A stretch of 64,000 bases of DNA from Isurus oxyrinchus (lineage: Eukaryota): the NCBI GenBank assembly GCA_026770705.1, contig JANJGN010000009.1, positions 164,052,001 through 164,116,000 on the forward strand, read 5' to 3'. This document shows positions 1 to 64,000 of the stretch, piece by piece. The translations under genes were made by a program, and so were the position numbers. Numbering within the stretch: position 1 is the first letter of the stretch; each line of letters starts with the position of its first letter. The notes below the pieces were generated by a model, which was not told where the DNA came from, searched no databases, and was given only the letters and a program-made list of their open reading frames with translations.

Positions 1-1475
1 ATGTGCTTTGTCTGCCGCATCCGTCTCTAGATGTGGGAAGTCTCCTAAGTCTAAAGGCACAAAATAGTCAGCAAAACCAAATGAATAATAATTGTGAAAT
101 ATATTATTACCCTGTGAATTTACTATCACACCATGGGAATAGTTAACAAATAAACTGAACTGCATTATTAATTATGAATGATAAGTAAAGGAGAATTCAA
201 TTTTCAGAAATCTATGCAAGCAACATTTTGAAAATGAAAACCTGTTTTAATTGGTAATTTTCAATATAATCTGATGTCCAGTATACACTGAAAACTGCAG
301 CGGTAATAATCCCACAAATAAAACATGTCCCAAGTTGGCGAATATTTCTGTTTTTTAAAGTACAGTTGATGAAATATTGTGTTATGAGGCTCTCTCAGTG
401 ACACTGTTCCTCACTGGTAGATGGTTGGTCTACATCACTCTTCTCATAAGTAGCCTTTTCTTGTTCATTCTTTAACTTTAAGAAACTAGATTTTGCTCAT
501 CACTCAGTATTGCCACCTCTCCATCATTTTCAATGAATGTATTTTATAACACACAATGTTAAACTCCCAGCCCCATCTGCTCTAAGCCACTACTTTAACT
601 TCCGCAAAATATTTTGTGCCTCTAGCTTATCAATTTTATGCAGAATACTTGATGTACTTATGGACAGGAAACTGAATCATGTTTCTGTCGGTTTGGCAAT
701 CTTCTTCTTTTCAATCCTTCCTCTTTCTGATCTGATCTCTTTCCCATTTGCTTTTCAACTGTAACTTTTCCTGTATCTTTTTCCTTTTCTTTACTTCTCT
801 CTAGCCATTTAATTATTTTCAATCTCTCTTTTGTTATTTTAGTGCAAACTCTTTCTCCACAGCATGAGTTTCTCTCCCAGCAAGGCCATTGGTCTCATGA
901 ACGTTCAAGTCAAGGCATCCAAATCCCTACCTCAGGAATCCATCCATCCTTCAAGGCCACCTATCACACAACCTCTCAAACCTTCAAGGCCTTCAAATCC
1001 TACCTATGGACATCCCTAACTCATTCAAGATCTGAACACCCCCTCCTGCAAGGACCCAAGCATCCCCCGCACCCCACCCACCTCAGATCAGAGCAGGGAA
1101 CTGTCGGCTCCTGTGACCCCCTCCACACTGCTCCCCAACCAACTGCAAATCAGGCCTGTCAATCAGACTGGTTTCTGGAACCTCTTGATGATGTCATACG
1201 CAGTCTGGGGTTAAACCCTACAGTATGGGGCAGAACCTCAATTTCCAGGTTCCCCACACTCTACCAACCCCTGCCAATAAGTCAAGAAAATGCCCCAAAT
1301 ATCTCACAAGTAAATCATTGTCTGAGACGTGCTTTGGAACACAGTGAGGCTCTGATAAGTGTCTATATGAATGATTACTCTCATCACAAACTTGATGGAA
1401 TTTAACTCATTAAAATGCATCTGTTTGAATTAAGCAGTTATTTCCAGTTCAGTTTCTCAAATGTTGTCTCCTCAG

Positions 1476-1787
1476 TTTCAGGTGCATTGTGGGCAAAAAA
1501 AGAAGTAACAGGAGTTGTGGGAAGAGCGATCACAATAGAATGTCACTATGATGCACGTTACAAGTCACATATAAAATATTGGTGTTGCGGCTGGAGTCGC
1601 CAGTGTAATATTTTAGTATTGAAAAATCAGCAAAATGGAAGAATATCGATCACAGATAACAAGGCAACAGGAATATTTATTGTTACTATGGAGGATCTTC
1701 ACTCAAGAGATACAGGATGGTACAGCTGTGGTATTGACAAACCTGGCCTCGATTCAATGTTTGCTGTCTGGCTACAAATATCTTACG
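1476..1787 (+). CDS. Gene A (inhibitory CD300/pIgR/MDIR-like receptor), V-type Ig domain exon
   Basis: Acceptor ctcag| (an alternative phase-1 acceptor gives start 1482), donor TACG|gtacat, phase 1-1, 312 nt. Translates VSGALWAKKEVTGVVGRAITIECHY...KYWCCGWSRQC...DTGWYSCGID, with the CD300/pIgR C-x-Y, KYWC-x6-C extra disulfide and D-x-G-x-Y-x-C motifs. Confidence 0.93.
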
Positions 1788-2796
1788 GTACATTTCTTAC
1801 TGATTTTCTTTATTATTCTCAACTGAAATGTCTGCTCAATGTTTTATCTGGGAGGAAACATGACAGCTCCGATATCCCGAGGCTCCACAGCAATGCAGAG
1901 ACTTAAAGGTAAAGGGCAGAGGTCGGGAAATCCAACTCATGTTACCCAAACCCAATTCATGGCCTGTCAAACATGTCAGAGTTGAACTTTACAAGTGAAC
2001 TAAACGGAAATTGAGAAGTTGTTTTGATGGTAAAAGAAGCCTCTTTATTAATTGTTGAGACATTGGGCTGGATATTCAGCCTCAAAGCGGGTAGGGGCAA
2101 TTCGGAAAATTCCCCGCTCGGCCTTGGAAGAAAGTGCCCACAAAGGTGGGATTTCCATTGCTGGGAGCTGTGCCCAGGCTGCAGTCTGGCCAGCCACACC
2201 AGGAAGAAATGCAGAGGCAGCCACAGGGACTGCCGGCTGCGGAGATGGGCTGTTTAAAAGGCCCCTCCTTAATGCCCTTGGACTTTGTAACAGCTAAACT
2301 CAAAACACAAAGGCCCTTCACCCCTCACCCCCCACAGCCCACAAAGAGGGTGGGTATAAGGGGAAAATTTGTCATGAGAGTTCTTGGAGGTGGGTGGAAG
2401 TGTACAGCTTGAAGTCAGGAGCATGATGGATTATAAGGCGTGGGTAAAGGGACATAGGGGGCATTAACGGCCAAACGTGATGGATGAGGATGTGACTTGA
2501 CATAGGGGGCATGAGATGGACCTTTTGAACTTAGCTCTTAAAAGGTCCCCTCATGCAAACCAGTGTTTACAGCTCCTCTGAGGGGCTTTGGACTACGACT
2601 CATTCAAAACCTGGCCCGAGTCCATGAAAATTGCAGAGGAGTAGGACGTGTCTGTCTCCACAATGGAGGCAGCCAGGTTGGAGTGTAAAAAACAAAAATA
2701 CAAACAAAAAACTGCGGATGCTGGAAATCCAAAACAAAAAGTAAGAAATACCTGGAAAATCTCAGCAGGTCTGGCAGCATCGGCGGAGAAGAGCAC

Positions 2797-2835
2797 AGTT
2801 GATGTTTCGAGTCCTGATGACCCTTCAACAGAACT
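2797..2835 (-). ncRNA. Minimal type-I hammerhead ribozyme motif in PLE pLTR
   Basis: Minus strand reads agtt-CTGTTGA-a-gggtc(atcag)gactc-GAAA-c-ATC-aact; stems I and II pair. Confidence 0.7.
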
Positions 2836-5232
2836 AAGTAAAAAGAAGAGAGGGGTGAAATATAAGCTTGTCTAAGGGGTGGGGGTGGGGGTGCGGGTGG
2901 ATAGAGAAGTGGGGAGGTGGTTGTTGGGACAAGCGAGCAGTGATAGGAGGAGATAATCAAAAGATGTCACAGACAATAGAACAAAGAGGTGTTGAAGGTG
3001 GTGATATTATCTAAAAGAATGTGCTAATTAAGAACGTATAGCAAGACAAGCAAGGTACAGATAGGTCATGTGGGGGTGGGGTGAAATAAGACTAAAAGGG
3101 CATAAAATGTATAGATAAATGATCAGTGGAATACATTAAAAATATTGCAAATAGGTGGGAAAAGAAAAATCTATATAAATTATTGGAAAAAAGAAAAAGG
3201 ATGGGGAAGAAATGGAAAGGGGGTGGGGATGGAGGAGGGAGTTCAAGATCTAAAGTTGTTGAATTCAATATTCAGCCCGGAAGGCTGTAAAGTGCCTAGT
3301 CGGAAGATGAGGTGCTGTTCCTCCAGTTTGCGTTGAGCTTCACTGGAACAATGCAGCAAGCCAAGGACAGACATGTGGGCAAGAGAGCAGGGTGGAGTGT
3401 TGAAATGGCAAGCGACAGGGAGGTTTGGGTCATTCTCTGCGGACAGACCGCAGGTGTTCTGCAAAACAATCACCCAGTCTGCGTTTGGTCTTTCCAATGT
3501 AGAGGAAACTGCATTGGGAGCAACGAATGCAGTAGACTAAGTTGGGGGAAATGCAAGCGAAATGCTGCTTCACTTGAAAGGAGCGTTTGGGCCCTTGGAC
3601 GGTGAGGAGAGAGGAATTGAAGGGGCAGGTGTTGCACCTTTTGCGTGGGCATGGGGAGTTGCCATAGGTGGGGGTTGAGGAGTAGAGGGTGATGGAGGAG
3701 TGGACCAGAGTGTCCCAGAGGGAACGATCCCTATGGAATGCCACCGGGGGGGTGAAAGGAAGATGTGTTTGGTGGTGGCTTCATGCTGGAGTTGGCGGAA
3801 ATGGCGGAGGATGATCCTTTGAATGTGGAGGCTGGTGGGGTGATAAGTGAGGACAAGGGGGACCTTATCATGTTTCTGGGAGGGAGGAGAAGGCGTGAGG
3901 GTGGATGCGCTGTAGATGGGCCGGACACGGTTGAGAGCCCTGTCAACGACCGTGGGTGGAAAACCTCAGTTAAGGAAGAAGGAGGACATCTCAGAGGAAC
4001 TGTTTTTGAAGGTAGCATCATCGGAACAGATGCGACGGAGGCAAAGGAACTGGGAGAATGGGAAAGTGTCCTTACAGGAAGCGGGGTGTGAGGAGCTGTA
4101 GTCGAGGTAGCTGTGGGAGTCGGTAGGCTTGTAATGGATATTGGTGGACAGTCTATCACCAGAGATTGAGACACAGAGGTCAAGGAAGGGAAGGGAAGTG
4201 TCAGAGATGGACCATTTGAAAATGATGGAGGGGTGGAGATTGGAAGCAAAATTAATAAATTTTTCCAGGTCCAAACGAGAGCATGAAGCGGCACCGAAGT
4301 AATCATCAATGTACCGGAGAAAGAGTTGTGGGAGTGGGCCGGAATAGGACTGGAACAAGGAATGTTCCACATACCCCATAAAGGGACAGGGGCTCATGTG
4401 GGTACCCTTAGTCACACCTTTTATTTGGAGGAAGTGAGAGGAGTTGAAGGAGAAATTGTTCAGCGTGAGAACAAGTTCAGCCAGATGGAGGAGAGTAGTG
4501 GTGGATGGGGATTGTTCGGGCATCTGTTCGAGGAAAAAGCTAAGGGCCCTCAGACCATCCTGGTGGGGGATGGAGGTGTAGAGGGATTGGACGTCCATGG
4601 TGAAGAGGAAACAGTTGGGGGCAGGGAACTGGAAATTGTTGATGTGACGTAAGGTGTCAGAGGAATCACGGATGTAGGTGGGAAGGGACTGGACAAGGGC
4701 AGAGAAAAAGGATTCAAGATAACGAGAAATGAGTTCCGTGGGGCAGGAACAGGCTGACACGATCAGTCTGCCGGGACAGTTCTGTTTGTGGATTTTGGGT
4801 AGGAGGTAGAAGCGGGCCGTCCGAGGTTGGGCGACTATCAGGTTGGAAGCTGTGGGAGGAAGATCCCCAGAGGGGATGAGGTCAGTGACAGTCCTGGAAA
4901 CAATGGCTTGATGTTCAGTGATGGGGTCATGGTCCATGGAGAGGTCGGAGGAAATGTCTGCGAATTGACGCTCAGCCTCTGTGAGGTAGAGGCCAGTGCG
5001 CCAGACAACAACAGCACCACCCTTGACAGCGGGTTTGATGACAATGTTGGGGTTGGATCTGAGGGAACGGAGTGCAGTAAGTCACAAAACAACTGTTTGC
5101 TGAAATGCTAAACAAAGATAAATATTGAGATAAAAGCAAAGAACTGCGGATGCTGGAAATGCAAACCAAAGACAGAAATAGAAATATCTGGAAAAACTCA
5201 GCAGGTCTGGCAGCATCGGTGGAGAAGAGCAC

Positions 5233-5271
5233 AGTTGATGTTTCGAGTCCTCATGACCCTTCAACAGAACT
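5233..5271 (-). ncRNA. Minimal hammerhead motif in PLE pLTR
   Basis: agtt-CTGTTGA-a-gggtc(atgag)gactc-GAAA-c-ATC-aact. Confidence 0.7.
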
Positions 5272-7151
5272 AAGTAACAATAGGAAAGGGGTGAAATATA
5301 AGCTGGTTTAAGAGGAAGGTGGGTGCGTTGTTGGGACAAGAAGCCAGTAATAGGTGGAGATAACCAAAAGATGTCACAGACAAAAGAACAAAGAGGTGTT
5401 GAAGGTGGTGATATTTTCTAAAGGAATGTGCTAATTAAGGGTAGAAAGCAGGACAAACAAGGTACAGATAGACCTAGTGGGGGTGGGGTGGGGTGAAGGA
5501 ATACTAAAAATTCTAAAAATTAGAGATTAACAGTGGATGGAAATACATTTAAAAATAATGGAAATAGTTGGGAAAAGAAAACTCTATATAAACTATTGGA
5601 AAAAACAAAAAGTGGAGGAAGAAACGGAAAGGGGATGGAGATGGCGGTTGGGGCCAGGGAACTGGAAATTGTTGATGTGACATAAGGTGTCAGAGGAATC
5701 ACGGATGTAGGTGGGAAGGGACTGGACAAGGGGAGAGCGAAGGGAGTCAAGATAATGAGAATTGAGTTCCGTGGGGCAGGAAGAGGCTGACACGATCAGT
5801 CTGCCGGGACAGTCCTGTTTGTGGATTTTGGGTAGGAGGTAGAAGCGGGCTGTCCGAGGTTGGGAGACTATCAGGTTGGAAGCTGTGGGAGGAAGATCTC
5901 CAGAGGAGATGAGGTCAGTGACAGATCTGGAAACAATGGCTTGATGTTCAGTGGTGGGGTCATGGTCCAGGGAGAGGTAGGAGGAAGTGTCTGCGAGTTG
6001 ACGCTCAGCCTCCACAAGGTAGAGGTCAGTGCGCCAGACAACAACTGCACCACCCTTGTCAGCGGGTTTGATGGCAATGTTGGGGTTAGGCCTGAGAGAA
6101 TGGAGTGCAGTATGTTCAGAGAGAGACAGGTTAGAATGGGTGAGAGGAGCAGAGAAATTGAGACGACTAATGTCACGCCGACAGTTCTCAATGAAAAGAT
6201 CAAGAGAAGGTAAGAATCCAGAGGGAGGGGTCCAGGTGGAGGGAGAAAATTGGAGGTGGGTAAAAGGATCCGTTGAATGGGGAGAGGACTCCTGCCCAAA
6301 GAAGTGAGCCCGGAGACGAAGACGGTGGAAGAAGAGTTCAGCATCATGCCGAGCCCGAAATTCATTGAGGTGAGGACGTAAGGATATGAAACTAAGTCCT
6401 TTGCTGAGCACTGAACATTCAGCATCAGAGAGGGGAAGGTCAGGGTGTATAGTGAATACCCGACCGGGGCTGGGATTGGAAGATGGGGTGGGGACAGAGG
6501 GACAGGCAGGGTTGGAGGGTCCTGGATGTGTGTTGGTATCACTGAGTTGTTGCAGCTTGCGTTCCTTAGCACTTGAGAGAAAGAGAAAAGGTTTCTTGTT
6601 GAGGCGACGGATGAGACGAAGAATAGAATGAAACTGGGGGCACGGGCAGCTTTGGAAAGGGGTACGGCGATGCTGCTGGAGGGAGAGGTCGAATGTGTTC
6701 ATATGGCAGCGCATGGCACTGAGTGTGGATCTCAGAATGCAACGGGAACAGTATTCCGAGGAATGTTGTATGTCCCAGAGATACCTGTAATCCTGGGTTG
6801 GTTCGAATCCGATGGAATTTCAGTTGAGATCCACATGGGGTAAGTCGGAGACGGAGACAGTCACTGAGAAAGGAAATATGGCTGTGAAAGCGGGTTTTAG
6901 TAAACACCTTGTCAAACACCAGGAGAGAAATGGAAAGCAATGAAGGTAAATAAGGCAAAAGAGAGATATGAAAATCCTGACGGAGAGTAGTACAAAACTT
7001 CTTGAAGGTAGGCATGTCTTGAAGAGAAGTGGCAGTCAATTAAACACGGATAAAAGCAAAAAACTGCGGATGCTGGAAATTCAAAACAAAAACAGAAACA
7101 TAAATAGCTGGAAAAACTCAGCAGGTCTGGCAGCATCAGCGGAAAGAGCAC

Positions 7152-7190
7152 AGTTGATGTTTCGAGTCCTCATGACCCATCAACAGAACT
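7152..7190 (-). ncRNA. Minimal hammerhead motif in PLE pLTR
   Basis: agtt-CTGTTGA-t-gggtc(atgag)gactc-GAAA-c-ATC-aact. Confidence 0.68.
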
Positions 7191-8502
7191 AAGTAAAAAT
7201 AGGAGAGGGGTGAAATATAAGCTGGTCTAAGGGGTGGGGGTGGGTGGTGGTGGAGGGAGAAGTTGTTGGGACAAGCAAGCAGTGATAGGAGGAGATAACC
7301 AAAAGATGTCACAGACAAATGAACAAAGAGGTGTTGAAGGTGGTGACATTATCCAAAAGATTGTGCTAATTAAGGATGGGTAGCAGGACAAGCAAGGTAC
7401 ATGGTGGCATCATGCTGCAGTTGGAGGCGGAAATGGCGGAGAATGATCCTTTAGTGCGGAGGCTGGTGGAGTGATAAGTGAGGACAAGGGAGACCTCTTC
7501 ATGTTTCTGGTAGACTTGCTGCCTTCTTCCAGTGAAGCTCAATGCAAACCGGAGGAACAGCACGTCATCTTCCGACTAGGCACTTTAGAGCCATTGGGAC
7601 TGAATATTAAGTTCAACAATTTTAGATCATAAACTCCCTCCTCCATCCCCATCCCCTTTCTGTTTCTTCCCCCTCCTTTTTCCTTTTTCCAATACTTTAT
7701 ATAGATTTTTCTTTTCCCACCTATTTCCATTATTTTTAATGTATTCCACCGATCATTTATCTATACCTTTTAAGCCCTTTAAGTCTTATTTCACCCCACC
7801 CTCCACTAGAGCTATCTGTACCTTGATTGTCCTGCTATCCATTCTTAATTAGCACATTCTTTTAGATGATGTCACCACATTCAACACCTCTTTGTTCTTT
7901 TGTCTGTGACATCTTTGGGTTATCGCCTCCTATCACCGCTTGCTTGTCCCAACAACTACCGCCGACTTCTCTCTCCACCGCCCCCCCACCCTCCGACCCA
8001 TTAGACCAGCTTATATTTCACCCCTTTCCTATTTTTACTTCGTTCTGTTGAAGGGTCATAAGGACTCTAAATGTCAACTGTGCTCTTCTCCGCCGATGCT
8101 GCCAGACCTGCTGAGTTTTTCCAGGTTGGGGAGTTCTGGGTGTGGGTTTTGAAGGAGCCAGCCTGTATCCTTTAAAGCTGCTCCCAAAATCACACAACCC
8201 AGGAACGCAGTTGGGAATCCCAGAATTAGGACACACCCGCCATTTTTAAAGGGCTCCTGAATCAACCCAAGTTGGTGAAATCCAGGCGGTCACTTTGGTC
8301 TGAAGGCTGCACAAAGCACAGGGTAGAGGCCCTGGACTGAGACACCTGCCTTTATCTTGTACAGAAAGTGTTCACATGTGAGTGACATGAACATTGCTCA
8401 TCAAAACAAGGAGCGATAGGCAGGGAGACATTCTTTGGAGTTTATTGACAATAATGAAGAGTATGTACAAGTGATTAACACCCGTGCCCAGGACGTGCAA
8501 CT

Positions 8503-8640
8503 GGCCTAAATAGCCAAGTGGTTATGGTACTGGGTTTGTAACCCCAAGATCAGGAATTCAAATCTCACAATGGCAAAATATGAAACAATGTAACTTGATC
8601 TGAATAGGAACAGATGGAAATGTGTTTGTACTCAAAAGAG
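8503..8640 (+). mobile_element. tRNA-derived SINE-like insertion
   Basis: A-box TAGCCAAGTGG, anticodon-like arm gggtttgtaacccc, B-box-like ATTCAAATC, followed by a non-tRNA tail ending AAAAGAG. Absent from copy 2. Confidence 0.65.
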
Positions 8641-8655
8641 TTACATTTCCTCAAC

Positions 8656-9886
8656 TCTCGAGGCCTTCCGTGCTCAGTGGGGACTGGGGTGCTTTATTGA
8701 CCCCTTTTAGCACTTTTTGGTTTAAAGTTGTAAGTTTCCTTTAAACTTTGTTCTTGGTTTTACAGCTGACCTAAATTAGGGGCTGTCCCTTATTTATCCT
8801 AATTTTGTAAATTTAGTTTAATTGTTTTGACTCTATAAGAGTTACATCTCCTCAACCCCCGTAATATGAGCCGCCTCGGGGACATGTCCTCTGTGCCATT
8901 TGGCACAGCAAAGAGGAGCTTTTTGTACGGACTGCTGCTGCACATCTTCCATTTTCTCGCCCTTGTCCGCCGCCTGGATATGCCCTGGCATGCCTTGTTG
9001 CCTTCCGGCAGCGGAGGCCCCCGATGGGAGGCCCTCTGAGGAGGTGTCCTCCCCCTTTCTATCGGGGACCTGGGTTCGAGGGTGTTGCATGCAGCAGTCC
9101 CCTATAATAGGAGAATTCATAGGTTCACGGACTCCCAAGACACATGCCCTTTTCGTGGTCTTGTGGAGTCCGTGGACCATGCATACATAGGGTGTGGTAG
9201 GTTGCACTCCCTTTTCAGTTACTTGATGAACCTTTTGTTAATGTCTTGTTTGCACTTCAGCCCCACGCTCCTGATCTATGGACACCCGGTGCGGAAGGGG
9301 GTCGGAAAGGAGGAGGACCTCCTCGTGAACCTGCTCCTGGGCCTGGCCAAGTTGGCCATTAACAGGTCCAGGCAGCAGGCGATCGAAGGGGGAGTCCTGC
9401 CCAATTATTTATCCCTCTTCCGCGGCTACGGTCGCAGCCGGATGTCCCTGGAAAGGGAGCATGCGGTGTCTGCCGGCACTCTCGAACCCTTCCGTGCTCG
9501 GTGGGCACCGCGGGGACTGGGGTGTTTTGTTGACCTCTTTTATCACATTTTGGTTTAAAGTTGTAAGTTTACTTCAAACTTTGTTCTTGGTTTTACAGCT
9601 GACCTGAATTAGGGGCTGTGCCTGATTTATCCCAATTTTGTTAATTTAGTTTAATTGCTTTGACTCTATAAGAGTTACATCTCCTCAACTCTCGAGACCT
9701 TCTGTGCTCGATGGGTGACCACGGGGGTTGGGGTGCTTTATCCAGCCTCTTAATCACATTTTGGTTTGATGTTGTAAGTTTCCTTTAAATCCTGTCTTTG
9801 GTTTTGCAGTGACCCTAACTTAGGGGCTGCGTTTTATTTTGTTCCTCATTTTGTTAATTTAGTTTATTTGTTTGGCTTTAAAAGAG
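8656..9886 (+). mobile_element. Three tandem 5'-truncated L1/Tx1-like LINE 3' ends (8656-8841, 8857-9674, 9690-9886)
   Basis: ORF 9082-9558 has the ORF2 C-terminal zinc-knuckle region (CPF..VESVDHAYIGC; LLLGLAKLAINRSR). The same 3' UTR ending (T/A)AAGAG occurs three times, each followed by YTACATYTYCTCAAC. Confidence 0.8.
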
Positions 9887-11430
9887 CTACATCTTCTCAA
9901 CTTTCCTAATCCTCCCGCTACATCTTGGTGCTCCGCAGACATCCAGAGTGGAAGTAAAGACAGTCTGCAGACTGCTATGCTCTGTCTGTGATAATTTTGG
10001 CGGGCGTCCTCTGGAGGCCTGAGGCCTGGAGGGCCCCGGCTTCCTTTCGAGGTCCTGCTGTGTGGCATTAGCACCCTCCTTGGCCTGTGGACCAGGAGCT
10101 GTCAAGGTCACAGTAAGAGGGGAGTTACCAGGATGAATGGCCCCGGAGGGTACACATGTTGATCCTTCTCGCTATTGGCTGAATTAGCGAGCAGCAGGGG
10201 TAGCTGGAGTGAGATTGAGCTGCCCGCACCCCTCTCTCATACACACTGTCAGGGGCCAACTATACATCAGCAATGGAGTTCAGCCCCACAGCAGTGTAGG
10301 AACGGTGCCCTGGACCAACATCTCCAAGGCACCTGCCATCCTAACAGTGTTGACCTTGGTGCAATGACATGCCAGCGCTATCACCTCAGAGTGCAGGCGG
10401 ATGGATTCCTCCATATTCACTGAAAATTTTATTTAAAAAGAGAGAAGGTCACCATCTAATCCTTTATTAACTGTGTTTAATTGTATGCAGTGGTAGCATT
10501 AAACAGATGTCTTCAGGTCTGGGCCTTGTACACACTGTCTCCTGGGAGTTCTGACCAGCTACCCTGCTGTCTTCAGGGAGATCTGGCCAACCATCCTGCT
10601 GTGTTCTGGGAGATCTAAGCAGCTACGCCCTCACATAGGCTTCAGTATTCCCTCAAATGTGTTTCTTCTCTTTCATCTCTCTTTGTCGTACCCAGTCTGT
10701 TCAGAAATGCTTTTATCCCAGGATTGATTAAATCAATCTTTACCTCTTAGACTTGTAAAAACAAACTTACTCTATGTTTATGTCACGTCCTTACACCTTT
10801 TTACAACCTGCATATATCTCCCTTTGAACTAAAACAACACAATTCAAACTATTTCTGTTATTGCTTCATGTACAAATCTGTTGTAGTTCTTTTTTATTTA
10901 TTAACATATCAAAACCACTTCAAATTGTTGACTTTTGACCCTATCCACTGATGAGGCAGTCCATGTCATGGAACCATAACCTTAAATCTGGAGATAGGCT
11001 CGTCAGGGATGTCAGGAATCACTTCTTCACGCAAAGTATAGCGGAAATCAGGAACACTCTCCTCAAAAAAGCTCTTGAACTTAAATGAAAATTTCAAAAC
11101 TGATTGACAGATTTTATCTGGTAGCAATATTCGGGTTATGGGACCCCGGTAGGTAAATGGACAGAAGATACTGGTCAGTTGGGATTTAATTGAATTGTGG
11201 AACAGGCTGAAGGGGCTGCATGTCCGAATCCCTTTTCCATGTTCTGGAGCCCCAGTTAATTTTTCAGTGGTCTGGGCCTTGTGAGTAACAATGTGCTGTG
11301 AAACAAGCTCACAAACAGTTAGCATTTCAAAGAGACACTTTCCAATCACCAGGCAAACTGTGACCTGTCTTGTTTCAGAGTACAGTTTGTGACAGTGAAA
11401 GCAGTGAAGGACTGCCAAACCTCATTAAAA

Positions 11431-11571
11431 TCAAGTTCTGTCGAAGGGTCATGAGGACTCGAAACGTCAACTCTTTTCTTCTCCATCGATGCTGCCAGAC
11501 CTGCTGAGTTTTTCCAGGTAATTCTGTTTTTGTTTTGGATTTCCAGCATCCGCAGTTTTCTTTGTTTTTAT
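11431..11571 (+). mobile_element. Young short PLE-derived insertion with hammerhead motif (11434-11472) and target-site duplication
   Basis: Flanked by CTCATTAAAA at 11421-11430 and 11572-11581. The empty site is present in copy 2 (~46978-46990). Confidence 0.88.
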
Positions 11572-13040
11572 CTCATTAAAATGTTGGTGAAATTGTCACT
11601 TTTCTCTGGCTAATCCCTTGACCAAAGAGGGAATTTTAATTCCCCTCCCCCATCCTGCATCGTGTTGAGGCATGATGGGATTTGCTGGATCCAGAACCTT
11701 CTCCAGCACGGCTTGTGATTCAGGAGACACACGAAAGCTTCACCCCCACCCCCAGGCAAATGTTTTATACAATTTCTCCCTCCCCATGATTGGCCAATCC
11801 TGCCCCAAGCAGCAAAGTCGCCCTGACTCCCTCCTCGCTGTTGTGCTCCGAGGCAACATTCCCACCAATTTCCAAACTTTTACCATAACGTTCCTACTTG
11901 GAAACCAGCCAAACATTCAATCAGTGTGCAAGAATTCTGGTGAGATTTTGCTGTTAAATTCGGCACAAACTCAACATTCCTGGTATTTCCAGCTTTCTCA
12001 CCACCCCACACACAGTCCCCCCTCTCGTCTCCACGTACCAGGGTTGAAGTGTTCTATCGCAGCATGCAGAGAACCAGAGCCAATCACATTTACATTCTTA
12101 TCCAAAGCTACAAAACATGTAACCGATATCTGACAACATTTTGCCCTCATTTTACCCTTTGCTTTTCTAAGATTCTCTCCAACCAATTCACATTCAACTC
12201 ACAAACAATGAAACAGCATTGGAGGCTCACTACCAGCTACGAAGAGATATTGTTCACCATGATATTCATGTTAACATACTCTCAGTATCATAGCTGCTGT
12301 TCTGATCTGGAGACCTGATATGTTCTGATATAATGGCTGAAAGGGTAACTCAGGCCTCTAAGAGGATGGAGAGATATGGGGATGGATTTTTAAAAAGTAT
12401 GGTGTCAGGATTAGAGATGGGTGGGTGTGAAATTTGACACCGCTGGTCTCCATGCCAATTTACTGTTACAATCCCAAGCCCGAAACATTTAGAAAGCAGG
12501 CGGCTTGCAGTCAAGTGGTGGGCAGCTAACTTAGGAAATAACATTTACCAAAGGGGCCAATTAAAGACCCATTCCTGCACCCACTGGGATTTCATTCAGC
12601 AATGCAAGCAGACCACATTACCCCTTCAGGATCATGGCCCGGCAGCTGCCGGGTTTTGAAACATAAAATAAACTTACCTGGACATTCCCCTTGCTGTCTC
12701 CATGCTCAGGTCAGCAACTCCCACCTCACCTGGTGAGGCCCTCTAGCATCAGGAGCCCGCCCTCTGTCCCTGATTGGATGGTGAGCCAGTTCCAGTCTTT
12801 TGATTGGCTAGAACATTGAAAATTGCAGTGGGCATGCCTAAAGAATGGTGAATGGTGTCAGGACCTGAAACTATCTCCCATGTCCAGTTCCCAAACCCAA
12901 ATTTAACATCCACCCCATAGAGTGGTAGATGTGTTGGTGAGATTCCAACATGGCAGAGCCTGGCTGAGATGAAGTGCAAAGTTTGAAGACTATTTGATTA
13001 TTAAATGTTTAGTATCTGAATGTTTCTTTCTTTCCAACAG

Positions 13041-13370
13041 AACCCGTGTCTGTTCCTGTGCTTAGATTTTCATCACCAGCAAATGTCTCATGTTCTGGGG
13101 GTTCAGTGTCCGTCTCCTGTGAGTCTGTCCAGGGATCCCTTCCCATTCAGTACACATGGTATGAAAAGACCCTGTCTGAAGATTCAAAGATCTCTGACAC
13201 CAATAAACTGGATCTACATTGTCAATCCTTCAAACAGCAACATCATCAATATTACTGCACAGCCTCGAATAATCAGGGAGTAAAATCCAGTGACACTGTC
13301 ACTGTTAACTCAACACTCATGAATGTAACAACGAAAAGCTACAGTTATGTGATACAAATTGGAAACATTG
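13041..13370 (+). CDS. Gene A, C2-type (FCRL-like) Ig domain exon
   Basis: Polypyrimidine tract + ccaacag|, donor ATTG|gtaagt, phase 1-1, 330 nt. Translates EPVSVPVL...VSCESVQGSLPIQYTWY...QYYCTASNNQGVKSS. Confidence 0.93.
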
Positions 13371-13739
13371 GTAAGTGTTACTTTCTACAAACAACGTGGC
13401 GAATGAATGTTTTAAATTCATGTCTATCCAAACTGGTCACTGTTTCAGTTCCTTCAGTTTATCTGAGAAATTGCAACTGGCCAAATTCACTCTCTCTGGT
13501 TCCTCAAACATTCTGAACAAGGTCACTAAGTTGCATTTTTCATGAAAAATGGACAGGATCAGAAAATATCCCCAAAACATGCAAAAATATTGCAGAATCT
13601 CCAATAAACCCATCGAATCAAAATAGCATTTGATTGACAGAGCTTTCATAAAGCAATTTGTCTATATCCAGCAGATGGAATTGTGAAATGCAACCTCCAA
13701 CTGTTGTGTCCTAGTTTGGGAAGGATATCACTGATAGAA

Positions 13740-14170
13740 TAGAGAAGAATTGAATTAAAATGAACCCTTGGATGAGAGGTTTTAGTCATGAGGAAAGTCT
13801 CATCACAACTGAGGTGAATGACCAGCTGGAGGACGTGGAAATTGTTAGAAATTTGGATAAGGTAACTCTAACTATTTCCACTAGTCAGTGAGTCAGCAAC
13901 AAGAGAGCATTAACTTTAAAATTATCACTAAAAGGACAAAGGGAGAAATTTGGAGAATTTTATTGATGTAAACTGTTTTTAGGACATGGAATGCCCAACT
14001 GAAATAAGTTTACAAACAAATTTAATAATAGATTTTAAAAGGGAAACAAATGTATGAGGGTGTGGGAAAAGGACAATGAAATGGAATTAAATGAGGAGAT
14101 CATTCAGAGAACCAGCATTGGAGTGATGGGCTGAATTCCCTCCCCTGTGTTGTAAAAATTCCATCATTCC
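13740..14170 (+). mobile_element. Degenerate CR1-type LINE 3' end (paralog at ~48145-48575)
   Basis: Resembles the CR1 3' ends at 38750-39070 and 60304-60770. Confidence 0.55.
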
Positions 14171-14619
14171 AGACAAAATCTCAACTTATCCTGTCTAAAA
14201 AATTAACTATTCCCTCCCCATAAAACAATGACCCTGGTTCTGAAACAAGGAGGACTTTAGCCTATTTGAATGTAGCGGTTCAATTTTCTGCAGAGTGGGT
14301 GCAGCATGTTCACCGAGAAACACCAACATGGGCACAAAACAAAGAGAATCACACTTTCACCTGAGCAGCAGGAGACAGGAATTTACATATGCAAATATAT
14401 TGACTCTGGTCATGTGGTCTCTTGCCTCAGTTGTCAGGGAAGAAGGGTGGAATTTTACACCCCCATTGCGGCAGGGACTGGGCTGTAAAATGCAGCCAGC
14501 CATTCTAAACTCCATGCACTCCAGCAGACCATAAAATCCCACTGTCACAAGGCTCAGACCAAAGGCTGTCAGCAGCAGGTAGAAATTACACCTGTAAACT
14601 GTGTTTGTACTGGAGTTGT

Positions 14620-15120
14620 CAGCAGGGACTCAGTTGCACTCTGACCTTTGATGCCAGTCTTTTGTAGTTACAAGTTCCCCTTAAGAGTTAAAATTCGGGC
14701 TGATACCATGATCCAGCACTGAGGTAGTGCTATACTGGTGGTGGTGCTGCTGTGTAGATGAGGTGTTAAACTGAGGATCCACATCCCCGTTAGGTAGATG
14801 TAAACATTTCCAGGGTATTATTCACAGAATAGGGAAGTTCTCCTGGTGTCCTTGAAGCCATTATTCCTCAACCAATACACACAAATAGGGAGCAGGAGCA
14901 GGGTATTTGGTCTTTTGAGCCTGTTAATGTCACTACAAAACAGATCATCTAGTGAATGTTTTACTGATGTTTGTGGGGCTTTGCTGTGTACGAATTAACT
15001 TCCACGTTTCTTGATATTAAAACTGTGGCTTTACTTCAAAAAAGTACTTCATAGGCTCTGAAGCACTTTGGGATATCCCAAGGTTGTGAAAGGTGATGAA
15101 TCAACACACATTGTTTCTTA
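14620..15120 (+). mobile_element. Old Deu-domain (SacSINE1-like) SINE (paralog at ~49025-49520)
   Basis: cagcactgaggtagtgct...gatgaggtgttaaactgagg core and aagcactttgggatatcc tail. Confidence 0.65.
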
Positions 15121-15695
15121 CTTTTTGAAACAAATGATTTATTAAAATACATCTGAACCAATTATCTGAGTGCAAACGGCAGGGGGGAGGGGGAGGGAGG
15201 AGCCAGTCCCAGCAGCAAGGTGGGTCATTATAATTAAATGGACAGAAAATCACTGGCAGGTTTGAGACATTCATGGTCTGTTGGTGAAGATTGTCATCTT
15301 TACTGCAAGCTCAGAAAACTGCCCCCAAAGTGCAGAAAGTGACCATTGCCAGTATTAGGATGTGACTGTTTAATGTGTTCACATGAAATTCATGTAATGA
15401 AAGTGTATCTCTGGATTGTAGTCCACCAACCTGAGCCCTTAACTGGCCCACTAGTAACTCTGTCCCACCAACTCTCAGATATAGTAAAGAAAGTGGAATT
15501 ACCAGTAAAGATAGATCACCACCAAGTATCTGCGACCACTCCACTTGTGACCAGAGAGGGGTAAATAACACAGAAATCAATTCTACCAGCCAGGCTTTTC
15601 CTCAATTAATGAGGTTCCATTTGACAATGATGCTCTTTCAGTTGACTACAAGTGAAAATGAGGTGAATCTGAATGTTATTCTTTTGCTTCCACAG

Positions 15696-15813
15696 GACCT
15701 GAGTATTTTTGTGATGTTTCTACAACAGTATCACCAACTACACATTTGACAAGTACAGATATAATTTCCACTACCAATCGATCCACACCTTCAGATCCCG
15801 AAAATGCTGAAAG
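15696..15813 (+). CDS. Gene A, Ser/Thr-rich stalk exon
   Basis: ttccacag| ... GAAAG|gtacaa, phase 1-2. Translates GPEYFCDVSTTVSPTTHLTSTDIISTTNRSTPSDPENAE. Conserved in the second copy. Confidence 0.88.
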
Positions 15814-16804
15814 GTACAATGTTCTCATGGATTGGCACTGCTTCCATATGTGAGAGATACGATTGGCCAAAGGAGTGAAAGTTGTTCATTAATTTGGAAA
15901 GTAGCTCATCAGAATGGAAATGGTGGCTGGGTTTATATCATGCTGTTGTGTTAGCTTCTTAATGAGGGTGCATTTTTCTGTTGGAAAATACAAGCAAGGA
16001 GTGAGCTTTTCCATTGTGTTGCCGCTCAGATGGTGTTTTTTGCCTTATTCACCTTGATTACTTCACCGCTAAGGTAATCTCACAGTGTGTGAGGAGTTGT
16101 ACTTGTCAAACTTACCTTGCTGCTGTCTACACTGACAGAGTACTTGTATTTGGGCTGATGAAAAGGAAGAATTAGCGTGATATATCTGCACATCCTTTGG
16201 TTTCACTAATGAGAGACATCTTGCAGCTCTGGTCCCGTTTCCATATTATAAACCTAAGCTGTTGACAATAAGTAGCAGAAATTGTAGTCCGATGTAAACA
16301 CTCAGGAATCGGGTCTTTGAAGTTACAATGGTGATAAAGAGAAAACGCCAACTAAATGTCAAACAGAAAGAGGGACAGTTGGAAATGGACAGCAGGTATG
16401 TCCGCAGCTGTGGAGAAAATAAACACGTTCATGGTTTGGGTGCAGACACTTCTTCAGAATTCTAGTCCACACGCGAAGTGAAACAGGTCCACTCACCCCA
16501 CAGATCCCAACTGAGCTGCTGAATGTTTCCAGAATCTTCTGTTTTCCATTCATATTTCTAGCACATGCAGTGCACTTACTTTTATCCAGATTATTGTCAA
16601 TGATTTAAGAAGTATAGAAAGTATCTGATTTTTATTTTAAGACAAATCTCTATGTCTGCTCTGTTGTATAAAGTTGACAACAAAGATCATCTGAATATGA
16701 AATCCATATATGTATGAAACAGTTATTACTTCCACTTTTTTCAGGGAACATCAGGTATTCTTGCATTTGGATTTTAATAATTAAAACTGACTCAGTATTA
16801 AACA

Positions 16805-17230
16805 AGGCTCAGTGGTAACACACTCACCTTACATGTCAAAGGCTGTGGGTTCACTTCCACTCCAGAGACCTCAGCACATTATCTTGGCTGACACTCCAGT
16901 GCACTACTGAGGGAGTGCTGTGCTGTTGGAGGTGCCACCTCTCAGATGTGATACACCCAAGGCCCATCTGCTCTCTCAGGTGGGTGTAACAGATCCCATA
17001 GTGACATTCATAGAAGAGCAGGGCAGTTCTCCCTCGAGACCTGGGCAACATCACTAAAAAAAACAAATTATTTGTTCATCCAACTAATTGCTATTTGTGG
17101 GAGCATGCTGTGTGCAAATTGAGTGCCACATTTGCCAAATTACCACAGTTACACTGCATTAAAAATATTCATTGCTTGTAAAGTGCTTTGGGATGTCCTG
17201 AGGTCATGAAAGCCACTTTATAAATATCTA
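16805..17230 (+). mobile_element. tRNA-derived Deu-domain SINE (SacSINE1-like)
   Basis: ggctcagtggta A box, cagtgcactactgagggagtgctg core, L2-like tail tgtaaagtgctttgggatgtcctgaggtcatgaaag. Confidence 0.75.
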
Positions 17231-17310
17231 CCTTTAAATATTTCTTTAAACAAATGGCCAATAATCAATTGTGAACCAACACTGTCCCTTGTCTATTCTC
17301 TGTTTCACAG

Positions 17311-17399
17311 TCTGATTTACATTGTGCTCGGAGTGCTGGGGGGCATTCTTGTGGTGTTTGCTGTTTCTCTACTTCTGTACCTGAGGCAAATCAACAAGG
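17311..17399 (+). CDS. Gene A, transmembrane exon (uncharged)
   Basis: tgtttcacag| ... AAGG|gtgagt, phase 2-1, compatible with neighbouring exons. Translates SLIYIVLGVLGGILVVFAVSLLLYLRQINK. Confidence 0.92.
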
Positions 17400-17539
17400 G
17401 TGAGTTTTTATTTCTCTTTAATCATTTTATTATATGGCAATAATTTGCTGCAGAAGGAAAGAATATACAGTTTGTTGGATCAATCAACAATCACCCATGA
17501 CCCTAGTATTCTCATTCTGGTCTACACATATTGAACATG

Positions 17540-18229
17540 GGGCTGAATTTTTCTCTATTCGAGCGGGCGCACACCAGATCCAAACGAGAGTAAAATAGTG
17601 CGCGATGAGGTCAGACGAGCGTCTGGACATTATCGTACACTCTGGCGATATTTCTCTCTGCAGGCACGTGCGAGAGGCGGCAGCACGCCCGCTGACAATG
17701 AAGCAACCTATTAAGGCCCTTAATCAATTAATAGAATTGAATTTTTTGCTGCCTGTCCAACTGTTCGGTTGGTTTGTGGTCAAATCGGCCAATCAGCCTT
17801 TGCACTTTTGGCGAAACCTCATCAATGGGCGGGATGGGGTTTTGACCAGTGATTAAAGCCAAAACTTTGAGAACTCGTATTTAAATGGCCATGGTCATGT
17901 GACAAAGTCACATGAGGGGACATGTTTTCATTAGTTTTCAATTCTTTATTTCAATTGTTCAAAATCTTCAGCTCCCTGAGGCAGCTCTGAGACTCAGGGA
18001 GCTTTCACTGTGAGCACGCGCACACATGCACAAACTTGCACGCTTGCCCTCCTCCTGCCCTCACGCCAGCAGTGCTGAGCGTTGCAGCACGTATTATGCA
18101 CTGACTGGCCATTAATTGTCCAGCCCGTGTGAAATCGATGTTGGGGCCTGATCGGGGGGCAGTGGTCGGCTTCACAACCACTCCTGAGCCCACCTGCCAT
18201 GCCCATCCGACAAGGGCAAAATTCTGCCC
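17540..18229. mobile_element. Harbinger-type MITE
   Basis: TIRs GGGCTGAATTTT / AAAATTCTGCCC with 3-bp TSD ATG on both sides. Confidence 0.8.
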
Positions 18230-18269
18230 ATGGAATAATTAAGTTGAGTATTGCTGATAAAAAATACAT

Positions 18270-18645
18270 TTGAACAGATGAACAAGGAGCAGGAGTAGGC
18301 CATTCAGCCCCTCGAGCCTGCGCCGTTATTCAATAAGGTCATGACTGATCTGATGGTAACCTGAAATCTGCATCCCAGCTACCCCCCACATAACCTATCA
18401 ATCCCTTGTTTACCAAGAATCTATTCACCTTCCCCTTAAAAATATTCAAAGACTCTGCTTCCCCCACCTTTTCAGGAAGAGACTTCCAAAGACTCATGAC
18501 CCTTGGCGTGAAAAAATTTTGCCTCATCTCCATTTTAAATGAGGGCGACCCCTTATTTTTAAATAATGACCCCTAGCTCTAGATTCTTCCACAAGAGGAA
18601 ACATTCTCTCCACATCCAGCCCATCAAGACCCCTCAGGATTTTAT
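18270..18645 (-). mobile_element. CR1-type LINE 3' end
   Basis: Minus-strand translation RQNFFTPRVMSLWKSLPEKV, the typical CR1 ORF2 C-terminus. Confidence 0.75.
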
Positions 18646-19031
18646 TCTGTTGAAGCAATCAGCACTCTCTTCTCATGCAGTATAAATTGTTGCTCCCTTT
18701 ATTGTTGGTATTGTTGCAAACTGTCCTGATGAGAACAAGGCAAAAAGCTTTGACAGTGCGTCTCTTTGAATGAGAAAAATTGGGCCTCTGATTTCTCCCT
18801 GTGATGAATTGCTTGACCTTACATCAATGACACAACATAACAGGTACTTGTATTCAGGATAGAATTGATCAGTTTTTGAAATGCTCAATCCTAAACACAC
18901 GGGAGTTAATTTTCTCTTTCACATCACGGGTGTTAATCTGTCAGAGTGCTAAATAGAAATTAATGGAATGAAATTTGGGTGCGTTCTCTAATAGACAATC
19001 TGTTCTGTCAGACAGAAAACGTCATATGCTG

Positions 19032-19281
19032 GTAGTGTAGTTGCTGGTTTCTGGTATGTGTGGCCTATCTTAACGAGAGAAACTAGTGTTACTCTGTGAC
19101 TTGCTTTAAACTGCTTTATTAACACTGTATTTAAGAGAGGTTACAGAGTAGGTATGCCTCCCCTGAGTAGAGTGTTCCATCCTCTCTCCCAGGTAAATAG
19201 CACATGACTGCCAATTTCATTGATACATCATGGTGTACATCACTCATCAGCATAGCTATTCTATTAACCCATTACACTACA
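19032..19281. mobile_element. Possible short solo LTR
   Basis: Inverted ends gtagtgta / tacactaca, internal tttatt; otherwise unexplained ~250-bp segment. Confidence 0.4.
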
Positions 19282-19489
19282 AACCCTTTTGTCATGCTAT
19301 GTATAATAACCAGGCTGATTGTTCAATCCATGTTGGAAATCATTGGTGCAATGCAGATGAACACATTTCCATGAATGTGGATCAATGTCAGGTTTAGCAC
19401 ACTTGCAACTCATGTTTAGTTTAGAGATTTTAAACATATTAACCATTCCTTGTTACAGTTCTTTCAACAGTTACATTGTAATTTTTCAG

Positions 19490-19542
19490 GTACAAACTGC
19501 ATTCCAAGTCAGCGGAGAGACAAGACTCTCCATTATAATCAG
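19490..19542 (+). CDS. Gene A, first cytoplasmic exon
   Basis: atttttcag| ... CAG|gtaagg, phase 1-0, which exactly bridges the TM exon and the last exon. Translates GTNCIPSQRRDKTLHYNQ. Confidence 0.8.
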
Positions 19543-20172
19543 GTAAGGATATAAACATTACTTCTCTGAATACTGTTTGGAAATTTGCAAGCTGGTGGAT
19601 ATAGAATTTACTAAGAACTTACAGCCATTCGGCCCATCTGCACGAGGCTGGTTTTTATGCTCCACATGAACCTCCTCTCACCCCTCTTCATCCCACCCTA
19701 TCAGCATATCCTTCTGTCCTTTACTCTCTCATGTGCTTATCTAGCTTTCCTTTAAATGCAGCAATCCTATTGGACTCAACTCCTCCCCAGGGAAGGAATA
19801 AGGAATTCAGAAGAAACTTCTTTACCCAGAGAGTGTCAGAATCTGAAATTCGTTACTTTAAGTCAAAGTTCAGGCAAAAACCATAAATAAAGCTGGATAA
19901 AGCTGGATAAGCAGTTGAGGGAGAAGGTAATAGAAAGATATTTTGAAGAGGTTGGATGAAGAGGGGTGGGAGGAGGCTTGTGAGGAGAATGATACTGGTA
20001 TAGACCCATTGGGCTGAATTGTTTGTTCCTGTGCTGTAAATAATTTTTAATATCTTGTAATCCTTTATAAACTGATTTATAATAATGGATATATAGCTTT
20101 CTCCTCATAACAGCACAAGTCACCATTCAGGCTAATCAAAAATAAATGCAATCATTTTTTTAATATATTTAG

Positions 20173-20484
20173 GAATTGGCAGCAGAGGAAGAGGGCACTG
20201 TGTATGCAAATGTAAACCACACTCAAAGGAGCTCGGCAGGAACACACAGAGAGGGAACTGCCGAGTTGAATAATGAGGAAATCACATATGCAGCAGTGCA
20301 ATTACAAAAGAAATCGTCTACACAGAGAGGTGAAGGGACAAGTCACTCAGTTAACAACCCGGACAGTGTCATCTACAGTGGAGTCATGATTCACAACCAG
20401 CCCACAAAGAAAAACCCTAAAACTCCATTACATGATACTCCCCAGGAATCTGAAATGGCAATTTATGCTACCGTTACTCATTAG
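20173..20484 (+). CDS. Gene A, terminal cytoplasmic exon with ITSM/ITIM motifs
   Basis: atttag| phase 0, ends at TAG. Contains TVYANV, ITYAAV, VIYSGV and AIYATV. Confidence 0.93.
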   Translation, partial: ELAAEEEGTVYANVNHTQRSSAGTHREGTAELNNEEITYAAVQLQKKSSTQRGEGTSHSVNNPDSVIYSGVMIHNQPTKKNPKTPLHDTPQESEMAIYATVTH

Positions 20485-20779
20485 CGAAACCATTCGGGTG
20501 GCACATGTACTGCCCAGTGCACTTAACGTTGCATCTCAGTTGCATTGAATTTCTTCTGCCATGAGCTGTCCACATATTTACTTTAGTCCAATTCTTCCTT
20601 TAACTTGGGAATTGTTTCCTCCATTCCCACCGCTCCTCCCAGTTTGGAATCATCAGCAAATGTAATCAATTCACCTTGAGTTTCAGAGTCCAGGACATTA
20701 ATGTAAATTAGAGTGGTCCCAATACCAGGTCTTATAGCACCACACTCACCAGCCAGACCCCCCACCCCCCACACCCCTA

Positions 20780-21235
20780 GCATTGGTAGCTCTGTTGCTG
20801 CTGATTCACAAGTTCCAGGTTTGAGTTCCATGCCGGGGCTTGAGTGGAAAATTCAAATGTTGACACTCTGTTGTAGTACTGAGGGAGTGCTGAACTGTTG
20901 GAGGTGCTGTTTTTTGGGTGAGATGTTAAACCGAGGTCCCATCTGCCTATTTGAGTGAATGTAATAGATCCCATGGCATTATTTTGAAGAAGAATAAGGG
21001 AGTTAACCCCGGTGTCCGGACCATTATTTCTCCCTCAATCCACATCACAGAAACAAATAGCCTGATCATTATCACATTGCTGTTAGTGGGGGTTTGCTGT
21101 GCACAAATCGGCTGCTGCATTTTCTACATCACAACAGTGACTACACTTCAAAAGTGCTCCAGGGGCTGTAAAGCTCTTTGAGACATCCAGTGATTATAAA
21201 AAACATGATAAAAATCCACAGCTTTCTTTCTTTTC
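20780..21235 (+). mobile_element. Deu-domain SINE
   Basis: gtagtactgagggagtgctg...gagatgttaaaccgagg core and L2-like tail. Confidence 0.72.
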
Positions 21236-21415
21236 TTTAACACAACCGGCCTAATGGGCCAAATTTGTCTCAGCGTCCAACTCTAGTCTCCAAGTCAGAT
21301 CGTCATGGGTTACCTCCGGGACTTGATCATACAATCCAGGCAGATACTTCAGTGCAGTACTGAGAGAGTGCTGCACTGTTGGGACTGCCTTCTTTTAGGT
21401 GTGATAGTAAACTGA

Positions 21416-22370
21416 AGACAAAACAGAAAGATGGGGGTGTTGAATGGCAAGCAACAGGAAGTTCTGGGTCATGCTTGCGTAGAGACCCCCTTTTTTTTTT
21501 CCCCAATAAATTATATAGATTGTTCTTTTCCCACCCATTTCCATTATTTTTAAATATTTTAAAATCTTTTATGCTCCCCCCACCCCCACTAGAGCTGTAC
21601 CTTGAGTGCCCTACCATCCATTCTTAATTAGCACATTCGTTTAGATAATATCACCAACTTTAACTTTAACACCTATGTGTTCTTTTGTACCATTGTCGCT
21701 GACATCTTTTGATGATCTGCTTCTATCACTGCTTGTTTGTCCACACAACCACCTCTCTCTCTCTCTATCTCTCTGCCCCCCCCCCACACACACCTTAAAC
21801 CAGCTTATATTTCAATTCTTTCTTGGACTCGAAATCAAGTTCTGTCGAAGGGTCATGAGGACTCGAAACGTCAACTCTTTTCTTCTCCGCCGATGCTGCC
21901 AGACCTGCTGAGTTTTTCCAGGTAATTCTGTTTTTGTTTTAGAGACCAAAGTGGTCCTGCAAAGCGATCACCCCACCCTCACAAGGACCATCTCTCACTT
22001 GTTCATGTTGTTCTTTCCAGAGAGCTTACCCTTGTCCTGTCATTATCACATTCTGCTTTCTGATCTTAATGTCACCATTAGCACCTCCTTTAGCCAGTAT
22101 CACTATCAAGAAGACCCCTTTGTCCTTTTGTCTATGACATCTCTGGCAATCTCTCCTTTGCCTCCACCTATCACTGATCTTCTATCCACCTTCACCTGCT
22201 CCACCTCCACTTAAACAGCATAAATTTCATTACATTTTTACTACTCTCTCGGTTCAAGAAGAGTCATTAGGATTCCCTCCACAGATGCTGTTAGACCTGC
22301 TGAGTTTTTCCAGCATTTTCTGTTTTTGTTTCAGATTTCCAGCATCTGCAGTATTTTGCATTTATCTTAG
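21416..22370 (+). mobile_element. PLE pLTR fragments (hammerhead at 21838-21876) nested in a Deu-SINE (~21255-21415 and ~22370-22610)
   Basis: gatgctgccagacctgctgagtttttccag pLTR motif occurs twice. The SINE core resumes after a repeated taaactgaagac. Confidence 0.72.
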
Positions 22371-22917
22371 TATTAAACTGAAGACCCTCCTATACCTTAG
22401 GTGGATGTAAAAGATCCCATGGCACTATTCAAACAGTTCTCCCAGTGTCCTGGTCAATATTCTGCACCCAGTATCGAGTAAAGAGATTACCTGCTTATTC
22501 ATCCAGTTTTGGGCCCTTGCTGTATGATGATTTGTTGCCACATCTCTCTGTTTCAAAAATACTTCATTGGCTGTGAAAGGCATTGTATAAATTGTAAGTT
22601 CAACTCTTCTTTCTTTTCTAATGAGCATTAGTTTCATTTTGTCGTTCAAACAATCTTTTTATCTCAGGGATTACCCTAAATACACAGAGTTTTGGGGATG
22701 CCCGGGTTGAGGCCTCTGACCCTGTACAAGGAACAGGCTGAAGGGAACAGTACCATTCCTGTGTAAAGGGCAAGGTTGGTATCCCCCAACAAGCCAGTGA
22801 GGGGCTAATAAAATAAATGGTATTAAAATTGTAAGTCCACCTCTGTGGAGGGGTACAACTTCAAATGCAATTTGGCAAATACATTTTGAAAATCAGAACA
22901 CTTTCCAGACTAGCACT

Positions 22918-23690
22918 TGTGCTACACAAGTGTCAGGCAATGACCATCTCCAACAAGAGAGAATCTAACCATCGCCCCTTGATGTTCAATGGTATTACCA
23001 TCACTGGATCCCCCACTATCAGTGTGGAGGCTTACCATTGACCAGAAACTGAACTGGACTAGCCATAGAAATACTGTGGCTACAAGGGCAGGTCAAGGTC
23101 AGGGAATCCAGCGGCAAGTAACTCACCTCCTGACTCTCCAAAGCTTGTCCACCGTTTACAAGGCACAAGTCAGCAGTGTGATGGAATACTCTCCACTTAC
23201 CTGGATGAGTGCAGCTCCCATAACACTGAAGAAGCTGGACACCGTCCAGGACAAAGCAGTCCGCTTGATTGGCAGCACATCCACAAACATTCAATCCCTC
23301 CACCACCGACGCACAGTAGCAGCAGTGTGTACCATCTACAAGATGCACTGCAGGAATTCACCAAGGCTCCTTAGAAAGCACCTTCCAAACCCACAGCCAC
23401 TACCGTCTAGAAGGACAAGGGCAGCAGATAGATTGCAACATCACCACCTGGAAGTTCCCCTCTAAGTAACTCACCGTCCTGACTTGGAAATATTTCACCG
23501 TTCCTTAACTGTCACTGGGTCAAAGTCCTGGAAGTCCCTTCCTAACAGCCCTGTGGGTGTAACCACACCACATGGACAGCAGCAGTTCAAGAAGGCAGCT
23601 CAGCACCACCTTCTCAAGGGCAATTATTGATGGGCAATAAATGGTGGCCCAGCCAGTGAAGTCCACGTCCCATGAATGAATTTTTAAAAA
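22918..23690 (+). mobile_element. Non-LTR retrotransposon (CR1/L2 group) 3' fragment
   Basis: ORF ...LSTVYKAQVSSVMEYSPLTW...VQDKAVRLI...SLHHRRTVAAVCTIYKM; 3' end atgaatgaa + A-rich. Confidence 0.8.
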
Positions 23691-24100
23691 AATCCAGTGG
23701 GGAGATGTTATTCCTCAAAGAGATCATGAAGGTTTTCGGCAATATTTTCCCATATCAAACCTATGTTAGTATTTATTTCTCAACTTTACTCCTTTCAATA
23801 CTTTCTATTACTTGTCATGAATGGAAGAGAAACTAAAGCTTGTGGGGCACCAATGAAGCAGCTTCTGAAAACATCCCAGGCCTTGTCTGCAGGAGTCACA
23901 CAGGGGAACTGCTGTAAACCCAATACCAATAAAGAAATGACAGAAATATTGGATATCTCTGTCTCAGTTTTTACCAAGTTTTTCACTTGAGGGTGAAGTT
24001 AAAAATCATATTAAAGCAGTTGTGATAGAAGGGGAGAAAATAATTGACAAAGTAGCAAAACAGAAGGCAGGATGACCCCAGTAGCAGACAGGACGCCCAC

Positions 24101-24434
24101 TAGGTTGCCAACCCTCCAGAATTGGCCTGGAGTCTCTAGGAATTGAAGATTAATCTCCAGAACATTGCTGTGCGCAACCCTAGAGAAAAATCATTGGGGC
24201 TTTAGAAAAGATTGTTTTTTTTTTCATTTTCTTTGAACATTTCTCTTTATCAGATATGAAAGTATTGAAAATGGAGGGAAACCATTGTTTGGCTAACAGT
24301 CAAGCATGATCCAATTGGGTACTGAGTCATTTTGCTTTCCTTTTGCCATAGGAAGGCAGTGCATTGTAAAGATAGATGTGTTGGCCAACTAATGGCCTGA
24401 CCATGAGGGTGCGATGAAACCTCCCAGAATGCAT
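24101..24434. mobile_element. hAT-like MITE
   Basis: TIR TAGG(G)TTGCCA / TGGCAACCCTA; imperfect 8-bp TSD acgcccac/gcacccac. Confidence 0.6.
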
Positions 24435-25159
24435 TTAATCACTGGCAACCCTAGCACCCACTGAGAGCCAAGCCCAGCAGGCGTCTGGAAATGACCTGGG
24501 GCATCCGTGTGACCTCCTGTTTTAACTCGCAACTGGAGGTGCAGTCGGCAACACCTGGGGTCACTAGCTTTTATAACAGTGGATAACTCTCCAGAGTGCG
24601 CCTCAAAATGGGGGCACCCTTACGTTCCCCTCTCTGCAGCAGCAGTGCCCACCTCTGCCAGTGGAATTGCACCCCTGCCAAGGCTGCAGGCCCTTTAGCC
24701 TGCCCGCCTTCCTCAATTGGATGATAGGCCCGGGTGTGGATTCTTAATTGGCTGCCTCCAGGAAGGTCTCTCAGGCAGACACATGGGTCGAGAGCCAAAT
24801 ATGGTCCCACGTTTTGATTATTTTTAAAGGGCACAAGATTCTGCCCAAGGTGTGCAGCCCTCTGAGGGCAATTACTTCTGATGTAAAATACTGCCACTCA
24901 CATCTTGTAAAGGAAATTCTTCATTTATTCTCTTACCTATGAGCAGGAAACATGAATTTTAGTCAGGGTTTGTTGTCCTGAATTTTGCAGTTACTTTGGA
25001 GTTCTGAGATTGGTACATCTAGAAAAACTTGAAGTGAACTCATTAGCTTCATGATAAGCTCACCGTATGGACTGGTTCTCTGACTGCTCAGAGGCCTGAT
25101 TTGATGGTTCTTCAAGGGTTTACCAATGTCTGACTAAAGTATATATTATTGATCCAGCT

Positions 25160-25350
25160 CTACCCCCCACCCCCTTAAACCAGCTTATATTTCACCTCTT
25201 TTCTATTTTTACTTAATTCTGTTGAAGATACATACGGACTCAAAACGTTAACTGTGTTCCTCTCTGCAGATGCTGCCAGACCTGCTGAGTTTTTCCAGGT
25301 ATTTTTATTTTTGTTTTGGATTTCCAGCATCCGCAGTTTTTTGATTTTAT
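25160..25350 (+). mobile_element. PLE pLTR fragment with degenerate hammerhead
   Basis: taaaccagcttatatttcacc...gatgctgccagacctgctgag. Confidence 0.75.
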
Positions 25351-25689
25351 ATTTTATTCCATCCAAAGTAAAAGAAGCTATTTAATAAGAATTTCTGTTC
25401 GGTGCTCTTGCATTGATATCAATGTGGTTTACATTTGTAGAAGGAAAACAGAAATTACAAAATAACTTTGTAGAACAGAAAATTTAAATTTTCTGTCTAA
25501 TTTCTTGCTTCTTGGAGATTTTCTTTACATCTGTTGAAATACCTACAGTCATTTCTGTTAAACAGCTGTGAAAATCACCTTAATGTGAACATTAGATTTA
25601 GATCTTTCATTCTCTATTTTTGTTTCAGTGAGAATAAGTGAAAATCTTTGTTCCTCATTAATACTGGGAATACATATTATTCAACATTT

Positions 25690-26425
25690 TTATTCAATCA
25701 TGGGATGTGGGCATCACTGGCTGGGCCAGCATTTATTGTCCATCCGTAATTGCCCTTGAGAAGGTGGTGGTGAGCTGTCTTCTTGAACCACGGCAGTAGT
25801 GTGGGTACACCCACAGGAGAGAGGTTCCAGGATTTTGACCCAGCGACAGTGAAGGAATAGCGATATATTCCAAGTCAGGATGGTGAGTGACTTGGAGGGA
25901 AGCTTCCAGGTGTTGCTGTTCCTATGTATCTGCTGCCCTTGTCATTCAATATGGTGATGGTCGAGGGTTTGGAAGGTGCTGTCTAAGGAACCTTGGGGAG
26001 TTCCTGCAGTGCATCTTGTAGATGGTACTCTGCATTGCCGATGGAGGAAATGGATGTTTTTGGATGAGGTGCTAATCAAGCGGAGCTGCTTTGTCCTGGA
26101 TGGTATTGAACTTCTTGAGTGTTGTTGGAGCTGCCCTCATCCAGGTAAGTGGAGTGTATTCCATCACACTCCTGACTTGTGCCTTGTAGATGGTGGACAG
26201 TCTTTGGGGGAGTCAGGTGAGTTACTCGCTGCAGGATTCCCTGTCTTTGATCTGCTCTTATAGCCACAGTACTTATATGGTAAGTCCAGATCAGTTTCTA
26301 GTAACCCCCCCAGACTGGTAGTGGGGGATTCAGCGATGGTAATGCTATTAAATGTCAAGGGCTGTTATTAGGGATGGGCAATAAATGATGGCCTAAACAG
26401 TGACACCCACATCCCATGAATGAAT
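25690..26425 (-). mobile_element. CR1/L2-group LINE 3' fragment (same family as 22918-23690)
   Basis: Reverse complement of the YKAQV-family 3' end; short inverted piece at ~26368-26425. Confidence 0.75.
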
Positions 26426-26519
26426 TAAAGAGAAATAATGTCCAGTATGACTTTGACTGAAGTGGAATATTTCCTGATGTTGCAGCTGAAGCAGCTTTAG
26501 TTATTAAGATAAACTAAAA

Positions 26520-27236
26520 GGGCAGGATTTTCCTGTGGGCTTCAGCATCCCAATGTCGGGATCAAATGGAGCTCCCAAGCTGGCACTCATCCCGAGTGAG
26601 ATGGAGGTGCAATCTTCCCAGAGGCAGCCTGCTGATTTGCTGCCTCTGTGTTTGCTGTTCTATTAAGGGTGGTCGGCGTCTCCTGGTGCTCCAGGCTCAG
26701 TCAAAGGGCTGCCAGTTCTAGAGCCTCAGTAACTCTACTGGGAGAGGGAGGTGCTACTGAGGCATTTCGGGCCCGTGAGGGTATCTCAATGTGGAGGCAC
26801 ACTCGCAGGTGAAAATTTAAAGGATGATTTCAGAGGGACTAAGCTGGTGGGCTCCTTGGAGAGGAGGGGAGACCCTTCTGGTGGAAGTGTCTGGGCCGCG
26901 GGTGCAGTCTTTCCTTGGGCCTCCAGCTCGGATGAATCCCCATCTTGTCAGCCGGGAGGCTGCCTCATCGAGTTGGGGTCACCTGCGCATGGTGAGGGTC
27001 CGCTCCGTTACCGACAAAATGCTGGTAGTGCCACAAAATCACCCGTAATTGGGGCCTTAACTATGTAATTGCCTCCCTGCCTCGGCTCTGTGGGCAGCTG
27101 TCCCTTGTCTCAGTCTGTCCCTGGGGAAACTTCCTGGCAGCAGGAATGCATCGCGTGTTGCCCTGATGGGCCATTCCCTATTTTCCTGGCTCCTCGGCCT
27201 CCAAGACTATCATAACAAGGCTGGAAAATTCAGTCC
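26520..27236. mobile_element. Harbinger-type MITE
   Basis: TIRs GGGCAGGATTTTCC / GGAAAATTCAGTCC, flanked by AAA on both sides. Confidence 0.7.
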
Positions 27237-27959
27237 AAAGGGTTGGGCCAATTTAGTTCAGGGCGGTTTAGAGTAAGAGGTAATGTGATAGAGCTGTATA
27301 GAATAATGAAAGGCTGGATTCTGTGCTTATTGATAGAATTATTTCTGTTTGATACGCTAGATGTTGGACGATAATTCTTTTCCTAGAGAGTAGTGTGTCT
27401 ATGGTGTGGTGGATGCTGACTCTCTGAATGCTATTAAGAAGGAGCTGGATTCTTAGCTGGGGTAGATTTTGCATCACAAAGAAACTAAGTAGGGTTAACA
27501 GTTAACACACACAGTCAGTTTGAACACTGAGGTTCTGCAAAGGGGTTTCAACGAGCTGAATTCTAGGTTAAGGAGTAAAAAATCCAACACGATCGGAATT
27601 CGGAATTTCTCCCATTTTCACAAACTGGACCAGTCAGGAATGGCAAGATTAGAATTGTCAATGTCTGTCTGGAAAGATGATGTAGCAAGCAGGGTTTCAA
27701 ATTCTTGGGACAGTAGAACCACTTTCAAAGCTAGGGATGGCTGTGAAATGTAATGGCTTTCATGTAAACCAGAGAAACGCCCACATCCTTGTGAAAAGTG
27801 TGAAAGGGCAATGGGGGAAGATTTAAGCTGGTTAGGGTGATGTGTGAAAAGGAAAATTCACAATATTAGTCAAAAAATGAGAGAAAAAGAACAGCAGTCT
27901 AAATGAGCAGATGTGAAAGATAACTCAGATAAAGTGTCAATTGTGGTTTATATATTGTA

Positions 27960-28360
27960 TTCACACTTCTGAGTCTAAAATTCAAACCACATATAATCTA
28001 GTGAATCACACATTCTTCAGTGAAGTACTGAGGGAGTGCTAAACGATCAGGGGTACAGTCATTCAAATGGGAAGTTGAACCGAGGCCCTGTCTGCCCTCT
28101 CAGGCGGATGTAGAGGATCCCATGACACTATTTGAAGAAGAGGAGGGGAATTCTCTTGGTATCCTGGCCAATATTGCCACCATTATAACTAATAACAAAT
28201 AATCTGCTCATCACCAAATTGTTGAGAGTGTGTGTGTAAATTGGCTGCTGCATTTGTACATTGCAATAGAGACTATGTTGCAAAAGTAAATCATCAATTG
28301 TTTTGTGCTTTTGGACATCCTTAGGTCATGAAAGGTGCTATATAAATGCAAGTTCTTTTT
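27960..28360 (+). mobile_element. Deu-domain SINE
   Basis: gtactgagggagtgct core; aaggtgctatataaatgcaagttctttt tail. Confidence 0.7.
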
Positions 28361-28374
28361 CATTCGTTTTCAAT

Positions 28375-29180
28375 CTTGTAGTTGGTACATGCTGCTACCA
28401 CCGTGCAAGGTAGTGGTGGGTGGTGGGGTGGGGGAGAATATTTAAGGTGGTGGATGGGGTGCCTAGCAAGGGGATTGCTTTGTCTTGGATGGTGTTGAGC
28501 TTCTTGAGTGTGAGCTGCACTCATTCAGGCAAGCGGAGGATATTCCACCACACTCCTGACTTGTGCCTTGCAGATGACGGACACATTTTGAGGAGAAAGG
28601 AGGTGAGTTACTCACCGTCGAAATCCCAGCCTTTGATCAGCTCATGTAGCCACAGTTTTTATATGGCTGGTCCAGTCAAGCTTCTGGTCAATATTAACCT
28701 TCAGATATTGATGGTTGGGGATTCAATGGTGGAATTGATGTTGATTATCAGGAGGAAATTGCTTGATTCTCTTGTTGGGGATGGACATTGCCTGGTACTT
28801 ATGTAGTTGGAATGTTATTTTCCACTATCAGCCAAACCTAAATATTGTCCAGGTCTTGCTGCATGTAGGCAAAGACTGCTTCAGCATCTGTGGAGTCGCG
28901 ATTGGTACTGAAAATTGTACAATAGTCAGTGAACATCCCCACTTCTGACCTTATGCTGGAGTGAAAGTCATTGATGAAGCAGCTGAAGATGGTTGGGCCT
29001 AGGACTTTACCCTGAGGATCTCCTGCAGTGATATCCTGGAACTGAGATGATTGGCCTCCAACAACCACAACCATCTTCCTTTGTGCTGGGTATGAATCCA
29101 GCCCGCAGAGAGTTTTCCCCCTGATTCCCAATGAATCCAGTTTTACTCGGGGTCCTTGATGCCACACCCGGTCGAAAGCT
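28375..29180 (-). mobile_element. CR1/L2-group LINE RT fragment
   Basis: AFDRVWHQG...AGDPQGKVLGPTIFSCFIND...MFTDY (RT motifs). Confidence 0.8.
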
Positions 29181-29184
29181 GCCA

Positions 29185-30120
29185 GCAACAACTTGATTTT
29201 ATGTAGCATCTTTAACGTGGTTAAGAGGGTCCATGGCACATCACAGGAGCATTGTCAAATAACATTTGACACTGGGACACATAAGGAGATATCAGGACAC
29301 ATGACCAAAGGCTTCGCCAATGAGGTAGGTTTTAAGGAGCATTTTAAAGGAGGAGAGAGAGGTAGATGGGCAGAGAAGTTCAGGGAGGGAATTCAAGAGC
29401 TTAGGGTCTCTGCAGTTAAAAGTTCAGCAACCAATTCTGCAGTGATTACAATTGGAGATGTGCAAGAGGACAGACTTAAAGGAGCTGGAGGGCTGGAGGA
29501 GAATGCAGAGATAGGGGGAGATGGAGTCATGTAGGATTTTAAAGCAAAGATGAGAATGTTAAAATTGATGTGTTGTTTAAATGGGAGCCAATATAAATCA
29601 ACGAGCACAGGGGTAAATGGGACTTTGTGCACATTACGATAAGGTCAGCCGCGATTCGGATGACCTCAAGTTTACGGAGATTGAACATGGGAGGGTGAGC
29701 AGGAGGGCATTAGAATAGTCGTGTAGAGATTGAAAAAGGCATAGATGAGGGTTTTAGCAGCAGATGAGCTGAGACAGGGGCAGAGTGGGGTGATGTTACG
29801 GAGGTGGAAAAAGGTGATCTTAGTGATAGCATGGGTATATAGTCAGAAGCTCATCTTGGGTTGAAGTATGACACTAAGTTTGTGAACTGCCTGGTTTAGC
29901 CTGAGACAGATGCTAGGGAGTGAGATGGAGTCAGTGTCTAGGGAATGGAATATGTGGCAGGGACAAACAGCAATAGCTTTGGCTGTCTCGATATTTAGCT
30001 GGAGGAAATTTCTGTTCAGGTCGTACTGGGACATGCAGCCTGACAGTTTAGAGACAGTGGAGGGATTGAGAGAGCTGGTGGTGAGGTAGAGATATGGGTC
30101 AGGTGGAACAATACCACTGG
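29185..30120 (-). mobile_element. L2 LINE 3' fragment
   Basis: Minus-strand NFLQLNIE and TPVLVDLYWLPFKQHINFNILI motifs, typical of L2 ORF2. Confidence 0.75.
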
Positions 30121-30869
30121 CATTTCTCATACAAGATTTGGAAAATAACTGATAGGAGATAAAATATGCATGTCTGTTTGCACTCCTTGTTAATAGATAG
30201 CCATTTAAAAAAATCCTGGGTTATATTCAGCCTCACATCTGTCTCACTCCTATTAAGCCCCTGATCATAAGCATGCTGATTATTGCACTGCCACTGCAAG
30301 CTTTTAAGCATAAATGAAGTGGTTGAAGGACTTCCTGGCACCGAGGAGCAGAGAACAGTACATGAGCTTTGACTTCTACAGAGATACACCAGTGAAATGT
30401 TATCAAAACTCCAAGGACCTAACTCTCCCTTTCCAGTATAAATTGCATAGCACAGAGCACGCCTCTGAGACACGTTTAAATATAAACAGACAGCCATACA
30501 TTGTGGTGTCGTCATGTGCTCATTAGTCATTCAATACAACCAGAGGAACAGAAAAAAATCTTACAACTGCGATTTTGAAACAGGTTTTCTCTTGACTCAA
30601 CCCTTTCAGCTTCTATTTTTAAACCTCTTACCACTTCTGAATGGGAAGTTGGTGGTTCAACCACGTGGTCCAATTTACTACATCACCGTAATGCTGAACT
30701 ATTCACGTTCCTTTCCCCAAAGCCACCTGTAATCCTTTTATAGGCATTAAAGTCAGCGCAGTAATTTAATAACAGATATTTTAAAAGACAGTTGTTCATC
30801 AAATATCTCTTTTTTTTTAGCAACATAATGCAAAACTAATCATGGGGCTGGTATTACATTTTAAACAAA

Positions 30870-31490
30870 ACAAATAGCTTTCACCACCCCAGGAGGTCCC
30901 AAAGTGCTTTACAGCCAGTGAAGTAATGGAGGAAACTTAGCAGCCAATTTGCACATAGCAAGCTCCCATCAAAAGCTATGAAATAAATGACCAGATCGTC
31001 TTCATTTTTAGATATTGGTTTCGGGAGAACTCCTTTGAAAAGTGTGGTGCGATTTCTTTTCCTCTCCACCTTAGAAGGCAGGCAGCAGGGCTTCATCTCA
31101 TCAAAAGATGGCACCTACGGACAGTGCAGCATGCCCTCAATACTGCCAGCCTGGACTGCGCACTCAAGTTACTGGATTGTGACTTGAATTCACAAACGTT
31201 TTGACTCAGAGGTGAGAGTGTTACATACTGAGCCAAGACTGAGATGCGGAGAAACTTCTTTAGCCAGAGAGTGGTGAATCTATGGAATTCATTGCCACAG
31301 AAGGCTGTGGAGGCCAGGTCATTGAGTGTATTTAAGATGGAGGTAGATAGGTTCTTGATTGGTAAGGGGATCAAAGGTTACAGGGAGAAGGGGGGAGAAT
31401 GGGGCTGAGAAACTTATCAGCCATGATTGAATGGCGGAGTAGGCTCGATGGGTCGAATGGCCTAATTTCTGCTCCTTTGTCTTATTGTCT
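30870..31490. mobile_element. Minus-strand Deu-SINE (30870-31235) abutting a + strand CR1 3' end (31238-31490)
   Basis: SINE tail/core on the minus strand; gagatgcggagaaacttctttagccagagagtggtgaatctatggaattc CR1 end. Confidence 0.7.
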
Positions 31491-32599
31491 TCCGGACCGA
31501 CATATTGACGAAATCATTCTCAATAACTTGTCCTGTACATGTCATTCCTATGACCTGTCAACGGCCTATTAAGGTCATTAAAAAACTGATTGAGGTTATT
31601 AATGAACCTGCCCGTCCATGAAACCTCGGGCGGGATGATGTTTCATGAGGGATTTAAAAATCTAAGAATATTTCAAAATAAAAGTTATGGACATGTCCCA
31701 ACTCTTGTGTTGGAGTCACATGGGGGGACATTGTAGTGAAATTTATTTCTCAGCTTTGTTTAAAGTTTAACATCTGAGCCGATCTCCCTGAGGCAGCACT
31801 TTTCCTCAGGGAGATCTGTGCACTCCTTCGCGCACTCCTGGCTGAGGGAATCCCCACCGCACCCCCCCTCACCCCGCCACACAGCGCATAGGGAGCGCAT
31901 TGCACTTCCTGGCGGACATCACGCTGGGCGGGCCTTAATTGGCCCATCCACGTAAAATGGCAGCGAGCCCCGACCAGGGGTGCCAATCAGGAACCTGCCC
32001 ACCTGTGCCCGCTCCCCCACATCCACCTGGCAGGAGGAAAATGTTGCCCCTAGGAATTTTTAGGTTGCATCAAACAGAAAGCATGTAAATATTCAACCCG
32101 ACAAAAACTTATTTTATTCATTCTTGGGTTGTGGGGGCCATTGGCAAGACCCTGTTGTCCATCCCTAACTGTCCTTGAGAAGATGGTGGTGAGTTGCCTT
32201 CTTGAGCCGCTGCTGTCCTTGTTAGGGTGTTAGGTGTTGGGGAGAGAAGTCAGATTACTGACCCAGTGAAAATGAAGGAACAGCATTATGGTTTCTGGTC
32301 AGGATACTGAGTAACTTGGAGAGGAACTTGCACATGGTGGTGTTCCCACACATCTGTTATCTTTATTCTACTAGATGGTAGAATTCAAGTGTTTGGAAGA
32401 TGCTGTCGAAGGAGCCTTGGTGAATTGCTATTACCTCAGACTACTTTTAAAGCATTTAAATTAGACAAAGGCTAGCTCCATTTACAATGTAATAAACTCA
32501 CATTCAGCTAATACTCAGGCCTATAACAAAAACCTATTTTTGGTGTTAATGATTTGGACACTCTGCAAGTTCTCACTTTATTTGTTTGAAGATACAACT

Positions 32600-33358
32600 A
32601 TCAAGTGGCACTCACTTAGCAATAACCAGGTGATTGACGCTTAGTTTGGGTTCCGCCAGGATCATTCAGCTCTGACCTCAAATATGGACAAAAGAGATGA
32701 ACTCCAGAGGTAAAGCGAGTGTGACTGCCCTTGTCATCAAGGCAGCATTTGACCAATCATGGCATCATGAAGCCCCAGCAAAACTGAAGTCATTGGGGAT
32801 CAGGAGTAAAACTCTCCAATGGTTGGAGTCATACCGAGCACAAAGGAAGATGTTTGTGGTTGTTGGAGGTCAATCATCTCAGTTCCAGAGCATCACTGCT
32901 GGAGTTTCTCAGGATAGTGTCCTAGGCCCAACCACCTTTAGCTGCTTCACAATGACCTACCTTCTGCAATAAGGTCAGATGTGGGGATGTTCGCTGATGA
33001 TTGCACATTCAGCACCATTCACGACATCTCAGGTACTGAAGCAGTCCATGTCCAAATGCAGCAAGACCTGGACAATATCCAGGCTTGGGCTAACAAGTGA
33101 AAAGTAACATTCGCACCACACAAGTGCCAGGCAATGGCCATCCCCAACAAGAGAGAATCTAACCATTGCCCCTTGACATTTAATAGCATTACCATCACTG
33201 AATCCCCCACTATCAGTCTGGGGGGGTTACTAGAAACTGAACTGGACTAGCCATATAAATACTGTGGCTGTAAGAGCAGATCAAAGACAGGGAATCCTGC
33301 AGCGAGTAACTCACCTGACTCCCCCAAAGCCTGTCCACCATCTACAAGGCACAAGTCA
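32600..33358 (+). mobile_element. CR1/L2-group LINE RT fragment
   Basis: IKAAFDQSWH...AGVSQDSVLGPTTFSCF; gttcgctgatgat (FADD). Confidence 0.8.
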
Positions 33359-33943
33359 AGGAGGCTGAGGTGGAGGTGGTGACTGAGAAGGTTGAGGTGG
33401 AGGCAGTGACTGAGGAGGTTGAGGTGGAGGCAGTGACTGAGGAGGCTGAGGTGGAAGCAGTGACTGAGGAGGTTGAGGTGGAGGCAGCGACTGAGGAGGC
33501 TGAGGTGGAGGCAGTGACTGAGGAGGCTGAGGTGGAGGCAGTGACTGAGGAGGTTGAGGTGGAGATGGTGACTGAGGAGGCTGTGGAGGAGGTGGTGACT
33601 GAGGAGGCTGAGGTGGAGGCAGTGACTGAGGAGGTTGAGGTGGAGGCAGTGGCTGAGGAGGTTCAGGTGGAGGCAGTGACTGAGGAGGTTGAGGTGGAGG
33701 CAGTGGCTGAGGAGGTTCAGGTGGAGGCAGTGACTGAGGAGGCTGAGGAGGAGGTGGTGACTGAGGAGGCTGAGGAGGAGGTGGTGACTGAGGAGGCTGA
33801 GGTGGAGGCAGTGACTGAGGAGGCTCAGGTGGAGGCAGTGACTGAGGAGGCTGAGGTGGAGGTGGTGACTGAGGAGGCTGAGGAGGAGGCAGTGACTGAG
33901 GAGGCTCAGGTGGAGGCAGTGACTGAGGAGGCTGAGTTGGAGA
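33359..33943 (+). repeat. 27-bp minisatellite (GAGGAGGYTGAGGTGGAGGCAGTGACT)n
   Basis: About 21 tandem units; open frame EEAEVEAVT. Confidence 0.95.
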
Positions 33944-34569
33944 GTAAGAGAGAATGGGAGAGGTGATGAGAGAGAGTGGGAGAGAGAGAGAGAAAGAGAG
34001 ACCAAGATGGAAAGGTGGGAGAGCGATAGAGGGCGGGAAACTGGAGACAGAGAGAGAGACAGTGGGAAAGGGGGAGAAAGAGAATGGGAACACGGTGGGC
34101 AGAGAGAGAGAGAGTGGGAAAGGGTCAGGGTGGGAAGGCCAGGCAGGGGGATCAGGTCAGGGACACAGGCCCATGCAAGCACATTCCAGGCAGGCCTGAG
34201 GGGGAGGGGATGTGTCCAGCCTGGTATGAGGATTGGGTGGTCCTGACTCCCTCCAGGGGAAGGGGCTGTAGAAGAGAATTGAAAGTGAGAGGGGGGTGAG
34301 CCGCAGACTGCTCCGTTGGTCTCAGCAGCACTTTCACCCCACTCCTCCAGTGAGGGGACTCGCACGTTTTATGGCAGAGGCAGCAACAGCCTCAGAGAAG
34401 GCGGCAACTGAGGAGGACACGGCAATGGCTGAAGTGGAGGCACAGAAATGGAGGTGGAGGCTGCGGGTCGGGCAATATGGCAGAGGAGGAGTTGGCAAGG
34501 GCAGCGGAAGCAGAGGTGGTGATGGAGTTGGCAACAGCAGTGGAGTTGGCTGAGGAAGAGGCAAGAGTG

Positions 34570-35105
34570 GAGGAGGCTGAGGTGGAGGAAGTAGCTGAGG
34601 AGGCTGAGGTGGAGGCAGTGACTGAGGAGGCTGAGGTGGAGGCAGTGGCTGAGGAGTTTGAGGTGGAGGCAATGGCTGAGGAGGCTGAGTTGGAGTCAGT
34701 GACTGAGGAGGTTGAGGTGGAGGTGGTGACTGAGGAGGTTGAGCTGGAGTCATTGGCTGAGGAGGCTGAGGTGGAGGTGGTGACTGAGGAGGTTGAGGTG
34801 GAGGCGGTGACTGAGGAGGTTGAGGTGGAGTCAGTGGCTGAGGAGGCTGAGGTGGAGGTGGTGACTGAGGAGGTTGAGGTGGCGTCAGTGACTGAGGAGG
34901 TTGAGGTGGAGGCAGTGACTGAGGAGGTTGAGGTGGAGGCAGTGACTGAGGAGGTTGAGGTGGAGGCAGTGACTGAGGAGGTTGAGGTGGAGGCAGTGAC
35001 TGAGGAGGTTGAGGAGGAGGCAGTGACTGAGGAGGCTGAGGTGGAGGCAGTGACTGAGGAGGCTGAGGTGGAGGCAGTGACTGAGGAGGCTGAGGTGGAG
35101 GTGGT
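34570..35105 (+). repeat. 27-bp minisatellite inside the 305-aa acidic ORF 34477-35394
   Basis: About 20 units of the same repeat. Confidence 0.95.
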
Positions 35106-35959
35106 TGCCGAGGCGATGGAGGTAGTGAATGTCGGGGTGGAGGAGGAGACATCAGCAGCGACAGCAGCAGAGACAGTGACTGAGGCTGAGGAGGGGGAGG
35201 CAGCGGCTGTGACAGTGACAGAGGGAGAAGCAGCGAAGGCGGCAGCAGCAAAGGCTGAGGCCACAGTGAGGGAGGCTGTGGAGAGGGAGGTGGAGGTGGG
35301 GCAGAGGCAGCGAGGAGACGGTACGAGACCAGGAGCAGCAACAAAACCTGCCTTGTGGTTTGTGAGGCTCAGGGCAATGGCGACTATGAGTTGATATCTT
35401 CCATGTGCCATGTGTGTGTCTCCGAGTCAGCGCACCGGACCACACTGCTTCTGCCCGATTAGGGCGCTTCAGTGGAGTCCGACACCAGTCCAGTGCCACC
35501 CAGCTCCCATTCCCGAGGACAGGTGATGGAACCTGCCCAGTGCCAGGATGAGCTGCTTGGTAAGATCGGGAGGTGGGAAGTAGAGAAGGCAGCCGACCAG
35601 GAAAAGCTGGAGGATATCTCCAGGATTACTGACTGTCTCCAAGAAGAAACTCTTGTAGCCTTCAGGCAGGGTATATATATGTTTATATAGCTGCAATTTA
35701 AAGTTACCTGCCACATCCCTTTTAACACTTTCTAATGCAGCATCGCTCTGATCAGAATCAGATTTATTGGGGTTGTGCAAATGTCTCCCCAGCCTCTGAT
35801 ATAACATTAAAAAGCTGCTTTTTCCTTTCCAGTTGCAGTAAGAGGACTGTCCCAGCCTCTCAATGTGACAGGGCAGCCCAGGACTATGTCTCTCAGGAGC
35901 CTCAGCCTTTACAATTGTTCTACAGGTCTGAACTTTTCTCAGCTTGTTTGGACAAGAAC

Positions 35960-38900
35960 AGCGGGTGAGCAGGGGGGATGAGCGAACTGACCATGGTACC
36001 ATGGCACAGGAAGTCATCCAAGTGGGGGGAGCAAACAGGAATGTAGCGGTAGTGAGGGATAGTATAGTCAGAGGGATTGACACCGTTCTCTGCAGCAAAC
36101 AGCGTGAGTCCACACGACCATGTTGCCTGCCCGGTGCCAGGGTGTGGGATGTCGGCTCAGGGCTAGGGAGGAACTTGCATTGGGAGGGGTAGCACCCAGT
36201 CATCGTGGTCCATGTAAGCACCAACGCTATAGGCAGCACAGAGAAGGAGATTCTGCACAATCAGTGTGAGGAACGAGGCACCAGATAAAGAAGGAGAACC
36301 ACAAAGGTCATAACCGATGGATTATTACCTGAGCCATGTGCAAATTGCCACAGGACAAATCAGACTCAGGAGGTGAATGTGCCTCAAAGGCTGGTGTGGA
36401 AGAAGTGGGTTCTGGTTTGTAGGGCACAAGAACCAGTACTGGGGAAAGTGGGATCTGTACCATTGGGATGGTCTACACCTGAACCGTGCTGGGACCAGTG
36501 TTCTTGCAAGCCACATAACTAGGGAAGTAGAGAGGGTTTTAAACTAAATAGTGGACAACAGATCATATTCGGGATAATGTTGTAATTCAAGGAGCAGAAA
36601 CAAGTCAAAAGATAAAGGTATTATTAGGAAAAATGAAAAACAGACACTGACAAAGGGGGATAGAGAGAACAAATCTAACAGTAAATCAACAGATGAAACT
36701 ACAAGTTATAAAAAGCATAAAAGGATAAATCTAAAAGCTCTGTATCTGAATGCACATAGCATTCAAAACAAAACAGATGAACTGAGAGCACACATAGAAA
36801 TAAATAATTACAATTTGATAGCCATTACGGAGACATGGCTGCAGGAGGACATGGATTGGGATGTGAATATTGAAGTGTACAGGGTACTTAGGAAAGACAG
36901 GAAGCGAGGAAAAGGTGTAGCGGTGGCTCTGTTAGTGAATGATGGTATTAGTACAAGAGAGGAAGAAATAATTGGAGCTTGTCAGAAAGTCATGGTGATA
37001 ATCATGAGGGACTTTAATTTACACATAGACTGGAAAAGTCAGATGGCCAAAGATAGCCTTGCTGAGGAGTACATCGAATGTTTTCAAGATAGTTTCTGAG
37101 AACGGCATGTTCTGGATTCAACCAGACAGCAGGCTATACTAGACCTGCTATTGTGCAATGAGATGGGAGGAATTAACGATCTCACCATGAAGATACCCCT
37201 AGGAAATAGTGACCATAATAGGATGAATTTTACATTCAGTTTGAGGGAGAGAGGAGTGGGTCTGAGTCTAAGGCGGGGATTTTTGGGCCCTGCTGCTGGT
37301 GGGACTCGCTGTGGGGGAGGCAGTTCCCCAGCCAGAAGCCCCACTGACTTGCGACAGGACAGGAAGGGCCGGCGAGCGGGTGTGGAAAATCCCACTGTAA
37401 GTTTTTAAACTTTAATAAGGGCAATTATAAGGACATGAAAGCTGGGATGGCTAAAGTGAATTGGCAAAATAGGTTAAGGGACAGGTCAATCGAGATGCAA
37501 TGGCTCATATTTGAGGGGATATTTCAGAATGCACATTCCAACGAGTAAGAAAAAGTCTAAGTGACGGACACACCATCCGTGGTTAACTTGAATGTTTAAA
37601 CATAGTATCAAAATCAAAGGAAAAGCTTATAATTCTGCAAAGAGAGGTGGCAGGTCAGAAGATTGGACAGAATAAAAGGAACAGCAAAGAATGACTAAAA
37701 GACTAATAAGAAGGGAAAATTTAGTTTATGAGAGAAAGGTAGCCAGGAATATAACAACAGATAGGAAGAGTTTTTATAAGTACGTAAAAAAGAAAAGAGT
37801 GAACAAAGTGTGTGCTGGTCCTATAGAAGGTGAGCCTGGAGAATTGATAATGGAAAACAAGGAGATGGCAGATGAATTGAACAGGCATTTTGCACTAGTC
37901 ATATTGAAAATGTTAGAAGCTATTATTAAAGAAATTATAGCAGGACACTTGGATAAGGTCATGGTCATCAGGCAGAATCAACATGGTTTTGTGAAAGGGA
38001 AATCTGTTCAACCAGTTTTTTGGAGTTCTTTGAGGAAGTAACATGTGCGGTGGAGAAAGGGGATCTGGTGGATGTACTGTACTGAGGTTTCTAGAAGGCG
38101 TTTCATAAGTTATTGTGGAAAATAAAAGCTCATGGTATAGGGGGTCACATACTGGTATGGATAGAAAATTGTCTGGCTAACAAGAAACAGAGAGTAGGCA
38201 TGAATGAGTCTTTTTTAGTTTGGCAAGATATAAGAGTGTTGTGGCACAGGGATCATTGCTGGGACCTCAACAGTTTGCACTTAATATCAACGACTTGGAT
38301 GAAGGGTTTGAAGGGATGGTTTCTGAATTTGCTGATGACACAAAGATAGGTAGAAAGTAAGTTGTGAGGGGGACATAAGGAGGCTACAAAAAGATATAGA
38401 TAGGTTTAGACAGTGGGCACTGATCTGGAAAATGGAGTATAATGTGGGAAAATGTAAAATTGTCCATTTTGGCAGGAAGAGTAAAAGAGAAGCATGTTAT
38501 CTTAATGGTGAGAGATTGCAGAGCTCTGAGGTGCAGAGGGATCTGGCTGTCCTTGTGCATGAATCACAAAAGGTTAGTATGGAGATACCGCAAGTAATTA
38601 GGAAAGCTGATAGAATGATTTCATTTATTGTAAGGGAGATTGAATTCAAAAGTAGGGAAGTTATTCTTCATCTGCATAGGGCACGAGTGAGACTACATTT
38701 GGAGGACTCTGTACAGTATTGGTCACAATATTTAAGGAAGGATGAAATGCATTGGAAGAAGCTCAGAGAAAGTTTACCAGGCTAATACCAGGAATGGGTG
38801 GATTGTCTAATGAGGAAAAGTTGGACAGACTAGGCTTCTATCTGCTGGAGTTTAGAAGAGTAAGAGGCGAATTGATTGAAACATATAAGTTCCTGAGGAG

Positions 38901-39075
38901 ACTTGACAGGGTGAGTGCAGAGAGGATGTTTCCTCTTGTGGGAAAATGAGGGGTCACCAATTTAGAACAGAGATTAGGTGATTTTTTTGAACTCAGAGGC
39001 TCGTGAGTCTTTGGAAATCTCTTCCTGAAAAGGTGGTGAAGGGGAGGCTTCGATTATTTTTAAGGTAGAGGTGGA
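35960..39075 (+). mobile_element. Degenerate, internally deleted CR1 LINE (ORF1 esterase, APE endonuclease, RT); MITE-like insert at ~37270-37396
   Basis: VAVVRDSIVRGID..CCLPGARV (SGNH esterase ORF1), IAITETWLQ (APE), QHGFVKGKS, FADD, YNVGKCKIVHFG. Confidence 0.88.
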
Positions 39076-39591
39076 GTGCTACAAATCAGCAGTAACTTGT
39101 GGCAATTCACGATTCATTGGCTTTTTTCTTCATCGTCAAAAGTTGCTGATGATTTTCACATTAAAAGAGGTGTTTGTTGTTCATACCCCATTATATTTTC
39201 AGTAAGTTCTAGCCCATTGTTATAGAGTTGATTTTCCAGGCAACTTTTCTGGGTGGAAACATTGAACTTTATTTACAAGACAGCTGCAGCAGCTACATGT
39301 GTGTATCTAACTCTATAACTAAAGGACAACTCCCCGTGGAGGTTCCCCATGCTGCAAATTGGTTGGTTTACACAGATCATGTTCTCTTACAACAAAGGAT
39401 TATTCTTAATGTTACAGTCCTACCTTGATCAAAACTATAATTATTACATTCCTCACCCTTTACCTTTTCTGTACATTTGTATTTACAAGGATGTTGATCT
39501 CATGACATTAAAATACTTCCACAGGTCATGAAATTATAAGCTTGGTCTTTCAAGTGGTTCCCTGTGGAACGTTTTAGTTTCATGACCTCAG

Positions 39592-39744
39592 ATTCTCTGA
39601 CAGGAACCACAGTCTCTGCAATAACATGAGGTACCTCCTTAGGCACAGGCAGATCAGTGTCGTCCACTCCGACAGAGACATCGGGCATGACTATCCTTGG
39701 CTGTACAATGTTAACAGGAACCACAGGTTCAACAATGGCTACAG
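39592..39744 (+). pseudogene. Possible orphan Ser/Thr-rich (mucin stalk-like) pseudo-exon
   Basis: cag|...ACAG|gt, phase 1-1, 153 nt. Translates DSLTGTTVSAIT*GTSLGTGRSVSSTPTETSGMTILGCTMLTGTTGSTMAT, with one TGA at 39627-39629. Confidence 0.45.
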
Positions 39745-40122
39745 GTGGAAAATTATTTTGTGGGGTATCTCCATTCTTTTTAAATCAATCAGGAGCTTAC
39801 CGGTGATCTACAAAGATTAGTAAATAAAACCAAAATATTAAGAAATCTCTGTATTCAATTTGACAACTAAATTTCAGAAATGAAAAAAATACCTCTGTTC
39901 CTGTGGGGTTTGTGGAAATTGGGACGGGGTTCCTGTTCTAAATCACTTCACAATTCAGTATAAATACTAGTTCAGCTCATCATTATCCACATGTTCTAAC
40001 TTTTTAACATTCTTGTTTTCAGGATTTTATATCCTTTCAATGAAAATTAGTTTAGTTCTTTTGTTAAATATAACTGACAGAAATTCAAGTTCTCAGGGGT
40101 CAGATTTCATCAGATGCCTTAA

Positions 40123-40165
40123 TGTGGTTTCATGACCTGGCTTCCTGCTATCTTCTTCCTCATTT
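40123..40165 (+). promoter_or_regulatory. Putative leukocyte-type proximal promoter of gene B (RUNX + ETS/PU.1 sites)
   Basis: TGTGGTT (40123-40129), CTTCCTG (40141-40147) and CTTCCTCATTT (40155-40165; AAATGAGGAAG on the minus strand) lie 100-140 bp upstream of the ATG. Confidence 0.5.
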
Positions 40166-40262
40166 AAATTCCTTGTATCATTTACATTAGACACATATTT
40201 CGATGTGAGAAACAAGAGCTGAGTGTCTGGAAACAAGTTCTGCCCTGATCTTTGTGAACAAA

Positions 40263-40302
40263 ATGATGTGGATTTTGATTCTCCTCATTAGTTCTCTGCC
40301 CG
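40263..40302 (+). CDS. Gene B, signal peptide (leader) exon
   Basis: ATG ATG TGG ATT TTG ATT CTC CTC ATT AGT TCT CTG CCC G|gtgagt. MMWILILLISSLP joins in phase 1 to VSG-ALW of the V exon, giving a classic signal peptide. Confidence 0.9.
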
Positions 40303-40409
40303 GTGAGTGACAGCCAGAGCTGGATGTTCCGATATTCTGAGTTGGTTTAACTCTCGTGCGCTGGTTATACAGGAGATGTTTAAATATTTGGAGACATGCA
40401 AAGGCACAA

Positions 40410-40700
40410 GAGAGGTCTTGGGCACAGTGGGTAGTGTCTCTGTACCTGAGCCAGAAGCTCTGTGTTTGAGTCCCACTTCTGTTCTTGTTGAGAATGGAAG
40501 GCGCGTTCTAACCAGGACCAACAGATTGATTATCAACCTGAAAATCTACCAACAGACCGAAGGCTGGTGGTAAGAGGGTTTGAGATCCGAGTCCAACATG
40601 ATTGATGTGGAGTGGTGCCGCTCATTCTGTTGTCTCCGGAGGTTAGTGACCTGTTCCAGGGAAAACAAGCTTTGGAAAGCAAAAGTAAACATGTGCTTTG
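40410..40700 (+). mobile_element. tRNA-derived SINE in gene B intron 1
   Basis: ggcacagtgggtag A box; gtttgagtccc B box. Confidence 0.5.
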
Positions 40701-42161
40701 ACTGCCGCATCCGTCTCTAGATGTGGGAAGTCTCCTAAGTCTAAAGGCACAAAATAGTCAGCAAAACCAAATGAGTAATAATTGTGAAGTATTTTATTAC
40801 CCTGTGAATTAACTATCACAACATGGGAATAGTTAACAAATAAACTGAACTGCATTATTAATTATGAATGATAAATAAAGGAGAATTAAATTTTCAGAAA
40901 GCTATGCAAGCAACATTTTGAAAATGAAAACCTTTTTTAATTGGTAATTTTCAATATAATCTGATGTCCAGTATAGACTGAAGACTGCAGCGGTAATAAT
41001 CCCACAAATAAAACATGTCCCAAGTTGGCGAATATTTCTGTTTTTGAAAGTACAGTTGATGAAATATTGTGTTATGAGGCTCTCTCAGTGACACTGTTCC
41101 TCACTGGTAGATGGTTGGTCTACATCACTCTTCTCATAAGTAGCCTTTTCTTGTTCATTCTTTAACTTTAAAAAACTAGATTTTGCTCATCACTCAGTAT
41201 TGCCACCTCTCCATCATTTCGATGAATCTATTTTATAACACACAATGTTAAACTCCCAGCCCCATCTGCTCTTAACCACCTCCCCAAAATAGTTTGTGCC
41301 TCTAGCTGATCAATTTTATGCAGAATACTTGATGTACTTATGGACAGGAAACTGAATCATGTTTCTGTCTGTTTGGCAATCTTCTTCTTTTCAATCCTTC
41401 CTCTTTCTGATCTGATCTCTTTCCCATTCCCTTTACATCTGTAACTTTCCCTGTATCTTTTTCCTTTCCTTCATTTCTCTCTAGCCATTTAATTATTTTC
41501 AATCTCTCTTTTGTTATTTTAGTGCAAACTCTTTCCCCACAGCATGAGTTTCTCTCCCAGCAAGGCCATTGGTCTCATGAACGTTCAAGTCAAGGCATCC
41601 AAATCCCTACCTCAGGAATCCATCCATACTGTAAGGCCACCTATCACACAACCTCGCAAACTTTCAAGACCTTCAAATCCTACCTTTGGACATCCCTAAC
41701 TCATTCAAGATCTGAACAACCCCTCCTGCAAGGACACAACCCTACCCCGCACCCCACCCACCTCAGATCAGAGCAGGGAACTGTCGGCTCCTGTGACCAC
41801 CTCCACACTGCTCCCCAGCCGACTGCAAATCAGGCCTGTCAATCAGACTGGTTTCTGGCTGTGGAACCTCCTGATGATGTCATACGCAGTCTAGGGTGAA
41901 ACCCCAAAATATGAGGCAGAACCCCAATTTCCAGGTTCCCTCACTCTACTAGCCCCTGCCAATATGTCAAGAAAATGTCCCAATTATCTCACGAGTATAT
42001 CATTGTCTGAGACGTGCTTTGGAACCACAGTGAGGCTCTGATAAGTGTCTATATGAATGATTACTCTCATCACAAACTGGATGGAATTTAACTCATTAAA
42101 ATGCATCTGTTTGAATTAAGCAGTTATTTCCAGTTCAGTTTCTCAAATGTTGTCTCCTCAG

Positions 42162-42476
42162 TTTCAGGTGCATTGTGGGCAAAAGAGAGAGTAACAGGAG
42201 TTGTGGGAAGAGCGATCACAATAGAATGTCACTATGATGCACAGTGGTACAAGTCACATATAAAATATTGGTGTCGCGGCTGGACTCGCCAGTGTAATGT
42301 TGTAGCATCGACAAATTGGCGAAATGGAAGAATATCGGTCACAGATAACAAGTCACAAGGATTATTTATTGTTACTATGGAGGATCTTCACTCAGGAGAT
42401 ACAGGATGGTACAGCTGTGCTATTGAAGTAACTGGCCACGATCCAATGTTTAATGTAAAGCTACAAATATCTTACG
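42162..42476 (+). CDS. Gene B (activating-type CD300/pIgR/MDIR-like receptor), V-type Ig domain exon
   Basis: Same splice sites as gene A, 315 nt. Translates ...IECHYDAQWYKSHIKYWCRGWTRQC...GDTGWYSCAIE. Confidence 0.93.
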
Positions 42477-43336
42477 GTACATTTCTTACTGATTTTCTTT
42501 ATTACTCTCGACTGAAATGTCTGCTCAATGTTTTATCTGGGAGGAAACATGACAGCTCCGATATCCCGAGGCTCCACAGCAATGCAGAGTCTTAAAGGTA
42601 AAGGGCAGTGGTCGGGAAATCCGACTCATGTTACCCAAACCCAATTCATGGCCTGTCAAACATGTCAGAATTGAACTTTACAAGTGAACTAAACGGAAAT
42701 TGAGAAGTTGTTTTGATGGTAAAAGAAGCCTCTTTATTAATTGTTGAGACATTGGGCTGGATATTCAGCCTCAAAGCGGGTAGGGGCAATTCGGAAAATT
42801 CCCCGCTCGGCCTTGGAAGAAAGTGCCCACAAAGGTGGGATTCCCATTGCTGGGAGCTGTGCCCGGGCTGCAGTCTGGCCAGCCACACCAGGAAGAAATG
42901 CAGAGGCAGCCACAGGGGCTGCCGGCTGCGGAGACGGGCTGTTTAAAAGGCCCCTCCTTAATGCCCTTGGACTTTGTAACAGCTAAACTCAAAACACAAA
43001 GGCCCTTCACCCCTCACCCCTCACAGCCCCCAAAGGGGGTGGATGTGAGGGGAAAATTTGTCATGAGGGGGCTTGGAGGTGGGTGGAAGTGTACAGCTTG
43101 AAGTCAGGAGCATGAGGGGGTATAAGGCGTGGGTATAGGGATAGAGGGGGAACGAAGGGCCAAGCGGGTTGGATGGGGGTGTGACTTGACATAGCGGGCA
43201 TGAGATGCACCTTTTGAACTTAGCTGTTAAAAGATCCCCTCATGCAGACCAGTGTTTACAGCTCCTCTGAGGGGCTTTGGACTACGACTCAATCAAAACC
43301 TGGCCCGAGTCCATGAAAATTGCAGAGGAGTCGGAC

Positions 43337-45455
43337 GTCACTTTGGTCTGAAGGCTGCACAAAGCACAGGGTAGAGGCCCTGGACTAAGACACCTGCCTT
43401 TATCTTGTACAGAAAGTGTTCACATGTGAGTGACATGAACATTGCTCATCAAAACAAGGAGCGATAGGCAGGGAGACATTCTTTGGAGTTTATTGACAAT
43501 AATGAACAGTATGTACAAGTGATTAACACCCGTGCCCAGGACGTGAAACTACTTCTCCTCAACCACGCGGTGTCTGGCAGCACTGTTGAGACCTTCTGTG
43601 CTCGGTGGGTGACCACGGGGGTTGGGGTCCTTTATCCAGCCTCTTAATCACATTTTGGTTTGATGTTGTAAGTGTCCTTTAAATCATGTCTTTGGTTTTG
43701 CAGTGACCCTAACTTAGGGGCTGCGTTTTATATTATCCCTCATTTTGTTAATTTAGTTTATTGGGTTGGCTTTAAAAGAGCTACATCTTCTCAACTTTCC
43801 TAATCCTCCCGCTACATCTTGGTGCTCCGCAGACATCCACAGTGGAGGTAAAGACAGTCTGCTGACTGCTATGCTCTGTCTGTGATAACTTTGGCGGGCA
43901 TCCTCTGGAGGCCTGAGGCCTGTAGGGCCCCGGCTTCCTTTCGAGGTCCTACTGTGTGGCATTAGCACCCTCCTTTTCCTGTGGACTGGGAGCTGTCCAG
44001 GTCACAGTAAGAGGGGAGTTACCAGGATGAATGGCCCCGGAGGGTACACATGTTGATCCTTCTCGCTATGGGTACCCAATGGCCATTGGCTGAATCCTTG
44101 AGGAGCAGGTGTAGCTGGAGTGAGATCGAGCTGCCTGCACCCCTCTCGCATACACACTGTCAGGGGCCAACTATACATCAGCAATGGAGTTCAGCCCTGC
44201 AGCAGTGTAGGAACGATGCCCTGGACCAACGTCTCCATGGCAGCTGCCATCCTACCAGTGTTGACCTCGGTGCAGTGACATGCCGGCGCTATCACCTCAG
44301 AGTGCAGGCGGACGGACTCCTCCATTGTGCCTTGCAATCTGAGGGGTGCAGCAGATATCCCTTCCTGATGTTCCCGCGTTGGCCTTTCCAGCTCCAGCAA
44401 CTGTGACATGACCAAATCCAGAAACGCGTCACCTGACTCGAACTCAGCAAATTTATGGCCTCCAGCTGCCCACTGAGTGCCGGACACCTGGGAAGCCCCT
44501 GCCGCTGCCAGCTGTGGATCAGGCAGTGCAATTTGCTCACCAGCTGTGACCCTGAGTCTACTCTAAAGCTAGATCTCACCGAGGGGTGTACCTCTGCACT
44601 GGTGGAGGGTGTGGGTGAGGGGAGTGACGGTACATCAAGGAGGGTCCCTCCAGGTTCCTCTTCAGAGATTTCTTTGGGGATTACTTGGTGTCCCTGGTTC
44701 TCCATCGGCTGTTTCCCAGATGTGCGTGTGGAAGCAAGTGGAAATATTTTGTGCATGGCAGTGGCCTGTGAAACAGGACACATCACTCACAGCATGGTTG
44801 TCTGATGGATGTTGCACTGCTGGACCCTCACTTGGCTGAGCACCGCAGACCTCACCGTCAGAACAGGATTGGTCCAGGCCGTTGCCGGCCAGCTGGATGG
44901 CTCTGTTTACAAAGTACTAGTACTGTTCGGGAACATGATGTTCATATTTTCATACATGTCGCTGAATTTGTCAGTCACATTTATGCCTCTATTATCAACC
45001 AAAGAGCGGGATTGTCCCCGATTTGCACTAAGTGCGTTAGTGGGCGGGGGAATCGATGTTTTACACACCGGCCACAATGGGGGGTTTTCAGGCCGCATCG
45101 TCCCAAACCCAACGCATTAGTTATGCATTCCCGGGAAACATACCATTTCCATGGTGAGTGGGATCTCATTCACCCCAAACACCATCATTTCACTGCTTCA
45201 TCAGGCCCAGCACCATATGTAAAGTCCAGCCTCGTGCACACATCTCAGTGTTTCCAACCCAGGACCACTGCAGGGAAGATATCCCCAAGAGGCAAAAAGA
45301 CTGTAGCTCCCAGGTTTAGTGAGCTGTCACTGCAACACATTGTGTACACTGTGGGGGCCCTGCTGTGATGTCCTCTACTCCCACTCTGGCTGCAGTATGG
45401 ACAGCGCTGTGACCAACCAGGCCTGGGAGGCGGGGGCAGCAGTGGTATACCCACT
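43337..45455 (-). mobile_element. Harbinger-like transposon fragment with a single Tx1-like insertion at 43564-43780
   Basis: Homologous to 57435-58790. Myb/SANT-like start RGKKTVAPRFSELSL on + at ~45290. The Tx1 piece is flanked by CTACTTCTCCTCAAC / CTACATCTTCTCAAC. Confidence 0.72.
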
Positions 45456-47444
45456 GAATGTTATTAAGTTAACCCTCACTGTCAGATAATGTAAACAGTA
45501 TGAAAAGTGTGGATGAGAAACCCTTAGAAACTTCCTTGCTGGATGGAAACAAATGCTGGAGAGAATGGAAATTTCTAAATGAAATGAGTGGATGCCTGAT
45601 TGTTTTAGAGAATGAAATGCAGGTACAACAAATTTTTTAGGGATCTGAGGAGAGGGCTATCTTGCAATATGATGAAGTATAGAATATTGAGATTCTTAAT
45701 TCAATTTGTTTCACACTTTTTGGTCACCATATTAACTGAAAATTTTATTTAAATGAGAGAAGGTCATCATCTAATCGTTTATTAATTGTGTTTAATTGTA
45801 TGCAGTGGTGGCATTAATTGGTGATTCACTTGTGCACCTATAAACAGATGCAGACTGAAACTGCGGGTGGTGGATTTGATTAGATTCACACAGTAAACAG
45901 CACTTTAAAACAGTTCCACAAGTCTTAACCTATCTAACCTCAGAGCTAATCTTTCTCTTTTCCGTTCAGCAACTAACACTGTAGATTTAAAAAGCTATAG
46001 AAGTGCAATAATTTTACCACACAGTGCTTTCACATTGGGGTGTCCACTGACAGAAACTGGGTCTTCAGGTCTGGGCCTTGTACACACTGTCTCCTGGGAA
46101 TTCTGACCTGCTACCCTGCTGTCTTCAGGGAGATCTGGCCAACCATCCTGCTGTGTTCTGGGAGATCTAAGCAGCTACCCCCTCACATAGGCTTCAGTAT
46201 TCCCTTAAATGTGTTTCTTCTCTTTCATCTCTCTTTGTAGTACCCAGTCTGTTCAGAAATGCTTTTATCCCAGGATTGATTAAATCAATCTTTACTTTAA
46301 TTCTTAGACTTGTAAAAACAAACGTACCCTATCTTTATGTCACTTCATGACACCTTTTTACAACCTGCATATATCCCCCTTTGAACTAAAACAACTTAAT
46401 TCAAACTATTCCTGTTATTGCTTCATGTACAAATCTGTTGAAGTTCTTTTTTGTTCATTAACATATCAAAACCACTTCTTACTGTTGACTTTTGACCCTA
46501 TCCACTGATGAGGCAGTCCACGTCATGGAACCATAACCTTAAATCTGGAGATAGGCTCGTCAGGGATGTCAGGAAGCACTTCTTCACGCAAAGTATAGTG
46601 GAAATCAGGAACACTCTCCTCAAAAAAGCTCTTTAGTTCAATTGAAAATTTCAAAACTGATTGACAGATTTTATCTGGTAGCAATATTCGGGTTATGGGA
46701 CCCAGGTAGGTAAATGGACAGAAGATACTGGTCAGTTGGGATTTAATTGAATTGTGGAACAGGCTGAAGGGGCTGCATGTCCGAATCCCTTTTCCATGTT
46801 CTGGAGCCCCAGTTAATTTTTCAGTGGTCTGGGCCTTGTGAGTAACAATGTGCTGTGAAACAAGCTCACAAACAGTTAGCATTTCAAAGAGACACTTTCC
46901 AATCACCAGGCAAACTGTGACCTGTGTTGTTTCAGAGTACAGTTTGTGACAGTGAAAGCAGTGAAGGCCTGCCAAACCTCACTAAAAATGTTGGTGAAAG
47001 TGTCACTTTTCTCTGGCTAATCCCTTGACCAAAGAGGGAATTTTAATTCCCCTCCCCCATCCTGCATCGGGTTGAAGCATGATGGGATTTGCTGGATCCA
47101 GAACCTTCTCCAGCACAGCTTGTGATCCAGGAGACACACGAAAGCTTCACCCCCACCCCCAGGCAAATGTTTTATACAATTTCTCCCTCCCCATGATTGG
47201 CCAATCCTGCCCCAAGCAGCAAAGTCACCCTGACTCCCTCCTCGCTGCTGTGCTCCGAGGACAAATTCCCACCAATTTCTCCCATGTCCAGTTCCCAAAC
47301 CCAAATTTAACATCCACCCCATAGAGTGGTAGATGTGTTGGTGAGATTCCAACATGGCAGAGCCTGGCTGAGATGAAGTGCAAAGTTTGAAGACTATTTG
47401 ATTATTAAATGTTCAGTATCTGAATGTTTCTTTCTTTCCAACAG

Positions 47445-47774
47445 AACCCGTGTCTGTTCCTGTGCTTAGATTTTCATCACCGCTAAATGTCTCATGTTCT
47501 GGGGGTTCAGTGTCCGTCTCCTGTGAGTCTGTCCAGGGATCCCTTCCCATTCAGTACACATGGTATGAGAAGACCCTGCCTGAAGATTCAAAGATCTCTG
47601 ACACCAATAAACTGGATCTACATTGTCAATCCTTCAAACAGCAACATCATCAATATTACTGCACAGCCTCAAATAATCAGGGAGAAAAATCCAGTGACAC
47701 TGTCACTGTTAACTTAACACTCATGAATGTAACAACGAAAAGCTGCAGTTATGTGATACAAATTGGAAACATTG
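47445..47774 (+). CDS. Gene B, C2-type (FCRL-like) Ig domain exon
   Basis: ccaacag| ... ATTG|gtaagt, 330 nt, 5 amino-acid differences from gene A. Confidence 0.93.
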
Positions 47775-50098
47775 GTAAGTGTTACTTTCTACAAACAATG
47801 TGGCGAATGAATGTCTTAAATTCATGTCTATCGAAACTGGTCACTGTTTCAGTTCCTTCAGTCAATCTGAGAAATTGCAACTGGCCAAATTCACTCTCTC
47901 TGGTTCCTCAAACATTCTGAACAAGGTCACTAAGTTGCATTTTTCATGAAAAATGGACAGGATCAGAAAATATCCCCAAAACATGCAAAAATATTGCAGA
48001 ATCTCCAACAAACCCATCGAATCAAAATAGCATTTGATTGACAGAGCTTTCATAAAGCAATTTGTCTATTTCCAGCAGATGGAATTGTGAAATGCAACCT
48101 CCAACTGTTGTGTCCTAGTTTGGGAAGGATATCACTGATAGAATAGAGAAGAATTGAATTAAAATGAACCCTTGGATGAGAGGTTTTAGTCATGAGGAAA
48201 GTATCATCACAACTGAGGTGAATGACCAGCTGGAGGACGTGGAAATTGTTAGAAATTTGGATAAGGTAACTCTAACTATTTCCACTAGTCAGTGAGTCAG
48301 CAACAAGAGAGCATTAACTTTAAAATTATCACTAAAAGGACAAAGGGAGAAATTTGGAGAATTTTATTGATGCAAACTGTTTTTAGGACATGGAATGCCC
48401 AACTGAAATAAGTTTACAAACAAATTTAATAATAGATTTTAAAAGGGAAACAAATGTATGAGGGTGTGGGAAAAGGACAATGAAATGGAATTAAATGAGG
48501 AGATCATTCAGAGAACCAGCATTGGAGCGATGGGCTGAATTCCCTCCCCTGTGTTGTAAAAATTCCATCATTCCGGTCAATATCTCAAATTATCCTGTAT
48601 AAAAAATTTGTTCCCTCCCCATAAAACAATGACCCTGGTTCTGACATAAGGAGGGCTTTAGCCTATTTGAATGTAGCGGTTCAATTTTCTGCAGAGTGGG
48701 TGCAGCATGTTCACCGAGAAACACCAACATGGGCACAAAACAAAGAGAATCACATTTTCACCTGAGCAGCAGGAGACAGGAATTTACATATGCAAATATA
48801 TTGACTCTGGTCATGTGGTCTCTTGCCTCAGTTGTCAGGGAAGAAGGGTGGAATTTTACACCCCCATTGCGCCAGGGACTGGGCTGTAAAATGCAGCCAG
48901 CCATTCTAAACTCCATGCACTCCAGCAGGACCATAAAATCCCACTGTCACAAGGCTCTGAGCAAAGGCTGTCAGCAGCAGGTAGAAATTACCCCTGTAAA
49001 CTGTGTTTGTACTGGAGTTGTCAGCAGGGACTCAGTTCCACTCTGACCTTTGATGCCAGTCTTTTGTAGTTACAAGTTCCCCTTAAGAATTAAAATTCAG
49101 GCTGATACCACTGTCCAGCACTGAGGTAGTGCTATACTGGTGGTGGTGCTGCTGTGTAGATGAGGTGTTAAACTGAGGATCCACATCCCCCTTAGGTAGA
49201 TGTAAACATTTCCAGGGTATTATTCACAGAATAGGGAAGTTCTCCTGGTGTCCTTGAAGCCTTTATTCCTCAACCAATACACACAAATTGGGAGCAGGAG
49301 CAGGCCACTTGGTCTTTTGAGCCTGTTAATGTCACTACAAAACAGATCATCTAGTGAATGTTTTACTGATGTTTGTGGGGCTTTATTGTGTAGGAATGAA
49401 CTTCCACGTTTCCCAACATTAAAACTTTGGCTTTACTTCAAAAAAGTACTTCATAGGCTCTGAAGCACTTTGGAATATCCCAAGGTTGTGAAAGGTGATG
49501 AATCAGCACAACTTGTTTCTTACTTTTTGAAACAAACCATTTATTAAAATACATCTGAACCAATTATCTGAGTGCAAACTGCAGGGGGGGGAGGGGGAGG
49601 GAGGAGCCAGTCCCAGCAGCAAGGTGGTCATTATAATTAAATGGTCCGAAAATCACTGGCAGGTTTGAGACATTCATGGTCAGTGGGTGAAGATTCTCAT
49701 CTTTACTGCAAGCTCAGAAAACTGCCCCCAAAGTGCAGAAAGTGACCATTGCCAGTATTAGGATGTGACTGTTTAATGTGTTCACATGAAATTCATGTCA
49801 AGAATGTGTATCTCTGGATTGCAGTCCACCAACTTGAGCCCTTACCAGGCCCACTTCTAACTCTGTCCCACCAACTCTCAGATATAGGAAAGAATGTGGA
49901 ATTACCAGTAAAGATAGATCACCATCAGGTATCAGCAACCTCTCCACTTGTGACCAGAGAGGGGTAAATTACACAGAAATCAATTCTACCTGCCAGGCTT
50001 TTCCTCAATTAATGAGGTTCCATTTGACAATGATGCTCTCTCAGTTGACTACAAGTGAAAATGAGGTGAATCTGAATGTTATTCCCTTGTGTCAACAG

Positions 50099-50216
50099 GA
50101 CCTGAGTATTGTTGTGAAGCTTGTACAAGAGTATCACCAACTACATATTTGACAAGTACAGATATAATTTCCACTACCAATCGAGCCACAACTTCAGATC
50201 CCGAAAATGCTGAAAG
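50099..50216 (+). CDS. Gene B, stalk exon (Cys-enriched)
   Basis: gtcaacag| ... GAAAG|gtacaa. Translates GPEYCCEACTRVSPTTYLTSTDIISTTNRATTSDPENAE. Confidence 0.88.
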
Positions 50217-51560
50217 GTACAATGTTCTCATGGATTGGCATTGCTTCCATATGTGAGAGATACAATTGGCCAAAGGAGTGAAAGTTGTTCATTAATTGTA
50301 AAGTAGCTCATCAGAATGGAAATGGTGGCTGGGTTTATATCATGCTGTTGTGTTAGCTTCTTAATGAGGCTGCATTTTTCTGTTGGAAAATACAAGCAAG
50401 GAGTGAGCTTTTCCATTGTGTTGCCGCTCAGATGGTGTTTTTTGCCTTATTCACCTTGATTACTTCACCGCTAAGGTAACCTCACAGTGTGTGAGGAGTT
50501 GTACTTGTCAAACTTACCTTGCTGCTGTCTACACTGACAGAGTGGTTGTATTTGGGCTGATGAAAAGGAAGAATTAGCGTGATATATCTGCACATCCCTT
50601 GGTTTCACTAATGAGAGACATCTTGCAACTCTGGTCCCGTTTCCATATGATTAGCCTGAGCTGTCGACAATAAGTAGCAGAAATTGTAGTCCGATGTAAA
50701 CACTCAGGAACCGGGTCTTTGAAGTTACAATGGTGATAAAGAGAAAACGCCAACTAAATGTCAAACAGAAAGAGGGACAGTTGGAAATGGGCAGCAGGTA
50801 TGTCCGCAGCTGTGGAGAAAATAAACACGTTCATGGTTTGGGTGCAGACACTTCTTCAGAATTCTAGTCCACACACGAAGCGAAGCAGGTCCACTCACCC
50901 CACAGATCCCAACTGAGCTGCTGAATGTTTCCAGAATCTTCTGTTTTCCATTCATATTTCTAGCACATGCAGTGCACTTACTTTTATCCAGATTATTGTC
51001 AATGATTTAAAAAGTATTGAAAGTCTAGGGTCTGAATTTTCCGCTCGGCGGGGGTGGGGGTGGGGTAGAGCGGGAGCGAGCACGGGCAGCTGTGGACCCC
51101 ATCGCCATCCACCATCGGGTTTTTGACGCCATTTTGCGCGGGCGGCCAATTTAGGCCATCCCAGCGTATTTCCCGGCTCCCGAGGATAGCGGCAGTGGGC
51201 GAGAAGCGGGGGGTGTGCACAGACAACCGGGTCCAATGGTGACCCAGCGGCCTGTTTAAATGAAGGCCTGGCAGCCTGTTCCAGCTGCTCACAATGGCCA
51301 GTGCAAAGAATTTTCACTTACAATTCCGCTTAGCCTTACAGTTAGACATTATGGACATGCTAAAGAAATTTGCTTCGTTTGATTTTTATCTAATGATCAT
51401 GAAGTTGATAAGTAGAACTTTAGTTGATTCTTTCAGCTAAAGTCCCTTGTCTACTTTATGTTGCTGCAAAAAATTACAGTGTAAAGCGGAGAGTCATGTT
51501 TCAAAAATGAAACAGTCTCATTTCATTTAAATGGTTTGATATTTCTTCTCTTTTGCTCAG

Positions 51561-51651
51561 TTACATTATCTGGGATGTGATACGCTGGGTGCTCTTTACT
51601 CTCCTGGTGATTTGTGCTGTTTCGGGCACATGGTGTACGAGAAAATCTAAG
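51561..51651 (+). CDS. Gene B, transmembrane exon with charged residues (Arg, Asp); the downstream terminal exon is unresolved
   Basis: tcttttgctcag| phase 2, matching the stalk donor; donor AAG|gtgaga. Translates SYIIWDVIRWVLFTLLVICAVSGTWCTRKSK. Confidence 0.87.
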
Positions 51652-51696
51652 GTGAGAGTTATGGACTGTATAAGAATCATTATGGGCAGTTTGCAA

Positions 51697-52621
51697 TGTT
51701 ATGATGTGGCAGATGATGTGTGTCAGGCAGACCAAATCCACGAGTGAAACTTGGTCGAGCTGTCACAACGGTTTTGCAATTTATATTTATTATGAGATGC
51801 ATGCACTGAATTCAGACACCATAAGTCTACCAAACTTTTAGAGATTTAAAAAATATATCGTTAAATATATTTATTAGCAAAAGATAGATTTCAATTACAT
51901 ACATAAGTCTACTAATTTCTTCTATAATAACTCGTAAAATTCCTAATTAGCCTCACTCCCAGTTACACCTCCTTTAAGGCAACTGTACAAAGAATAGATA
52001 TTAGGTTTCAAGCAGATCCAGCAAATTGACACAATGATCTAGACAGTGGAATTCCAAATGGCTTTCACCAGCTTCAGTTTCGTTAGACAGCAGGCTTATG
52101 CACAAATGCTGGAGGCTTCATTAAGGCTACTTCAAACACATCTGTTAGGTCTCATATGGACTTCTCCTGACACATAGCCTCATTCTCCTTTATATATGTT
52201 TCCCTCTATTTAACATGTAAACCCTATTGTTTCAGATACCTTTGAAACTGTGTCTTCCTCACAATGTAAAAACTTTCATGTCGATACTATATATTGTCAG
52301 TAACCTTTGAGATAAAGAAACACATTCCTTCATCTTGCTTAGCTGCCTAATTGTAAAGAGACTAAAATACTTTTGAAATCCAAATCTCCCTTCATTTATC
52401 TAAAAAGGCAAATTCCCTTTACACTTTACTTGCTAAACCAGTATCCATGTTTACTCATTAGCATGTCAAATACCTAGCTTCTTTTGTTGAGTTATATCAT
52501 GCCATCTACCTGATTCCAAATGTAATTAAATCTCACACAGACAGACCCAAACACTTACCCCCATAAACCGACTCCACAATAAAGCAGAAAATATTATGAA
52601 AATTATTATACTTTCATGACA
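51697..52621. mobile_element. Probable solo LTR
   Basis: TGTTATGA...TCATGACA ends, flanks gcaa/gtaa. A related diverged copy at ~55806-59703 is split by the Harbinger element. Confidence 0.55.
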
Positions 52622-52731
52622 GTAAATTCTCCATCAATTATTTCAAAAACATTGATCACAGATATTGTCAAGAAAAACTTGCATTGATGTTAAGGTCCAC
52701 AGATTGAAACAAGGTGTTTTACAGATTCTAT

Positions 52732-53650
52732 GGGCAGAATCATCTGAGATTTGCACAAAATGCCGTAGTGAGTGGGAAAAAGGACATCCCGGGTGTGAAA
52801 AAACAGCACAGACCAAGACCCTGATTTCCCAGTTTTTACTGGTGTTCCATGTTAAAGTATATGAGCCCCACTCAGGCCCGTATTCTTATTTCCCATTTTT
52901 TACTGTTTGTCCCTTCTGGGATATTATCCGCCGGCTGCAATGGCAGATTTTCACACCTTATTATCCTATTCCTGGCACATCCCACCTCATTAATTATGCG
53001 TTCACTGGAAACACACCGGGTCGCTGGTGGGAAGGCCTCTGACGCGCCACCCCACCGTCACCTCAGGCCTTCATTTATCCAGACGCCCTATTTAAAGGCC
53101 GTTCCTGCAGAGAGATAGCTCTCTCTAAGGCATCAGAAACTGCTAGGAATTCATAGCTGCCAAAGGGAGGAAACATGTTGCATCCAAAATTGAGCACTGC
53201 CTCCCTCAGCCTACTGGGCACTGTGAGAGCTGCCGTGAAGTCCTCTACCCCAATTCTAGGCGAAGACCAACAAGCACAGCAACAAATCTAGCATGGGTGG
53301 TGGTGGCAGCAGTGGTCAGTGCCAATGCACTGCTAAAGAGGACAGCCACCCAGCGCTGAAAGAGGATGAATGGTCACCTTCTTTTTGCTAGGTTAAATCA
53401 CTTTTCTCATCACTCACAACTCAAAAACCCATCACACATTCACTGGGATCTCACTCAATACCAGTTCAAGGGACATCACCATTCTCCCTCTCACACACAC
53501 CTTCCTCTGCCCTGCCGATCCTGTCTTCATCCATGGCACCACTTACCACCCACACGTGCCGGGTGCCCTCCTCATGTGGCCTGGCAGGCACCCTGCTTAC
53601 GCTCTCTCCATCTGTTTTCCTGCAGAACAAGCTGGATGATGTCAGGGATC
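52732..53650 (+). mobile_element. Harbinger-like left-end fragment with decayed Myb/SANT exon
   Basis: GGGCAGAAT terminus; AWVVVAAVVSANALLKRTATQR*KRMN remnant at ~53291-53371. Confidence 0.65.
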
Positions 53651-53744
53651 TGACACTTACTGAGAATATAGGAGTCACGGACACTCCCTTGGAATCGCAC
53701 GCAGACCCGTGGAAGCTCTTGCTGTTTGTTTAAATATTTCTTGC

Positions 53745-54900
53745 CATTCCATCTCATAATCATCTTTCTCCCTCTTTATTCATTTTTTGGTCATCCGCTG
53801 CTGGTTCCTAAAAAGTTCCTAATCCTCAAGCATACCATTAGTTTTCCCCCCTTTTTATACTTTAGTTGTTGATTGGATACTCTCCTTGACTGCCGTCGTT
53901 AACCATGGGTGGTTCATCCTTCTCATCAAGTCCTTCCTTTTGAGCGGGATAAATTTTTTCTGAGCGTTATGAAATATTTACTTAAATGTCTGCCACTGCT
54001 CACCCACTGACCTTCCTGTTAGTCTATTCTCCCAGCCAACTCTTCCTTCATAACTCTGTAATTGGCCTTATTTAGGTTGAGGACACTGGTTTTAGAGACG
54101 AGCTGCTCACCCTCAAACAGAATTTCAAATTCTACAATGTTGTGTGATCGCTATCCCCTAGAGGATCCCTAACTACACGATCTCTTATGAATCCTACCTC
54201 ATTACGCATTGCTAGATGCAAAATAGCCTGTTCCCAAGTAGGTTATGCAACATATTGCTGAAAGAAACTATCCTTGGTACACTCTACAAATTTGTCTTCC
54301 AAGTTAGCCCTGCCTATCTGATTTCTCCAGTCAATATGCAGATTAAAATAATCCATGACAATTGTAGAACCCTTCTTACATGCCTACATTATTTCCCAAT
54401 TTATGCTTTGTCCTACAGTGAGCAAACTCTTTGGAGGCCCATAGATGAGTCCAACGCATGGCTCGTTCCCCTTACTAATTGTTATTTCTACCCAAACTGA
54501 TTCCACATCACGATCTATGCCAGCTATGTCACCACCGCACTGATACCTTCATTTATTAACAAAGCTACCCCACCTCCTTTTCCTTTTTGCCATTTTTTCC
54601 GGATTGTCGAATACCCTTGAATATTGAATTCCCAGTCTTGGTCACCCTGCAACCATGTCTCTGTCATGGCTATCAAGTCATATCCATATATTTCTATTTG
54701 TGCCGTCAACTCATCTGCCTGCATTCAGATAACATGCCTTAAGCTTGGATTGTTTACCATTATTGCTCATTCTGGTTCTCATTTCTGCTGCACTCTTCTG
54801 CTCCTTGTCCTGCCCCTTCTCATCATACTTTGATTACCATTCGCCTCTTCACTACCCTGTACTTCTGCTCTCTCATTTCCTTTAGATGTTTTAAACTTCC
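53745..54900 (-). mobile_element. CR1 LINE endonuclease-region fragment
   Basis: YDLIAMTETWLQGDQDWEFNIQGY...KGGGVALLI. Confidence 0.82.
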
Positions 54901-56593
54901 CTTCAATTGTCCCTGTTACTATGATCCCATGTAACCCATCCATAATAGAAACATTCCATAGTTTAATCTAATCTTCCAAAATAATCGATACAAGAAAAGG
55001 AAGCGAGGAAATGGAGGCAGAATCTAACAGAGCACCAGGGATGATTGTTTTTCAACAAGAACACAAGGAGACGTAAAATTATACAGACTGCAACAGGAGA
55101 CTGAGATACAGACCCAAGAGAATTGTTACTGGAAGCAGCAATTGCACTGTATAAAATATATTTAATAAAGTAGCCACAGCAATCAATTTCTACCCAAAAC
55201 GCCAGTTGCAGGGGAACATTAGTTACCCATGAGAAAATGGTGTTACATCTCTTCAAGAGGGGCACAACTGATAACTTTTCCCAGCACACATGCAATGGGT
55301 GAGGAGTGTGATGTTGCCACAGCTCCAGCTCATCACAAGCTTTGCCTCGATTTGTCGGCATAGCCAGAATTCTGTTCACATGTAAAATAATGCATCGTTC
55401 TCAGTCTCAATTAATCTGGTGATTTTCAGTTCCAGACACTCAACGAATCAGATCCTCACAGCTTGACCTAAGAGGGAAAATGAAGATTCCGGGGTTACAT
55501 CTACATTGATGGAATTTTTCATCCTGACAAAATATTCATTATTCGTCGAGCTTTGAATTTCTTTTAATAATTCTACAGAATAAAAATCGATTTTCTCATC
55601 AAATAATTTTGACCATTAAATTAGTGGAGCAATCAAAAAGCAAAATGATGGCTGCGAACTTCAAATTGTATATCTACATCCTGACAATAATTTCTCTGTT
55701 TGCTGCCTTAGTGTCTACACAACTTTATTTCTTGTTTTAAGACTATCAAATTCTTTAAGAAATAAGCAACTTGAAAAGTTCATTTATTGGAAACCAATCG
55801 CTTCATATTATGATGCAGCTGAGCTAAATGCTGAGCGGTTCAAATCCAGGAGGGAAACTTGAACCAACTGTCATAACTAACTGTTGCAAATTGTATGATG
55901 AAGGTGCAGGCTTTAAATTCAATAGTAATAAGACGACTGAGTCTCAACAGGTTTTTATAAAACTAAATTAAACATTTATTAATACAAGAAAGATTGTGAG
56001 CACATGCATATGTTGACAAAATTACTACTATAATGTCTACAAAAATCCCCTAATTAATCTGGCTCCAAGTTATACCTCCGTTAAGGCATCAGTAAAACAC
56101 ATGGATTTAAACAGACCCTGGGCAAAGCTCACTCTGGACAGTCACATTCAAATTGAGTTTCTTTCAGCTCTGGGTCTTTGCAGACAGCGGCTTGAGGCTT
56201 ACGGACTGGAGGCTTTAGTTCTTAGAATCGCTCTCCTTTTTACCAACAGCCTTCTAATCCTTTTTACATATTTTTCTCTTTGAATGCAATTTTCATTCTA
56301 CCACTATTTCATTTGAAATTTTAACACTTCAAATAATAAGACACTTTCATGCGACCCACTTTATTAGTAATCCTTGGGAAAAATAAACAAACACACAGTT
56401 TCTGAGCTTCACCTGGTTAGGTGTAATATTTCACACCATCTCTGAACCCAAGGTAGGGGAGTTAGTTTAAAGAAAAAATGCAAATTGCCCCCATATTTAC
56501 CTAAGTAACATTTCAAACCTACTCCTTTTCTATACATCAAAGCCTCTAGACAAGCTGGCTTTAATCCAATTAGGACACACACACACACACAGA

Positions 56594-59500
56594 GGGCAGG
56601 ATTTTCCGAGCCCGCTGGCAGCAGGTGTAATAAGTGGCATGTGTGGATAATATGGTGTGAGCTGCTTCACAATGGCAGCATGAAGGCAGGTTGTGATCGT
56701 CCGCTCAGCCCACCTACAGCGGGTCGTGCTTCCCGCTATCGGTCAGCGGGGAGCTAATTGTTATACATCAGCATGTAATTAAAAGGCCATCCTGCCAGGC
56801 TCTTGGAACCCGGCCGTATCCTCTGTCCACGTTAGCGGGAAAGCACGCCGACGTGATTCACAACAGCACACAGGCAATTTGTACCTGGTGGCCTTGACTC
56901 TGGGGGAAATGGGGTGAGTGAGCAGCAGCGTTCTCCACAGCTTGCCTGTTGTTTACAGGCTTCAGGGATGCCTGACCCCGGATGTGACTGCTGAGAGGGG
57001 GGTGCCGGGGGGGGTAAGAGCTGGCCAGCCTCGTAGGTGAATGCTGAGGGCAAGGTGTCTAGTGGCAAGTGCTGGCTGCCTTGGAGGTGGATACTGAGGG
57101 GGAGATGTCCAGGGTCATGTGATGACCAACCTCAGAGGCGAATGGTGTCGGTGGCTCCATGCTCAGGACCATCTCAGATGCAGCCATTAAACTTAAGACG
57201 CATCTGGTGCTGTGTCCTCCTTCAGCAACTCAGCCCTTTCAGGAGCTGGTGCGCAGTATTACTGGTCACAGATGCTGGTGTGATGGGGGTCAGTCCCACC
57301 TTAAAGATGCTGAGAGCTCACAGAGAGAATGAGAGAACTCTGTGGGGCCTGCCCACTCCATTCTGGCTGCAATGCCCAGCACCGCCGAGGTGTGGGCATC
57401 AGTAATGTGTCCAGGGAGTGTGAGGCTGGACCATCACTGTTATCTGAAGGTTGCACAGAGCACAGGGAAAAGGCCCTGGACTCATACACCTGCCCTTTAT
57501 CTTGCACAGGAAGGTTTCACATCTGAGTGACAAGAACACTGCTCATCAGAACAAGGAGCCACAGGCAGGGTGACGTTCTTCGGAGTTTACCAACAATAGT
57601 GAACAATATGTACATGTGACCAACACCCGTACCCAGGCTGTGCAACTACATTTCCCTAACTTTCCTAACTCTATCACTACATCTTGCTGCTCCCCGGACA
57701 TCCACAGCAGAGGTGGAGCTAACCCGCTGCATGTGACGCCCTGTCTGTGATGACACTGGTGGGCGTCCTCTGGAGGGCTGAGACTTGGTGGGCCCCTGCC
57801 TGCTTTCGGGGTCCTGCTGTGTGGTAGTGGCCCCCTCCTCGGCCTGGGGGGCTGGAGCTGCTGAGATCCTAGGAAGAGGGGAGTCGGGTTGGCCAGTCAC
57901 TCCCAGAACCTCCTGAGTCGATGGCCCCGGAGTGTGTACCTGCTGCTCCTCCTCCCTATCGGTGTCTGATGGCCCCTGGCTGACTCTGAGAGCGGAGGGT
58001 GTAGCTGGAGTGAGATTGAGCTAATTGTAACCCCTCTCTCATATACACTGTTGGAGGGTAAATATAGCATCAGCGATGGAGTTCACCATGCACAGCAGCA
58101 CAGGAGTGACGTCCTGGGCCAAGGTCTCCATGGCAGCTGCCATCCTGCCAGTGTTGACCTCGGTGTATTGCAGCGCCGGAGTTATCACCTCAACCTGAAG
58201 ATAGACGGACCCCTCCATCATGCCTTGCAATCTGAGGAGTGCAGCGGGCATCCCTTCCTGATGTTCCCGAGCTTGCCTTTGCAATTCCAGTAACTGTGAC
58301 ATGACCGAGCCCAGAGGCTGTCATCTGACTCGGACTCAGCAACATTGTGGCCTCCAGCATCCTCTGAGGGGCAGGGGACCTGGGAAGTCCCTGCCTCCAC
58401 CTGCTGTAGATCAAACAGTGCGATGTGCTCCCAGATTGTGATCCTCAGGCTACTCTAAAGCTAGGTCCCACTGAGGTGTGTGTCTCTGCGCTGGCAGAGG
58501 CTGTGGGTGAGCTCTGTGACGGAACTTCAGGGAGAGTGCCTTCCGATTCCTCTTCAGAGGTTTCTTCAGGAGACCCTGGGTCATGGACTCTGTCGGCTGC
58601 TTCCCAGATGTGTCTGTGAAAGCAAGGGGAGATAATGAGTGCATGGCAGTGGCCTGTGATAAAGGACACATCACTCACAGCATGGTTATCTGATGGGTGT
58701 TGCACCGCTGGACCCTCACTTGATAGGGCAGTGCCAACCTTACCATCAGCACAGGACCGGCCCCGATCATTGCCGGTCAGCTGGATGGCTCTGCTTTCGA
58801 ATTCTGTCAGAACTTTGATCTCCGGCATCCCTCCACCTGTCTCTGACCTTTCCCCCCTGTTGTGTGCCTGTTTGTCCTGTGTGGATATGGATGGGGACAG
58901 TGTGTCAGGATGCCTGCAGGGGACAGATGATAAGTATGCCTGGCCTGTGTGGGTGGGGAGTGGTCCCGTGGATAGGGTGAGAACAATGAAGGTGTATGTG
59001 AACAGGTGAATGGTGACGTCCCATGCACTGGCAGTGAGTGAGGGCCCTGTAGATGTGTGATGGGTTTGTGAGTGTGTGAATTGGGTTTGTGAAAAGAGTG
59101 ACTTACCCTGGAGGAACGGAGGAGATCATTCATCCTTTTGCGGTACTGGGTGACTGTCCTCCTCTGCAGGACGTTCACACTGACCACCGCTGCCTCCACC
59201 TCCCAAGCCGGGTTGGGTACTTTGCTGCCCACCCTGCGGTCAGAGCGTGGGGTAGAGCACATGCCGGTGCCCCTCCACGGCATCCAGCAGTCGCTTGAGG
59301 GACCCATCAATGAAGCAGGGGTCTGCAGTCTTTTTTCCCTCTGCTGGCCATGTCTCCCAGGCAGGGGTGGTGAGCTGGTGGCGATGAGCGCTTTGATGGT
59401 AGCTGCCTTTTAAAGATGGTGGCCAGCGTGATGTAACAGCGGGGTGATGGTGCGTGGGCGAATGAGAGCCCGCTTGCCATGGAAACGGTGTGTTTCACGG

Positions 59501-59627
59501 GGGTGAATAAATAATGAGCCGGGTTCAGGATGATATGGTGTGAAAACCCGTCATCTTCGTCGGCAGGTAGGACTCCATTTTACCCACCCGCTACCGCACT
59601 TAGTGCAATTCTGGGAAAATTCTGCCC
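56594..59627 (-). mobile_element. Non-autonomous Harbinger/PIF-like DNA transposon retaining a decayed Myb/SANT (MSANTD-like) gene
   Basis: TIRs GGGCAGGATTTTCC / GGAAAATTCTGCCC. Minus strand gives MASRGKK...PAWEVEAAVVSVNVLQRRTVTQYRKRMNDLLRS|gtaagt. No intact transposase seen. Confidence 0.8.
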
Positions 59628-60303
59628 ACAGATACAGACACCACTAAACTCTCATTTAAAATAATTTCCAATAACATTATAAACATTAATATAATGCTTC
59701 ACACTTCAATAATATGTGTTACATGGGATGGAACCTTTATAACTGTAGAATGGGAGACCCACAGGTATAATAAAGAAGGTGTTTTCCTTTTAGAAACCTG
59801 ATATGATCTTAATGTTATTATGTTATGATTTTTATCCATATTTTAGCAAATACAATCTACACTTGTGAGGAATTCCCTGTTTCCTAATGACCACAAGCGC
59901 AGTTTCAAGCACGAAGCCTGATTCCCTGTTTGACCACCTCCTCTCTTGCCCCCTCCATTGCCTCTGTGCTGTCAGACTGCCTGTCCAGCTGTTTGTCCAA
60001 CAGCCAGTCCCAAATTACAACTGAACATTGTGAAGACTGAAGCCACTGTCTTTGTCCCCACTACAAACACTTTTCCTTATAGCCACTGATTGTATGCACC
60101 TCCCTGTCCAATTGAGTTTTCATCCAATGTTGTTCTTACCTACAAATTCGACTGCTCCAATACCATCCTAGTTGACCTTACATCTTCCACCCTGAACCAA
60201 CTTAAGCTCATCAAAACCTTTGCTGCCAGTTTTACGATGAGTAAGGCTCTATATCAATGCAAGTTATTGTTCTTGTGCTCCACACTTCCCAGTAGGAAAT
60301 AAC

Positions 60304-60770
60304 ATGTTGGACCAGAAAGTGCAGGAGAGGTTTAGAGGAATGGTTCCAAGAAGAAGCAACTTCAGTTACGAAGATAGATTGGAGAGATTGGGACTGTTCT
60401 CCTTGGGAAGGAGAAGGCTAAGAGGAGATTTAATCGAGGTGTTCAGAATCATGAGGGGGCTGGATAGAGTAGAGAGGGAGAAACTGTTCCCACTCGTAAA
60501 AGGGTTGAGAACAAGAGGGCACAGATTTAATGAGATTTGCAAGAGAAGCAACTGTGATGTGAGAAATGAACATTTCCACATGAGTAGCTCGAGTTTGGAA
60601 AGCGCTGCCTAGAGTGTGGTGGATGCAAGTTTAATTGAGTCTTTCAATGCAGCATTAGATTATTATTTGAATAGAAACAATGTGCAAGGATACAGGGAAA
60701 AATCAGGAGAATGGCACGAAGTCATATTGCTCATTTGGAGAGCCAGTGCAGACACGATCGGCCAGGTGGT
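60304..60770 (+). mobile_element. CR1 LINE 3' end nested in/next to L2 fragments (~59920-60270)
   Basis: KVQERFRGMVP..SYEDRLERLGLFSLGRRRLRGDLIEVFRIM. Confidence 0.85.
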
Positions 60771-61159
60771 CTCTACTGGATTCTACTGGACATCAGAAAT
60801 CCAGTAGGGATTCCAGTTGCTTCAGCTAAATTGAGCTGGAACCACAGCACCTGTTCCCAATTGGACTAGGAGTCAGAGAGGGACAATGCAAGAACTGGGG
60901 CATAAACTCTCATTCAATGGGTGGTGCAGTCTGAGGAGGACCTGAGAAGGCTTCGAGAGAAAGGTGGGAAAGTGGGAGAAAGGGAGACAGAGTCAGAAGC
61001 ATCCGTTACATTTTCCCCAGAGTTGGTCACTCTGGCAGGATCAGCATCAGCCTCAGGGAAGGAGGCAACAGTGGAGGAGACGACAGTGGCGGAGGTGGAG
61101 GTGGCGATAGCAGCGGAACTGAAGGTTGCAGTGAAGTCAGCAACAACAGTGGAGAAGGA

Positions 61160-61552
61160 TGAGGTGGAGCTGGTGACTGAGGAGGCTGAGGTGGAGGCAG
61201 TGACTGAGGAGGCTGAGGTGGACATGGTGACTGAGGAGGCTGAGGTGGAGGCAGTGACTGAGGAGGCTGAGGTGGACGTGGTGACTGAGGAGGCTGAGGT
61301 GGAGGCAGTGACTGAGGAGGCTGAGGAAGAGGCAGTGACTGAGGAGGCTCAGGTGGAGGTGGTGGCTGAGGAGACTGAGGTGGAGGTGATGACTGAGGAG
61401 GCTGAGGCGGAGGCAGTGACTGAGGAGGTTGAGGTAGAGGTGGTGACTGAGGAGGTTGAGGTGGAGGCAGTGACTGATGAGGTTGAGGTGGAGGCAGTGA
61501 CTGAGGAGGTTGAGGTGGAGGCAGTGACTGAGGAGGCTGAGGTGGAGGTGGT
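61160..61552 (+). repeat. 27-bp minisatellite inside the acidic ORF 60921-61841
   Basis: About 14 units. The flank 61550-62343 is near-identical to 35103-35895. Confidence 0.95.
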
Positions 61553-62482
61553 TGCCGAGGCGATGGAGGTAGTGAATGTGGGGGTGGAGGAGGAGACATC
61601 AGCAGCGACAGCAGCAGAGACAGTGACTGAGGCTGAGGAGGGGGAGGCAGCGGCTGTGACAGTGACAGAGGGAGAAGCAGCGAAGGCGGCAGCAGCAAAG
61701 GCTGAGGCCACAGTGAGGGAGGCTGTGGAGAGGGAGCTGGAGGTAGGGCAGAGGCAGCGAGGAGACGGTACGAGACCAGGAGCAGCAACAAAACCTGCCT
61801 TGTGGTTTGAGAGGCTCAGGGCAATGGCGACTGTGAGTTGATATCTTCCATGTGCCATGTGTGTGTCTCCGAGTCAGCGCACCGGACCACACTGCTTCTG
61901 CCCGATTAGGGCGCTTCAGTGGAGTCCGACACCAGTCCAGTGCCACCCAGCTCCCATTCCCGAGGACAGGTGATGGAACCTGCCCAGTGCCAGGATGAGC
62001 TGCTTGGTAAGATCGGGAGGTGGGAAGTAGAGAAGGCAGCCGACCAGGAAAAGCTGGAGGATATCTCCAGGATTAATGACTGTCTCCAAGAAGAAACTCT
62101 TGTAGCCTTCAGGCAGGGTATATATATGTTTATATAGCTGCAATTTAAAGTTACCTGCCACATCCCTTTTAACACTTTCTAATGCAGCATCGCTCTGATC
62201 AGAATCAGATTTATTGGGGTTGTGCAAATGTCTCCCCAGCCTCTGATATAACAATAAAAAGCTGCTTTTTCCTTTCCAGTTGCAGTAAGAGGAATGTCCC
62301 AGCCTCTCAATGTGACAGGACAGCCCAGGACTATGTCTCTCAGTGCAACACCCAGGAACACACACAGTGCAGCCCCCACATTGATTGTTCCAGTTAGGGA
62401 GGGAAAAGCGTGCATGTGGAGTCAGTGTACAATTGGGAAGATATTGATTCTCACAACATTTCCACGGCTTTAAATCAAATTG

Positions 62483-62590
62483 AGTTCTGTTGAAGGGTCA
62501 TGAGGACTCGAAACTTCAACTTTGCTCTTCTCCGCCGATGCTGACAGACCTGCTGAGTTTTTCCACTTATTTCTGTTTTTGTTTTATTCT
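62483..62590 (+). mobile_element. Short PLE pLTR fragment with hammerhead motif (62483-62521)
   Basis: agtt-CTGTTGA-a-gggtc(atgag)gactc-GAAA-c-TTC-aact. Confidence 0.75.
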
Positions 62591-62766
62591 GAGTGTTTTG
62601 CTTGGAGTCAATTACAAGCAGCGTAGACAATGTCTGTGTTTTAATTGTGTCTGGCTGTCCTCGTTTTTCACAATAAAATTTGCCAGGCTTTTACTCAACT
62701 TTTATTCTGAGTGGTTTTTCTGAGTTTATGGAGATATAACCTCATATTCTGCTGAAATGCACTTTA

Positions 62767-63273
62767 NNNNNNNNNNNNNNNNNNNNNNNNNNNNNNNNNN
62801 NNNNNNNNNNNNNNNNNNNNNNNNNNNNNNNNNNNNNNNNNNNNNNNNNNNNNNNNNNNNNNNNNNNNNNNNNNNNNNNNNNNNNNNNNNNNNNNNNNNN
62901 NNNNNNNNNNNNNNNNNNNNNNNNNNNNNNNNNNNNNNNNNNNNNNNNNNNNNNNNNNNNNNNNNNNNNNNNNNNNNNNNNNNNNNNNNNNNNNNNNNNN
63001 NNNNNNNNNNNNNNNNNNNNNNNNNNNNNNNNNNNNNNNNNNNNNNNNNNNNNNNNNNNNNNNNNNNNNNNNNNNNNNNNNNNNNNNNNNNNNNNNNNNN
63101 NNNNNNNNNNNNNNNNNNNNNNNNNNNNNNNNNNNNNNNNNNNNNNNNNNNNNNNNNNNNNNNNNNNNNNNNNNNNNNNNNNNNNNNNNNNNNNNNNNNN
63201 NNNNNNNNNNNNNNNNNNNNNNNNNNNNNNNNNNNNNNNNNNNNNNNNNNNNNNNNNNNNNNNNNNNNNNNNN
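62767..63273. other. Assembly gap (N run)
   Basis: Continuous Ns. Confidence 1.
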
Positions 63274-63769
63274 CCCACACACACAAACAAACACAGTCAA
63301 ACATATGCACACACACAAATATCCTCAATAACCCCACAAACACCGATACGCACAGACAGCAATATCGTCCATCACGCCACACACACACACAGAAACCTAA
63401 GCACACACAGTAATATCCTCAATCACCCCCACACACACACACACATACACACACACACACACACAAACCTAAGCACACACAGTAATATCCTCAATCACCC
63501 ACACACACACACACACATTCACACACACACACACACACACATTCACACACACACACAAACCTAAGCACACACAGTAATATCCTCAATCACCCCCACACAC
63601 ACACACACATTCACACACACACACACACATACACACACACACACACAAACCTAAGCACACACAATAATATCCTCAATCACCCACACACACACACACACAC
63701 ATACACACACACACACACAAACATAAGCACACATAGTAATATCCTCAATCACCCCCACACACACACACA

Positions 63770-63816
<47 letters not shown>

Positions 63817-63876
63817 GCACACACAAACATAAGCACACACACTAATATCCTCAATCACATACACACACACACAAAC
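63274..63876. repeat. Compound satellite: AAACCTAAGCACACACAGTAATATCCTCAATCACCC + variable (CA)n
   Basis: At least 6 tandem units with variable CA tracts. Confidence 0.92.
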
Positions 63877-64000
63877 ATGGGAATGCGTGATTCAGTTCAT
63901 TGTTGACATTCTTGATCCTCATTTGGCCCTGCAATATATCAGTGCACCAGCAATAAACACCAACAGATAAACGGGAAAAGTAACCAGTTTGGACCAGTAC

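What the first reader, a model, noticed from the sequence alone, without database searches (positions are those of the whole stretch)
1476..51651. Adjacent inhibitory/activating paired receptor: shared ectodomain, unrelated signalling modules
Seen: two tandem genes with all exon phases compatible and near-identical V-C2-stalk ectodomains. Gene A has a neutral TM plus four tyrosine motifs; gene B has an unrelated TM (IWDVIRWVLFTLLVICAV) with an N-proximal Arg. Established: this is the logic of KIR/LILR/PIR/CD300/SIRP pairs. An N-terminal TM Arg is the hallmark of FcR-gamma-associating receptors (FcalphaRI, GPVI, LILRA, NKp46), and skate MDIRs are a CD300/pIgR-related family with both types. Inference: a recently formed paired-receptor system in a cartilaginous fish, possibly undescribed for this lineage.
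Basis: partly seen in the sequence, partly recalled or inferred. Interest (0 to 1): 0.9.

Follow-up and report, generated by a model that had tools for sequence, protein, structure and literature searches.

The report
Shark activating/inhibitory MDIR receptor pair
Two neighbouring shark immune-receptor genes share a recently copied outer part; one ends in an inhibitory tail and the other in an ancient membrane anchor with a conserved arginine. The second gene is spliced and transcribed as predicted, and both belong to the MDIR family already described in skates.

Summary
Gene A (V 1476-1787, C2 13041-13370, stalk 15696-15813) ends in a neutral membrane anchor and a tail with four tyrosine motifs. 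Gene B is a complete 311-residue reading frame (40263-55471) with an arginine in its anchor and an 18-residue tail without tyrosine.

The two genes share a 5' duplication, 94-97% identical, that stops cleanly in the stalk-anchor intron (A 16622 / B 51024). RNA-like contigs from two independent studies join B's stalk, anchor and tail exons at the predicted splice sites, with no mismatch on stalk and anchor.

The ectodomains are not uniformly near-identical: C2 95%, stalk 79%, V only 75%. V shows a nonsynonymous excess (pN/pS 3.4), mostly in the CDR-like loops.

The family is not undescribed. The closest named relatives are skate modular domain immune-type receptors MDIR2 (inhibitory type) and MDIR5, which carries the same arginine anchor. 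The anchor core (R-W-x-x-F) is kept in 32 further gene copies of 16 shark and ray species. Ectodomains group by lineage, not by signalling type, so such pairs form again and again.

The adaptor partner and gene A's expression are untested. Verdict: a new member of a known kind, of moderate interest. This scan noted similar arginine-anchor receptors elsewhere in this genome.

The parts
1476..1787 (+). Gene A, V-set exon (phase 1-1), pIgR/CD300 type
   Evidence: Pfam V-set E 5e-9. Canonical splice sites. Gene B's copy matches pIgR D1/D5 and CD300f in the PDB.
13041..13370 (+). Gene A, C2-type Ig exon (phase 1-1), FCRL-like
   Evidence: Pfam Ig_3 and Ig_2. Gene B's copy matches the FCRL5 repeats. 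Splice sites.
15696..15813 (+). Gene A, Ser/Thr/Pro-rich stalk exon (phase 1-2)
   Evidence: Exon scan and translation. Aligns to the stalk of Heptranchias P0065.
17311..17399 (+). Gene A, neutral transmembrane exon (S)LIYIVLGVLGGILVVFAVSLLLYLRQINK (phase 2-1)
   Evidence: 54% identical to P0065 in the tblastn alignment covering this exon.
19490..19542 (+).
   Evidence: It is the candidate in the phase-constrained scan that resembles the corresponding segment of P0065, DTNNGGDNTLNDTQ. Splice sites. No RNA evidence.
20173..20484 (+). Gene A, last exon with stop. Tyrosine motifs: TVYANV 20197-20214 (ITSM-type), ITYAAV 20281-20298 and VIYSGV 20368-20385 (ITIM), AIYATV 20458-20475 (ITIM-like).
   Evidence: 54% identical to the tail of P0065.
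40263..40302 (+). Gene B, leader exon MMWILILLISSLP(V), donor in phase 1
   Evidence: tblastn with catshark P0102 gives 12/13 identical residues. Sequence and donor.
42162..42476 (+). Gene B, V-set exon; 26 of 104 residues differ from gene A
   Evidence: Pfam V-set E 1.3e-9. PDB matches: pIgR E 4e-38, CD300f/CLM-1 E 4e-17. pN/pS 3.4.
47445..47774 (+). Gene B, C2-type Ig exon; 5 of 109 residues differ from gene A
50099..50216 (+). Gene B, stalk exon; 8 of 38 residues differ from gene A
   Evidence: Covered without mismatch by spliced contigs X1 record 1, X2 record 8 and X9 record 22.
51561..51651 (+). Gene B, transmembrane exon (S)YIIWDVIRWVLFTLLVICAVSGTWCTRKSK with Asp273 and Arg276 (phase 2-0)
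   Evidence: Joined to the stalk exon in 3 contigs from 2 studies with 0 mismatches. 78% identical to the catshark anchor. The R-W-x-x-F core is kept in all 33 copies collected, counting gene B.
55430..55471 (+). Gene B, last coding exon FQTLNESDPHSLT plus stop; the 3'UTR runs on at least to 55597
   Evidence: NESDPHSL matches ray tails. Phase-0 acceptor. Joined to the anchor exon in X2 record 8 and X9 record 22.
16622..16622 (.). End of the A/B duplication in gene A, inside the stalk-anchor intron
   Evidence: 98.4% identity right up to this point and none after it.
51024..51024 (.). End of the A/B duplication in gene B, 537 bases before the arginine-anchor exon

Best explanation
Genes A and B are two neighbouring members of the cartilaginous-fish MDIR family (modular domain immune-type receptors). 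Each has a pIgR/CD300-type V domain, an FCRL-type C2 domain and a glycosylated stalk.

Gene A is the inhibitory member. It has a neutral anchor and a tail with ITIM and ITSM motifs. After tyrosine phosphorylation these motifs would be expected to recruit SH2 phosphatases (inferred).

Gene B is the activating-type member, 311 residues long. The same kind of ectodomain is joined to an old, conserved anchor with Arg276 in its outer third, followed by an 18-residue tail without tyrosine. The arginine most likely pairs with the membrane aspartate of an ITAM adaptor, by position FcR-gamma or CD3-zeta rather than DAP12 (inferred).

The pair arose when the 5' part of one gene (leader or promoter region through the stalk) was copied or converted onto the other. 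The exchange ended in the stalk-anchor intron.

Afterwards the V domains diverged under positive selection, mainly in the three CDR-like loops. The two receptors therefore probably see related but not identical ligands and give opposite signals.

Shown here: the gene structures, the duplication and its breakpoint, the splicing and transcription of gene B, family membership, conservation of the modules, and the recurrence of such pairs. Inferred: adaptor binding, phosphatase recruitment, ligand and cell type.
For: - Structure and duplication.
- Domain types: Pfam; PDB matches to pIgR, CD300f and CD300a for V, and to FCRL5 for C2.
- Gene B as RNA: contigs X1 record 1, X2 record 8 and X9 record 22 come from two studies. 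They join 50216|51561 and 51651|55430 at GT..AG borders, with 0 mismatches on B's stalk, which differs from A's at 8 of 118 bases. These runs show no depth over the intron bins 50400-51399.
- Family: UniRef-named MDIR5 and MDIR2 of the clearnose skate are homologues, with E-values of 5e-139 and 1e-71 against catshark P0102. MDIR5 has the same anchor, YISWKVGRWLLF, and MDIR2 the ITIM build. Genes A and B are 55-65% identical to them per domain.
- Module conservation: 32 further copies (27 distinct sequences) of the anchor in 16 shark and ray species keep R-W-x-x-F.
- Tail: the NESDPHSL tail matches ray tails.
- Selection: V has pN 0.129 against pS 0.038, Fisher p = 0.012; C2 has a ratio of 0.6; introns are 94-97% identical.
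- Recurrent pairing: in a tree of 42 V-C2 units the activating/inhibitory label needs at least 12 changes, 9 of them forced by well-supported branches. A, B and the great white shark gene form one group with 99% support. An electric ray has an adjacent pair that is 99.2% identical.
Against: - No test of adaptor binding or signalling was possible.
- The skate authors are recalled (from my memory of the abstract) as listing MDIR5 among forms without typical signalling motifs, so the arginine may not have been read as functional.
- The residue three places before the arginine varies (Asp, Lys, Ser, Thr, Glu, Asn, Gly, Ala), so the arginine could sit at the membrane edge.
- The closest annotated relative, great white shark XP_041050570.1, is modelled with the anchor exon skipped. 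That would give a secreted protein.
- Gene A's leader exon is outside the window, and its expression was not examined.
- The runs are labelled RNA only by guess, although spliced contigs without introns argue for RNA.
- Part of the V-domain differences may come from patchy conversion by other paralogues. The great white shark V domain is a mosaic of A-like and B-like stretches.
Confidence: 0.72

Rival explanations
1. Gene B mainly makes a soluble decoy. The 91-base anchor exon is usually skipped, which shifts the frame and ends the protein after about ten more residues (RHSTNQILTA). The secreted V-C2 protein would then compete with gene A for ligand instead of signalling.
For: The RefSeq model of the closest relative, great white shark XP_041050570.1, ends ...PENPERHSRNQILRA. 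That is the reading obtained in the window by joining the stalk to the second acceptor at 55436; 8 of the last 10 residues are the same. Skipping a 91-base exon necessarily shifts the frame.
Against: All three contigs that cross B's stalk exon continue into the anchor exon, in two studies. No stalk-to-tail joint is among the joints and pieces listed there, though two joints were not shown. The anchor is under strong conservation across sharks and rays, which a rarely used exon would not be. Both forms may coexist.
Confidence: 0.12
2. Gene B is a membrane receptor, but its arginine has no adaptor role. The anchor would serve another purpose, such as assembly with a non-ITAM partner, retention until assembly, or no signalling at all. 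A and B would then not be a functional activating/inhibitory pair.
For: No adaptor binding has been shown for any MDIR. The arginine lies near the outer edge of the hydrophobic stretch, at position 7 of the best 19-residue window. A 2014 survey found no FcR-gamma in cartilaginous fish (PMC4016189).
Against: R-W-x-x-F is kept in all 33 copies collected across sharks and rays, which points to a specific contact. A short tail without tyrosine plus a membrane arginine next to an ITIM twin is the usual build of adaptor-coupled receptors (established knowledge on LILRA, NKp46, GPVI and Fc-alpha-RI). An earlier unchecked note of this scan reports a transcribed FcR-gamma gene in this same genome (s1-863553).
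Confidence: 0.13
3. The pair is not real: A and B are two haplotypes or an assembly duplication, or the anchor exon is a chance open frame.
For: The high similarity (94-97%) of the shared part could in principle come from uncollapsed haplotypes.
Against: The copies have different transposon content in intron 1 (about 11 kb against 5 kb) and unrelated 3' ends. Each 3' end has its own conserved relatives in other species. B-specific stalk letters are joined to the anchor exon in RNA-like contigs. The pattern has 0 expected chance hits.
Confidence: 0.03

Closest known systems
Skate modular domain immune-type receptors (MDIR1-5; Cannon et al. 2006, Immunogenetics 58:362, cited in PMC3031540)
   Same: Same family by sequence. 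Named MDIR2 and MDIR5 are about 51% identical to gene B's catshark relative, and 55-65% identical to genes A and B per domain. They share the V (pIgR/CD300-like) plus C2 (FcR-like) modules. MDIR2 has the ITIM tail build of gene A, and MDIR5 has the arginine anchor and tail of gene B. Both belong to a multigene family with both receptor types.
   Different: The window comes from a shark, probably a lamniform close to the great white, not a skate. MDIR5 has two V-C2 units and gene B has one. New here: the tandem young pair with a mapped breakpoint, the excess of amino-acid changes in V, and the transcript evidence.
Mammalian CD300 (CMRF35-like) paired receptors, e.g. CD300A/CD300C and mouse CLM/MAIR
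   Same: The V domain is of the same type (E 4e-17 to CD300f, 2e-11 to CD300a), including the extra Cys pair. They are clustered genes with ITIM members and charged-anchor members.
   Different: CD300 proteins have a single V domain and no C2 domain. Their charged residue is usually Lys or Glu in mid-membrane, coupled to DAP12, DAP10 or FcR-gamma (from memory). The shark anchor shows no sequence relation to theirs. These are not orthologues.
Primate Siglec-5/Siglec-14 and Siglec-11/Siglec-16; also KIR, LILR and PIR pairs
   Same: Adjacent inhibitory and activating genes whose ligand-binding parts are kept similar by duplication or gene conversion. Their membrane and tail parts stay unrelated, with a membrane Arg or Lys in the activating member (established knowledge).
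   Different: A different Ig family. Here the V domains are diverging (pN/pS 3.4) rather than being homogenised, while C2 and the introns stay close.
Polymeric Ig receptor (pIgR) and FCRL proteins
   Same: Best PDB matches: V to pIgR D1 and D5 (E 4e-38 summed over the domains), C2 to the FCRL5 repeats. Public annotation names the shark relatives 'pIgR-like', 'FCRL5' or 'FCRL6'.
   Different: pIgR has only V-type domains and a long sorting tail. FCRL proteins have only C2-type domains. The shark genes mix the two domain types and carry other tails, so the automatic names mislead.

Membership tests
MDIR (modular domain immune-type receptors of cartilaginous fish) | Significant sequence homology to the named skate MDIR proteins | tested here: met
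   MDIR5 (P0165) scores E 5e-139 and MDIR2 (P0202) E 1e-71 against gene B's catshark relative P0102. Genes A and B against MDIR2 and MDIR5: V 55-63%, C2 60-65% identity.
MDIR (modular domain immune-type receptors of cartilaginous fish) | Ectodomain built from modules resembling CD300/pIgR/TREM domains and FcR-homologue domains | tested here: met
   V matches pIgR, CD300f, CD300a, TREM2 and NKp44. C2 matches FCRL5 and FCRL4. Pfam gives V-set and Ig_3.
MDIR (modular domain immune-type receptors of cartilaginous fish) | Multigene family with positively charged-anchor forms and ITIM forms | tested here: met
   Among full V-C2 units with an assignable 3' end, 22 were activating-type and 20 inhibitory-type, across many species. 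Both types lie side by side in the window.
Paired activating/inhibitory receptors (functional class) | Neighbouring genes with closely similar ectodomains | tested here: met
   About 40 kb apart on one strand. Shared part 94-97% identical in DNA. Protein identity: C2 95%, stalk 79%, V 75%.
Paired activating/inhibitory receptors (functional class) | Inhibitory member with ITIM or ITSM in its tail | tested here: met
   ITYAAV and VIYSGV fit the ITIM pattern, TVYANV fits the ITSM pattern, and AIYATV is a near-fit. Binding of phosphatases was not tested.
Paired activating/inhibitory receptors (functional class) | Activating member with a charged membrane residue and a short tail without signalling motif | tested here: met
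   Arg276 lies in the best hydrophobic window. The tail TRKSKFQTLNESDPHSLT has no tyrosine. This form is transcribed.
Paired activating/inhibitory receptors (functional class) | Physical and functional coupling of the activating member to an ITAM adaptor | not testable with these tools
The complex predictor takes only session sequences or microbial references. This needs co-precipitation or reporter assays.
Paired activating/inhibitory receptors (functional class) | Both members expressed | tested here: inconclusive
   Gene B: yes, spliced contigs in two studies.
CD300 / CMRF35-like family (orthology) | A single V domain followed directly by stalk and membrane anchor | tested here: not met
   A C2 exon lies between V and stalk in both genes. 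Only the V domain is CD300-like.
pIgR (orthology) | Two or more pIgR-type V domains and a long cytoplasmic sorting tail | tested here: not met
   There is one V domain plus one C2 domain. The tails are of ITIM type or 18 residues long.
FCRL (orthology) | Ectodomain made only of C2-type FcR-like domains | tested here: not met
   The N-terminal domain is V-set of pIgR/CD300 type.

The most novel reading that the evidence does not exclude
The arginine anchor plus short tail is an elasmobranch-wide signalling cassette, kept since before sharks and rays split. Recombination in the stalk-anchor intron repeatedly re-attaches it to the ectodomains of inhibitory neighbours. Each lineage thereby keeps making fresh activating counterparts of its inhibitory MDIRs, which then diverge in the CDR loops under pathogen pressure. 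Regulated skipping of the 91-base anchor exon adds a third, soluble output from the same gene. The window would show one such event with its breakpoint still visible.
Probability: 0.4. Interest if true: 0.55.

Novelty: new member of a known kind. Interest (0 to 1): 0.42.

Why it matters
This gives a cleanly resolved and partly transcript-supported example of how paired immune receptors are made in the oldest jawed-vertebrate lineage. A young copy of the ligand-binding half is joined, at a visible intron breakpoint, to an old adaptor-type membrane module.

It links the many inconsistently named shark and ray gene models ('pIgR-like', 'CMRF35-like', 'FCRL5/6', 'CXADR-like') to the skate MDIR family.

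It also argues against the published view that pIgR-like and FcR-like receptors are absent from cartilaginous fish (PMC4016189).

Finally, it offers a concrete pair for testing whether adaptor coupling through a membrane arginine already worked in sharks.

Tried and rejected
- **Chance open frame:** rejected.
- **Haplotype or assembly artefact:** rejected.
- **Remnants of the other module:** I looked for an ITIM-type exon behind gene B and for a second arginine anchor elsewhere in the window. None was found.
- **Weak similarity past the breakpoint:** none between the two 3' halves.
- **Anchor plus tail alone as a database query** (region 255-304 of P0102): only the query itself came back, because the word index gave 2 candidates. 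This says nothing about wider distribution.
- **Literature:** the 2006 MDIR paper and a 2010 review were not held. Searches for shark CD300 or paired receptors and for shark ITAM adaptors gave nothing specific.
- **Joined proteins:** Exons were searched one by one by reference. Joined translations were made only inside local scripts, from the window file, to check reading frames and to build the tree.
- **Orthology to CD300, pIgR or FCRL:** considered and rejected on domain architecture.

Full report
**1. What is in the sequence**

A self-comparison of the window shows that its left part is repeated about 40 kb to the right on the same strand.
- A 1-2649 matches B 40691-43338 at 94.2%.
- A 12874-16622 matches B 47278-51024 at 96.6%.
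- Shorter matching pieces lie between these, interrupted by different transposon insertions. Intron 1 is about 11 kb in A and 5 kb in B.
- Similarity stays at 98.4% up to A 16622 / B 51024 and then stops completely. More sensitive searches find nothing shared after that point.

Inside the shared part lie three exon pairs with canonical splice sites and matching phases:
- a V exon (A 1476-1787, B 42162-42476; phase 1-1);
- a C2 exon (A 13041-13370, B 47445-47774; phase 1-1);
- a Ser/Thr/Pro-rich stalk exon (A 15696-15813, B 50099-50216; phase 1-2).

**2. The two different ends**

Gene A continues with three exons:
- a neutral membrane exon, 17311-17399, reading LIYIVLGVLGGILVVFAVSLLLYL;
- a last exon, 20173-20484, carrying TVYANV, ITYAAV, VIYSGV and AIYATV.

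Gene B continues with the 91-base exon 51561-51651, reading (S)YIIWDVIRWVLFTLLVICAVSGTWCTRKSK. It has a strong acceptor and an AAG|gtgagag donor in phase 0.

Tails of ray homologues led me to NESDPHSL at 55442-55465, behind a phase-0 acceptor at 55430. The catshark protein P0102 led me to the leader exon MMWILILLISSLP at 40263-40302.

Joined inside a local script, the six exons of gene B give 936 bases and 311 residues with one stop, at the end. The best hydrophobic window is IIWDVIRWVLFTLLVICAV, with Arg276 at its seventh place. Gene A's leader must lie just before the window's first base, because the duplication already runs at position 1.

**3. Is gene B used?**

One reads call was allowed, so I laid 50000-55999, which covers the stalk, anchor and tail exons. 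Three runs hold spliced contigs. Two runs are from one sample of study P1 and one is from study P4. All three are labelled RNA only by guess.
- X1 record 1 joins 50098-50214 to 51559-51651.
- X2 record 8 and X9 record 22 join stalk, anchor exon and 55428-55597.
- The skipped stretch is bounded by GT..AG.
- Stalk and anchor parts show no mismatch. B's stalk differs from A's at 8 of 118 bases, so these are gene B transcripts.
- These runs have no depth over the intron bins 50400-51399, which fits RNA.

Two short X1 contigs run from the anchor exon into the intron, which suggests some unspliced RNA. Gene A's expression was not examined.

**4. What the domains are**
- Pfam finds V-set in the V exons, and Ig_3 and Ig_2 in the C2 exons.
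- Against solved structures, B's V exon matches pIgR (E 4e-38 over several domains), CD300f/CLM-1 (4e-17), CD300a (2e-11), TREM2 and NKp44.
- The C2 exon matches the repeats of FCRL5, with the best single repeat at 36 bits.

**5. Family**

A search of B's V exon against 1.8 billion representatives gave 2125 hits. The closest, at 55-68% identity, are gene models from sharks, skates, rays and a chimaera. Their automatic names are inconsistent: 'polymeric immunoglobulin receptor-like', 'CMRF35-like molecule 8', 'Fc receptor-like protein 5/6', 'CXADR-like', 'uncharacterized'.

A second search with the catshark protein returned two proteins that UniRef names Modular domain immune-type receptor 5 and 2 of the clearnose skate.
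- MDIR2 has the V-C2-stalk-neutral anchor-ITIM build of gene A.
- MDIR5 ends in ...SYISWKVGRWLLFLLLVIWSISTAVFTRGSKKRDESEPRHSAHELQ, which is gene B's module.

So the genes belong to the MDIR family described in 2006. That paper is cited in PMC3031540 but could not itself be read.

**6. The arginine anchor is old**

Besides gene B, I collected 32 copies (27 distinct sequences) of the anchor from 16 species of sharks (Scyliorhinus, Hemiscyllium, Chiloscyllium, Heptranchias) and batoids (Amblyraja, Leucoraja, Rhinoraja, Raja, Mobula, Hemitrygon, Hypanus, Narcine). All keep R-W-x-x-F. The residue three places before the arginine varies: Asp, Ser, Lys, Thr, Glu, Asn, Gly, Ala. The only chimaera relative found is of the ITIM type.

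**7. Pairs recur**

I cut 42 V-C2 units with a known 3' end out of these proteins, added A and B, and built a tree.
- Units group by lineage, not by signalling type.
- The activating/inhibitory label needs at least 12 changes, 9 of them forced by well-supported branches. It is no more clustered than shuffled labels (85 of 500 shuffles are as low).
- A, B and the great white shark gene form one group with 99% support.
- Close activating/inhibitory neighbours also occur in Heptranchias, Chiloscyllium, skates, Mobula/Hemitrygon and Narcine. In Narcine, one fused gene model contains an activating and an inhibitory gene whose V-C2 parts are 99.2% identical.
- Rows left out: units whose 3' end could not be typed, and near-duplicate isoforms.

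**8. Divergence after copying**
- Introns differ by 3-6%.
- C2 has 5 changes in 109 residues (pN/pS 0.6).
- The stalk has 8 changes in 38 residues, all nonsynonymous.
- V has 26 changes in 104 residues plus one inserted codon: pN 0.129, pS 0.038, ratio 3.4, Fisher p = 0.012.
- By alignment to pIgR D1, 15 of the 26 V changes fall in the three CDR-like loops. This is my reading of that alignment.
- The great white shark V domain is B-like in its first two thirds and A-like in the FG region. Patchy exchange among paralogues therefore contributes to the differences.

**9. How it most likely works**

Shown: a tandem inhibitory-type and activating-type MDIR pair, with the activating-type gene transcribed in the predicted form.

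Inferred from established knowledge of LILRA, NKp46, GPVI, Fc-alpha-RI and the membrane assembly rules of ITAM adaptors: an arginine in the outer third of the anchor pairs with the aspartate of FcR-gamma or CD3-zeta. A mid-membrane lysine would point to DAP12 instead.

A 2014 survey reported no FcR-gamma, pIgR or FcRL relatives in cartilaginous fish (PMC4016189). This locus contradicts the receptor part of that claim.

**10. Rival readings**
- The great white shark RefSeq model ends as if the anchor exon were skipped (RHSRNQILRA; the window gives RHSTNQILTA). A soluble isoform is therefore plausible as a by-product.
- A non-adaptor role for the arginine cannot be excluded.
- An assembly artefact is contradicted.

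**11. Limits**
- The assembly gap 62767-63273 was left untouched.

**Verdict**

The system is a new member of a known family, with a clear breakpoint and transcript support. Interest is moderate.

Noticed in passing
window 50216 / 55436 (gene B); protein P0184: Great white shark RefSeq XP_041050570.1 ('Fc receptor-like protein 6') is the closest annotated relative of gene B. It is modelled with the 91-base anchor exon skipped. The same splice in the window would give a secreted protein ending RHSTNQILTA.
   Followed up: partly
window 55459: RNA-like contigs read G (X1, X2) or A (X9) where the assembly has C. Either change turns His308 of gene B's tail into Gln. This may be an allele or a very close paralogue.
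   Followed up: no
window 51622-51816: Two short X1 contigs run without mismatch from the anchor exon across its donor into the intron. This is unspliced RNA or a minor alternative end. The open frame continues to 51744.
   Followed up: no
protein P0016 (Narcine bancroftii XP_069798680.1): One gene model fuses an activating-type and an inhibitory-type MDIR gene, with transposon-like sequence between them. Their V-C2 parts are 99.2% identical, so this is an even younger pair than the one in the window.
   Followed up: partly
window 33319-35391 and 60900-61700: Long, G+C-rich minisatellite-like arrays that translate as EVEAVTEE repeats on the + strand and S/T-rich repeats on the - strand. One copy lies between genes A and B and one lies after gene B. 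They gave spurious tblastn hits.
   Followed up: no
window 3969-5081 (-): An open frame with a weak reverse-transcriptase match (Pfam RVT_1, E 1e-5) lies inside gene A's first intron and is absent from gene B's. It is part of the transposon load that makes intron 1 of A twice as long.
   Followed up: partly
window 50000-55999, run X3: Run X3 (another organism label, kind unknown) covers every bin at 95-99% likeness. Over B's stalk it reads mostly gene A-like letters. It is probably DNA of a related species or cross-laid paralogous sequence.
   Followed up: no
PMC4016189: This published survey states that pIgR, FcRL and FcR-gamma relatives are absent from cartilaginous fish. The MDIR genes here (pIgR/CD300-type V plus FCRL-type C2) speak against the receptor part of that statement.
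   Followed up: partly

What the first reader, a model, noticed from the sequence alone, without database searches (positions are those of the whole stretch)
13041..13370. Hybrid architecture: CD300/pIgR-type V domain joined to an FCRL-type C2 domain
The V domain carries the CD300/pIgR/Fc-mu-R family signature. The second domain has the PVS.PVL...C....GSLPI.Y.WY...YYC.A.N..G...S pattern typical of FCRL/PECAM-type C2 domains, plus extra Cys (NVSC, LHC) and a C-terminal extension. Mammalian CD300s are single-V, and both domain families include Ig-binding receptors. Inference: a candidate shark Ig (IgM/IgW/IgNAR) or lipid receptor, relevant to Fc-receptor origins.
Basis: partly seen in the sequence, partly recalled or inferred. 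Interest (0 to 1): 0.7.

Follow-up and report, generated by a model that had tools for sequence, protein, structure and literature searches.

The report
Inhibitory MDIR in shark paired-receptor array
This is the second exon of a shark immune receptor of the already described MDIR family, one of 27 near-identical inhibitory and activating-type copies in a tandem array, and it likely senses lipid-type ligands rather than antibodies.

Summary
In detail: 13041-13370 is a C2-type Ig exon, spliced to a CD300-type V exon at 1476-1787. The hybrid is not new. [quoted passage not shown] A chimaera record named MDIR2 has the same V-C2-TM-tyrosine-tail layout. The gene is a 416-aa inhibitory-type receptor with four tyrosine motifs. 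It lies in a roughly 1-Mb array of 27 mapped genes, 12 inhibitory and 15 with an Arg-type TM exon; identical V domains occur on both tail types. 'FCRL-type' is only a resemblance: the C2 matches FCRL5 D4-D9, not the IgG-binding D1-D3, and scores equally with fish CD22-like domains. The V domain lacks the pIgR D1 CDR1 motif but keeps most residues of the CD300lf metal/phospholipid pocket. Verdict: a new member of a known family, likely a CD300-like lipid or pathogen sensor; an Ig receptor is unlikely.

The parts
1476..1787 (+). Gene A, V exon (CD300-type V-set, second disulfide in the CC' loop, CDR3 loop matching CD300lf). The leader exon lies about 400 bases before the window.
13041..13370 (+). 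Gene A, C2-type Ig exon with a predicted beta-strand extension (the finding)
15696..15813 (+). Gene A, Ser/Thr-rich stalk exon with one Cys
17311..17399 (+). Gene A, uncharged transmembrane exon
19490..19542 (+). Gene A, short cytoplasmic exon
20173..20484 (+). Gene A, last exon with four ITIM/ITSM-like tyrosine motifs (residues 322, 350, 379, 409 of 416) and the stop codon
40263..40302 (+). Gene B (activating type), leader exon
42162..42476 (+). Gene B, V exon (type II, 76% protein identity to gene A V)
47445..47774 (+). Gene B, C2 exon (95% protein identity to the finding)
50099..50216 (+). Gene B, stalk exon
51561..51651 (+). Gene B, transmembrane exon with an Arg near its outer end; 57% identical to the TM of skate MDIR5
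55430..55471 (+). Gene B, last exon: 13-residue tail without tyrosine

Best explanation
The exon is the membrane-proximal C2 domain of an inhibitory-type MDIR (leader-V-C2-stalk-TM-four tyrosine motifs) in a tandem array of paired receptors; its V domain likely binds a CD300-type ligand (metal-bridged phospholipid head groups on cells or microbes), its C2 likely acts as a spacer, and its tail would recruit SHP-type phosphatases. Sister genes carry the same or similar ectodomains on an Arg-bearing TM and would signal through an FcR-gamma or CD3-zeta adaptor. Shown here: gene structure, splicing of sister transcripts, family membership, the array, shared ectodomains, pocket residues. Inferred: ligand, spacer role, phosphatase and adaptor use. 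Odds: MDIR identity 0.95; inhibitory signalling 0.85; lipid-type ligand about 0.5.
For: Family: C2 77%/74% and V 64%/63% to skate MDIR3/MDIR5; window C2 inside a 100/98 MDIR clade; 16 single V-C2 proteins with two or more tyrosine motifs among the 144 homologues examined, from sharks, rays and chimaera. Pairing: 27 genes, 12 inhibitory and 15 Arg-TM type; one V protein is shared by 5 inhibitory and 3 activating genes, another by 2 and 2; the activating form is spliced through C2, stalk, TM and last exon in probable RNA contigs; zeta/gamma-family TM exons exist in the genome. Ligand site: CD300lf is the top structural match (rmsd 1.3-1.5 A, 38-39% identity, modelled on a white-shark relative) and top single-domain sequence match (72 bits against 47 for the best pIgR domain). 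The CDR3 loop aligns without gaps with CD300lf 88-107, keeping K94, G96, D98, M100, residues that PMC6166816 names in metal and phosphocholine binding (passages). In the array G96 and M100 are kept in 27 of 27 and D98 in 26 of 27. V varies in its loops (22 of 35 loop sites against 14 of 66 framework sites), with pN/pS 1.78 against 0.49 for the C2 core.
Against: No binding or signalling was tested. The pocket-floor Trp89 of CD300lf is Ser in 27 of 27 copies, and the CC' loop is one residue shorter, so the Y34/R42/C44 mapping rests on spacing, not on a printed alignment. Across 184 parsed homologous V domains, 61 lack an Asp at the end of CDR3. The 95% bootstrap interval of pN-pS for V includes zero (-0.004 to 0.065), copies are not independent, and I drew the loop limits after seeing the alignment. 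Loop diversification fits protein ligands as well as lipids. Expression of this exact copy is not shown.
Confidence: 0.55

Rival explanations
1. The paired receptors bind a protein ligand: a self protein for the inhibitory form, mimicked by a pathogen protein that the activating copies evolved to catch.
For: Identical ectodomains on opposite tails, loop-centred variation and V pN/pS above 1. CD300lf itself is engaged by a viral capsid through the same pocket (PMC6166816, abstract and passages).
Against: The metal-binding loop residues are held constant while their neighbours vary. No ligand evidence. Not exclusive of the lipid model.
Confidence: 0.3
2. The protein is a shark immunoglobulin (Fc) receptor.
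For: The V domain hits pIgR domains and weakly FcmuR; best PDB sequence match of C2 is FCRL5; the array shares a chromosome with an IL10-family exon 15 Mb away; PMC4016189 found no pIgR or FcRL homologue in early shark assemblies (passages), so the role is vacant.
Against: The pIgR D1 CDR1 motif seen is absent (0 of 184 parsed homologous V domains; its role in Ig binding is recalled). V scores lower with pIgR D1 (36.5 bits) than D5 (47.1) or CD300lf (72). C2 scores 2.2 and 0.7 bits on FCRL5 D1 and D3 and did not match D2, against 21-36 on D4-D9; D1-D3 suffice for IgG binding (PMC12757038, passages). A fast-varying V with many paralogues is not expected for a constant-region ligand (inference).
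Confidence: 0.08
3. The array is inflated by assembly error, or many copies are dead, so the pairing pattern is partly an artefact.
For: Some copies are very alike (31 of 325 pairs at 99.5% or more in the intron before V). Five of 18 hits to the activating last exon lack the AG acceptor, and two genes carry a duplicated C2 with a partial stalk. The DNA runs laid differed from the window by several percent and gave no copy number.
Against: No pair is identical in the intron before V (0 of 325) or after C2 (0 of 406); medians 96% and 97%. There are 16 distinct V proteins in 27 genes. Both tail types occur across sharks and rays, and a type I V is spliced to C2 in contigs.
Confidence: 0.07

Closest known systems
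Skate MDIR3 and MDIR5 (modular domain immune-type receptors; P0072, P0069)
   Same: Same V and C2 subfamilies (57-64% and 58-77%), same V-C2 module with extension Cys, tyrosine-motif tail as in MDIR3, Arg-bearing TM as in MDIR5.
   Different: MDIR3 is V-V-C2-V-C2 and MDIR5 is V-C2-V-C2 by my reading of the sequences; the window genes have one V-C2 unit and sit in a recent, highly homogeneous array.
Callorhinchus milii record named 'modular domain immune-type receptor 2' (AFK11143.1, P0278)
   Same: Same layout: leader-V-C2-extension-stalk-TM-tyrosine motifs, 405 aa.
   Different: Only 45-46% identical per domain. The name is the depositor's; skate MDIR2 itself was not retrieved.
Mammalian CD300 (CD300lf/CLM-1; CD300a/c pair)
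   Same: V fold with two disulfides, CDR3 metal loop, inhibitory and activating pairs.
   Different: CD300s are single-V; their activating forms use Lys and DAP12 (recalled). NHERF-family markers of the CD300 region lie on C22 and C15, not C9.
FCRL5 membrane-proximal domains (D4-D9), PECAM1-type and CD22-type C2 domains
   Same: Shared start motif and GS-x-PI-x-Y loop, about 30% identity.
   Different: No supported sister grouping; MDIR C2 has extra Cys and a strand extension; different chromosome from the PECAM-like gene.

Membership tests
MDIR | Ig domains of the MDIR subfamilies (sequence clade with skate MDIRs) | tested here: met
   C2 74-77% and V 63-64% to MDIR3/5; 100/98 clade.
MDIR | Modular V and C2 ectodomains on a type I membrane protein | tested here: met
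   Exon model and splice evidence; same module in P0069, P0072, P0278.
MDIR | Multigene family with activating and inhibitory forms (as stated in PMC3031540, passages) | tested here: met
   27 genes, 12 inhibitory and 15 Arg-TM type; literature statement.
MDIR | Identity with a specific published type (skate MDIR1, 2 or 4) | tested here: inconclusive
   Those sequences did not appear in three homologue searches and the original paper is not held. A chimaera record named MDIR2 has the same layout.
CD300 | V domain with YWC motif and second disulfide | tested here: met
   27 of 27 array copies; Foldseek top hit CD300lf.
CD300 | Single V ectodomain | tested here: not met
   V-C2 join.
CD300 | Metal/phospholipid pocket residues | tested here: inconclusive
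   G96, D98, M100 and probable R42 kept; W89 replaced by Ser. Binding not testable here.
CD300 | Position in the CD300 region (next to NHERF1; recalled) | tested here: not met
   EBP50_C hits on C22 and C15 only; one marker family tested.
pIgR / Fc-alpha/mu-R | D1 CDR1 Ig-binding motif (role recalled; motif seen) | tested here: not met
   Absent in genes A and B and in 0 of 184 parsed homologous V domains.
FCRL | Ig-binding D1-D3 type domains | tested here: not met
   2.2 and 0.7 bits on FCRL5 D1 and D3; mean 2.6 bits against D1-D3 types.
FCRL | C2 descends from the FCRL D5-type clade | tested here: inconclusive
   Mean 27.6 bits to D5-type against 27.7 to fish CD22/CEACAM-like; best tree joins MDIR weakly to the latter (82/67); AU p 0.275. 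Mammalian PECAM1, MILR1 and teleost LITR were not in the tree.
Fc receptor (function) | Binds immunoglobulin | not testable with these tools
   Needs a binding assay.

The most novel reading that the evidence does not exclude
The array is the missing cartilaginous-fish Fc receptor system: V domains that bind shark IgM, IgW or IgNAR by a non-pIgR surface, on paired inhibitory and FcR-gamma-coupled tails, surviving on the linkage group (NFYA, FOXP/MDFI, IL10 family) that also gave the TREM and pIgR clusters, with a C2 that shares ancestry with FCRL spacer domains.
Probability: 0.08. Interest if true: 0.75.

Novelty: new member of a known kind. Interest (0 to 1): 0.3.

Why it matters
The hybrid architecture itself is known. 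What this locus adds is modest but usable. MDIRs have no ligand that I could find in the held literature (searches returned one relevant paper). The kept CD300lf pocket makes a specific test: lipid binding that depends on Ca2+ and the CDR3 Asp. The array gives natural matched pairs, with identical V domains on inhibitory and activating tails, for studying paired-receptor evolution in sharks. Its position 1.9 Mb from NFYA and on the IL10-family chromosome bears on the common origin of the TREM, pIgR and CD300 families, but only at linkage-group level.

Tried and rejected
The original MDIR paper (Cannon 2006, PMC3701310) and a related review (PMC2823954) are not held. What I say about that paper rests on the citing paper PMC3031540 (passages) and on sequence records; its figures may already show this exact type. 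Skate MDIR1, 2 and 4 were not retrieved. The two-domain fold left C2 unresolved (pLDDT under 50); the C2-only model was confident (87), but fold searches gave only generic Ig matches (no Foldseek hit at E 0.001 or better; best Z 9.1 to CD22, many ties), and the absence of FCRL D5 among them shows nothing. No listed run is on record as RNA. DNA runs X15 and X16 gave no copy number. A 10-base candidate micro-exon near 16745 was rejected because the stalk and TM exons already join in phase. Tight synteny with the TREM region was not found: NFYA 1.9 Mb, FOXP/MDFI about 10 Mb, IL10 family 15 Mb, APOBEC2 about 40 Mb away. A motif scan of 40 kb and 70 kb of flank found no further Ig exons, and immediate neighbour genes were not identified. 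The atlas search gave only generic Ig clusters. Two look-ups of earlier findings returned nothing. Left out of the 27-gene count: one inhibitory gene without a mapped V, one V-TM gene without C2, and the more diverged genes at 163.13-163.29 Mb.

Full report
Observation. Pfam calls it an Ig domain (Ig_3, Ig_2, Ig_C17orf99, each near cut-off), and 1478-1786 a V-set domain. A contig from a probable RNA run passes from 1786 directly to 13040, and a second run of the same sample carries both exons. That transcript differs slightly from the window copy, so it shows the splice for the family, not for this copy. The full model is leader (just outside the window), V, C2, stalk, uncharged TM and two cytoplasmic exons: 416 aa, one terminal stop, four tyrosine motifs. 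A second gene in the window (40263-55471) has the same ectodomain plan, an Arg in the TM and a 13-residue tail; its C2-stalk-TM-tail splices are seen in contigs.

Family. The C2 search returned 144 proteins; the 120 listed are all from cartilaginous fish, the closest from white shark and basking shark (up to 86-87%), and include records named MDIR3 and MDIR5. Window C2 is 77% and 74% identical to these, V 64% and 63%, and the gene B TM 57% to that of MDIR5. Both skate proteins are built of V-C2 units. A Callorhinchus record named MDIR2 has the one-V, one-C2, tyrosine-tail layout, and 16 of the 144 homologues examined share it. PMC3031540 (passages) describes MDIRs as multigene activating/inhibitory families resembling CD300, TREM, FCAR and pIgR. 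The primary paper was not available; that it also noted FcR-homolog-like domains is my recollection only.

Array. The genome holds 34 C2 matches and 39 V matches between 163.13 and 164.47 Mb of contig C9. I mapped 27 genes with leader, V, C2 and TM in 163.33-164.27 Mb: 12 inhibitory and 15 with the Arg-type TM exon, of which 12 read in frame in my models. There are two main V types, and both occur on both tails (type I: 7 inhibitory, 3 activating; type II: 4 and 11). Eight genes share one V protein (5 and 3) and four share another (2 and 2). This points to exchange of ectodomains between tails by unequal crossing-over or conversion (inference). Introns are 96-97% identical at the median with no identical pairs in two of three intron sets, which argues for real copies. 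Some activating copies look damaged.

The C2 domain. Its best PDB sequence match is FCRL5, but to D4-D9 (21-36 bits), not D1 or D3 (2.2, 0.7 bits); D1-D3 are what bind IgG (PMC12757038, passages). FCRL5 domains were also the best non-MDIR scorers against an MDIR profile (52 bits, against 38 for fish CD22/CEACAM-like). Pairwise means, however, are equal (27.6 and 27.7), the tree joins MDIR weakly to the CD22-like group, and MDIR plus D5 is neither found nor rejected. In this genome an FCRL query scores higher on a multi-C2 gene on C22, which I recognise from memory as PECAM1-like, than on the array. So 'FCRL-type' is a fair description of a motif shared by several spacer domains, not a shown descent. 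The domain is conserved across the array (pN/pS 0.49). The extension is predicted as a long G strand plus one more strand. Among 258 distinct homologous C2 domains, the E-strand Cys is present in 248 and the extension Cys in 215; the first extra Cys goes with a stalk Cys (72 of 76 stalk-followed domains against 43 of 104 V-followed ones). I infer two extra disulfides: E strand to extension, and A' strand to stalk. Gene A has Tyr at the extension Cys and an extra Cys in V, so it may form other bonds or dimers (untested).

The V domain. By fold and sequence it is closest to CD300lf. Its CDR3 aligns without gaps to CD300lf 88-107 and keeps K94, G96, D98 and M100, which PMC6166816 places in Ca2+ and phosphocholine binding. 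Trp89 is Ser. The pIgR D1 CDR1 motif is absent. Variation among copies is concentrated in loops (22 of 35 against 14 of 66), with pN/pS 1.78, though the interval for pN-pS touches zero.

Mechanism. Most likely the V domain binds a metal-bridged lipid head group or a mimic, the C2 and stalk lift it off the membrane, and the tyrosine motifs recruit SHP-type phosphatases. The Arg-TM sisters would couple to an FcR-gamma or CD3-zeta adaptor; TM exons of that family are in the genome, although PMC4016189 found none in early shark assemblies. All of these signalling and ligand steps are inferred from known families.

Position. NFYA lies 1.9 Mb away, FOXP and MDFI family genes about 10 Mb, an IL10-family exon 15 Mb and APOBEC2 about 40 Mb, all on C9; NHERF-family hits are elsewhere. 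From recalled mammalian gene orders, this is the linkage group of the TREM and pIgR clusters, not of CD300; local order is not conserved.

Verdict. Real feature, known family, new member. The Fc-receptor reading is unlikely (0.08). The paired array and the kept lipid pocket are the useful additions. Interest 0.3.

Noticed in passing
G000:C9:148590785-148591039 (L124:785-1039): A lone CD300/pIgR-type V exon lacking the B-strand Cys, about 160 kb from an IL10-family exon; this is where pIgR, FCAMR and FCMR lie in mammals (recalled). A better positional candidate for a shark pIgR-locus gene than the array.
   Followed up: partly
G000:C9:164326000-164469000 (L107-L117): At least five diverged V exons without C2 partners directly after the array; one resembles the Callorhinchus single-V 'CMRF35-like' protein P0273.
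   Followed up: partly
L141, L142, L143: One CD3-zeta-like and two FcR-gamma-like TM exons (assignment by recalled motif), although PMC4016189 reported no gamma chain in sharks.
   Followed up: partly
G000:C22:8645001-8730000 (L144-L147) and C22:18457370: Multi-C2 gene, PECAM1-like by recall, whose domains score higher against FCRL5 than the MDIR C2 does.
   Followed up: partly
P0005, P0009, P0020, P0039, P0042, P0062: Several long database models run through a TM segment into a new leader and ectodomain, so some 'multi-domain pIgR-like/FCRL5-like' shark annotations are fused neighbouring genes.
   Followed up: partly
window 1586-1588 and about 13340: Type I ectodomains have an extra Cys in the V CC' loop, and 9 of 10 have lost the extension Cys of C2, leaving odd cysteine counts.
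   Followed up: partly
G000:C9:163703314-163708896 and 164129360-164134941: Two activating-type genes carry a duplicated C2 exon with a truncated stalk exon between.
   Followed up: no
window 1476 and 1482: Two in-frame AG acceptors six bases apart at the V exon; the contig uses the first.
   Followed up: partly
window 34705-35896 and 61152-62343: A 1.2-kb block with internal tandem repeats recurs at 95.6% identity in each intergenic unit; decayed LINE-like sequence appears to follow at about 36000-39000 (by eye).
   Followed up: no

What the first reader, a model, noticed from the sequence alone, without database searches (positions are those of the whole stretch)
42162..42476. Extreme nonsynonymous excess confined to the V domain
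My manual codon alignment of the two V exons gives ~25 amino-acid-changing codons plus one inserted codon, and only one purely synonymous codon (GTC/GTA). The flanking intron is almost identical between copies, and the C2 exon has just 5 replacements and 3 silent changes. Changes cluster in NILVLKNQQ vs NVVASTNWR and GIDKPGLDSMFAVW vs AIEVTGHDPMFNVK (C'-C'' and F-G regions). An exon more diverged than its introns implies diversifying selection on the ligand-binding face, as expected in a pathogen arms race.
Basis: partly seen in the sequence, partly recalled or inferred. Interest (0 to 1): 0.85.

Follow-up and report, generated by a model that had tools for sequence, protein, structure and literature searches.

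The report
Shark receptor pair, divergent V exon
Two neighbouring shark immune-receptor genes, one inhibitory and one activating, are nearly identical except that their ligand-binding exon differs almost only by amino-acid changes, a pattern already familiar from paired immune receptors and probably caused by patchy copying between gene copies plus selection for diversity.

Summary
Between V exon B (42162-42476) and V exon A (1476-1787) there are 25 replacement codons, one silent codon and one codon indel. The C2 exon has 5 replacements and 3 silent changes, and the nearest intron is about 98% identical. Omega is 3.6-4.7 (p about 0.01), falling to p = 0.034 once double-nucleotide changes are modelled.

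"Confined to V" and "exon more diverged than its introns" do not hold. The stalk exon has 8 replacements and no silent change. Noncoding patches 170 nt upstream and 560 nt downstream are as diverged as the exon.

The changes are clustered and often multi-nucleotide. They fall on the CDR1, C'-C'' and F-G loops of a CD300lf-like fold. A third family member, a Carcharodon protein, matches copy B in the N-terminal half and copy A in the C-terminal half.

The genes are an inhibitory/activating pair of the known MDIR (CD300/pIgR-like) family, and a spliced transcript carries the B exon.

Best reading: patchy gene conversion within a large cluster, plus selection keeping loop differences. A point-mutation arms race is not shown.

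The scan noted the same pattern on neighbouring DNA (s1-866035).

The parts
40263..40302 (+). Leader exon of gene B (signal peptide, ends in phase 1)
   Evidence: Found by a scan for ATG followed by a hydrophobic run and a GT donor. Window 40272-40301 equals the 30-nt loose end that the transcript contig carries before 42161.
42162..42476 (+). V exon of gene B, the stretch of the finding. A V-set domain of CD300/pIgR type, 104 full codons at 42164-42475.
   Evidence: Pfam V-set E = 1e-9. PDB sequence matches to pIgR and CD300. AlphaFold model pLDDT 95.6 with best fold match mouse CD300lf, TM 0.93. A 1117-nt contig of run X15 covers 42161-42476 with 3 differences and continues into the leader and C2 exons.
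1476..1787 (+). V exon of gene A, the paralogous copy. It is one codon shorter and has the same splice sites.
   Evidence: tblastn 75% amino-acid identity. Nucleotide alignment. A DNA contig of run X1 at single-copy depth carries the 3-nt deletion and 11 differences.
47445..47774 (+). C2 exon of gene B. Its partner in gene A is 13041-13370.
   Evidence: Alignment. 5 replacement and 3 silent codons, omega 0.6-0.9, not significant. Window 47445-47474 equals the transcript contig's loose end behind 42476.
13041..13370 (+). C2 exon of gene A
50099..50216 (+). Stalk exon of gene B. Its partner in gene A is 15696-15813. There are 8 replacement and 0 silent codons, and B gains two cysteines.
   Evidence: Alignment. 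Counts, Fisher p = 0.096. tblastn with P0004.
15696..15813 (+). Stalk exon of gene A
51561..51651 (+). Transmembrane exon of gene B, with Asp and Arg inside the membrane span and a short tail (activating type). It lies beyond the end of A/B homology at 51024.
   Evidence: Translation. tblastn hits to short-tailed family members at 51544-51669. Homology ends at 51024.
17311..17399 (+). Transmembrane exon of gene A (uncharged span)
20173..20484 (+). Last cytoplasmic exon of gene A, with ITIM/ITSM-like tyrosine motifs (inhibitory type). At least one small exon between 17399 and 20173 was not located.
   Evidence: tblastn to long-tailed family members. Translation and stop codon. The reading phases of the two exons do not join directly.
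41841..41990 (.). Noncoding island of high A/B divergence 170 nt upstream of the V exon (about 21 differences in 150 nt, indels included)
43036..43185 (.). Noncoding island of high A/B divergence downstream of the V exon (22 substitutions in 150 nt, mostly A or T in copy A against G in copy B)

Best explanation
The window holds two tandem genes of the elasmobranch MDIR family. Each has a CD300/pIgR-type V domain, a C2 domain and a stalk. Gene A ends in an uncharged membrane span and an ITIM-bearing tail, so it is inhibitory. Gene B ends in a membrane span carrying Asp and Arg and a short tail, so it is activating.

The two share a segmental duplication (1-16622 against 40691-51024) that is 3.9% diverged on average. 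The divergence is a patchwork of stretches at 0-2% and islands at 10-15%.

The V exon is one such island. Within it the framework codons are 99% identical, while six short clusters on the CDR1, C'-C'', D-E and F-G parts carry nearly all the change.

Most likely mechanism (inferred): repeated short-tract gene conversion or recombination among the many members of this cluster both homogenises frameworks and introns and moves loop segments between copies. Selection on the ligand-binding face keeps or favours amino-acid differences between the inhibitory and the activating partner.

Shown: the gene structures, the counts, the clustering, the patchiness, the mosaic relation to a third member, and splicing of the B exon. 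Inferred: conversion as the source of the differences, and selection as the filter.
For: - Duplication map and sliding identity.
- Noncoding divergence is overdispersed (index 1.85, p = 6e-10), and noncoding islands match the exon's own maximum.
- Inside the clusters pN is 0.38 and pS 0.117. Outside them pN is 0.012 and pS 0.
- Multi-nucleotide codons: 8 observed against 3.4 expected. Adjacent differences: 9 against 3.6. Both p = 0.004. The double-nucleotide rate is significant, p = 0.005.
- P0004, a Carcharodon protein, matches copy B at 13 of 14 informative sites in codons 9-65 and copy A at 7 of 8 in codons 67-99. Max chi-square 14.2, permutation p = 0.001.
- At the sites that differ, 58 of 88 homologues are closer to A in the N-terminal half although the nearest relative matches B. 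Many differences are therefore states already common in the family.
- Variable sites coincide with the family's hypervariable columns (p = 4e-6) and with loops (p = 2e-4).
- Omega stays above 1 in all treatments, p = 0.003-0.06.
- Contigs show at least three further V paralogs whose C'-C'' part cannot be aligned.
- Opposite signalling ends.
- Precedents: conversion in introns but not in Ig exons of CEACAM32 (PMC7042247), and conversion between CD300A and CD300C (PMC12447643).
Against: - No donor sequence for either copy's loops was found.
- AU tests do not reject an (A,B) clade in either half of the V domain (p = 0.37 and 0.27). Region-specific acceleration on each copy, without any exchange, remains possible.
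- The clusters were defined from the differences themselves.
- One noncoding island has a strongly biased change spectrum, so it may reflect a local mutational process and not history.
- Whole-exon dS is no higher than background.
Confidence: 0.5

Rival explanations
1. After a recent duplication, new point mutations in the V exon were fixed one by one by diversifying selection on the ligand-binding face, as in an arms race with a pathogen or a fast-changing ligand. No exchange with other copies was involved.
For: - Omega 3.6-6.2, p = 0.003-0.034.
- dS of the V exon equals the background.
- The changes fall on loops of a CD300lf-like fold, and CD300lf is itself a virus receptor by the titles of its solved structures.
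- Five states in copy A (codons 38, 49, 50, 52, 65) occur in none of 88 homologues, so they look newly arisen.
- AU tests do not reject an (A,B) clade.
- The pair is inhibitory/activating, the setting in which such races are proposed.
Against: - Noncoding islands are as diverged as the exon.
- There is an excess of multi-nucleotide and adjacent changes. Such changes are known to produce false signals of positive selection (10.1101/165969).
- Codons 97-99 hold five differences within 8 nt, including the exon's only silent codon.
- The relation to P0004 is a mosaic with a single breakpoint.
- Many 'new' states are the family's commonest residues.
Confidence: 0.25
2. There is no positive selection. 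The loops are weakly constrained, and the replacement excess is a by-product of multi-nucleotide events or imported tracts that are almost always nonsynonymous. The case was also picked out after looking at many duplicates.
For: - The p-value weakens from 0.01 to 0.034-0.06 when non-independence is allowed for.
- There are only 2.5 synonymous events, so the ratio rests on very few counts.
- pN in the exon (0.129) is about the same as divergence in the noncoding islands (0.10-0.15).
- The same pattern was noted on other pairs of this cluster, so selective reporting is a concern.
Against: - Omega exceeds 1 in every treatment.
- The framework codons of the same exon are strongly conserved, with 2 differences in 210 nt. 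The exon is spliced into mRNA. Both copies are therefore functional, and the contrast between loops and framework is real.
- The stalk exon shows the same direction, 8 replacements to 0 silent.
Confidence: 0.2
3. Assembly artefact: one of the two V exons is a chimera or a collapsed or misjoined paralog in a repetitive cluster.
For: - The cluster is large and repetitive.
- Copy B's F-G segment was not seen in the DNA contigs of X1, X2 or X5.
- In another individual the A-type contig carries one extra CTC codon.
Against: - The independent transcript contig of run X15 carries the whole B exon with 3 differences, joined to the leader and C2 exons.
- DNA contigs at single-copy depth match B exactly over 42213-42361 and match A with its deletion.
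- The tool itself warns that a hole in contigs proves nothing.
Confidence: 0.03

Closest known systems
Modular domain immune-type receptors (MDIR) of cartilaginous fish, first described in clearnose skate
   Same: - N-terminal V domain of CD300/pIgR/TREM type followed by further Ig domains.
- A multigene family with activating and inhibitory members, as summarised in PMC3031540.
- Skate MDIR2 (P0056) is a direct sequence relative, about 61-62% identical over the V exon.
   Different: These are shark genes, probably lamniform, since the best match is a Carcharodon protein at 85% over V. This particular A/B pair and its divergence pattern are not described in any paper I could find.
Mammalian CD300 family, in particular the CD300A/CD300C paired receptors and CD300lf
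   Same: - Same V fold (TM 0.93, 36% identity to mouse CD300lf).
- Inhibitory and activating partners with related ectodomains.
- Gene conversion between the partners is reported in primates (PMC12447643).
   Different: CD300 proteins have a single V domain and no C2 domain, whereas a C2 exon follows here. In primates conversion keeps the partners' V domains alike, whereas here the V exon is the diverged part. Lipid or virus binding is untested.
CEACAM1 paralogs, for example bovine CEACAM32
   Same: A recent duplicate with a swapped transmembrane exon. Conversion tracts lie in introns and the leader but spare the Ig-domain exons, which the authors read as selection against homogenising the ligand-binding domain (PMC7042247).
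   Different: A different Ig family and a different tissue context. Here there are also signs of exchange inside the V exon.
KIR, LILR, Siglec and NITR-type rapidly evolving paired Ig receptors
   Same: Clustered multigene families, ITIM against charged-transmembrane partners, and hypervariable ligand-binding loops. These points rest on my own knowledge and were not tested here.
   Different: Unrelated V or C2 lineages. The comparison is about how the system works, not about membership.

Membership tests
MDIR (elasmobranch modular domain immune-type receptors) | N-terminal V-set domain of the CD300/pIgR/TREM type | tested here: met
   Pfam V-set. Best PDB sequence matches are pIgR and CD300. 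Best fold match is CD300lf, TM 0.93.
MDIR (elasmobranch modular domain immune-type receptors) | Sequence kinship with the skate MDIR proteins | tested here: met
   P0056, named Modular domain immune-type receptor 2 of Rostroraja eglanteria, matches P0004 at E = 4e-82. It matches the window's V exons at 61-62% and the C2 exons at 56-58%.
MDIR (elasmobranch modular domain immune-type receptors) | Second cysteine pair in the V domain (C to C' strands) besides the canonical B-F pair | tested here: met
   C22 and C44 are invariant, and C37 and C85 are at least 90% conserved in 30 family members; both window copies carry all four cysteines. Copy A has an extra Cys at 38. The disulfide itself was not verified.
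MDIR (elasmobranch modular domain immune-type receptors) | Family holds both ITIM-tailed and charged-transmembrane members in gene clusters | tested here: met
   Gene A has an uncharged span and ITIM/ITSM-like motifs. Gene B has Asp and Arg in the span. The cluster context comes from scan notes only.
Mammalian CD300 | Single V domain directly followed by stalk and transmembrane region | tested here: not met
   A C2 exon follows the V exon and is spliced to it in the transcript contig.
Mammalian CD300 | Binding of phosphatidylserine, phosphatidylethanolamine or other lipids through the CDR loops | not testable with these tools
   This needs binding assays.
pIgR | Several tandem V-like domains and transport of polymeric Ig | tested here: not met
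   Each gene has only one V exon. The function is not testable here.
Positively selected paired receptors (a concept, not a sequence family) | Related ectodomains on opposite signalling modules | tested here: met
   C2 is 95% identical and V 75% identical at the amino-acid level. Homology ends in the stalk-transmembrane intron at 51024, and the tails are unrelated.
Positively selected paired receptors (a concept, not a sequence family) | Omega above 1 in the ligand-binding domain, robust to recombination and multi-nucleotide change | tested here: inconclusive
   p = 0.003-0.011 under standard models and 0.034 with a double-nucleotide rate. Recombination could be neither excluded nor proven.

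The most novel reading that the evidence does not exclude
In this roughly 1-Mb shark MDIR cluster, V-exon loop segments may behave as exchangeable cassettes. Germline short-tract conversion would repeatedly reshuffle CDR-like segments among dozens of inhibitory and activating genes while frameworks and introns are homogenised. That would give an innate receptor family a combinatorial repertoire built over evolutionary time. The A/B pair would be one snapshot of this process, with the activating copy diverging from an inhibitory copy that a pathogen exploits.
Probability: 0.12. Interest if true: 0.55.

Novelty: new member of a known kind. Interest (0 to 1): 0.3.

Why it matters
The finding gives a clean, transcript-supported example of an inhibitory/activating MDIR pair in a shark, with the divergence concentrated on the predicted ligand-binding loops. 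It is useful raw material for studying how innate Ig receptor families diversify in the oldest jawed vertebrates.

It also shows that a pairwise dN/dS above 1 in such clusters cannot be read as an arms race until conversion and multi-nucleotide events have been dealt with.

It does not reveal a new kind of system. The same pattern was already noted by this scan on a neighbouring pair.

Tried and rejected
- **Whole-exon replacement by an old third paralog.** Rejected. dS of V (0.039) equals dS of C2 (0.041) and noncoding divergence (0.039).
- **The search of protein representatives with the V exon.** It returned no relative closer than 68%, so it gave no donor.
- **AU tests of an (A,B) clade on the two halves of V.** Not rejected, hence inconclusive.
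- **Looking for copy B's F-G segment in DNA contigs of three runs.** It was not seen, but contigs are patchy and the transcript contig has it, so no conclusion was drawn.
- **The divergent stretch at 42980-43180, taken at first for an exon.** Rejected, because all three frames contain stops.
- **Leader exon search by a strict motif.** It found nothing. A looser scan found the exon.
- **Joined protein model.** Exons were searched one by one by reference.
- **Species names.** The runs' organisms are coded, so species names are inference only.

Full report
**What is there.** The window is vertebrate DNA from a cartilaginous fish. Every protein relative of the exon comes from sharks, rays or chimaeras, and the best is a Carcharodon carcharias protein (P0004), 85% identical over the V domain.

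A self-comparison shows a segmental duplication, copy A at 1-16622 and copy B at 40691-51024. The blocks are 92-99% identical and are interrupted by insertions in A.

Gene B:
- Leader exon 40263-40302.
- V exon 42162-42476.
- C2 exon 47445-47774.
- Stalk exon 50099-50216.
- Transmembrane exon 51561-51651, beyond the end of homology, with Asp and Arg inside the membrane span and a short tail.

Gene A:
- V exon 1476-1787.
- C2 exon 13041-13370.
- Stalk exon 15696-15813.
- Transmembrane exon 17311-17399, with an uncharged span.
- Last exon 20173-20484, with ITIM/ITSM-like tyrosine motifs.
- At least one small exon in between that I did not locate.
- Its leader lies before the window starts.

These models rest. 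A and B are therefore an inhibitory/activating pair.

**Family.** The V exon is a V-set domain. Its best sequence matches among solved structures are pIgR and CD300. An AlphaFold model (pLDDT 95.6) is closest to mouse CD300lf (TM 0.93). Skate MDIR2 (P0056) is a direct relative, so these are MDIR-family genes. PMC3031540 describes that family as CD300/TREM/pIgR-like activating and inhibitory multigene receptors of skate.

**Checking the observation.**
- The V exon has 25 replacement codons, one silent codon (98) and one codon indel (27/28).
- The C2 exon has 5 replacement and 3 silent codons.
- The nearest flanks are 98% identical, with 3 differences in 169 nt upstream and 10 in 500 nt downstream.
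- Noncoding divergence over the whole duplication is 307 of 7898 positions, or 3.9%.

**Is it more than chance?**
- Nei-Gojobori gives dN 0.142, dS 0.039, omega 3.6, one-sided p = 0.012.
- My pairwise maximum-likelihood codon model gives omega 4.7-5.8, p = 0.003-0.011 for V. For C2 it gives omega 0.9, not significant.
- V against C2 in replacement-to-silent ratio gives p = 0.054.

**What weakens the simple reading.**
1. The excess is not confined to V. The stalk exon has 8 replacements and no silent change, and B gains two cysteines there.
2. The exon is not uniquely diverged.
   - Noncoding differences are overdispersed (index 1.85, p = 6e-10).
   - The noncoding window 43036-43185 has 22 substitutions in 150 nt, the same as the V exon's own maximum.
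   - Another island lies at about 41841-41990, separated from the exon by 170 nearly identical bases.
   - Protein-level selection cannot make noncoding islands.
3. The differences are not independent.
   - Eight codons carry two changes, against 3.4 expected.
   - Nine pairs of differences are adjacent, against 3.6 expected. Both have p = 0.004.
   - A double-nucleotide rate improves the codon model (p = 0.005). With it, omega is 6.2 but p rises to 0.034.
   - Using only single-change codons the ratio is 17 to 1, p = 0.03-0.06.
   - Multi-nucleotide events are known to mimic positive selection (10.1101/165969).
4. The exon is itself a mosaic.
   - Seventy framework codons hold 2 differences in 210 nt.
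   - Thirty-four codons in six clusters hold the rest, including all synonymous change (pS 0.117 inside, 0 outside).
   - The clusters were defined from the data, so this is descriptive only.
5. P0004 matches copy B at 13 of 14 informative sites in codons 9-65 and copy A at 7 of 8 in codons 67-99.
   - Max chi-square is 14.2, permutation p = 0.001.
   - In codons 1-66, B and P0004 differ at 5 of 66 positions while A differs from both at 16-17.
   - In codons 67-104, A and P0004 differ at 5 of 39 positions while B differs from both at 10-11.
6. Many of the differing states are the commonest residues of the family, and 58 of 88 homologues are closer to A than to B in the N-terminal half.
   - Five states in A are found in no homologue and look newly arisen.
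7. AU tests on the two halves do not reject an (A,B) clade (p = 0.37 and 0.27).
   - The mosaic could therefore also come from each copy changing a different region.

**Reads.** I laid contigs of four public runs on 41900-42800.
- A 1117-nt contig of run X15, labelled as probable RNA, covers 42161-42476 with three differences. It runs on into sequence identical to the leader exon (window 40272-40301) and to the start of the C2 exon (47445-47474). It is a spliced transcript, and the exon borders are as predicted.
- Two of its three differences are replacements at positions where A and B also differ (42353 and 42362, codons 64 and 67).
- DNA contigs of the probable source species hold both the A-type and B-type N-terminal halves at single-copy depth.
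- The same contigs include an A-type form with one extra CTC codon in the F-G loop.
- At least three further V paralogs are under 90% alike, and their C'-C'' part is too different to align.
- B's F-G segment was not seen in the DNA contigs. Given the tool's own warning, that proves nothing.

**Structure.** The variable sites are enriched in the CDR1, C'-C'' and F-G regions (15 of 29 against 11 of 75, p = 2e-4). They also coincide with the columns that vary most across 88 family members (p = 4e-6).

**Interpretation.** The data fit a multigene cluster in which short-tract conversion or recombination homogenises most of the duplicated unit and moves loop segments between copies. Selection then keeps amino-acid differences on the ligand-binding face of an inhibitory/activating pair.
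- This agrees with precedents in CEACAM (PMC7042247) and CD300A/C (PMC12447643).
- It also agrees with this scan's note on a neighbouring pair (s1-866035). That note is not independent evidence.
- A pure point-mutation arms race is possible but not shown.
- A purely neutral explanation is less likely, because omega exceeds 1 in every treatment and the frameworks are conserved.

**Limits.** The organisms of the runs are coded, so the species is only inferred to be a shark close to the lamnids.

**Verdict.** This is a known kind of system and of modest interest.

Noticed in passing
window 50099-50216 vs 15696-15813: The stalk exon has 8 replacement and 0 silent codons between the copies. B gains two cysteines close to an existing one, which resembles the cysteine-rich stalk that scan notes report for activating members of this cluster.
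   Followed up: partly
window 43030-43200 vs 2340-2510: A noncoding G-rich patch has 24 substitutions, of which 15 are A or T in copy A against G in copy B. This strongly one-sided spectrum suggests a local mutational or conversion bias and not ordinary drift.
   Followed up: partly
window 16622-34700 vs 51024-61150, and 34705-35896 vs 61152-62343: A/B homology stops in the stalk-transmembrane intron and resumes about 10-18 kb later at 95.5% identity. The signalling ends of the two genes therefore sit in a non-homologous middle segment of a larger duplicated unit, a swap of tail cassettes.
   Followed up: partly
window 33347-35209 and 61088-61698: There are long arrays of a repeat with a period of about 54 nt (self-hits shifted by multiples of 54), present downstream of both genes.
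   Followed up: no
window 1587-1589 (codon 38 of V exon A): Copy A has Cys where the family has His, Arg or Gln, directly after the conserved Cys of the YWC motif. None of 88 homologues has it. It may add a free or mispairing cysteine.
   Followed up: no
window 42353, 42362 and 42438: Other individuals show replacement variants in the B exon (T/A at 42353 and 42362). The B contig of run X1 breaks exactly at 42362, as it would at a heterozygous site. An A-type contig has an extra CTC codon in the F-G loop, a form shared with the Carcharodon protein P0004.
   Followed up: partly
window 57434-58796 vs 43338-44908 and 8290-10414: A third, older copy (76-84% identical) of the intron segment that follows the V exon. 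It is probably a transposon or the remnant of an earlier duplication.
   Followed up: no
window 62767-63273: A run of 507 N (assembly gap or masked stretch).
   Followed up: no

Follow-up and report, generated by a model that had tools for sequence, protein, structure and literature searches.

We observed that 14 presumed activating receptor genes of the shark Isurus oxyrinchus carry an identical double junction in the intron between their stalk and transmembrane (TM) exons. A single old gene fusion, inherited by all 14 genes, probably left this junction: a Harbinger insertion would have been followed by a microhomology-guided join. Repeated swapping is also real; it takes place upstream of the first junction point (J1), with switch points scattered over several introns. 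The window referred to below is the whole 64,000-nt stretch of DNA that was analysed.

The receptor cluster and its two genes in the window

The V exon encodes a V-set domain (Pfam), and among solved structures its best matches are pIgR and CD300/CMRF35. All 69 longer V homologues were elasmobranch, the nearest being from Carcharodon (90%) and Cetorhinus (86%). They included MDIR3 and MDIR5 of skate, to which the V domain is 54-58% identical. The cluster combines a modular V + C2 ectodomain with both activating and inhibitory forms, and judged by sequence it is a pIgR/CD300-like, MDIR-type paired-receptor cluster. It is large and apparently undescribed in a shark, as no published account of the cluster or of the junction was found in a literature search that covered a minority of the subscription journals. 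In known receptor families a TM arginine recruits FcR-gamma, and ITIM-type tails inhibit through SHP recruitment. By analogy, the shark receptors would activate through an FcR-gamma-type adaptor at the TM arginine and inhibit through recruitment of SHP. Several database models (P0001, P0002, P0009 and others) fuse neighbouring genes into proteins of 900-2000 aa, and the family is therefore likely to be mis-annotated in sharks and rays.

Genome searches gave 17 matches to the activating TM, 15 to the inhibitory TM and 32 to V, every one of them on contig C9 at 163.13-164.28 Mb. We took 1.256 Mb including the window for mapping, and mapped 32 loci over a span of 1.15 Mb: five old, diverged ones (g01-g05) and 27 young ones, with 14 activating (_A) and 13 inhibitory (_I) genes. 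Canonical splice sites and open frames were found in 14/14 young activating and 12/13 young inhibitory genes; g09_I has no leader and V exons. An inverted block (C9 163399000-163468000) holds g07_I, g08_A and g09_I, the last of these beside an activating last-exon remnant on the opposite strand. The old activating loci g02_A and g05_A (C9 163228000-163364000) have a V exon and are without a C2 or recognisable stalk; the TM exon of g05_A has a 1-nt insertion and looks broken. An internal duplication has given g16_A (C9 163695126-163712442) and g28_A (164121172-164138822) a V-C2-C2 arrangement with open frames, in which the first stalk is truncated and the second is inhibitory-type.

The window contains g26_I and g27_A, with the following exons.

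1482..1787, + strand: g26_I (inhibitory) Ig V exon (Pfam V-set, 3.5e-9); preceded by a leader exon ~430 nt outside the window
13041..13370, + strand: g26_I second Ig exon, C2-type
15696..15813, + strand: g26_I stalk exon, S/T-rich, phase 1 to 2
17311..17399, + strand: g26_I TM exon, uncharged
19490..19542, + strand: g26_I short cytoplasmic exon, matching Carcharodon model P0009
20173..20484, + strand: g26_I last exon, with four ITIM/ITSM-like tyrosine motifs (VYANV, ITYAAV, IYSGV, IYATV)
40263..40302, + strand: g27_A (activating) leader exon
42168..42476, + strand: g27_A Ig V exon, pIgR/CD300/MDIR-like
47445..47774, + strand: g27_A second Ig exon, C2-type
50099..50216, + strand: g27_A stalk exon, inhibitory-lineage, with two extra cysteines (YCCEAC)
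51561..51651, + strand: g27_A TM exon, phase 2 to 0, WDVIRW, with the Arg near the outer end
55436..55471, + strand: g27_A predicted short last exon (TLNESDPHSLT-stop), tyrosine-free and resembling other elasmobranch activating tails

A 20-nt candidate cytoplasmic exon of g26_I near 19014 was superseded by 19490-19542, which fits P0009. The two genes are not each other's nearest partners, as their V exons are ~34 substitutions apart.

The double junction and its origin

The preliminary description of the window had placed the divergence of the two copies at 16622 and 51024, with unrelated sequence beyond. Both points were confirmed. When the window was compared with itself by BLAST, g26_I and g27_A showed blocks matching at 92-98%, beginning at the window start and ending at 16622/51024. 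The final block (12874-16622 against 47278-51024) matches at 96.6% over 3752 nt; the post-junction introns, TM exons and tails gave no match in this search. The motif that ends the homology begins at 50991 in g27_A and at 16589 in g26_I, where the earlier figure was off by one. The break lies in the intron between the 118-nt stalk exon (phase 1 to 2) and the phase-2 TM exons (17311 and 51561). Both TM exons begin in phase 2, and so the phase-2 stalk donor does suit either of them, as had been proposed.

Collinear homology across the TM regions was looked for and not found. A profile of the activating cassette searched against the inhibitory genes with nhmmer gave a best E of 2.6, that is, no residual homology past the junction. 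In pairwise tests against shuffled sequence past the junction, 5/6 pairs were unremarkable, and the result of the remaining pair (4/300) was not repeated in others. The TM exons of g26_I and g27_A show only a faint likeness (11/2000 shuffles). The nhmmer and shuffle tests ruled out a fossil activating TM exon, or leftover intron homology, in the inhibitory gene past the junction.

It had also been claimed that only the promoter side and the ectodomain are shared. The break stands, but the exclusivity does not, since ~5.5-8 kb upstream of each leader is shared as well. As sharing restarts 5.5-8 kb before the next leader, the class cassettes are bubbles (~10 kb activating, ~17 kb inhibitory) between shared flanks. 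A GC-rich tandem repeat (27/54-nt period; window 33350-35200 and 61090-61660) is located where sharing restarts after both cassettes, and its length differs from unit to unit. The features around the junction are as follows.

16589..16626, + strand: point in the inhibitory copy at which sharing ends; collinearity with old g01_I continues across and past it
51026..51028, + strand: J1, a likely 3-nt target site flush with the left end of the transposon (TAG in 6/14, TAT in 8/14 activating genes)
51029..51302, + strand: ~275-nt 5' stub of a ~3.8-4.6 kb PIF/Harbinger transposon, 76-82% to the best dispersed copies
51293..51306, + strand: J2, a 10-nt microhomology, AATGGCCAGT, found both inside the transposon and in the ancestral activating intron
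51307..51560, + strand: end of the ancestral activating intron in g27_A, 81% to g04_A and 68% to g02_A
61152..62343, + strand: distal end of the activating-specific cassette (~10 kb), where sharing restarts (95.6% to 34705-35896), beside the tandem repeat

The GC-rich piece that follows the break, with GGGTCTGAATTTTCC located at 51028, had been read as the end of a Harbinger-type MITE. It is of the Harbinger type, but it is the 5' stub of a multi-kilobase element and not a MITE. A MITE is a short complete element with both terminal inverted repeats (TIRs) and a target duplication on each side. Here only the left TIR is present, and the family copies extend for kilobases. The repeat family gave 3726 candidates, and the best copies were drawn from 40 that were scored. 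All 20 copies fetched cease matching at 51302-51306 and then run on as transposon. Ten longer copies are elements of ~3.8-4.6 kb, with clear right ends in 3/10; the TIRs of copy L153 are flanked by CAG at either end, and L155 has ATG/GTG. A DDE_Tnp_4 domain was found in 2/2 ORFs scanned (E 1.2e-36 and 2.8e-32), and transposase motifs in 4/10 long copies; one degraded family ORF scanned for a Myb/SANT-like domain gave no Pfam match. With their short TIR, 3-nt target duplication and DDE_Tnp_4, the family copies are like PIF/Harbinger elements, from which the stub differs in having no right end. Since only its first ~275 nt are left, the stub is not mobile. The surroundings of the young genes showed neither the rest of the same transposon copy nor a reciprocal product, and the 23 matches to the family in the cluster are the 14 stubs plus nine in its old part. 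A separate Harbinger-type element of ~680 nt follows the inhibitory TM exon (window 17540-18216); it is complete, with TIRs and an ATG duplication, and would fit the definition of a MITE.

We then asked where the junction occurs. J1 and J2 are identical in 14/14 young activating genes, in which the diversity of the activating cassette is 1-2%. The stub is in the same position in 14/17 activating loci and is absent from the old g02, g04 and g05, and 13/13 young inhibitory genes cease matching at the same point. Other paralogs thus do break in the same intron, which the preliminary description had left as a check. Because all 14 share the double junction and the three old activating loci are without it, these data indicate one old fusion and not a repeated breakpoint.

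The nature of J2 is consistent with a microhomology-guided join. Against this, its exact 10-mer occurs in only 7/20 family copies, and a near version in the other 13/20. A match of at least 10 nt was seen in 15/1,357,759 random position pairs, a post hoc estimate from one copy and one intron.

The old loci point to the parents of the fusion. The alignment of the old inhibitory g01_I continues past J1 into the intron of the inhibitory genes (74%), and the old g04_A and g02_A align with the young activating intron only from J2 onward. The short stalk of g04_A resembles activating forms of Mustelus, and the long stalks of the young activating genes resemble inhibitory stalks. From these stalks, we infer that the fusion placed a front end of the inhibitory type before an older activating cassette. 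The alignments and stalks together support the earlier proposal that an inhibitory-type ectodomain and stalk came to sit on a pre-existing activating TM cassette. The activating WxVxRW TM was found in skates, rays and sharks, and the activating cassette is therefore ancient.

The opposite direction, in which activating genes supplied the ectodomain of the inhibitory ones and the scar records a change in the inhibitory lineage, is highly improbable. Some recent swaps did go this way, since g32_I, g19_I and g24_I bear V types that are otherwise activating. However, it is the inhibitory intron that keeps its collinearity with g01_I across J1, and it is the activating genes that hold the foreign DNA; moreover, the young activating stalks are inhibitory-type, and no long stalk was seen in the three old activating loci.

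On the favoured reading, the first step would have been a Harbinger insertion between the stalk and TM exons of an inhibitory gene. A microhomology-guided deletion or template switch (MMEJ or MMBIR) would then have linked the transposon with intron sequence of an older activating gene. The triplet at J1, before the left TIR, bears on the order of these two steps; it matches g01_I only and is not kept as a target triplet by the modern inhibitory genes. This absence, and the flush contact of J1 with the terminal repeat, as in transposase-made joins, would suit a reversed order. In that case the transposon was first in the activating intron and lost its right part at J2, and a transposase-driven or one-ended event then joined its left end to the inhibitory intron, with J1 as the fusion point and an identical end product. 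We consider this unlikely, as a flush end is also expected from plain insertion and the triplet fits the outgroup g01_I. The stub is in 0/3 old activating genes, and the reversed order requires one extra rare step.

Insertion first, followed by fusion, is thus the order that we prefer, and related species give some indication of the age of the fusion. A contig of a related organism (organism B) spans J1 (50995-51207), with just 33 nt on the left side; none among the organism B contigs listed spans J2. A predicted gene model of Cetorhinus joins a long stalk to the same TM and the same downstream stretch, and this stretch is in 14/14 young and 0/3 old activating genes. From the model and the J1 contig, the fusion likely predates the split from the Cetorhinus lineage. 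The NKLDD "exon" of the Cetorhinus model (window ~53626) has repeat-like surroundings, and we took it as a marker of orthology and not as the true last exon. In g06_I (C9 ~163383140-163383180), a 26-nt inversion starts within 3 nt of the J1 position; it could be a footprint of repair or excision.

Exchange between the classes upstream of the junction

The trees of young genes had 26 or 27 rows, with g01-g05 left out and g09_I absent where the part is missing. Class labels changed six times on the tree of the leader intron, five times on that of the V exon, six times on that of C2, and twice on that of the stalk-J1 region. AU tests rejected activating monophyly for the leader intron (p 3.4e-5), V (3.1e-4) and C2 (1.3e-4), and did not reject it for the stalk-J1 region (p 0.31). 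Fixed differences between the classes were found at 0/651 variable sites. The mean r2 with class fell from 0.30-0.36 within 1.8 kb of J1 to 0.06-0.15 at greater distances. Identical V exons occur across the classes (g10/18/21_I = g22/29/31_A; g19/24_I = g12/25_A). As the preliminary description had suggested checking, the ectodomain trees are in conflict with the TM class. Switch points were located in the V-C2 intron (g24_I/g25_A), the C2-stalk intron (g32_I/g17_A) and the stalk-J1 intron (g16_A, g28_A). Later swaps of binding domains between the classes therefore likely happened upstream of the junction. A 5.6 kb nest of LINE/SINE fragments in the V-C2 intron (window 2650-8290) marks one V lineage; it is present in seven inhibitory and three activating genes and is a useful swap marker.

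Across species, 55/69 matches were screened and 29 dropped (no classable TM or adjacent C2), and the V+C2 tree had 28 rows, that is, 26 database proteins and the two window genes. It groups by lineage, with ten class changes, and activating monophyly was rejected (p 1.2e-6).

The stalk is the part in which the classes differ most (6.2%, versus 2.5-3.1% in the intron closer to the junction). The stalk exons of g27_A and g26_I differ by eight non-synonymous and no synonymous changes, and the extra cysteines of YCCEAC are present in 12/14 activating stalks. Perhaps the two added cysteines serve dimerisation. Among the 16 distinct V exons, mean pN was 0.074 and mean pS 0.037 (uncorrected, and from pairs that are not independent).

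The preliminary description had seen in the stalk-TM intron site a means of repeatedly generating paired receptors, and these data do not bear it out. The 14 activating genes have one inherited junction, and the exchanges are in the V-C2, C2-stalk and stalk-junction introns. It is very unlikely that this site, beside the end of the element, is a hotspot for repeated grafting of ectodomains onto activating cassettes. The five to six label changes on the ectodomain trees would agree with a hotspot, as would the switches of g16_A and g28_A in the stalk-J1 intron, the inversion of g06_I at the J1 position, and the loss of similarity between the old g04_A and the inhibitory genes, which likewise falls in the stalk-TM intron. 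However, J1 and J2 are the same in every young activating gene, with the low cassette diversity given above. The switch points are scattered, and association with class peaks near J1 instead of dipping; the similarity loss of g04_A may be mere decay.

Over 20-27 kb, five pairs of genes reach 99.6-99.9% identity. In run X21, from another individual and read at ~0.38-fold coverage, the shared intron was covered to a depth of ~3-6 and the region near the activating TM to 1-2; this is below the prediction from 27 and 14 copies, but filters drop reads and the dips are unreliable. Given the near-identical pairs and the low depth, copy counts may be inflated or may vary between individuals, and a mosaic seen only once, such as g32_I, could result from a mis-join. 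These same two observations are what would speak for the junction or the mosaics being assembly artefacts of the tandem array. We give this next to no credence, since the junction is seen in 14 diverged copies, in the organism B contig and, at the protein level, in the Cetorhinus model, and the main mosaic type is in three distinct copies (g22, g29, g31).

Comparison with known systems and implications

Following the single fusion, the fused activating gene would have been amplified by tandem duplication. The ~20 kb block that is shared would still be undergoing unequal crossover and/or gene conversion. Exchange would stop at the non-homologous cassettes (~10 kb and ~17 kb), which would preserve each signalling module, and V domains under diversifying selection would pass between the modules.

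The class of mechanism (merohomogenization; KIR fusions at transposons) is already known; the base-level scar of origin and the cluster are new. Merohomogenization has been described for the paired receptors KLRC, Ly49 and PIR, in ligand-binding exons only and with the stalk spared (Fossum et al. 2011, PMC3210942). As in those systems, old opposed signalling modules carry ligand-binding domains that are homogenised within lineages, and the stalk is homogenised to a lesser degree: near-identical V domains are found on opposite modules in the shark cluster, and the modules are older than the ectodomain lineages. In contrast to them, the origin of the shark activating lineage is legible per base (transposon plus microhomology), and exchange involves ~27 genes rather than two.

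Fusion breakpoints of KIR genes have been placed within intragenic transposable elements (PMC7516082). The shark cluster is likewise a head-to-tail array in which unequal recombination would shuffle binding and signalling domains. However, the KIR elements are Alu/LINE in all genes, whereas the shark DNA-transposon stub is confined to one class and lies where homology ends, without being its source.

In SIGLEC11/SIGLEC16 and CD300A/CD300C (gene conversion in the latter, PMC12447643), a partially duplicated 5' block is kept similar by gene conversion, as may be the case here, and the shark V domain is of the CD300 type. The 3' boundary of SIGLEC11/16 is described without a defining motif (PMC5701461), whereas that of the shark genes is a defined double junction. 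CD300C has a TM glutamate, whereas the shark activating genes have a conserved TM arginine.

Also related in kind are the MDIRs, described as CD300/pIgR-like (PMC3031540). Those of the clearnose skate have V + C2 modules, the activating WxVxRW TM and ITIM-tailed forms, like the shark genes. The shark cluster differs in its simple V-C2 architecture and large recent expansion, and the genomic junctions of MDIR genes are apparently undescribed. Domain shuffling on two TM classes has also been reported in Xenopus (PMC2413239).

A broader reading of these results is possible, and we put it forward tentatively. One fusion may have reset the activating lineage onto an inhibitory ectodomain, leading to a germline plug-and-play system that still reassorts positively selected V domains among living sharks, from activating to inhibitory outputs and back, in which ~20 kb interchangeable front ends lie between two non-recombining signalling cassettes. 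The stalk would then have co-adapted, with its cysteines selected.

Arguments on the origins of activating partners, and on the escape of signalling modules from homogenisation, usually rely on trees. In the present case the founding fusion can be read per base, both parental gene types are nearby, and 27 paralogs locate the later exchanges. This makes it possible to test whether activating genes are born repeatedly or whether one old cassette is repeatedly re-fitted, and it is the latter that fits the shark cluster.
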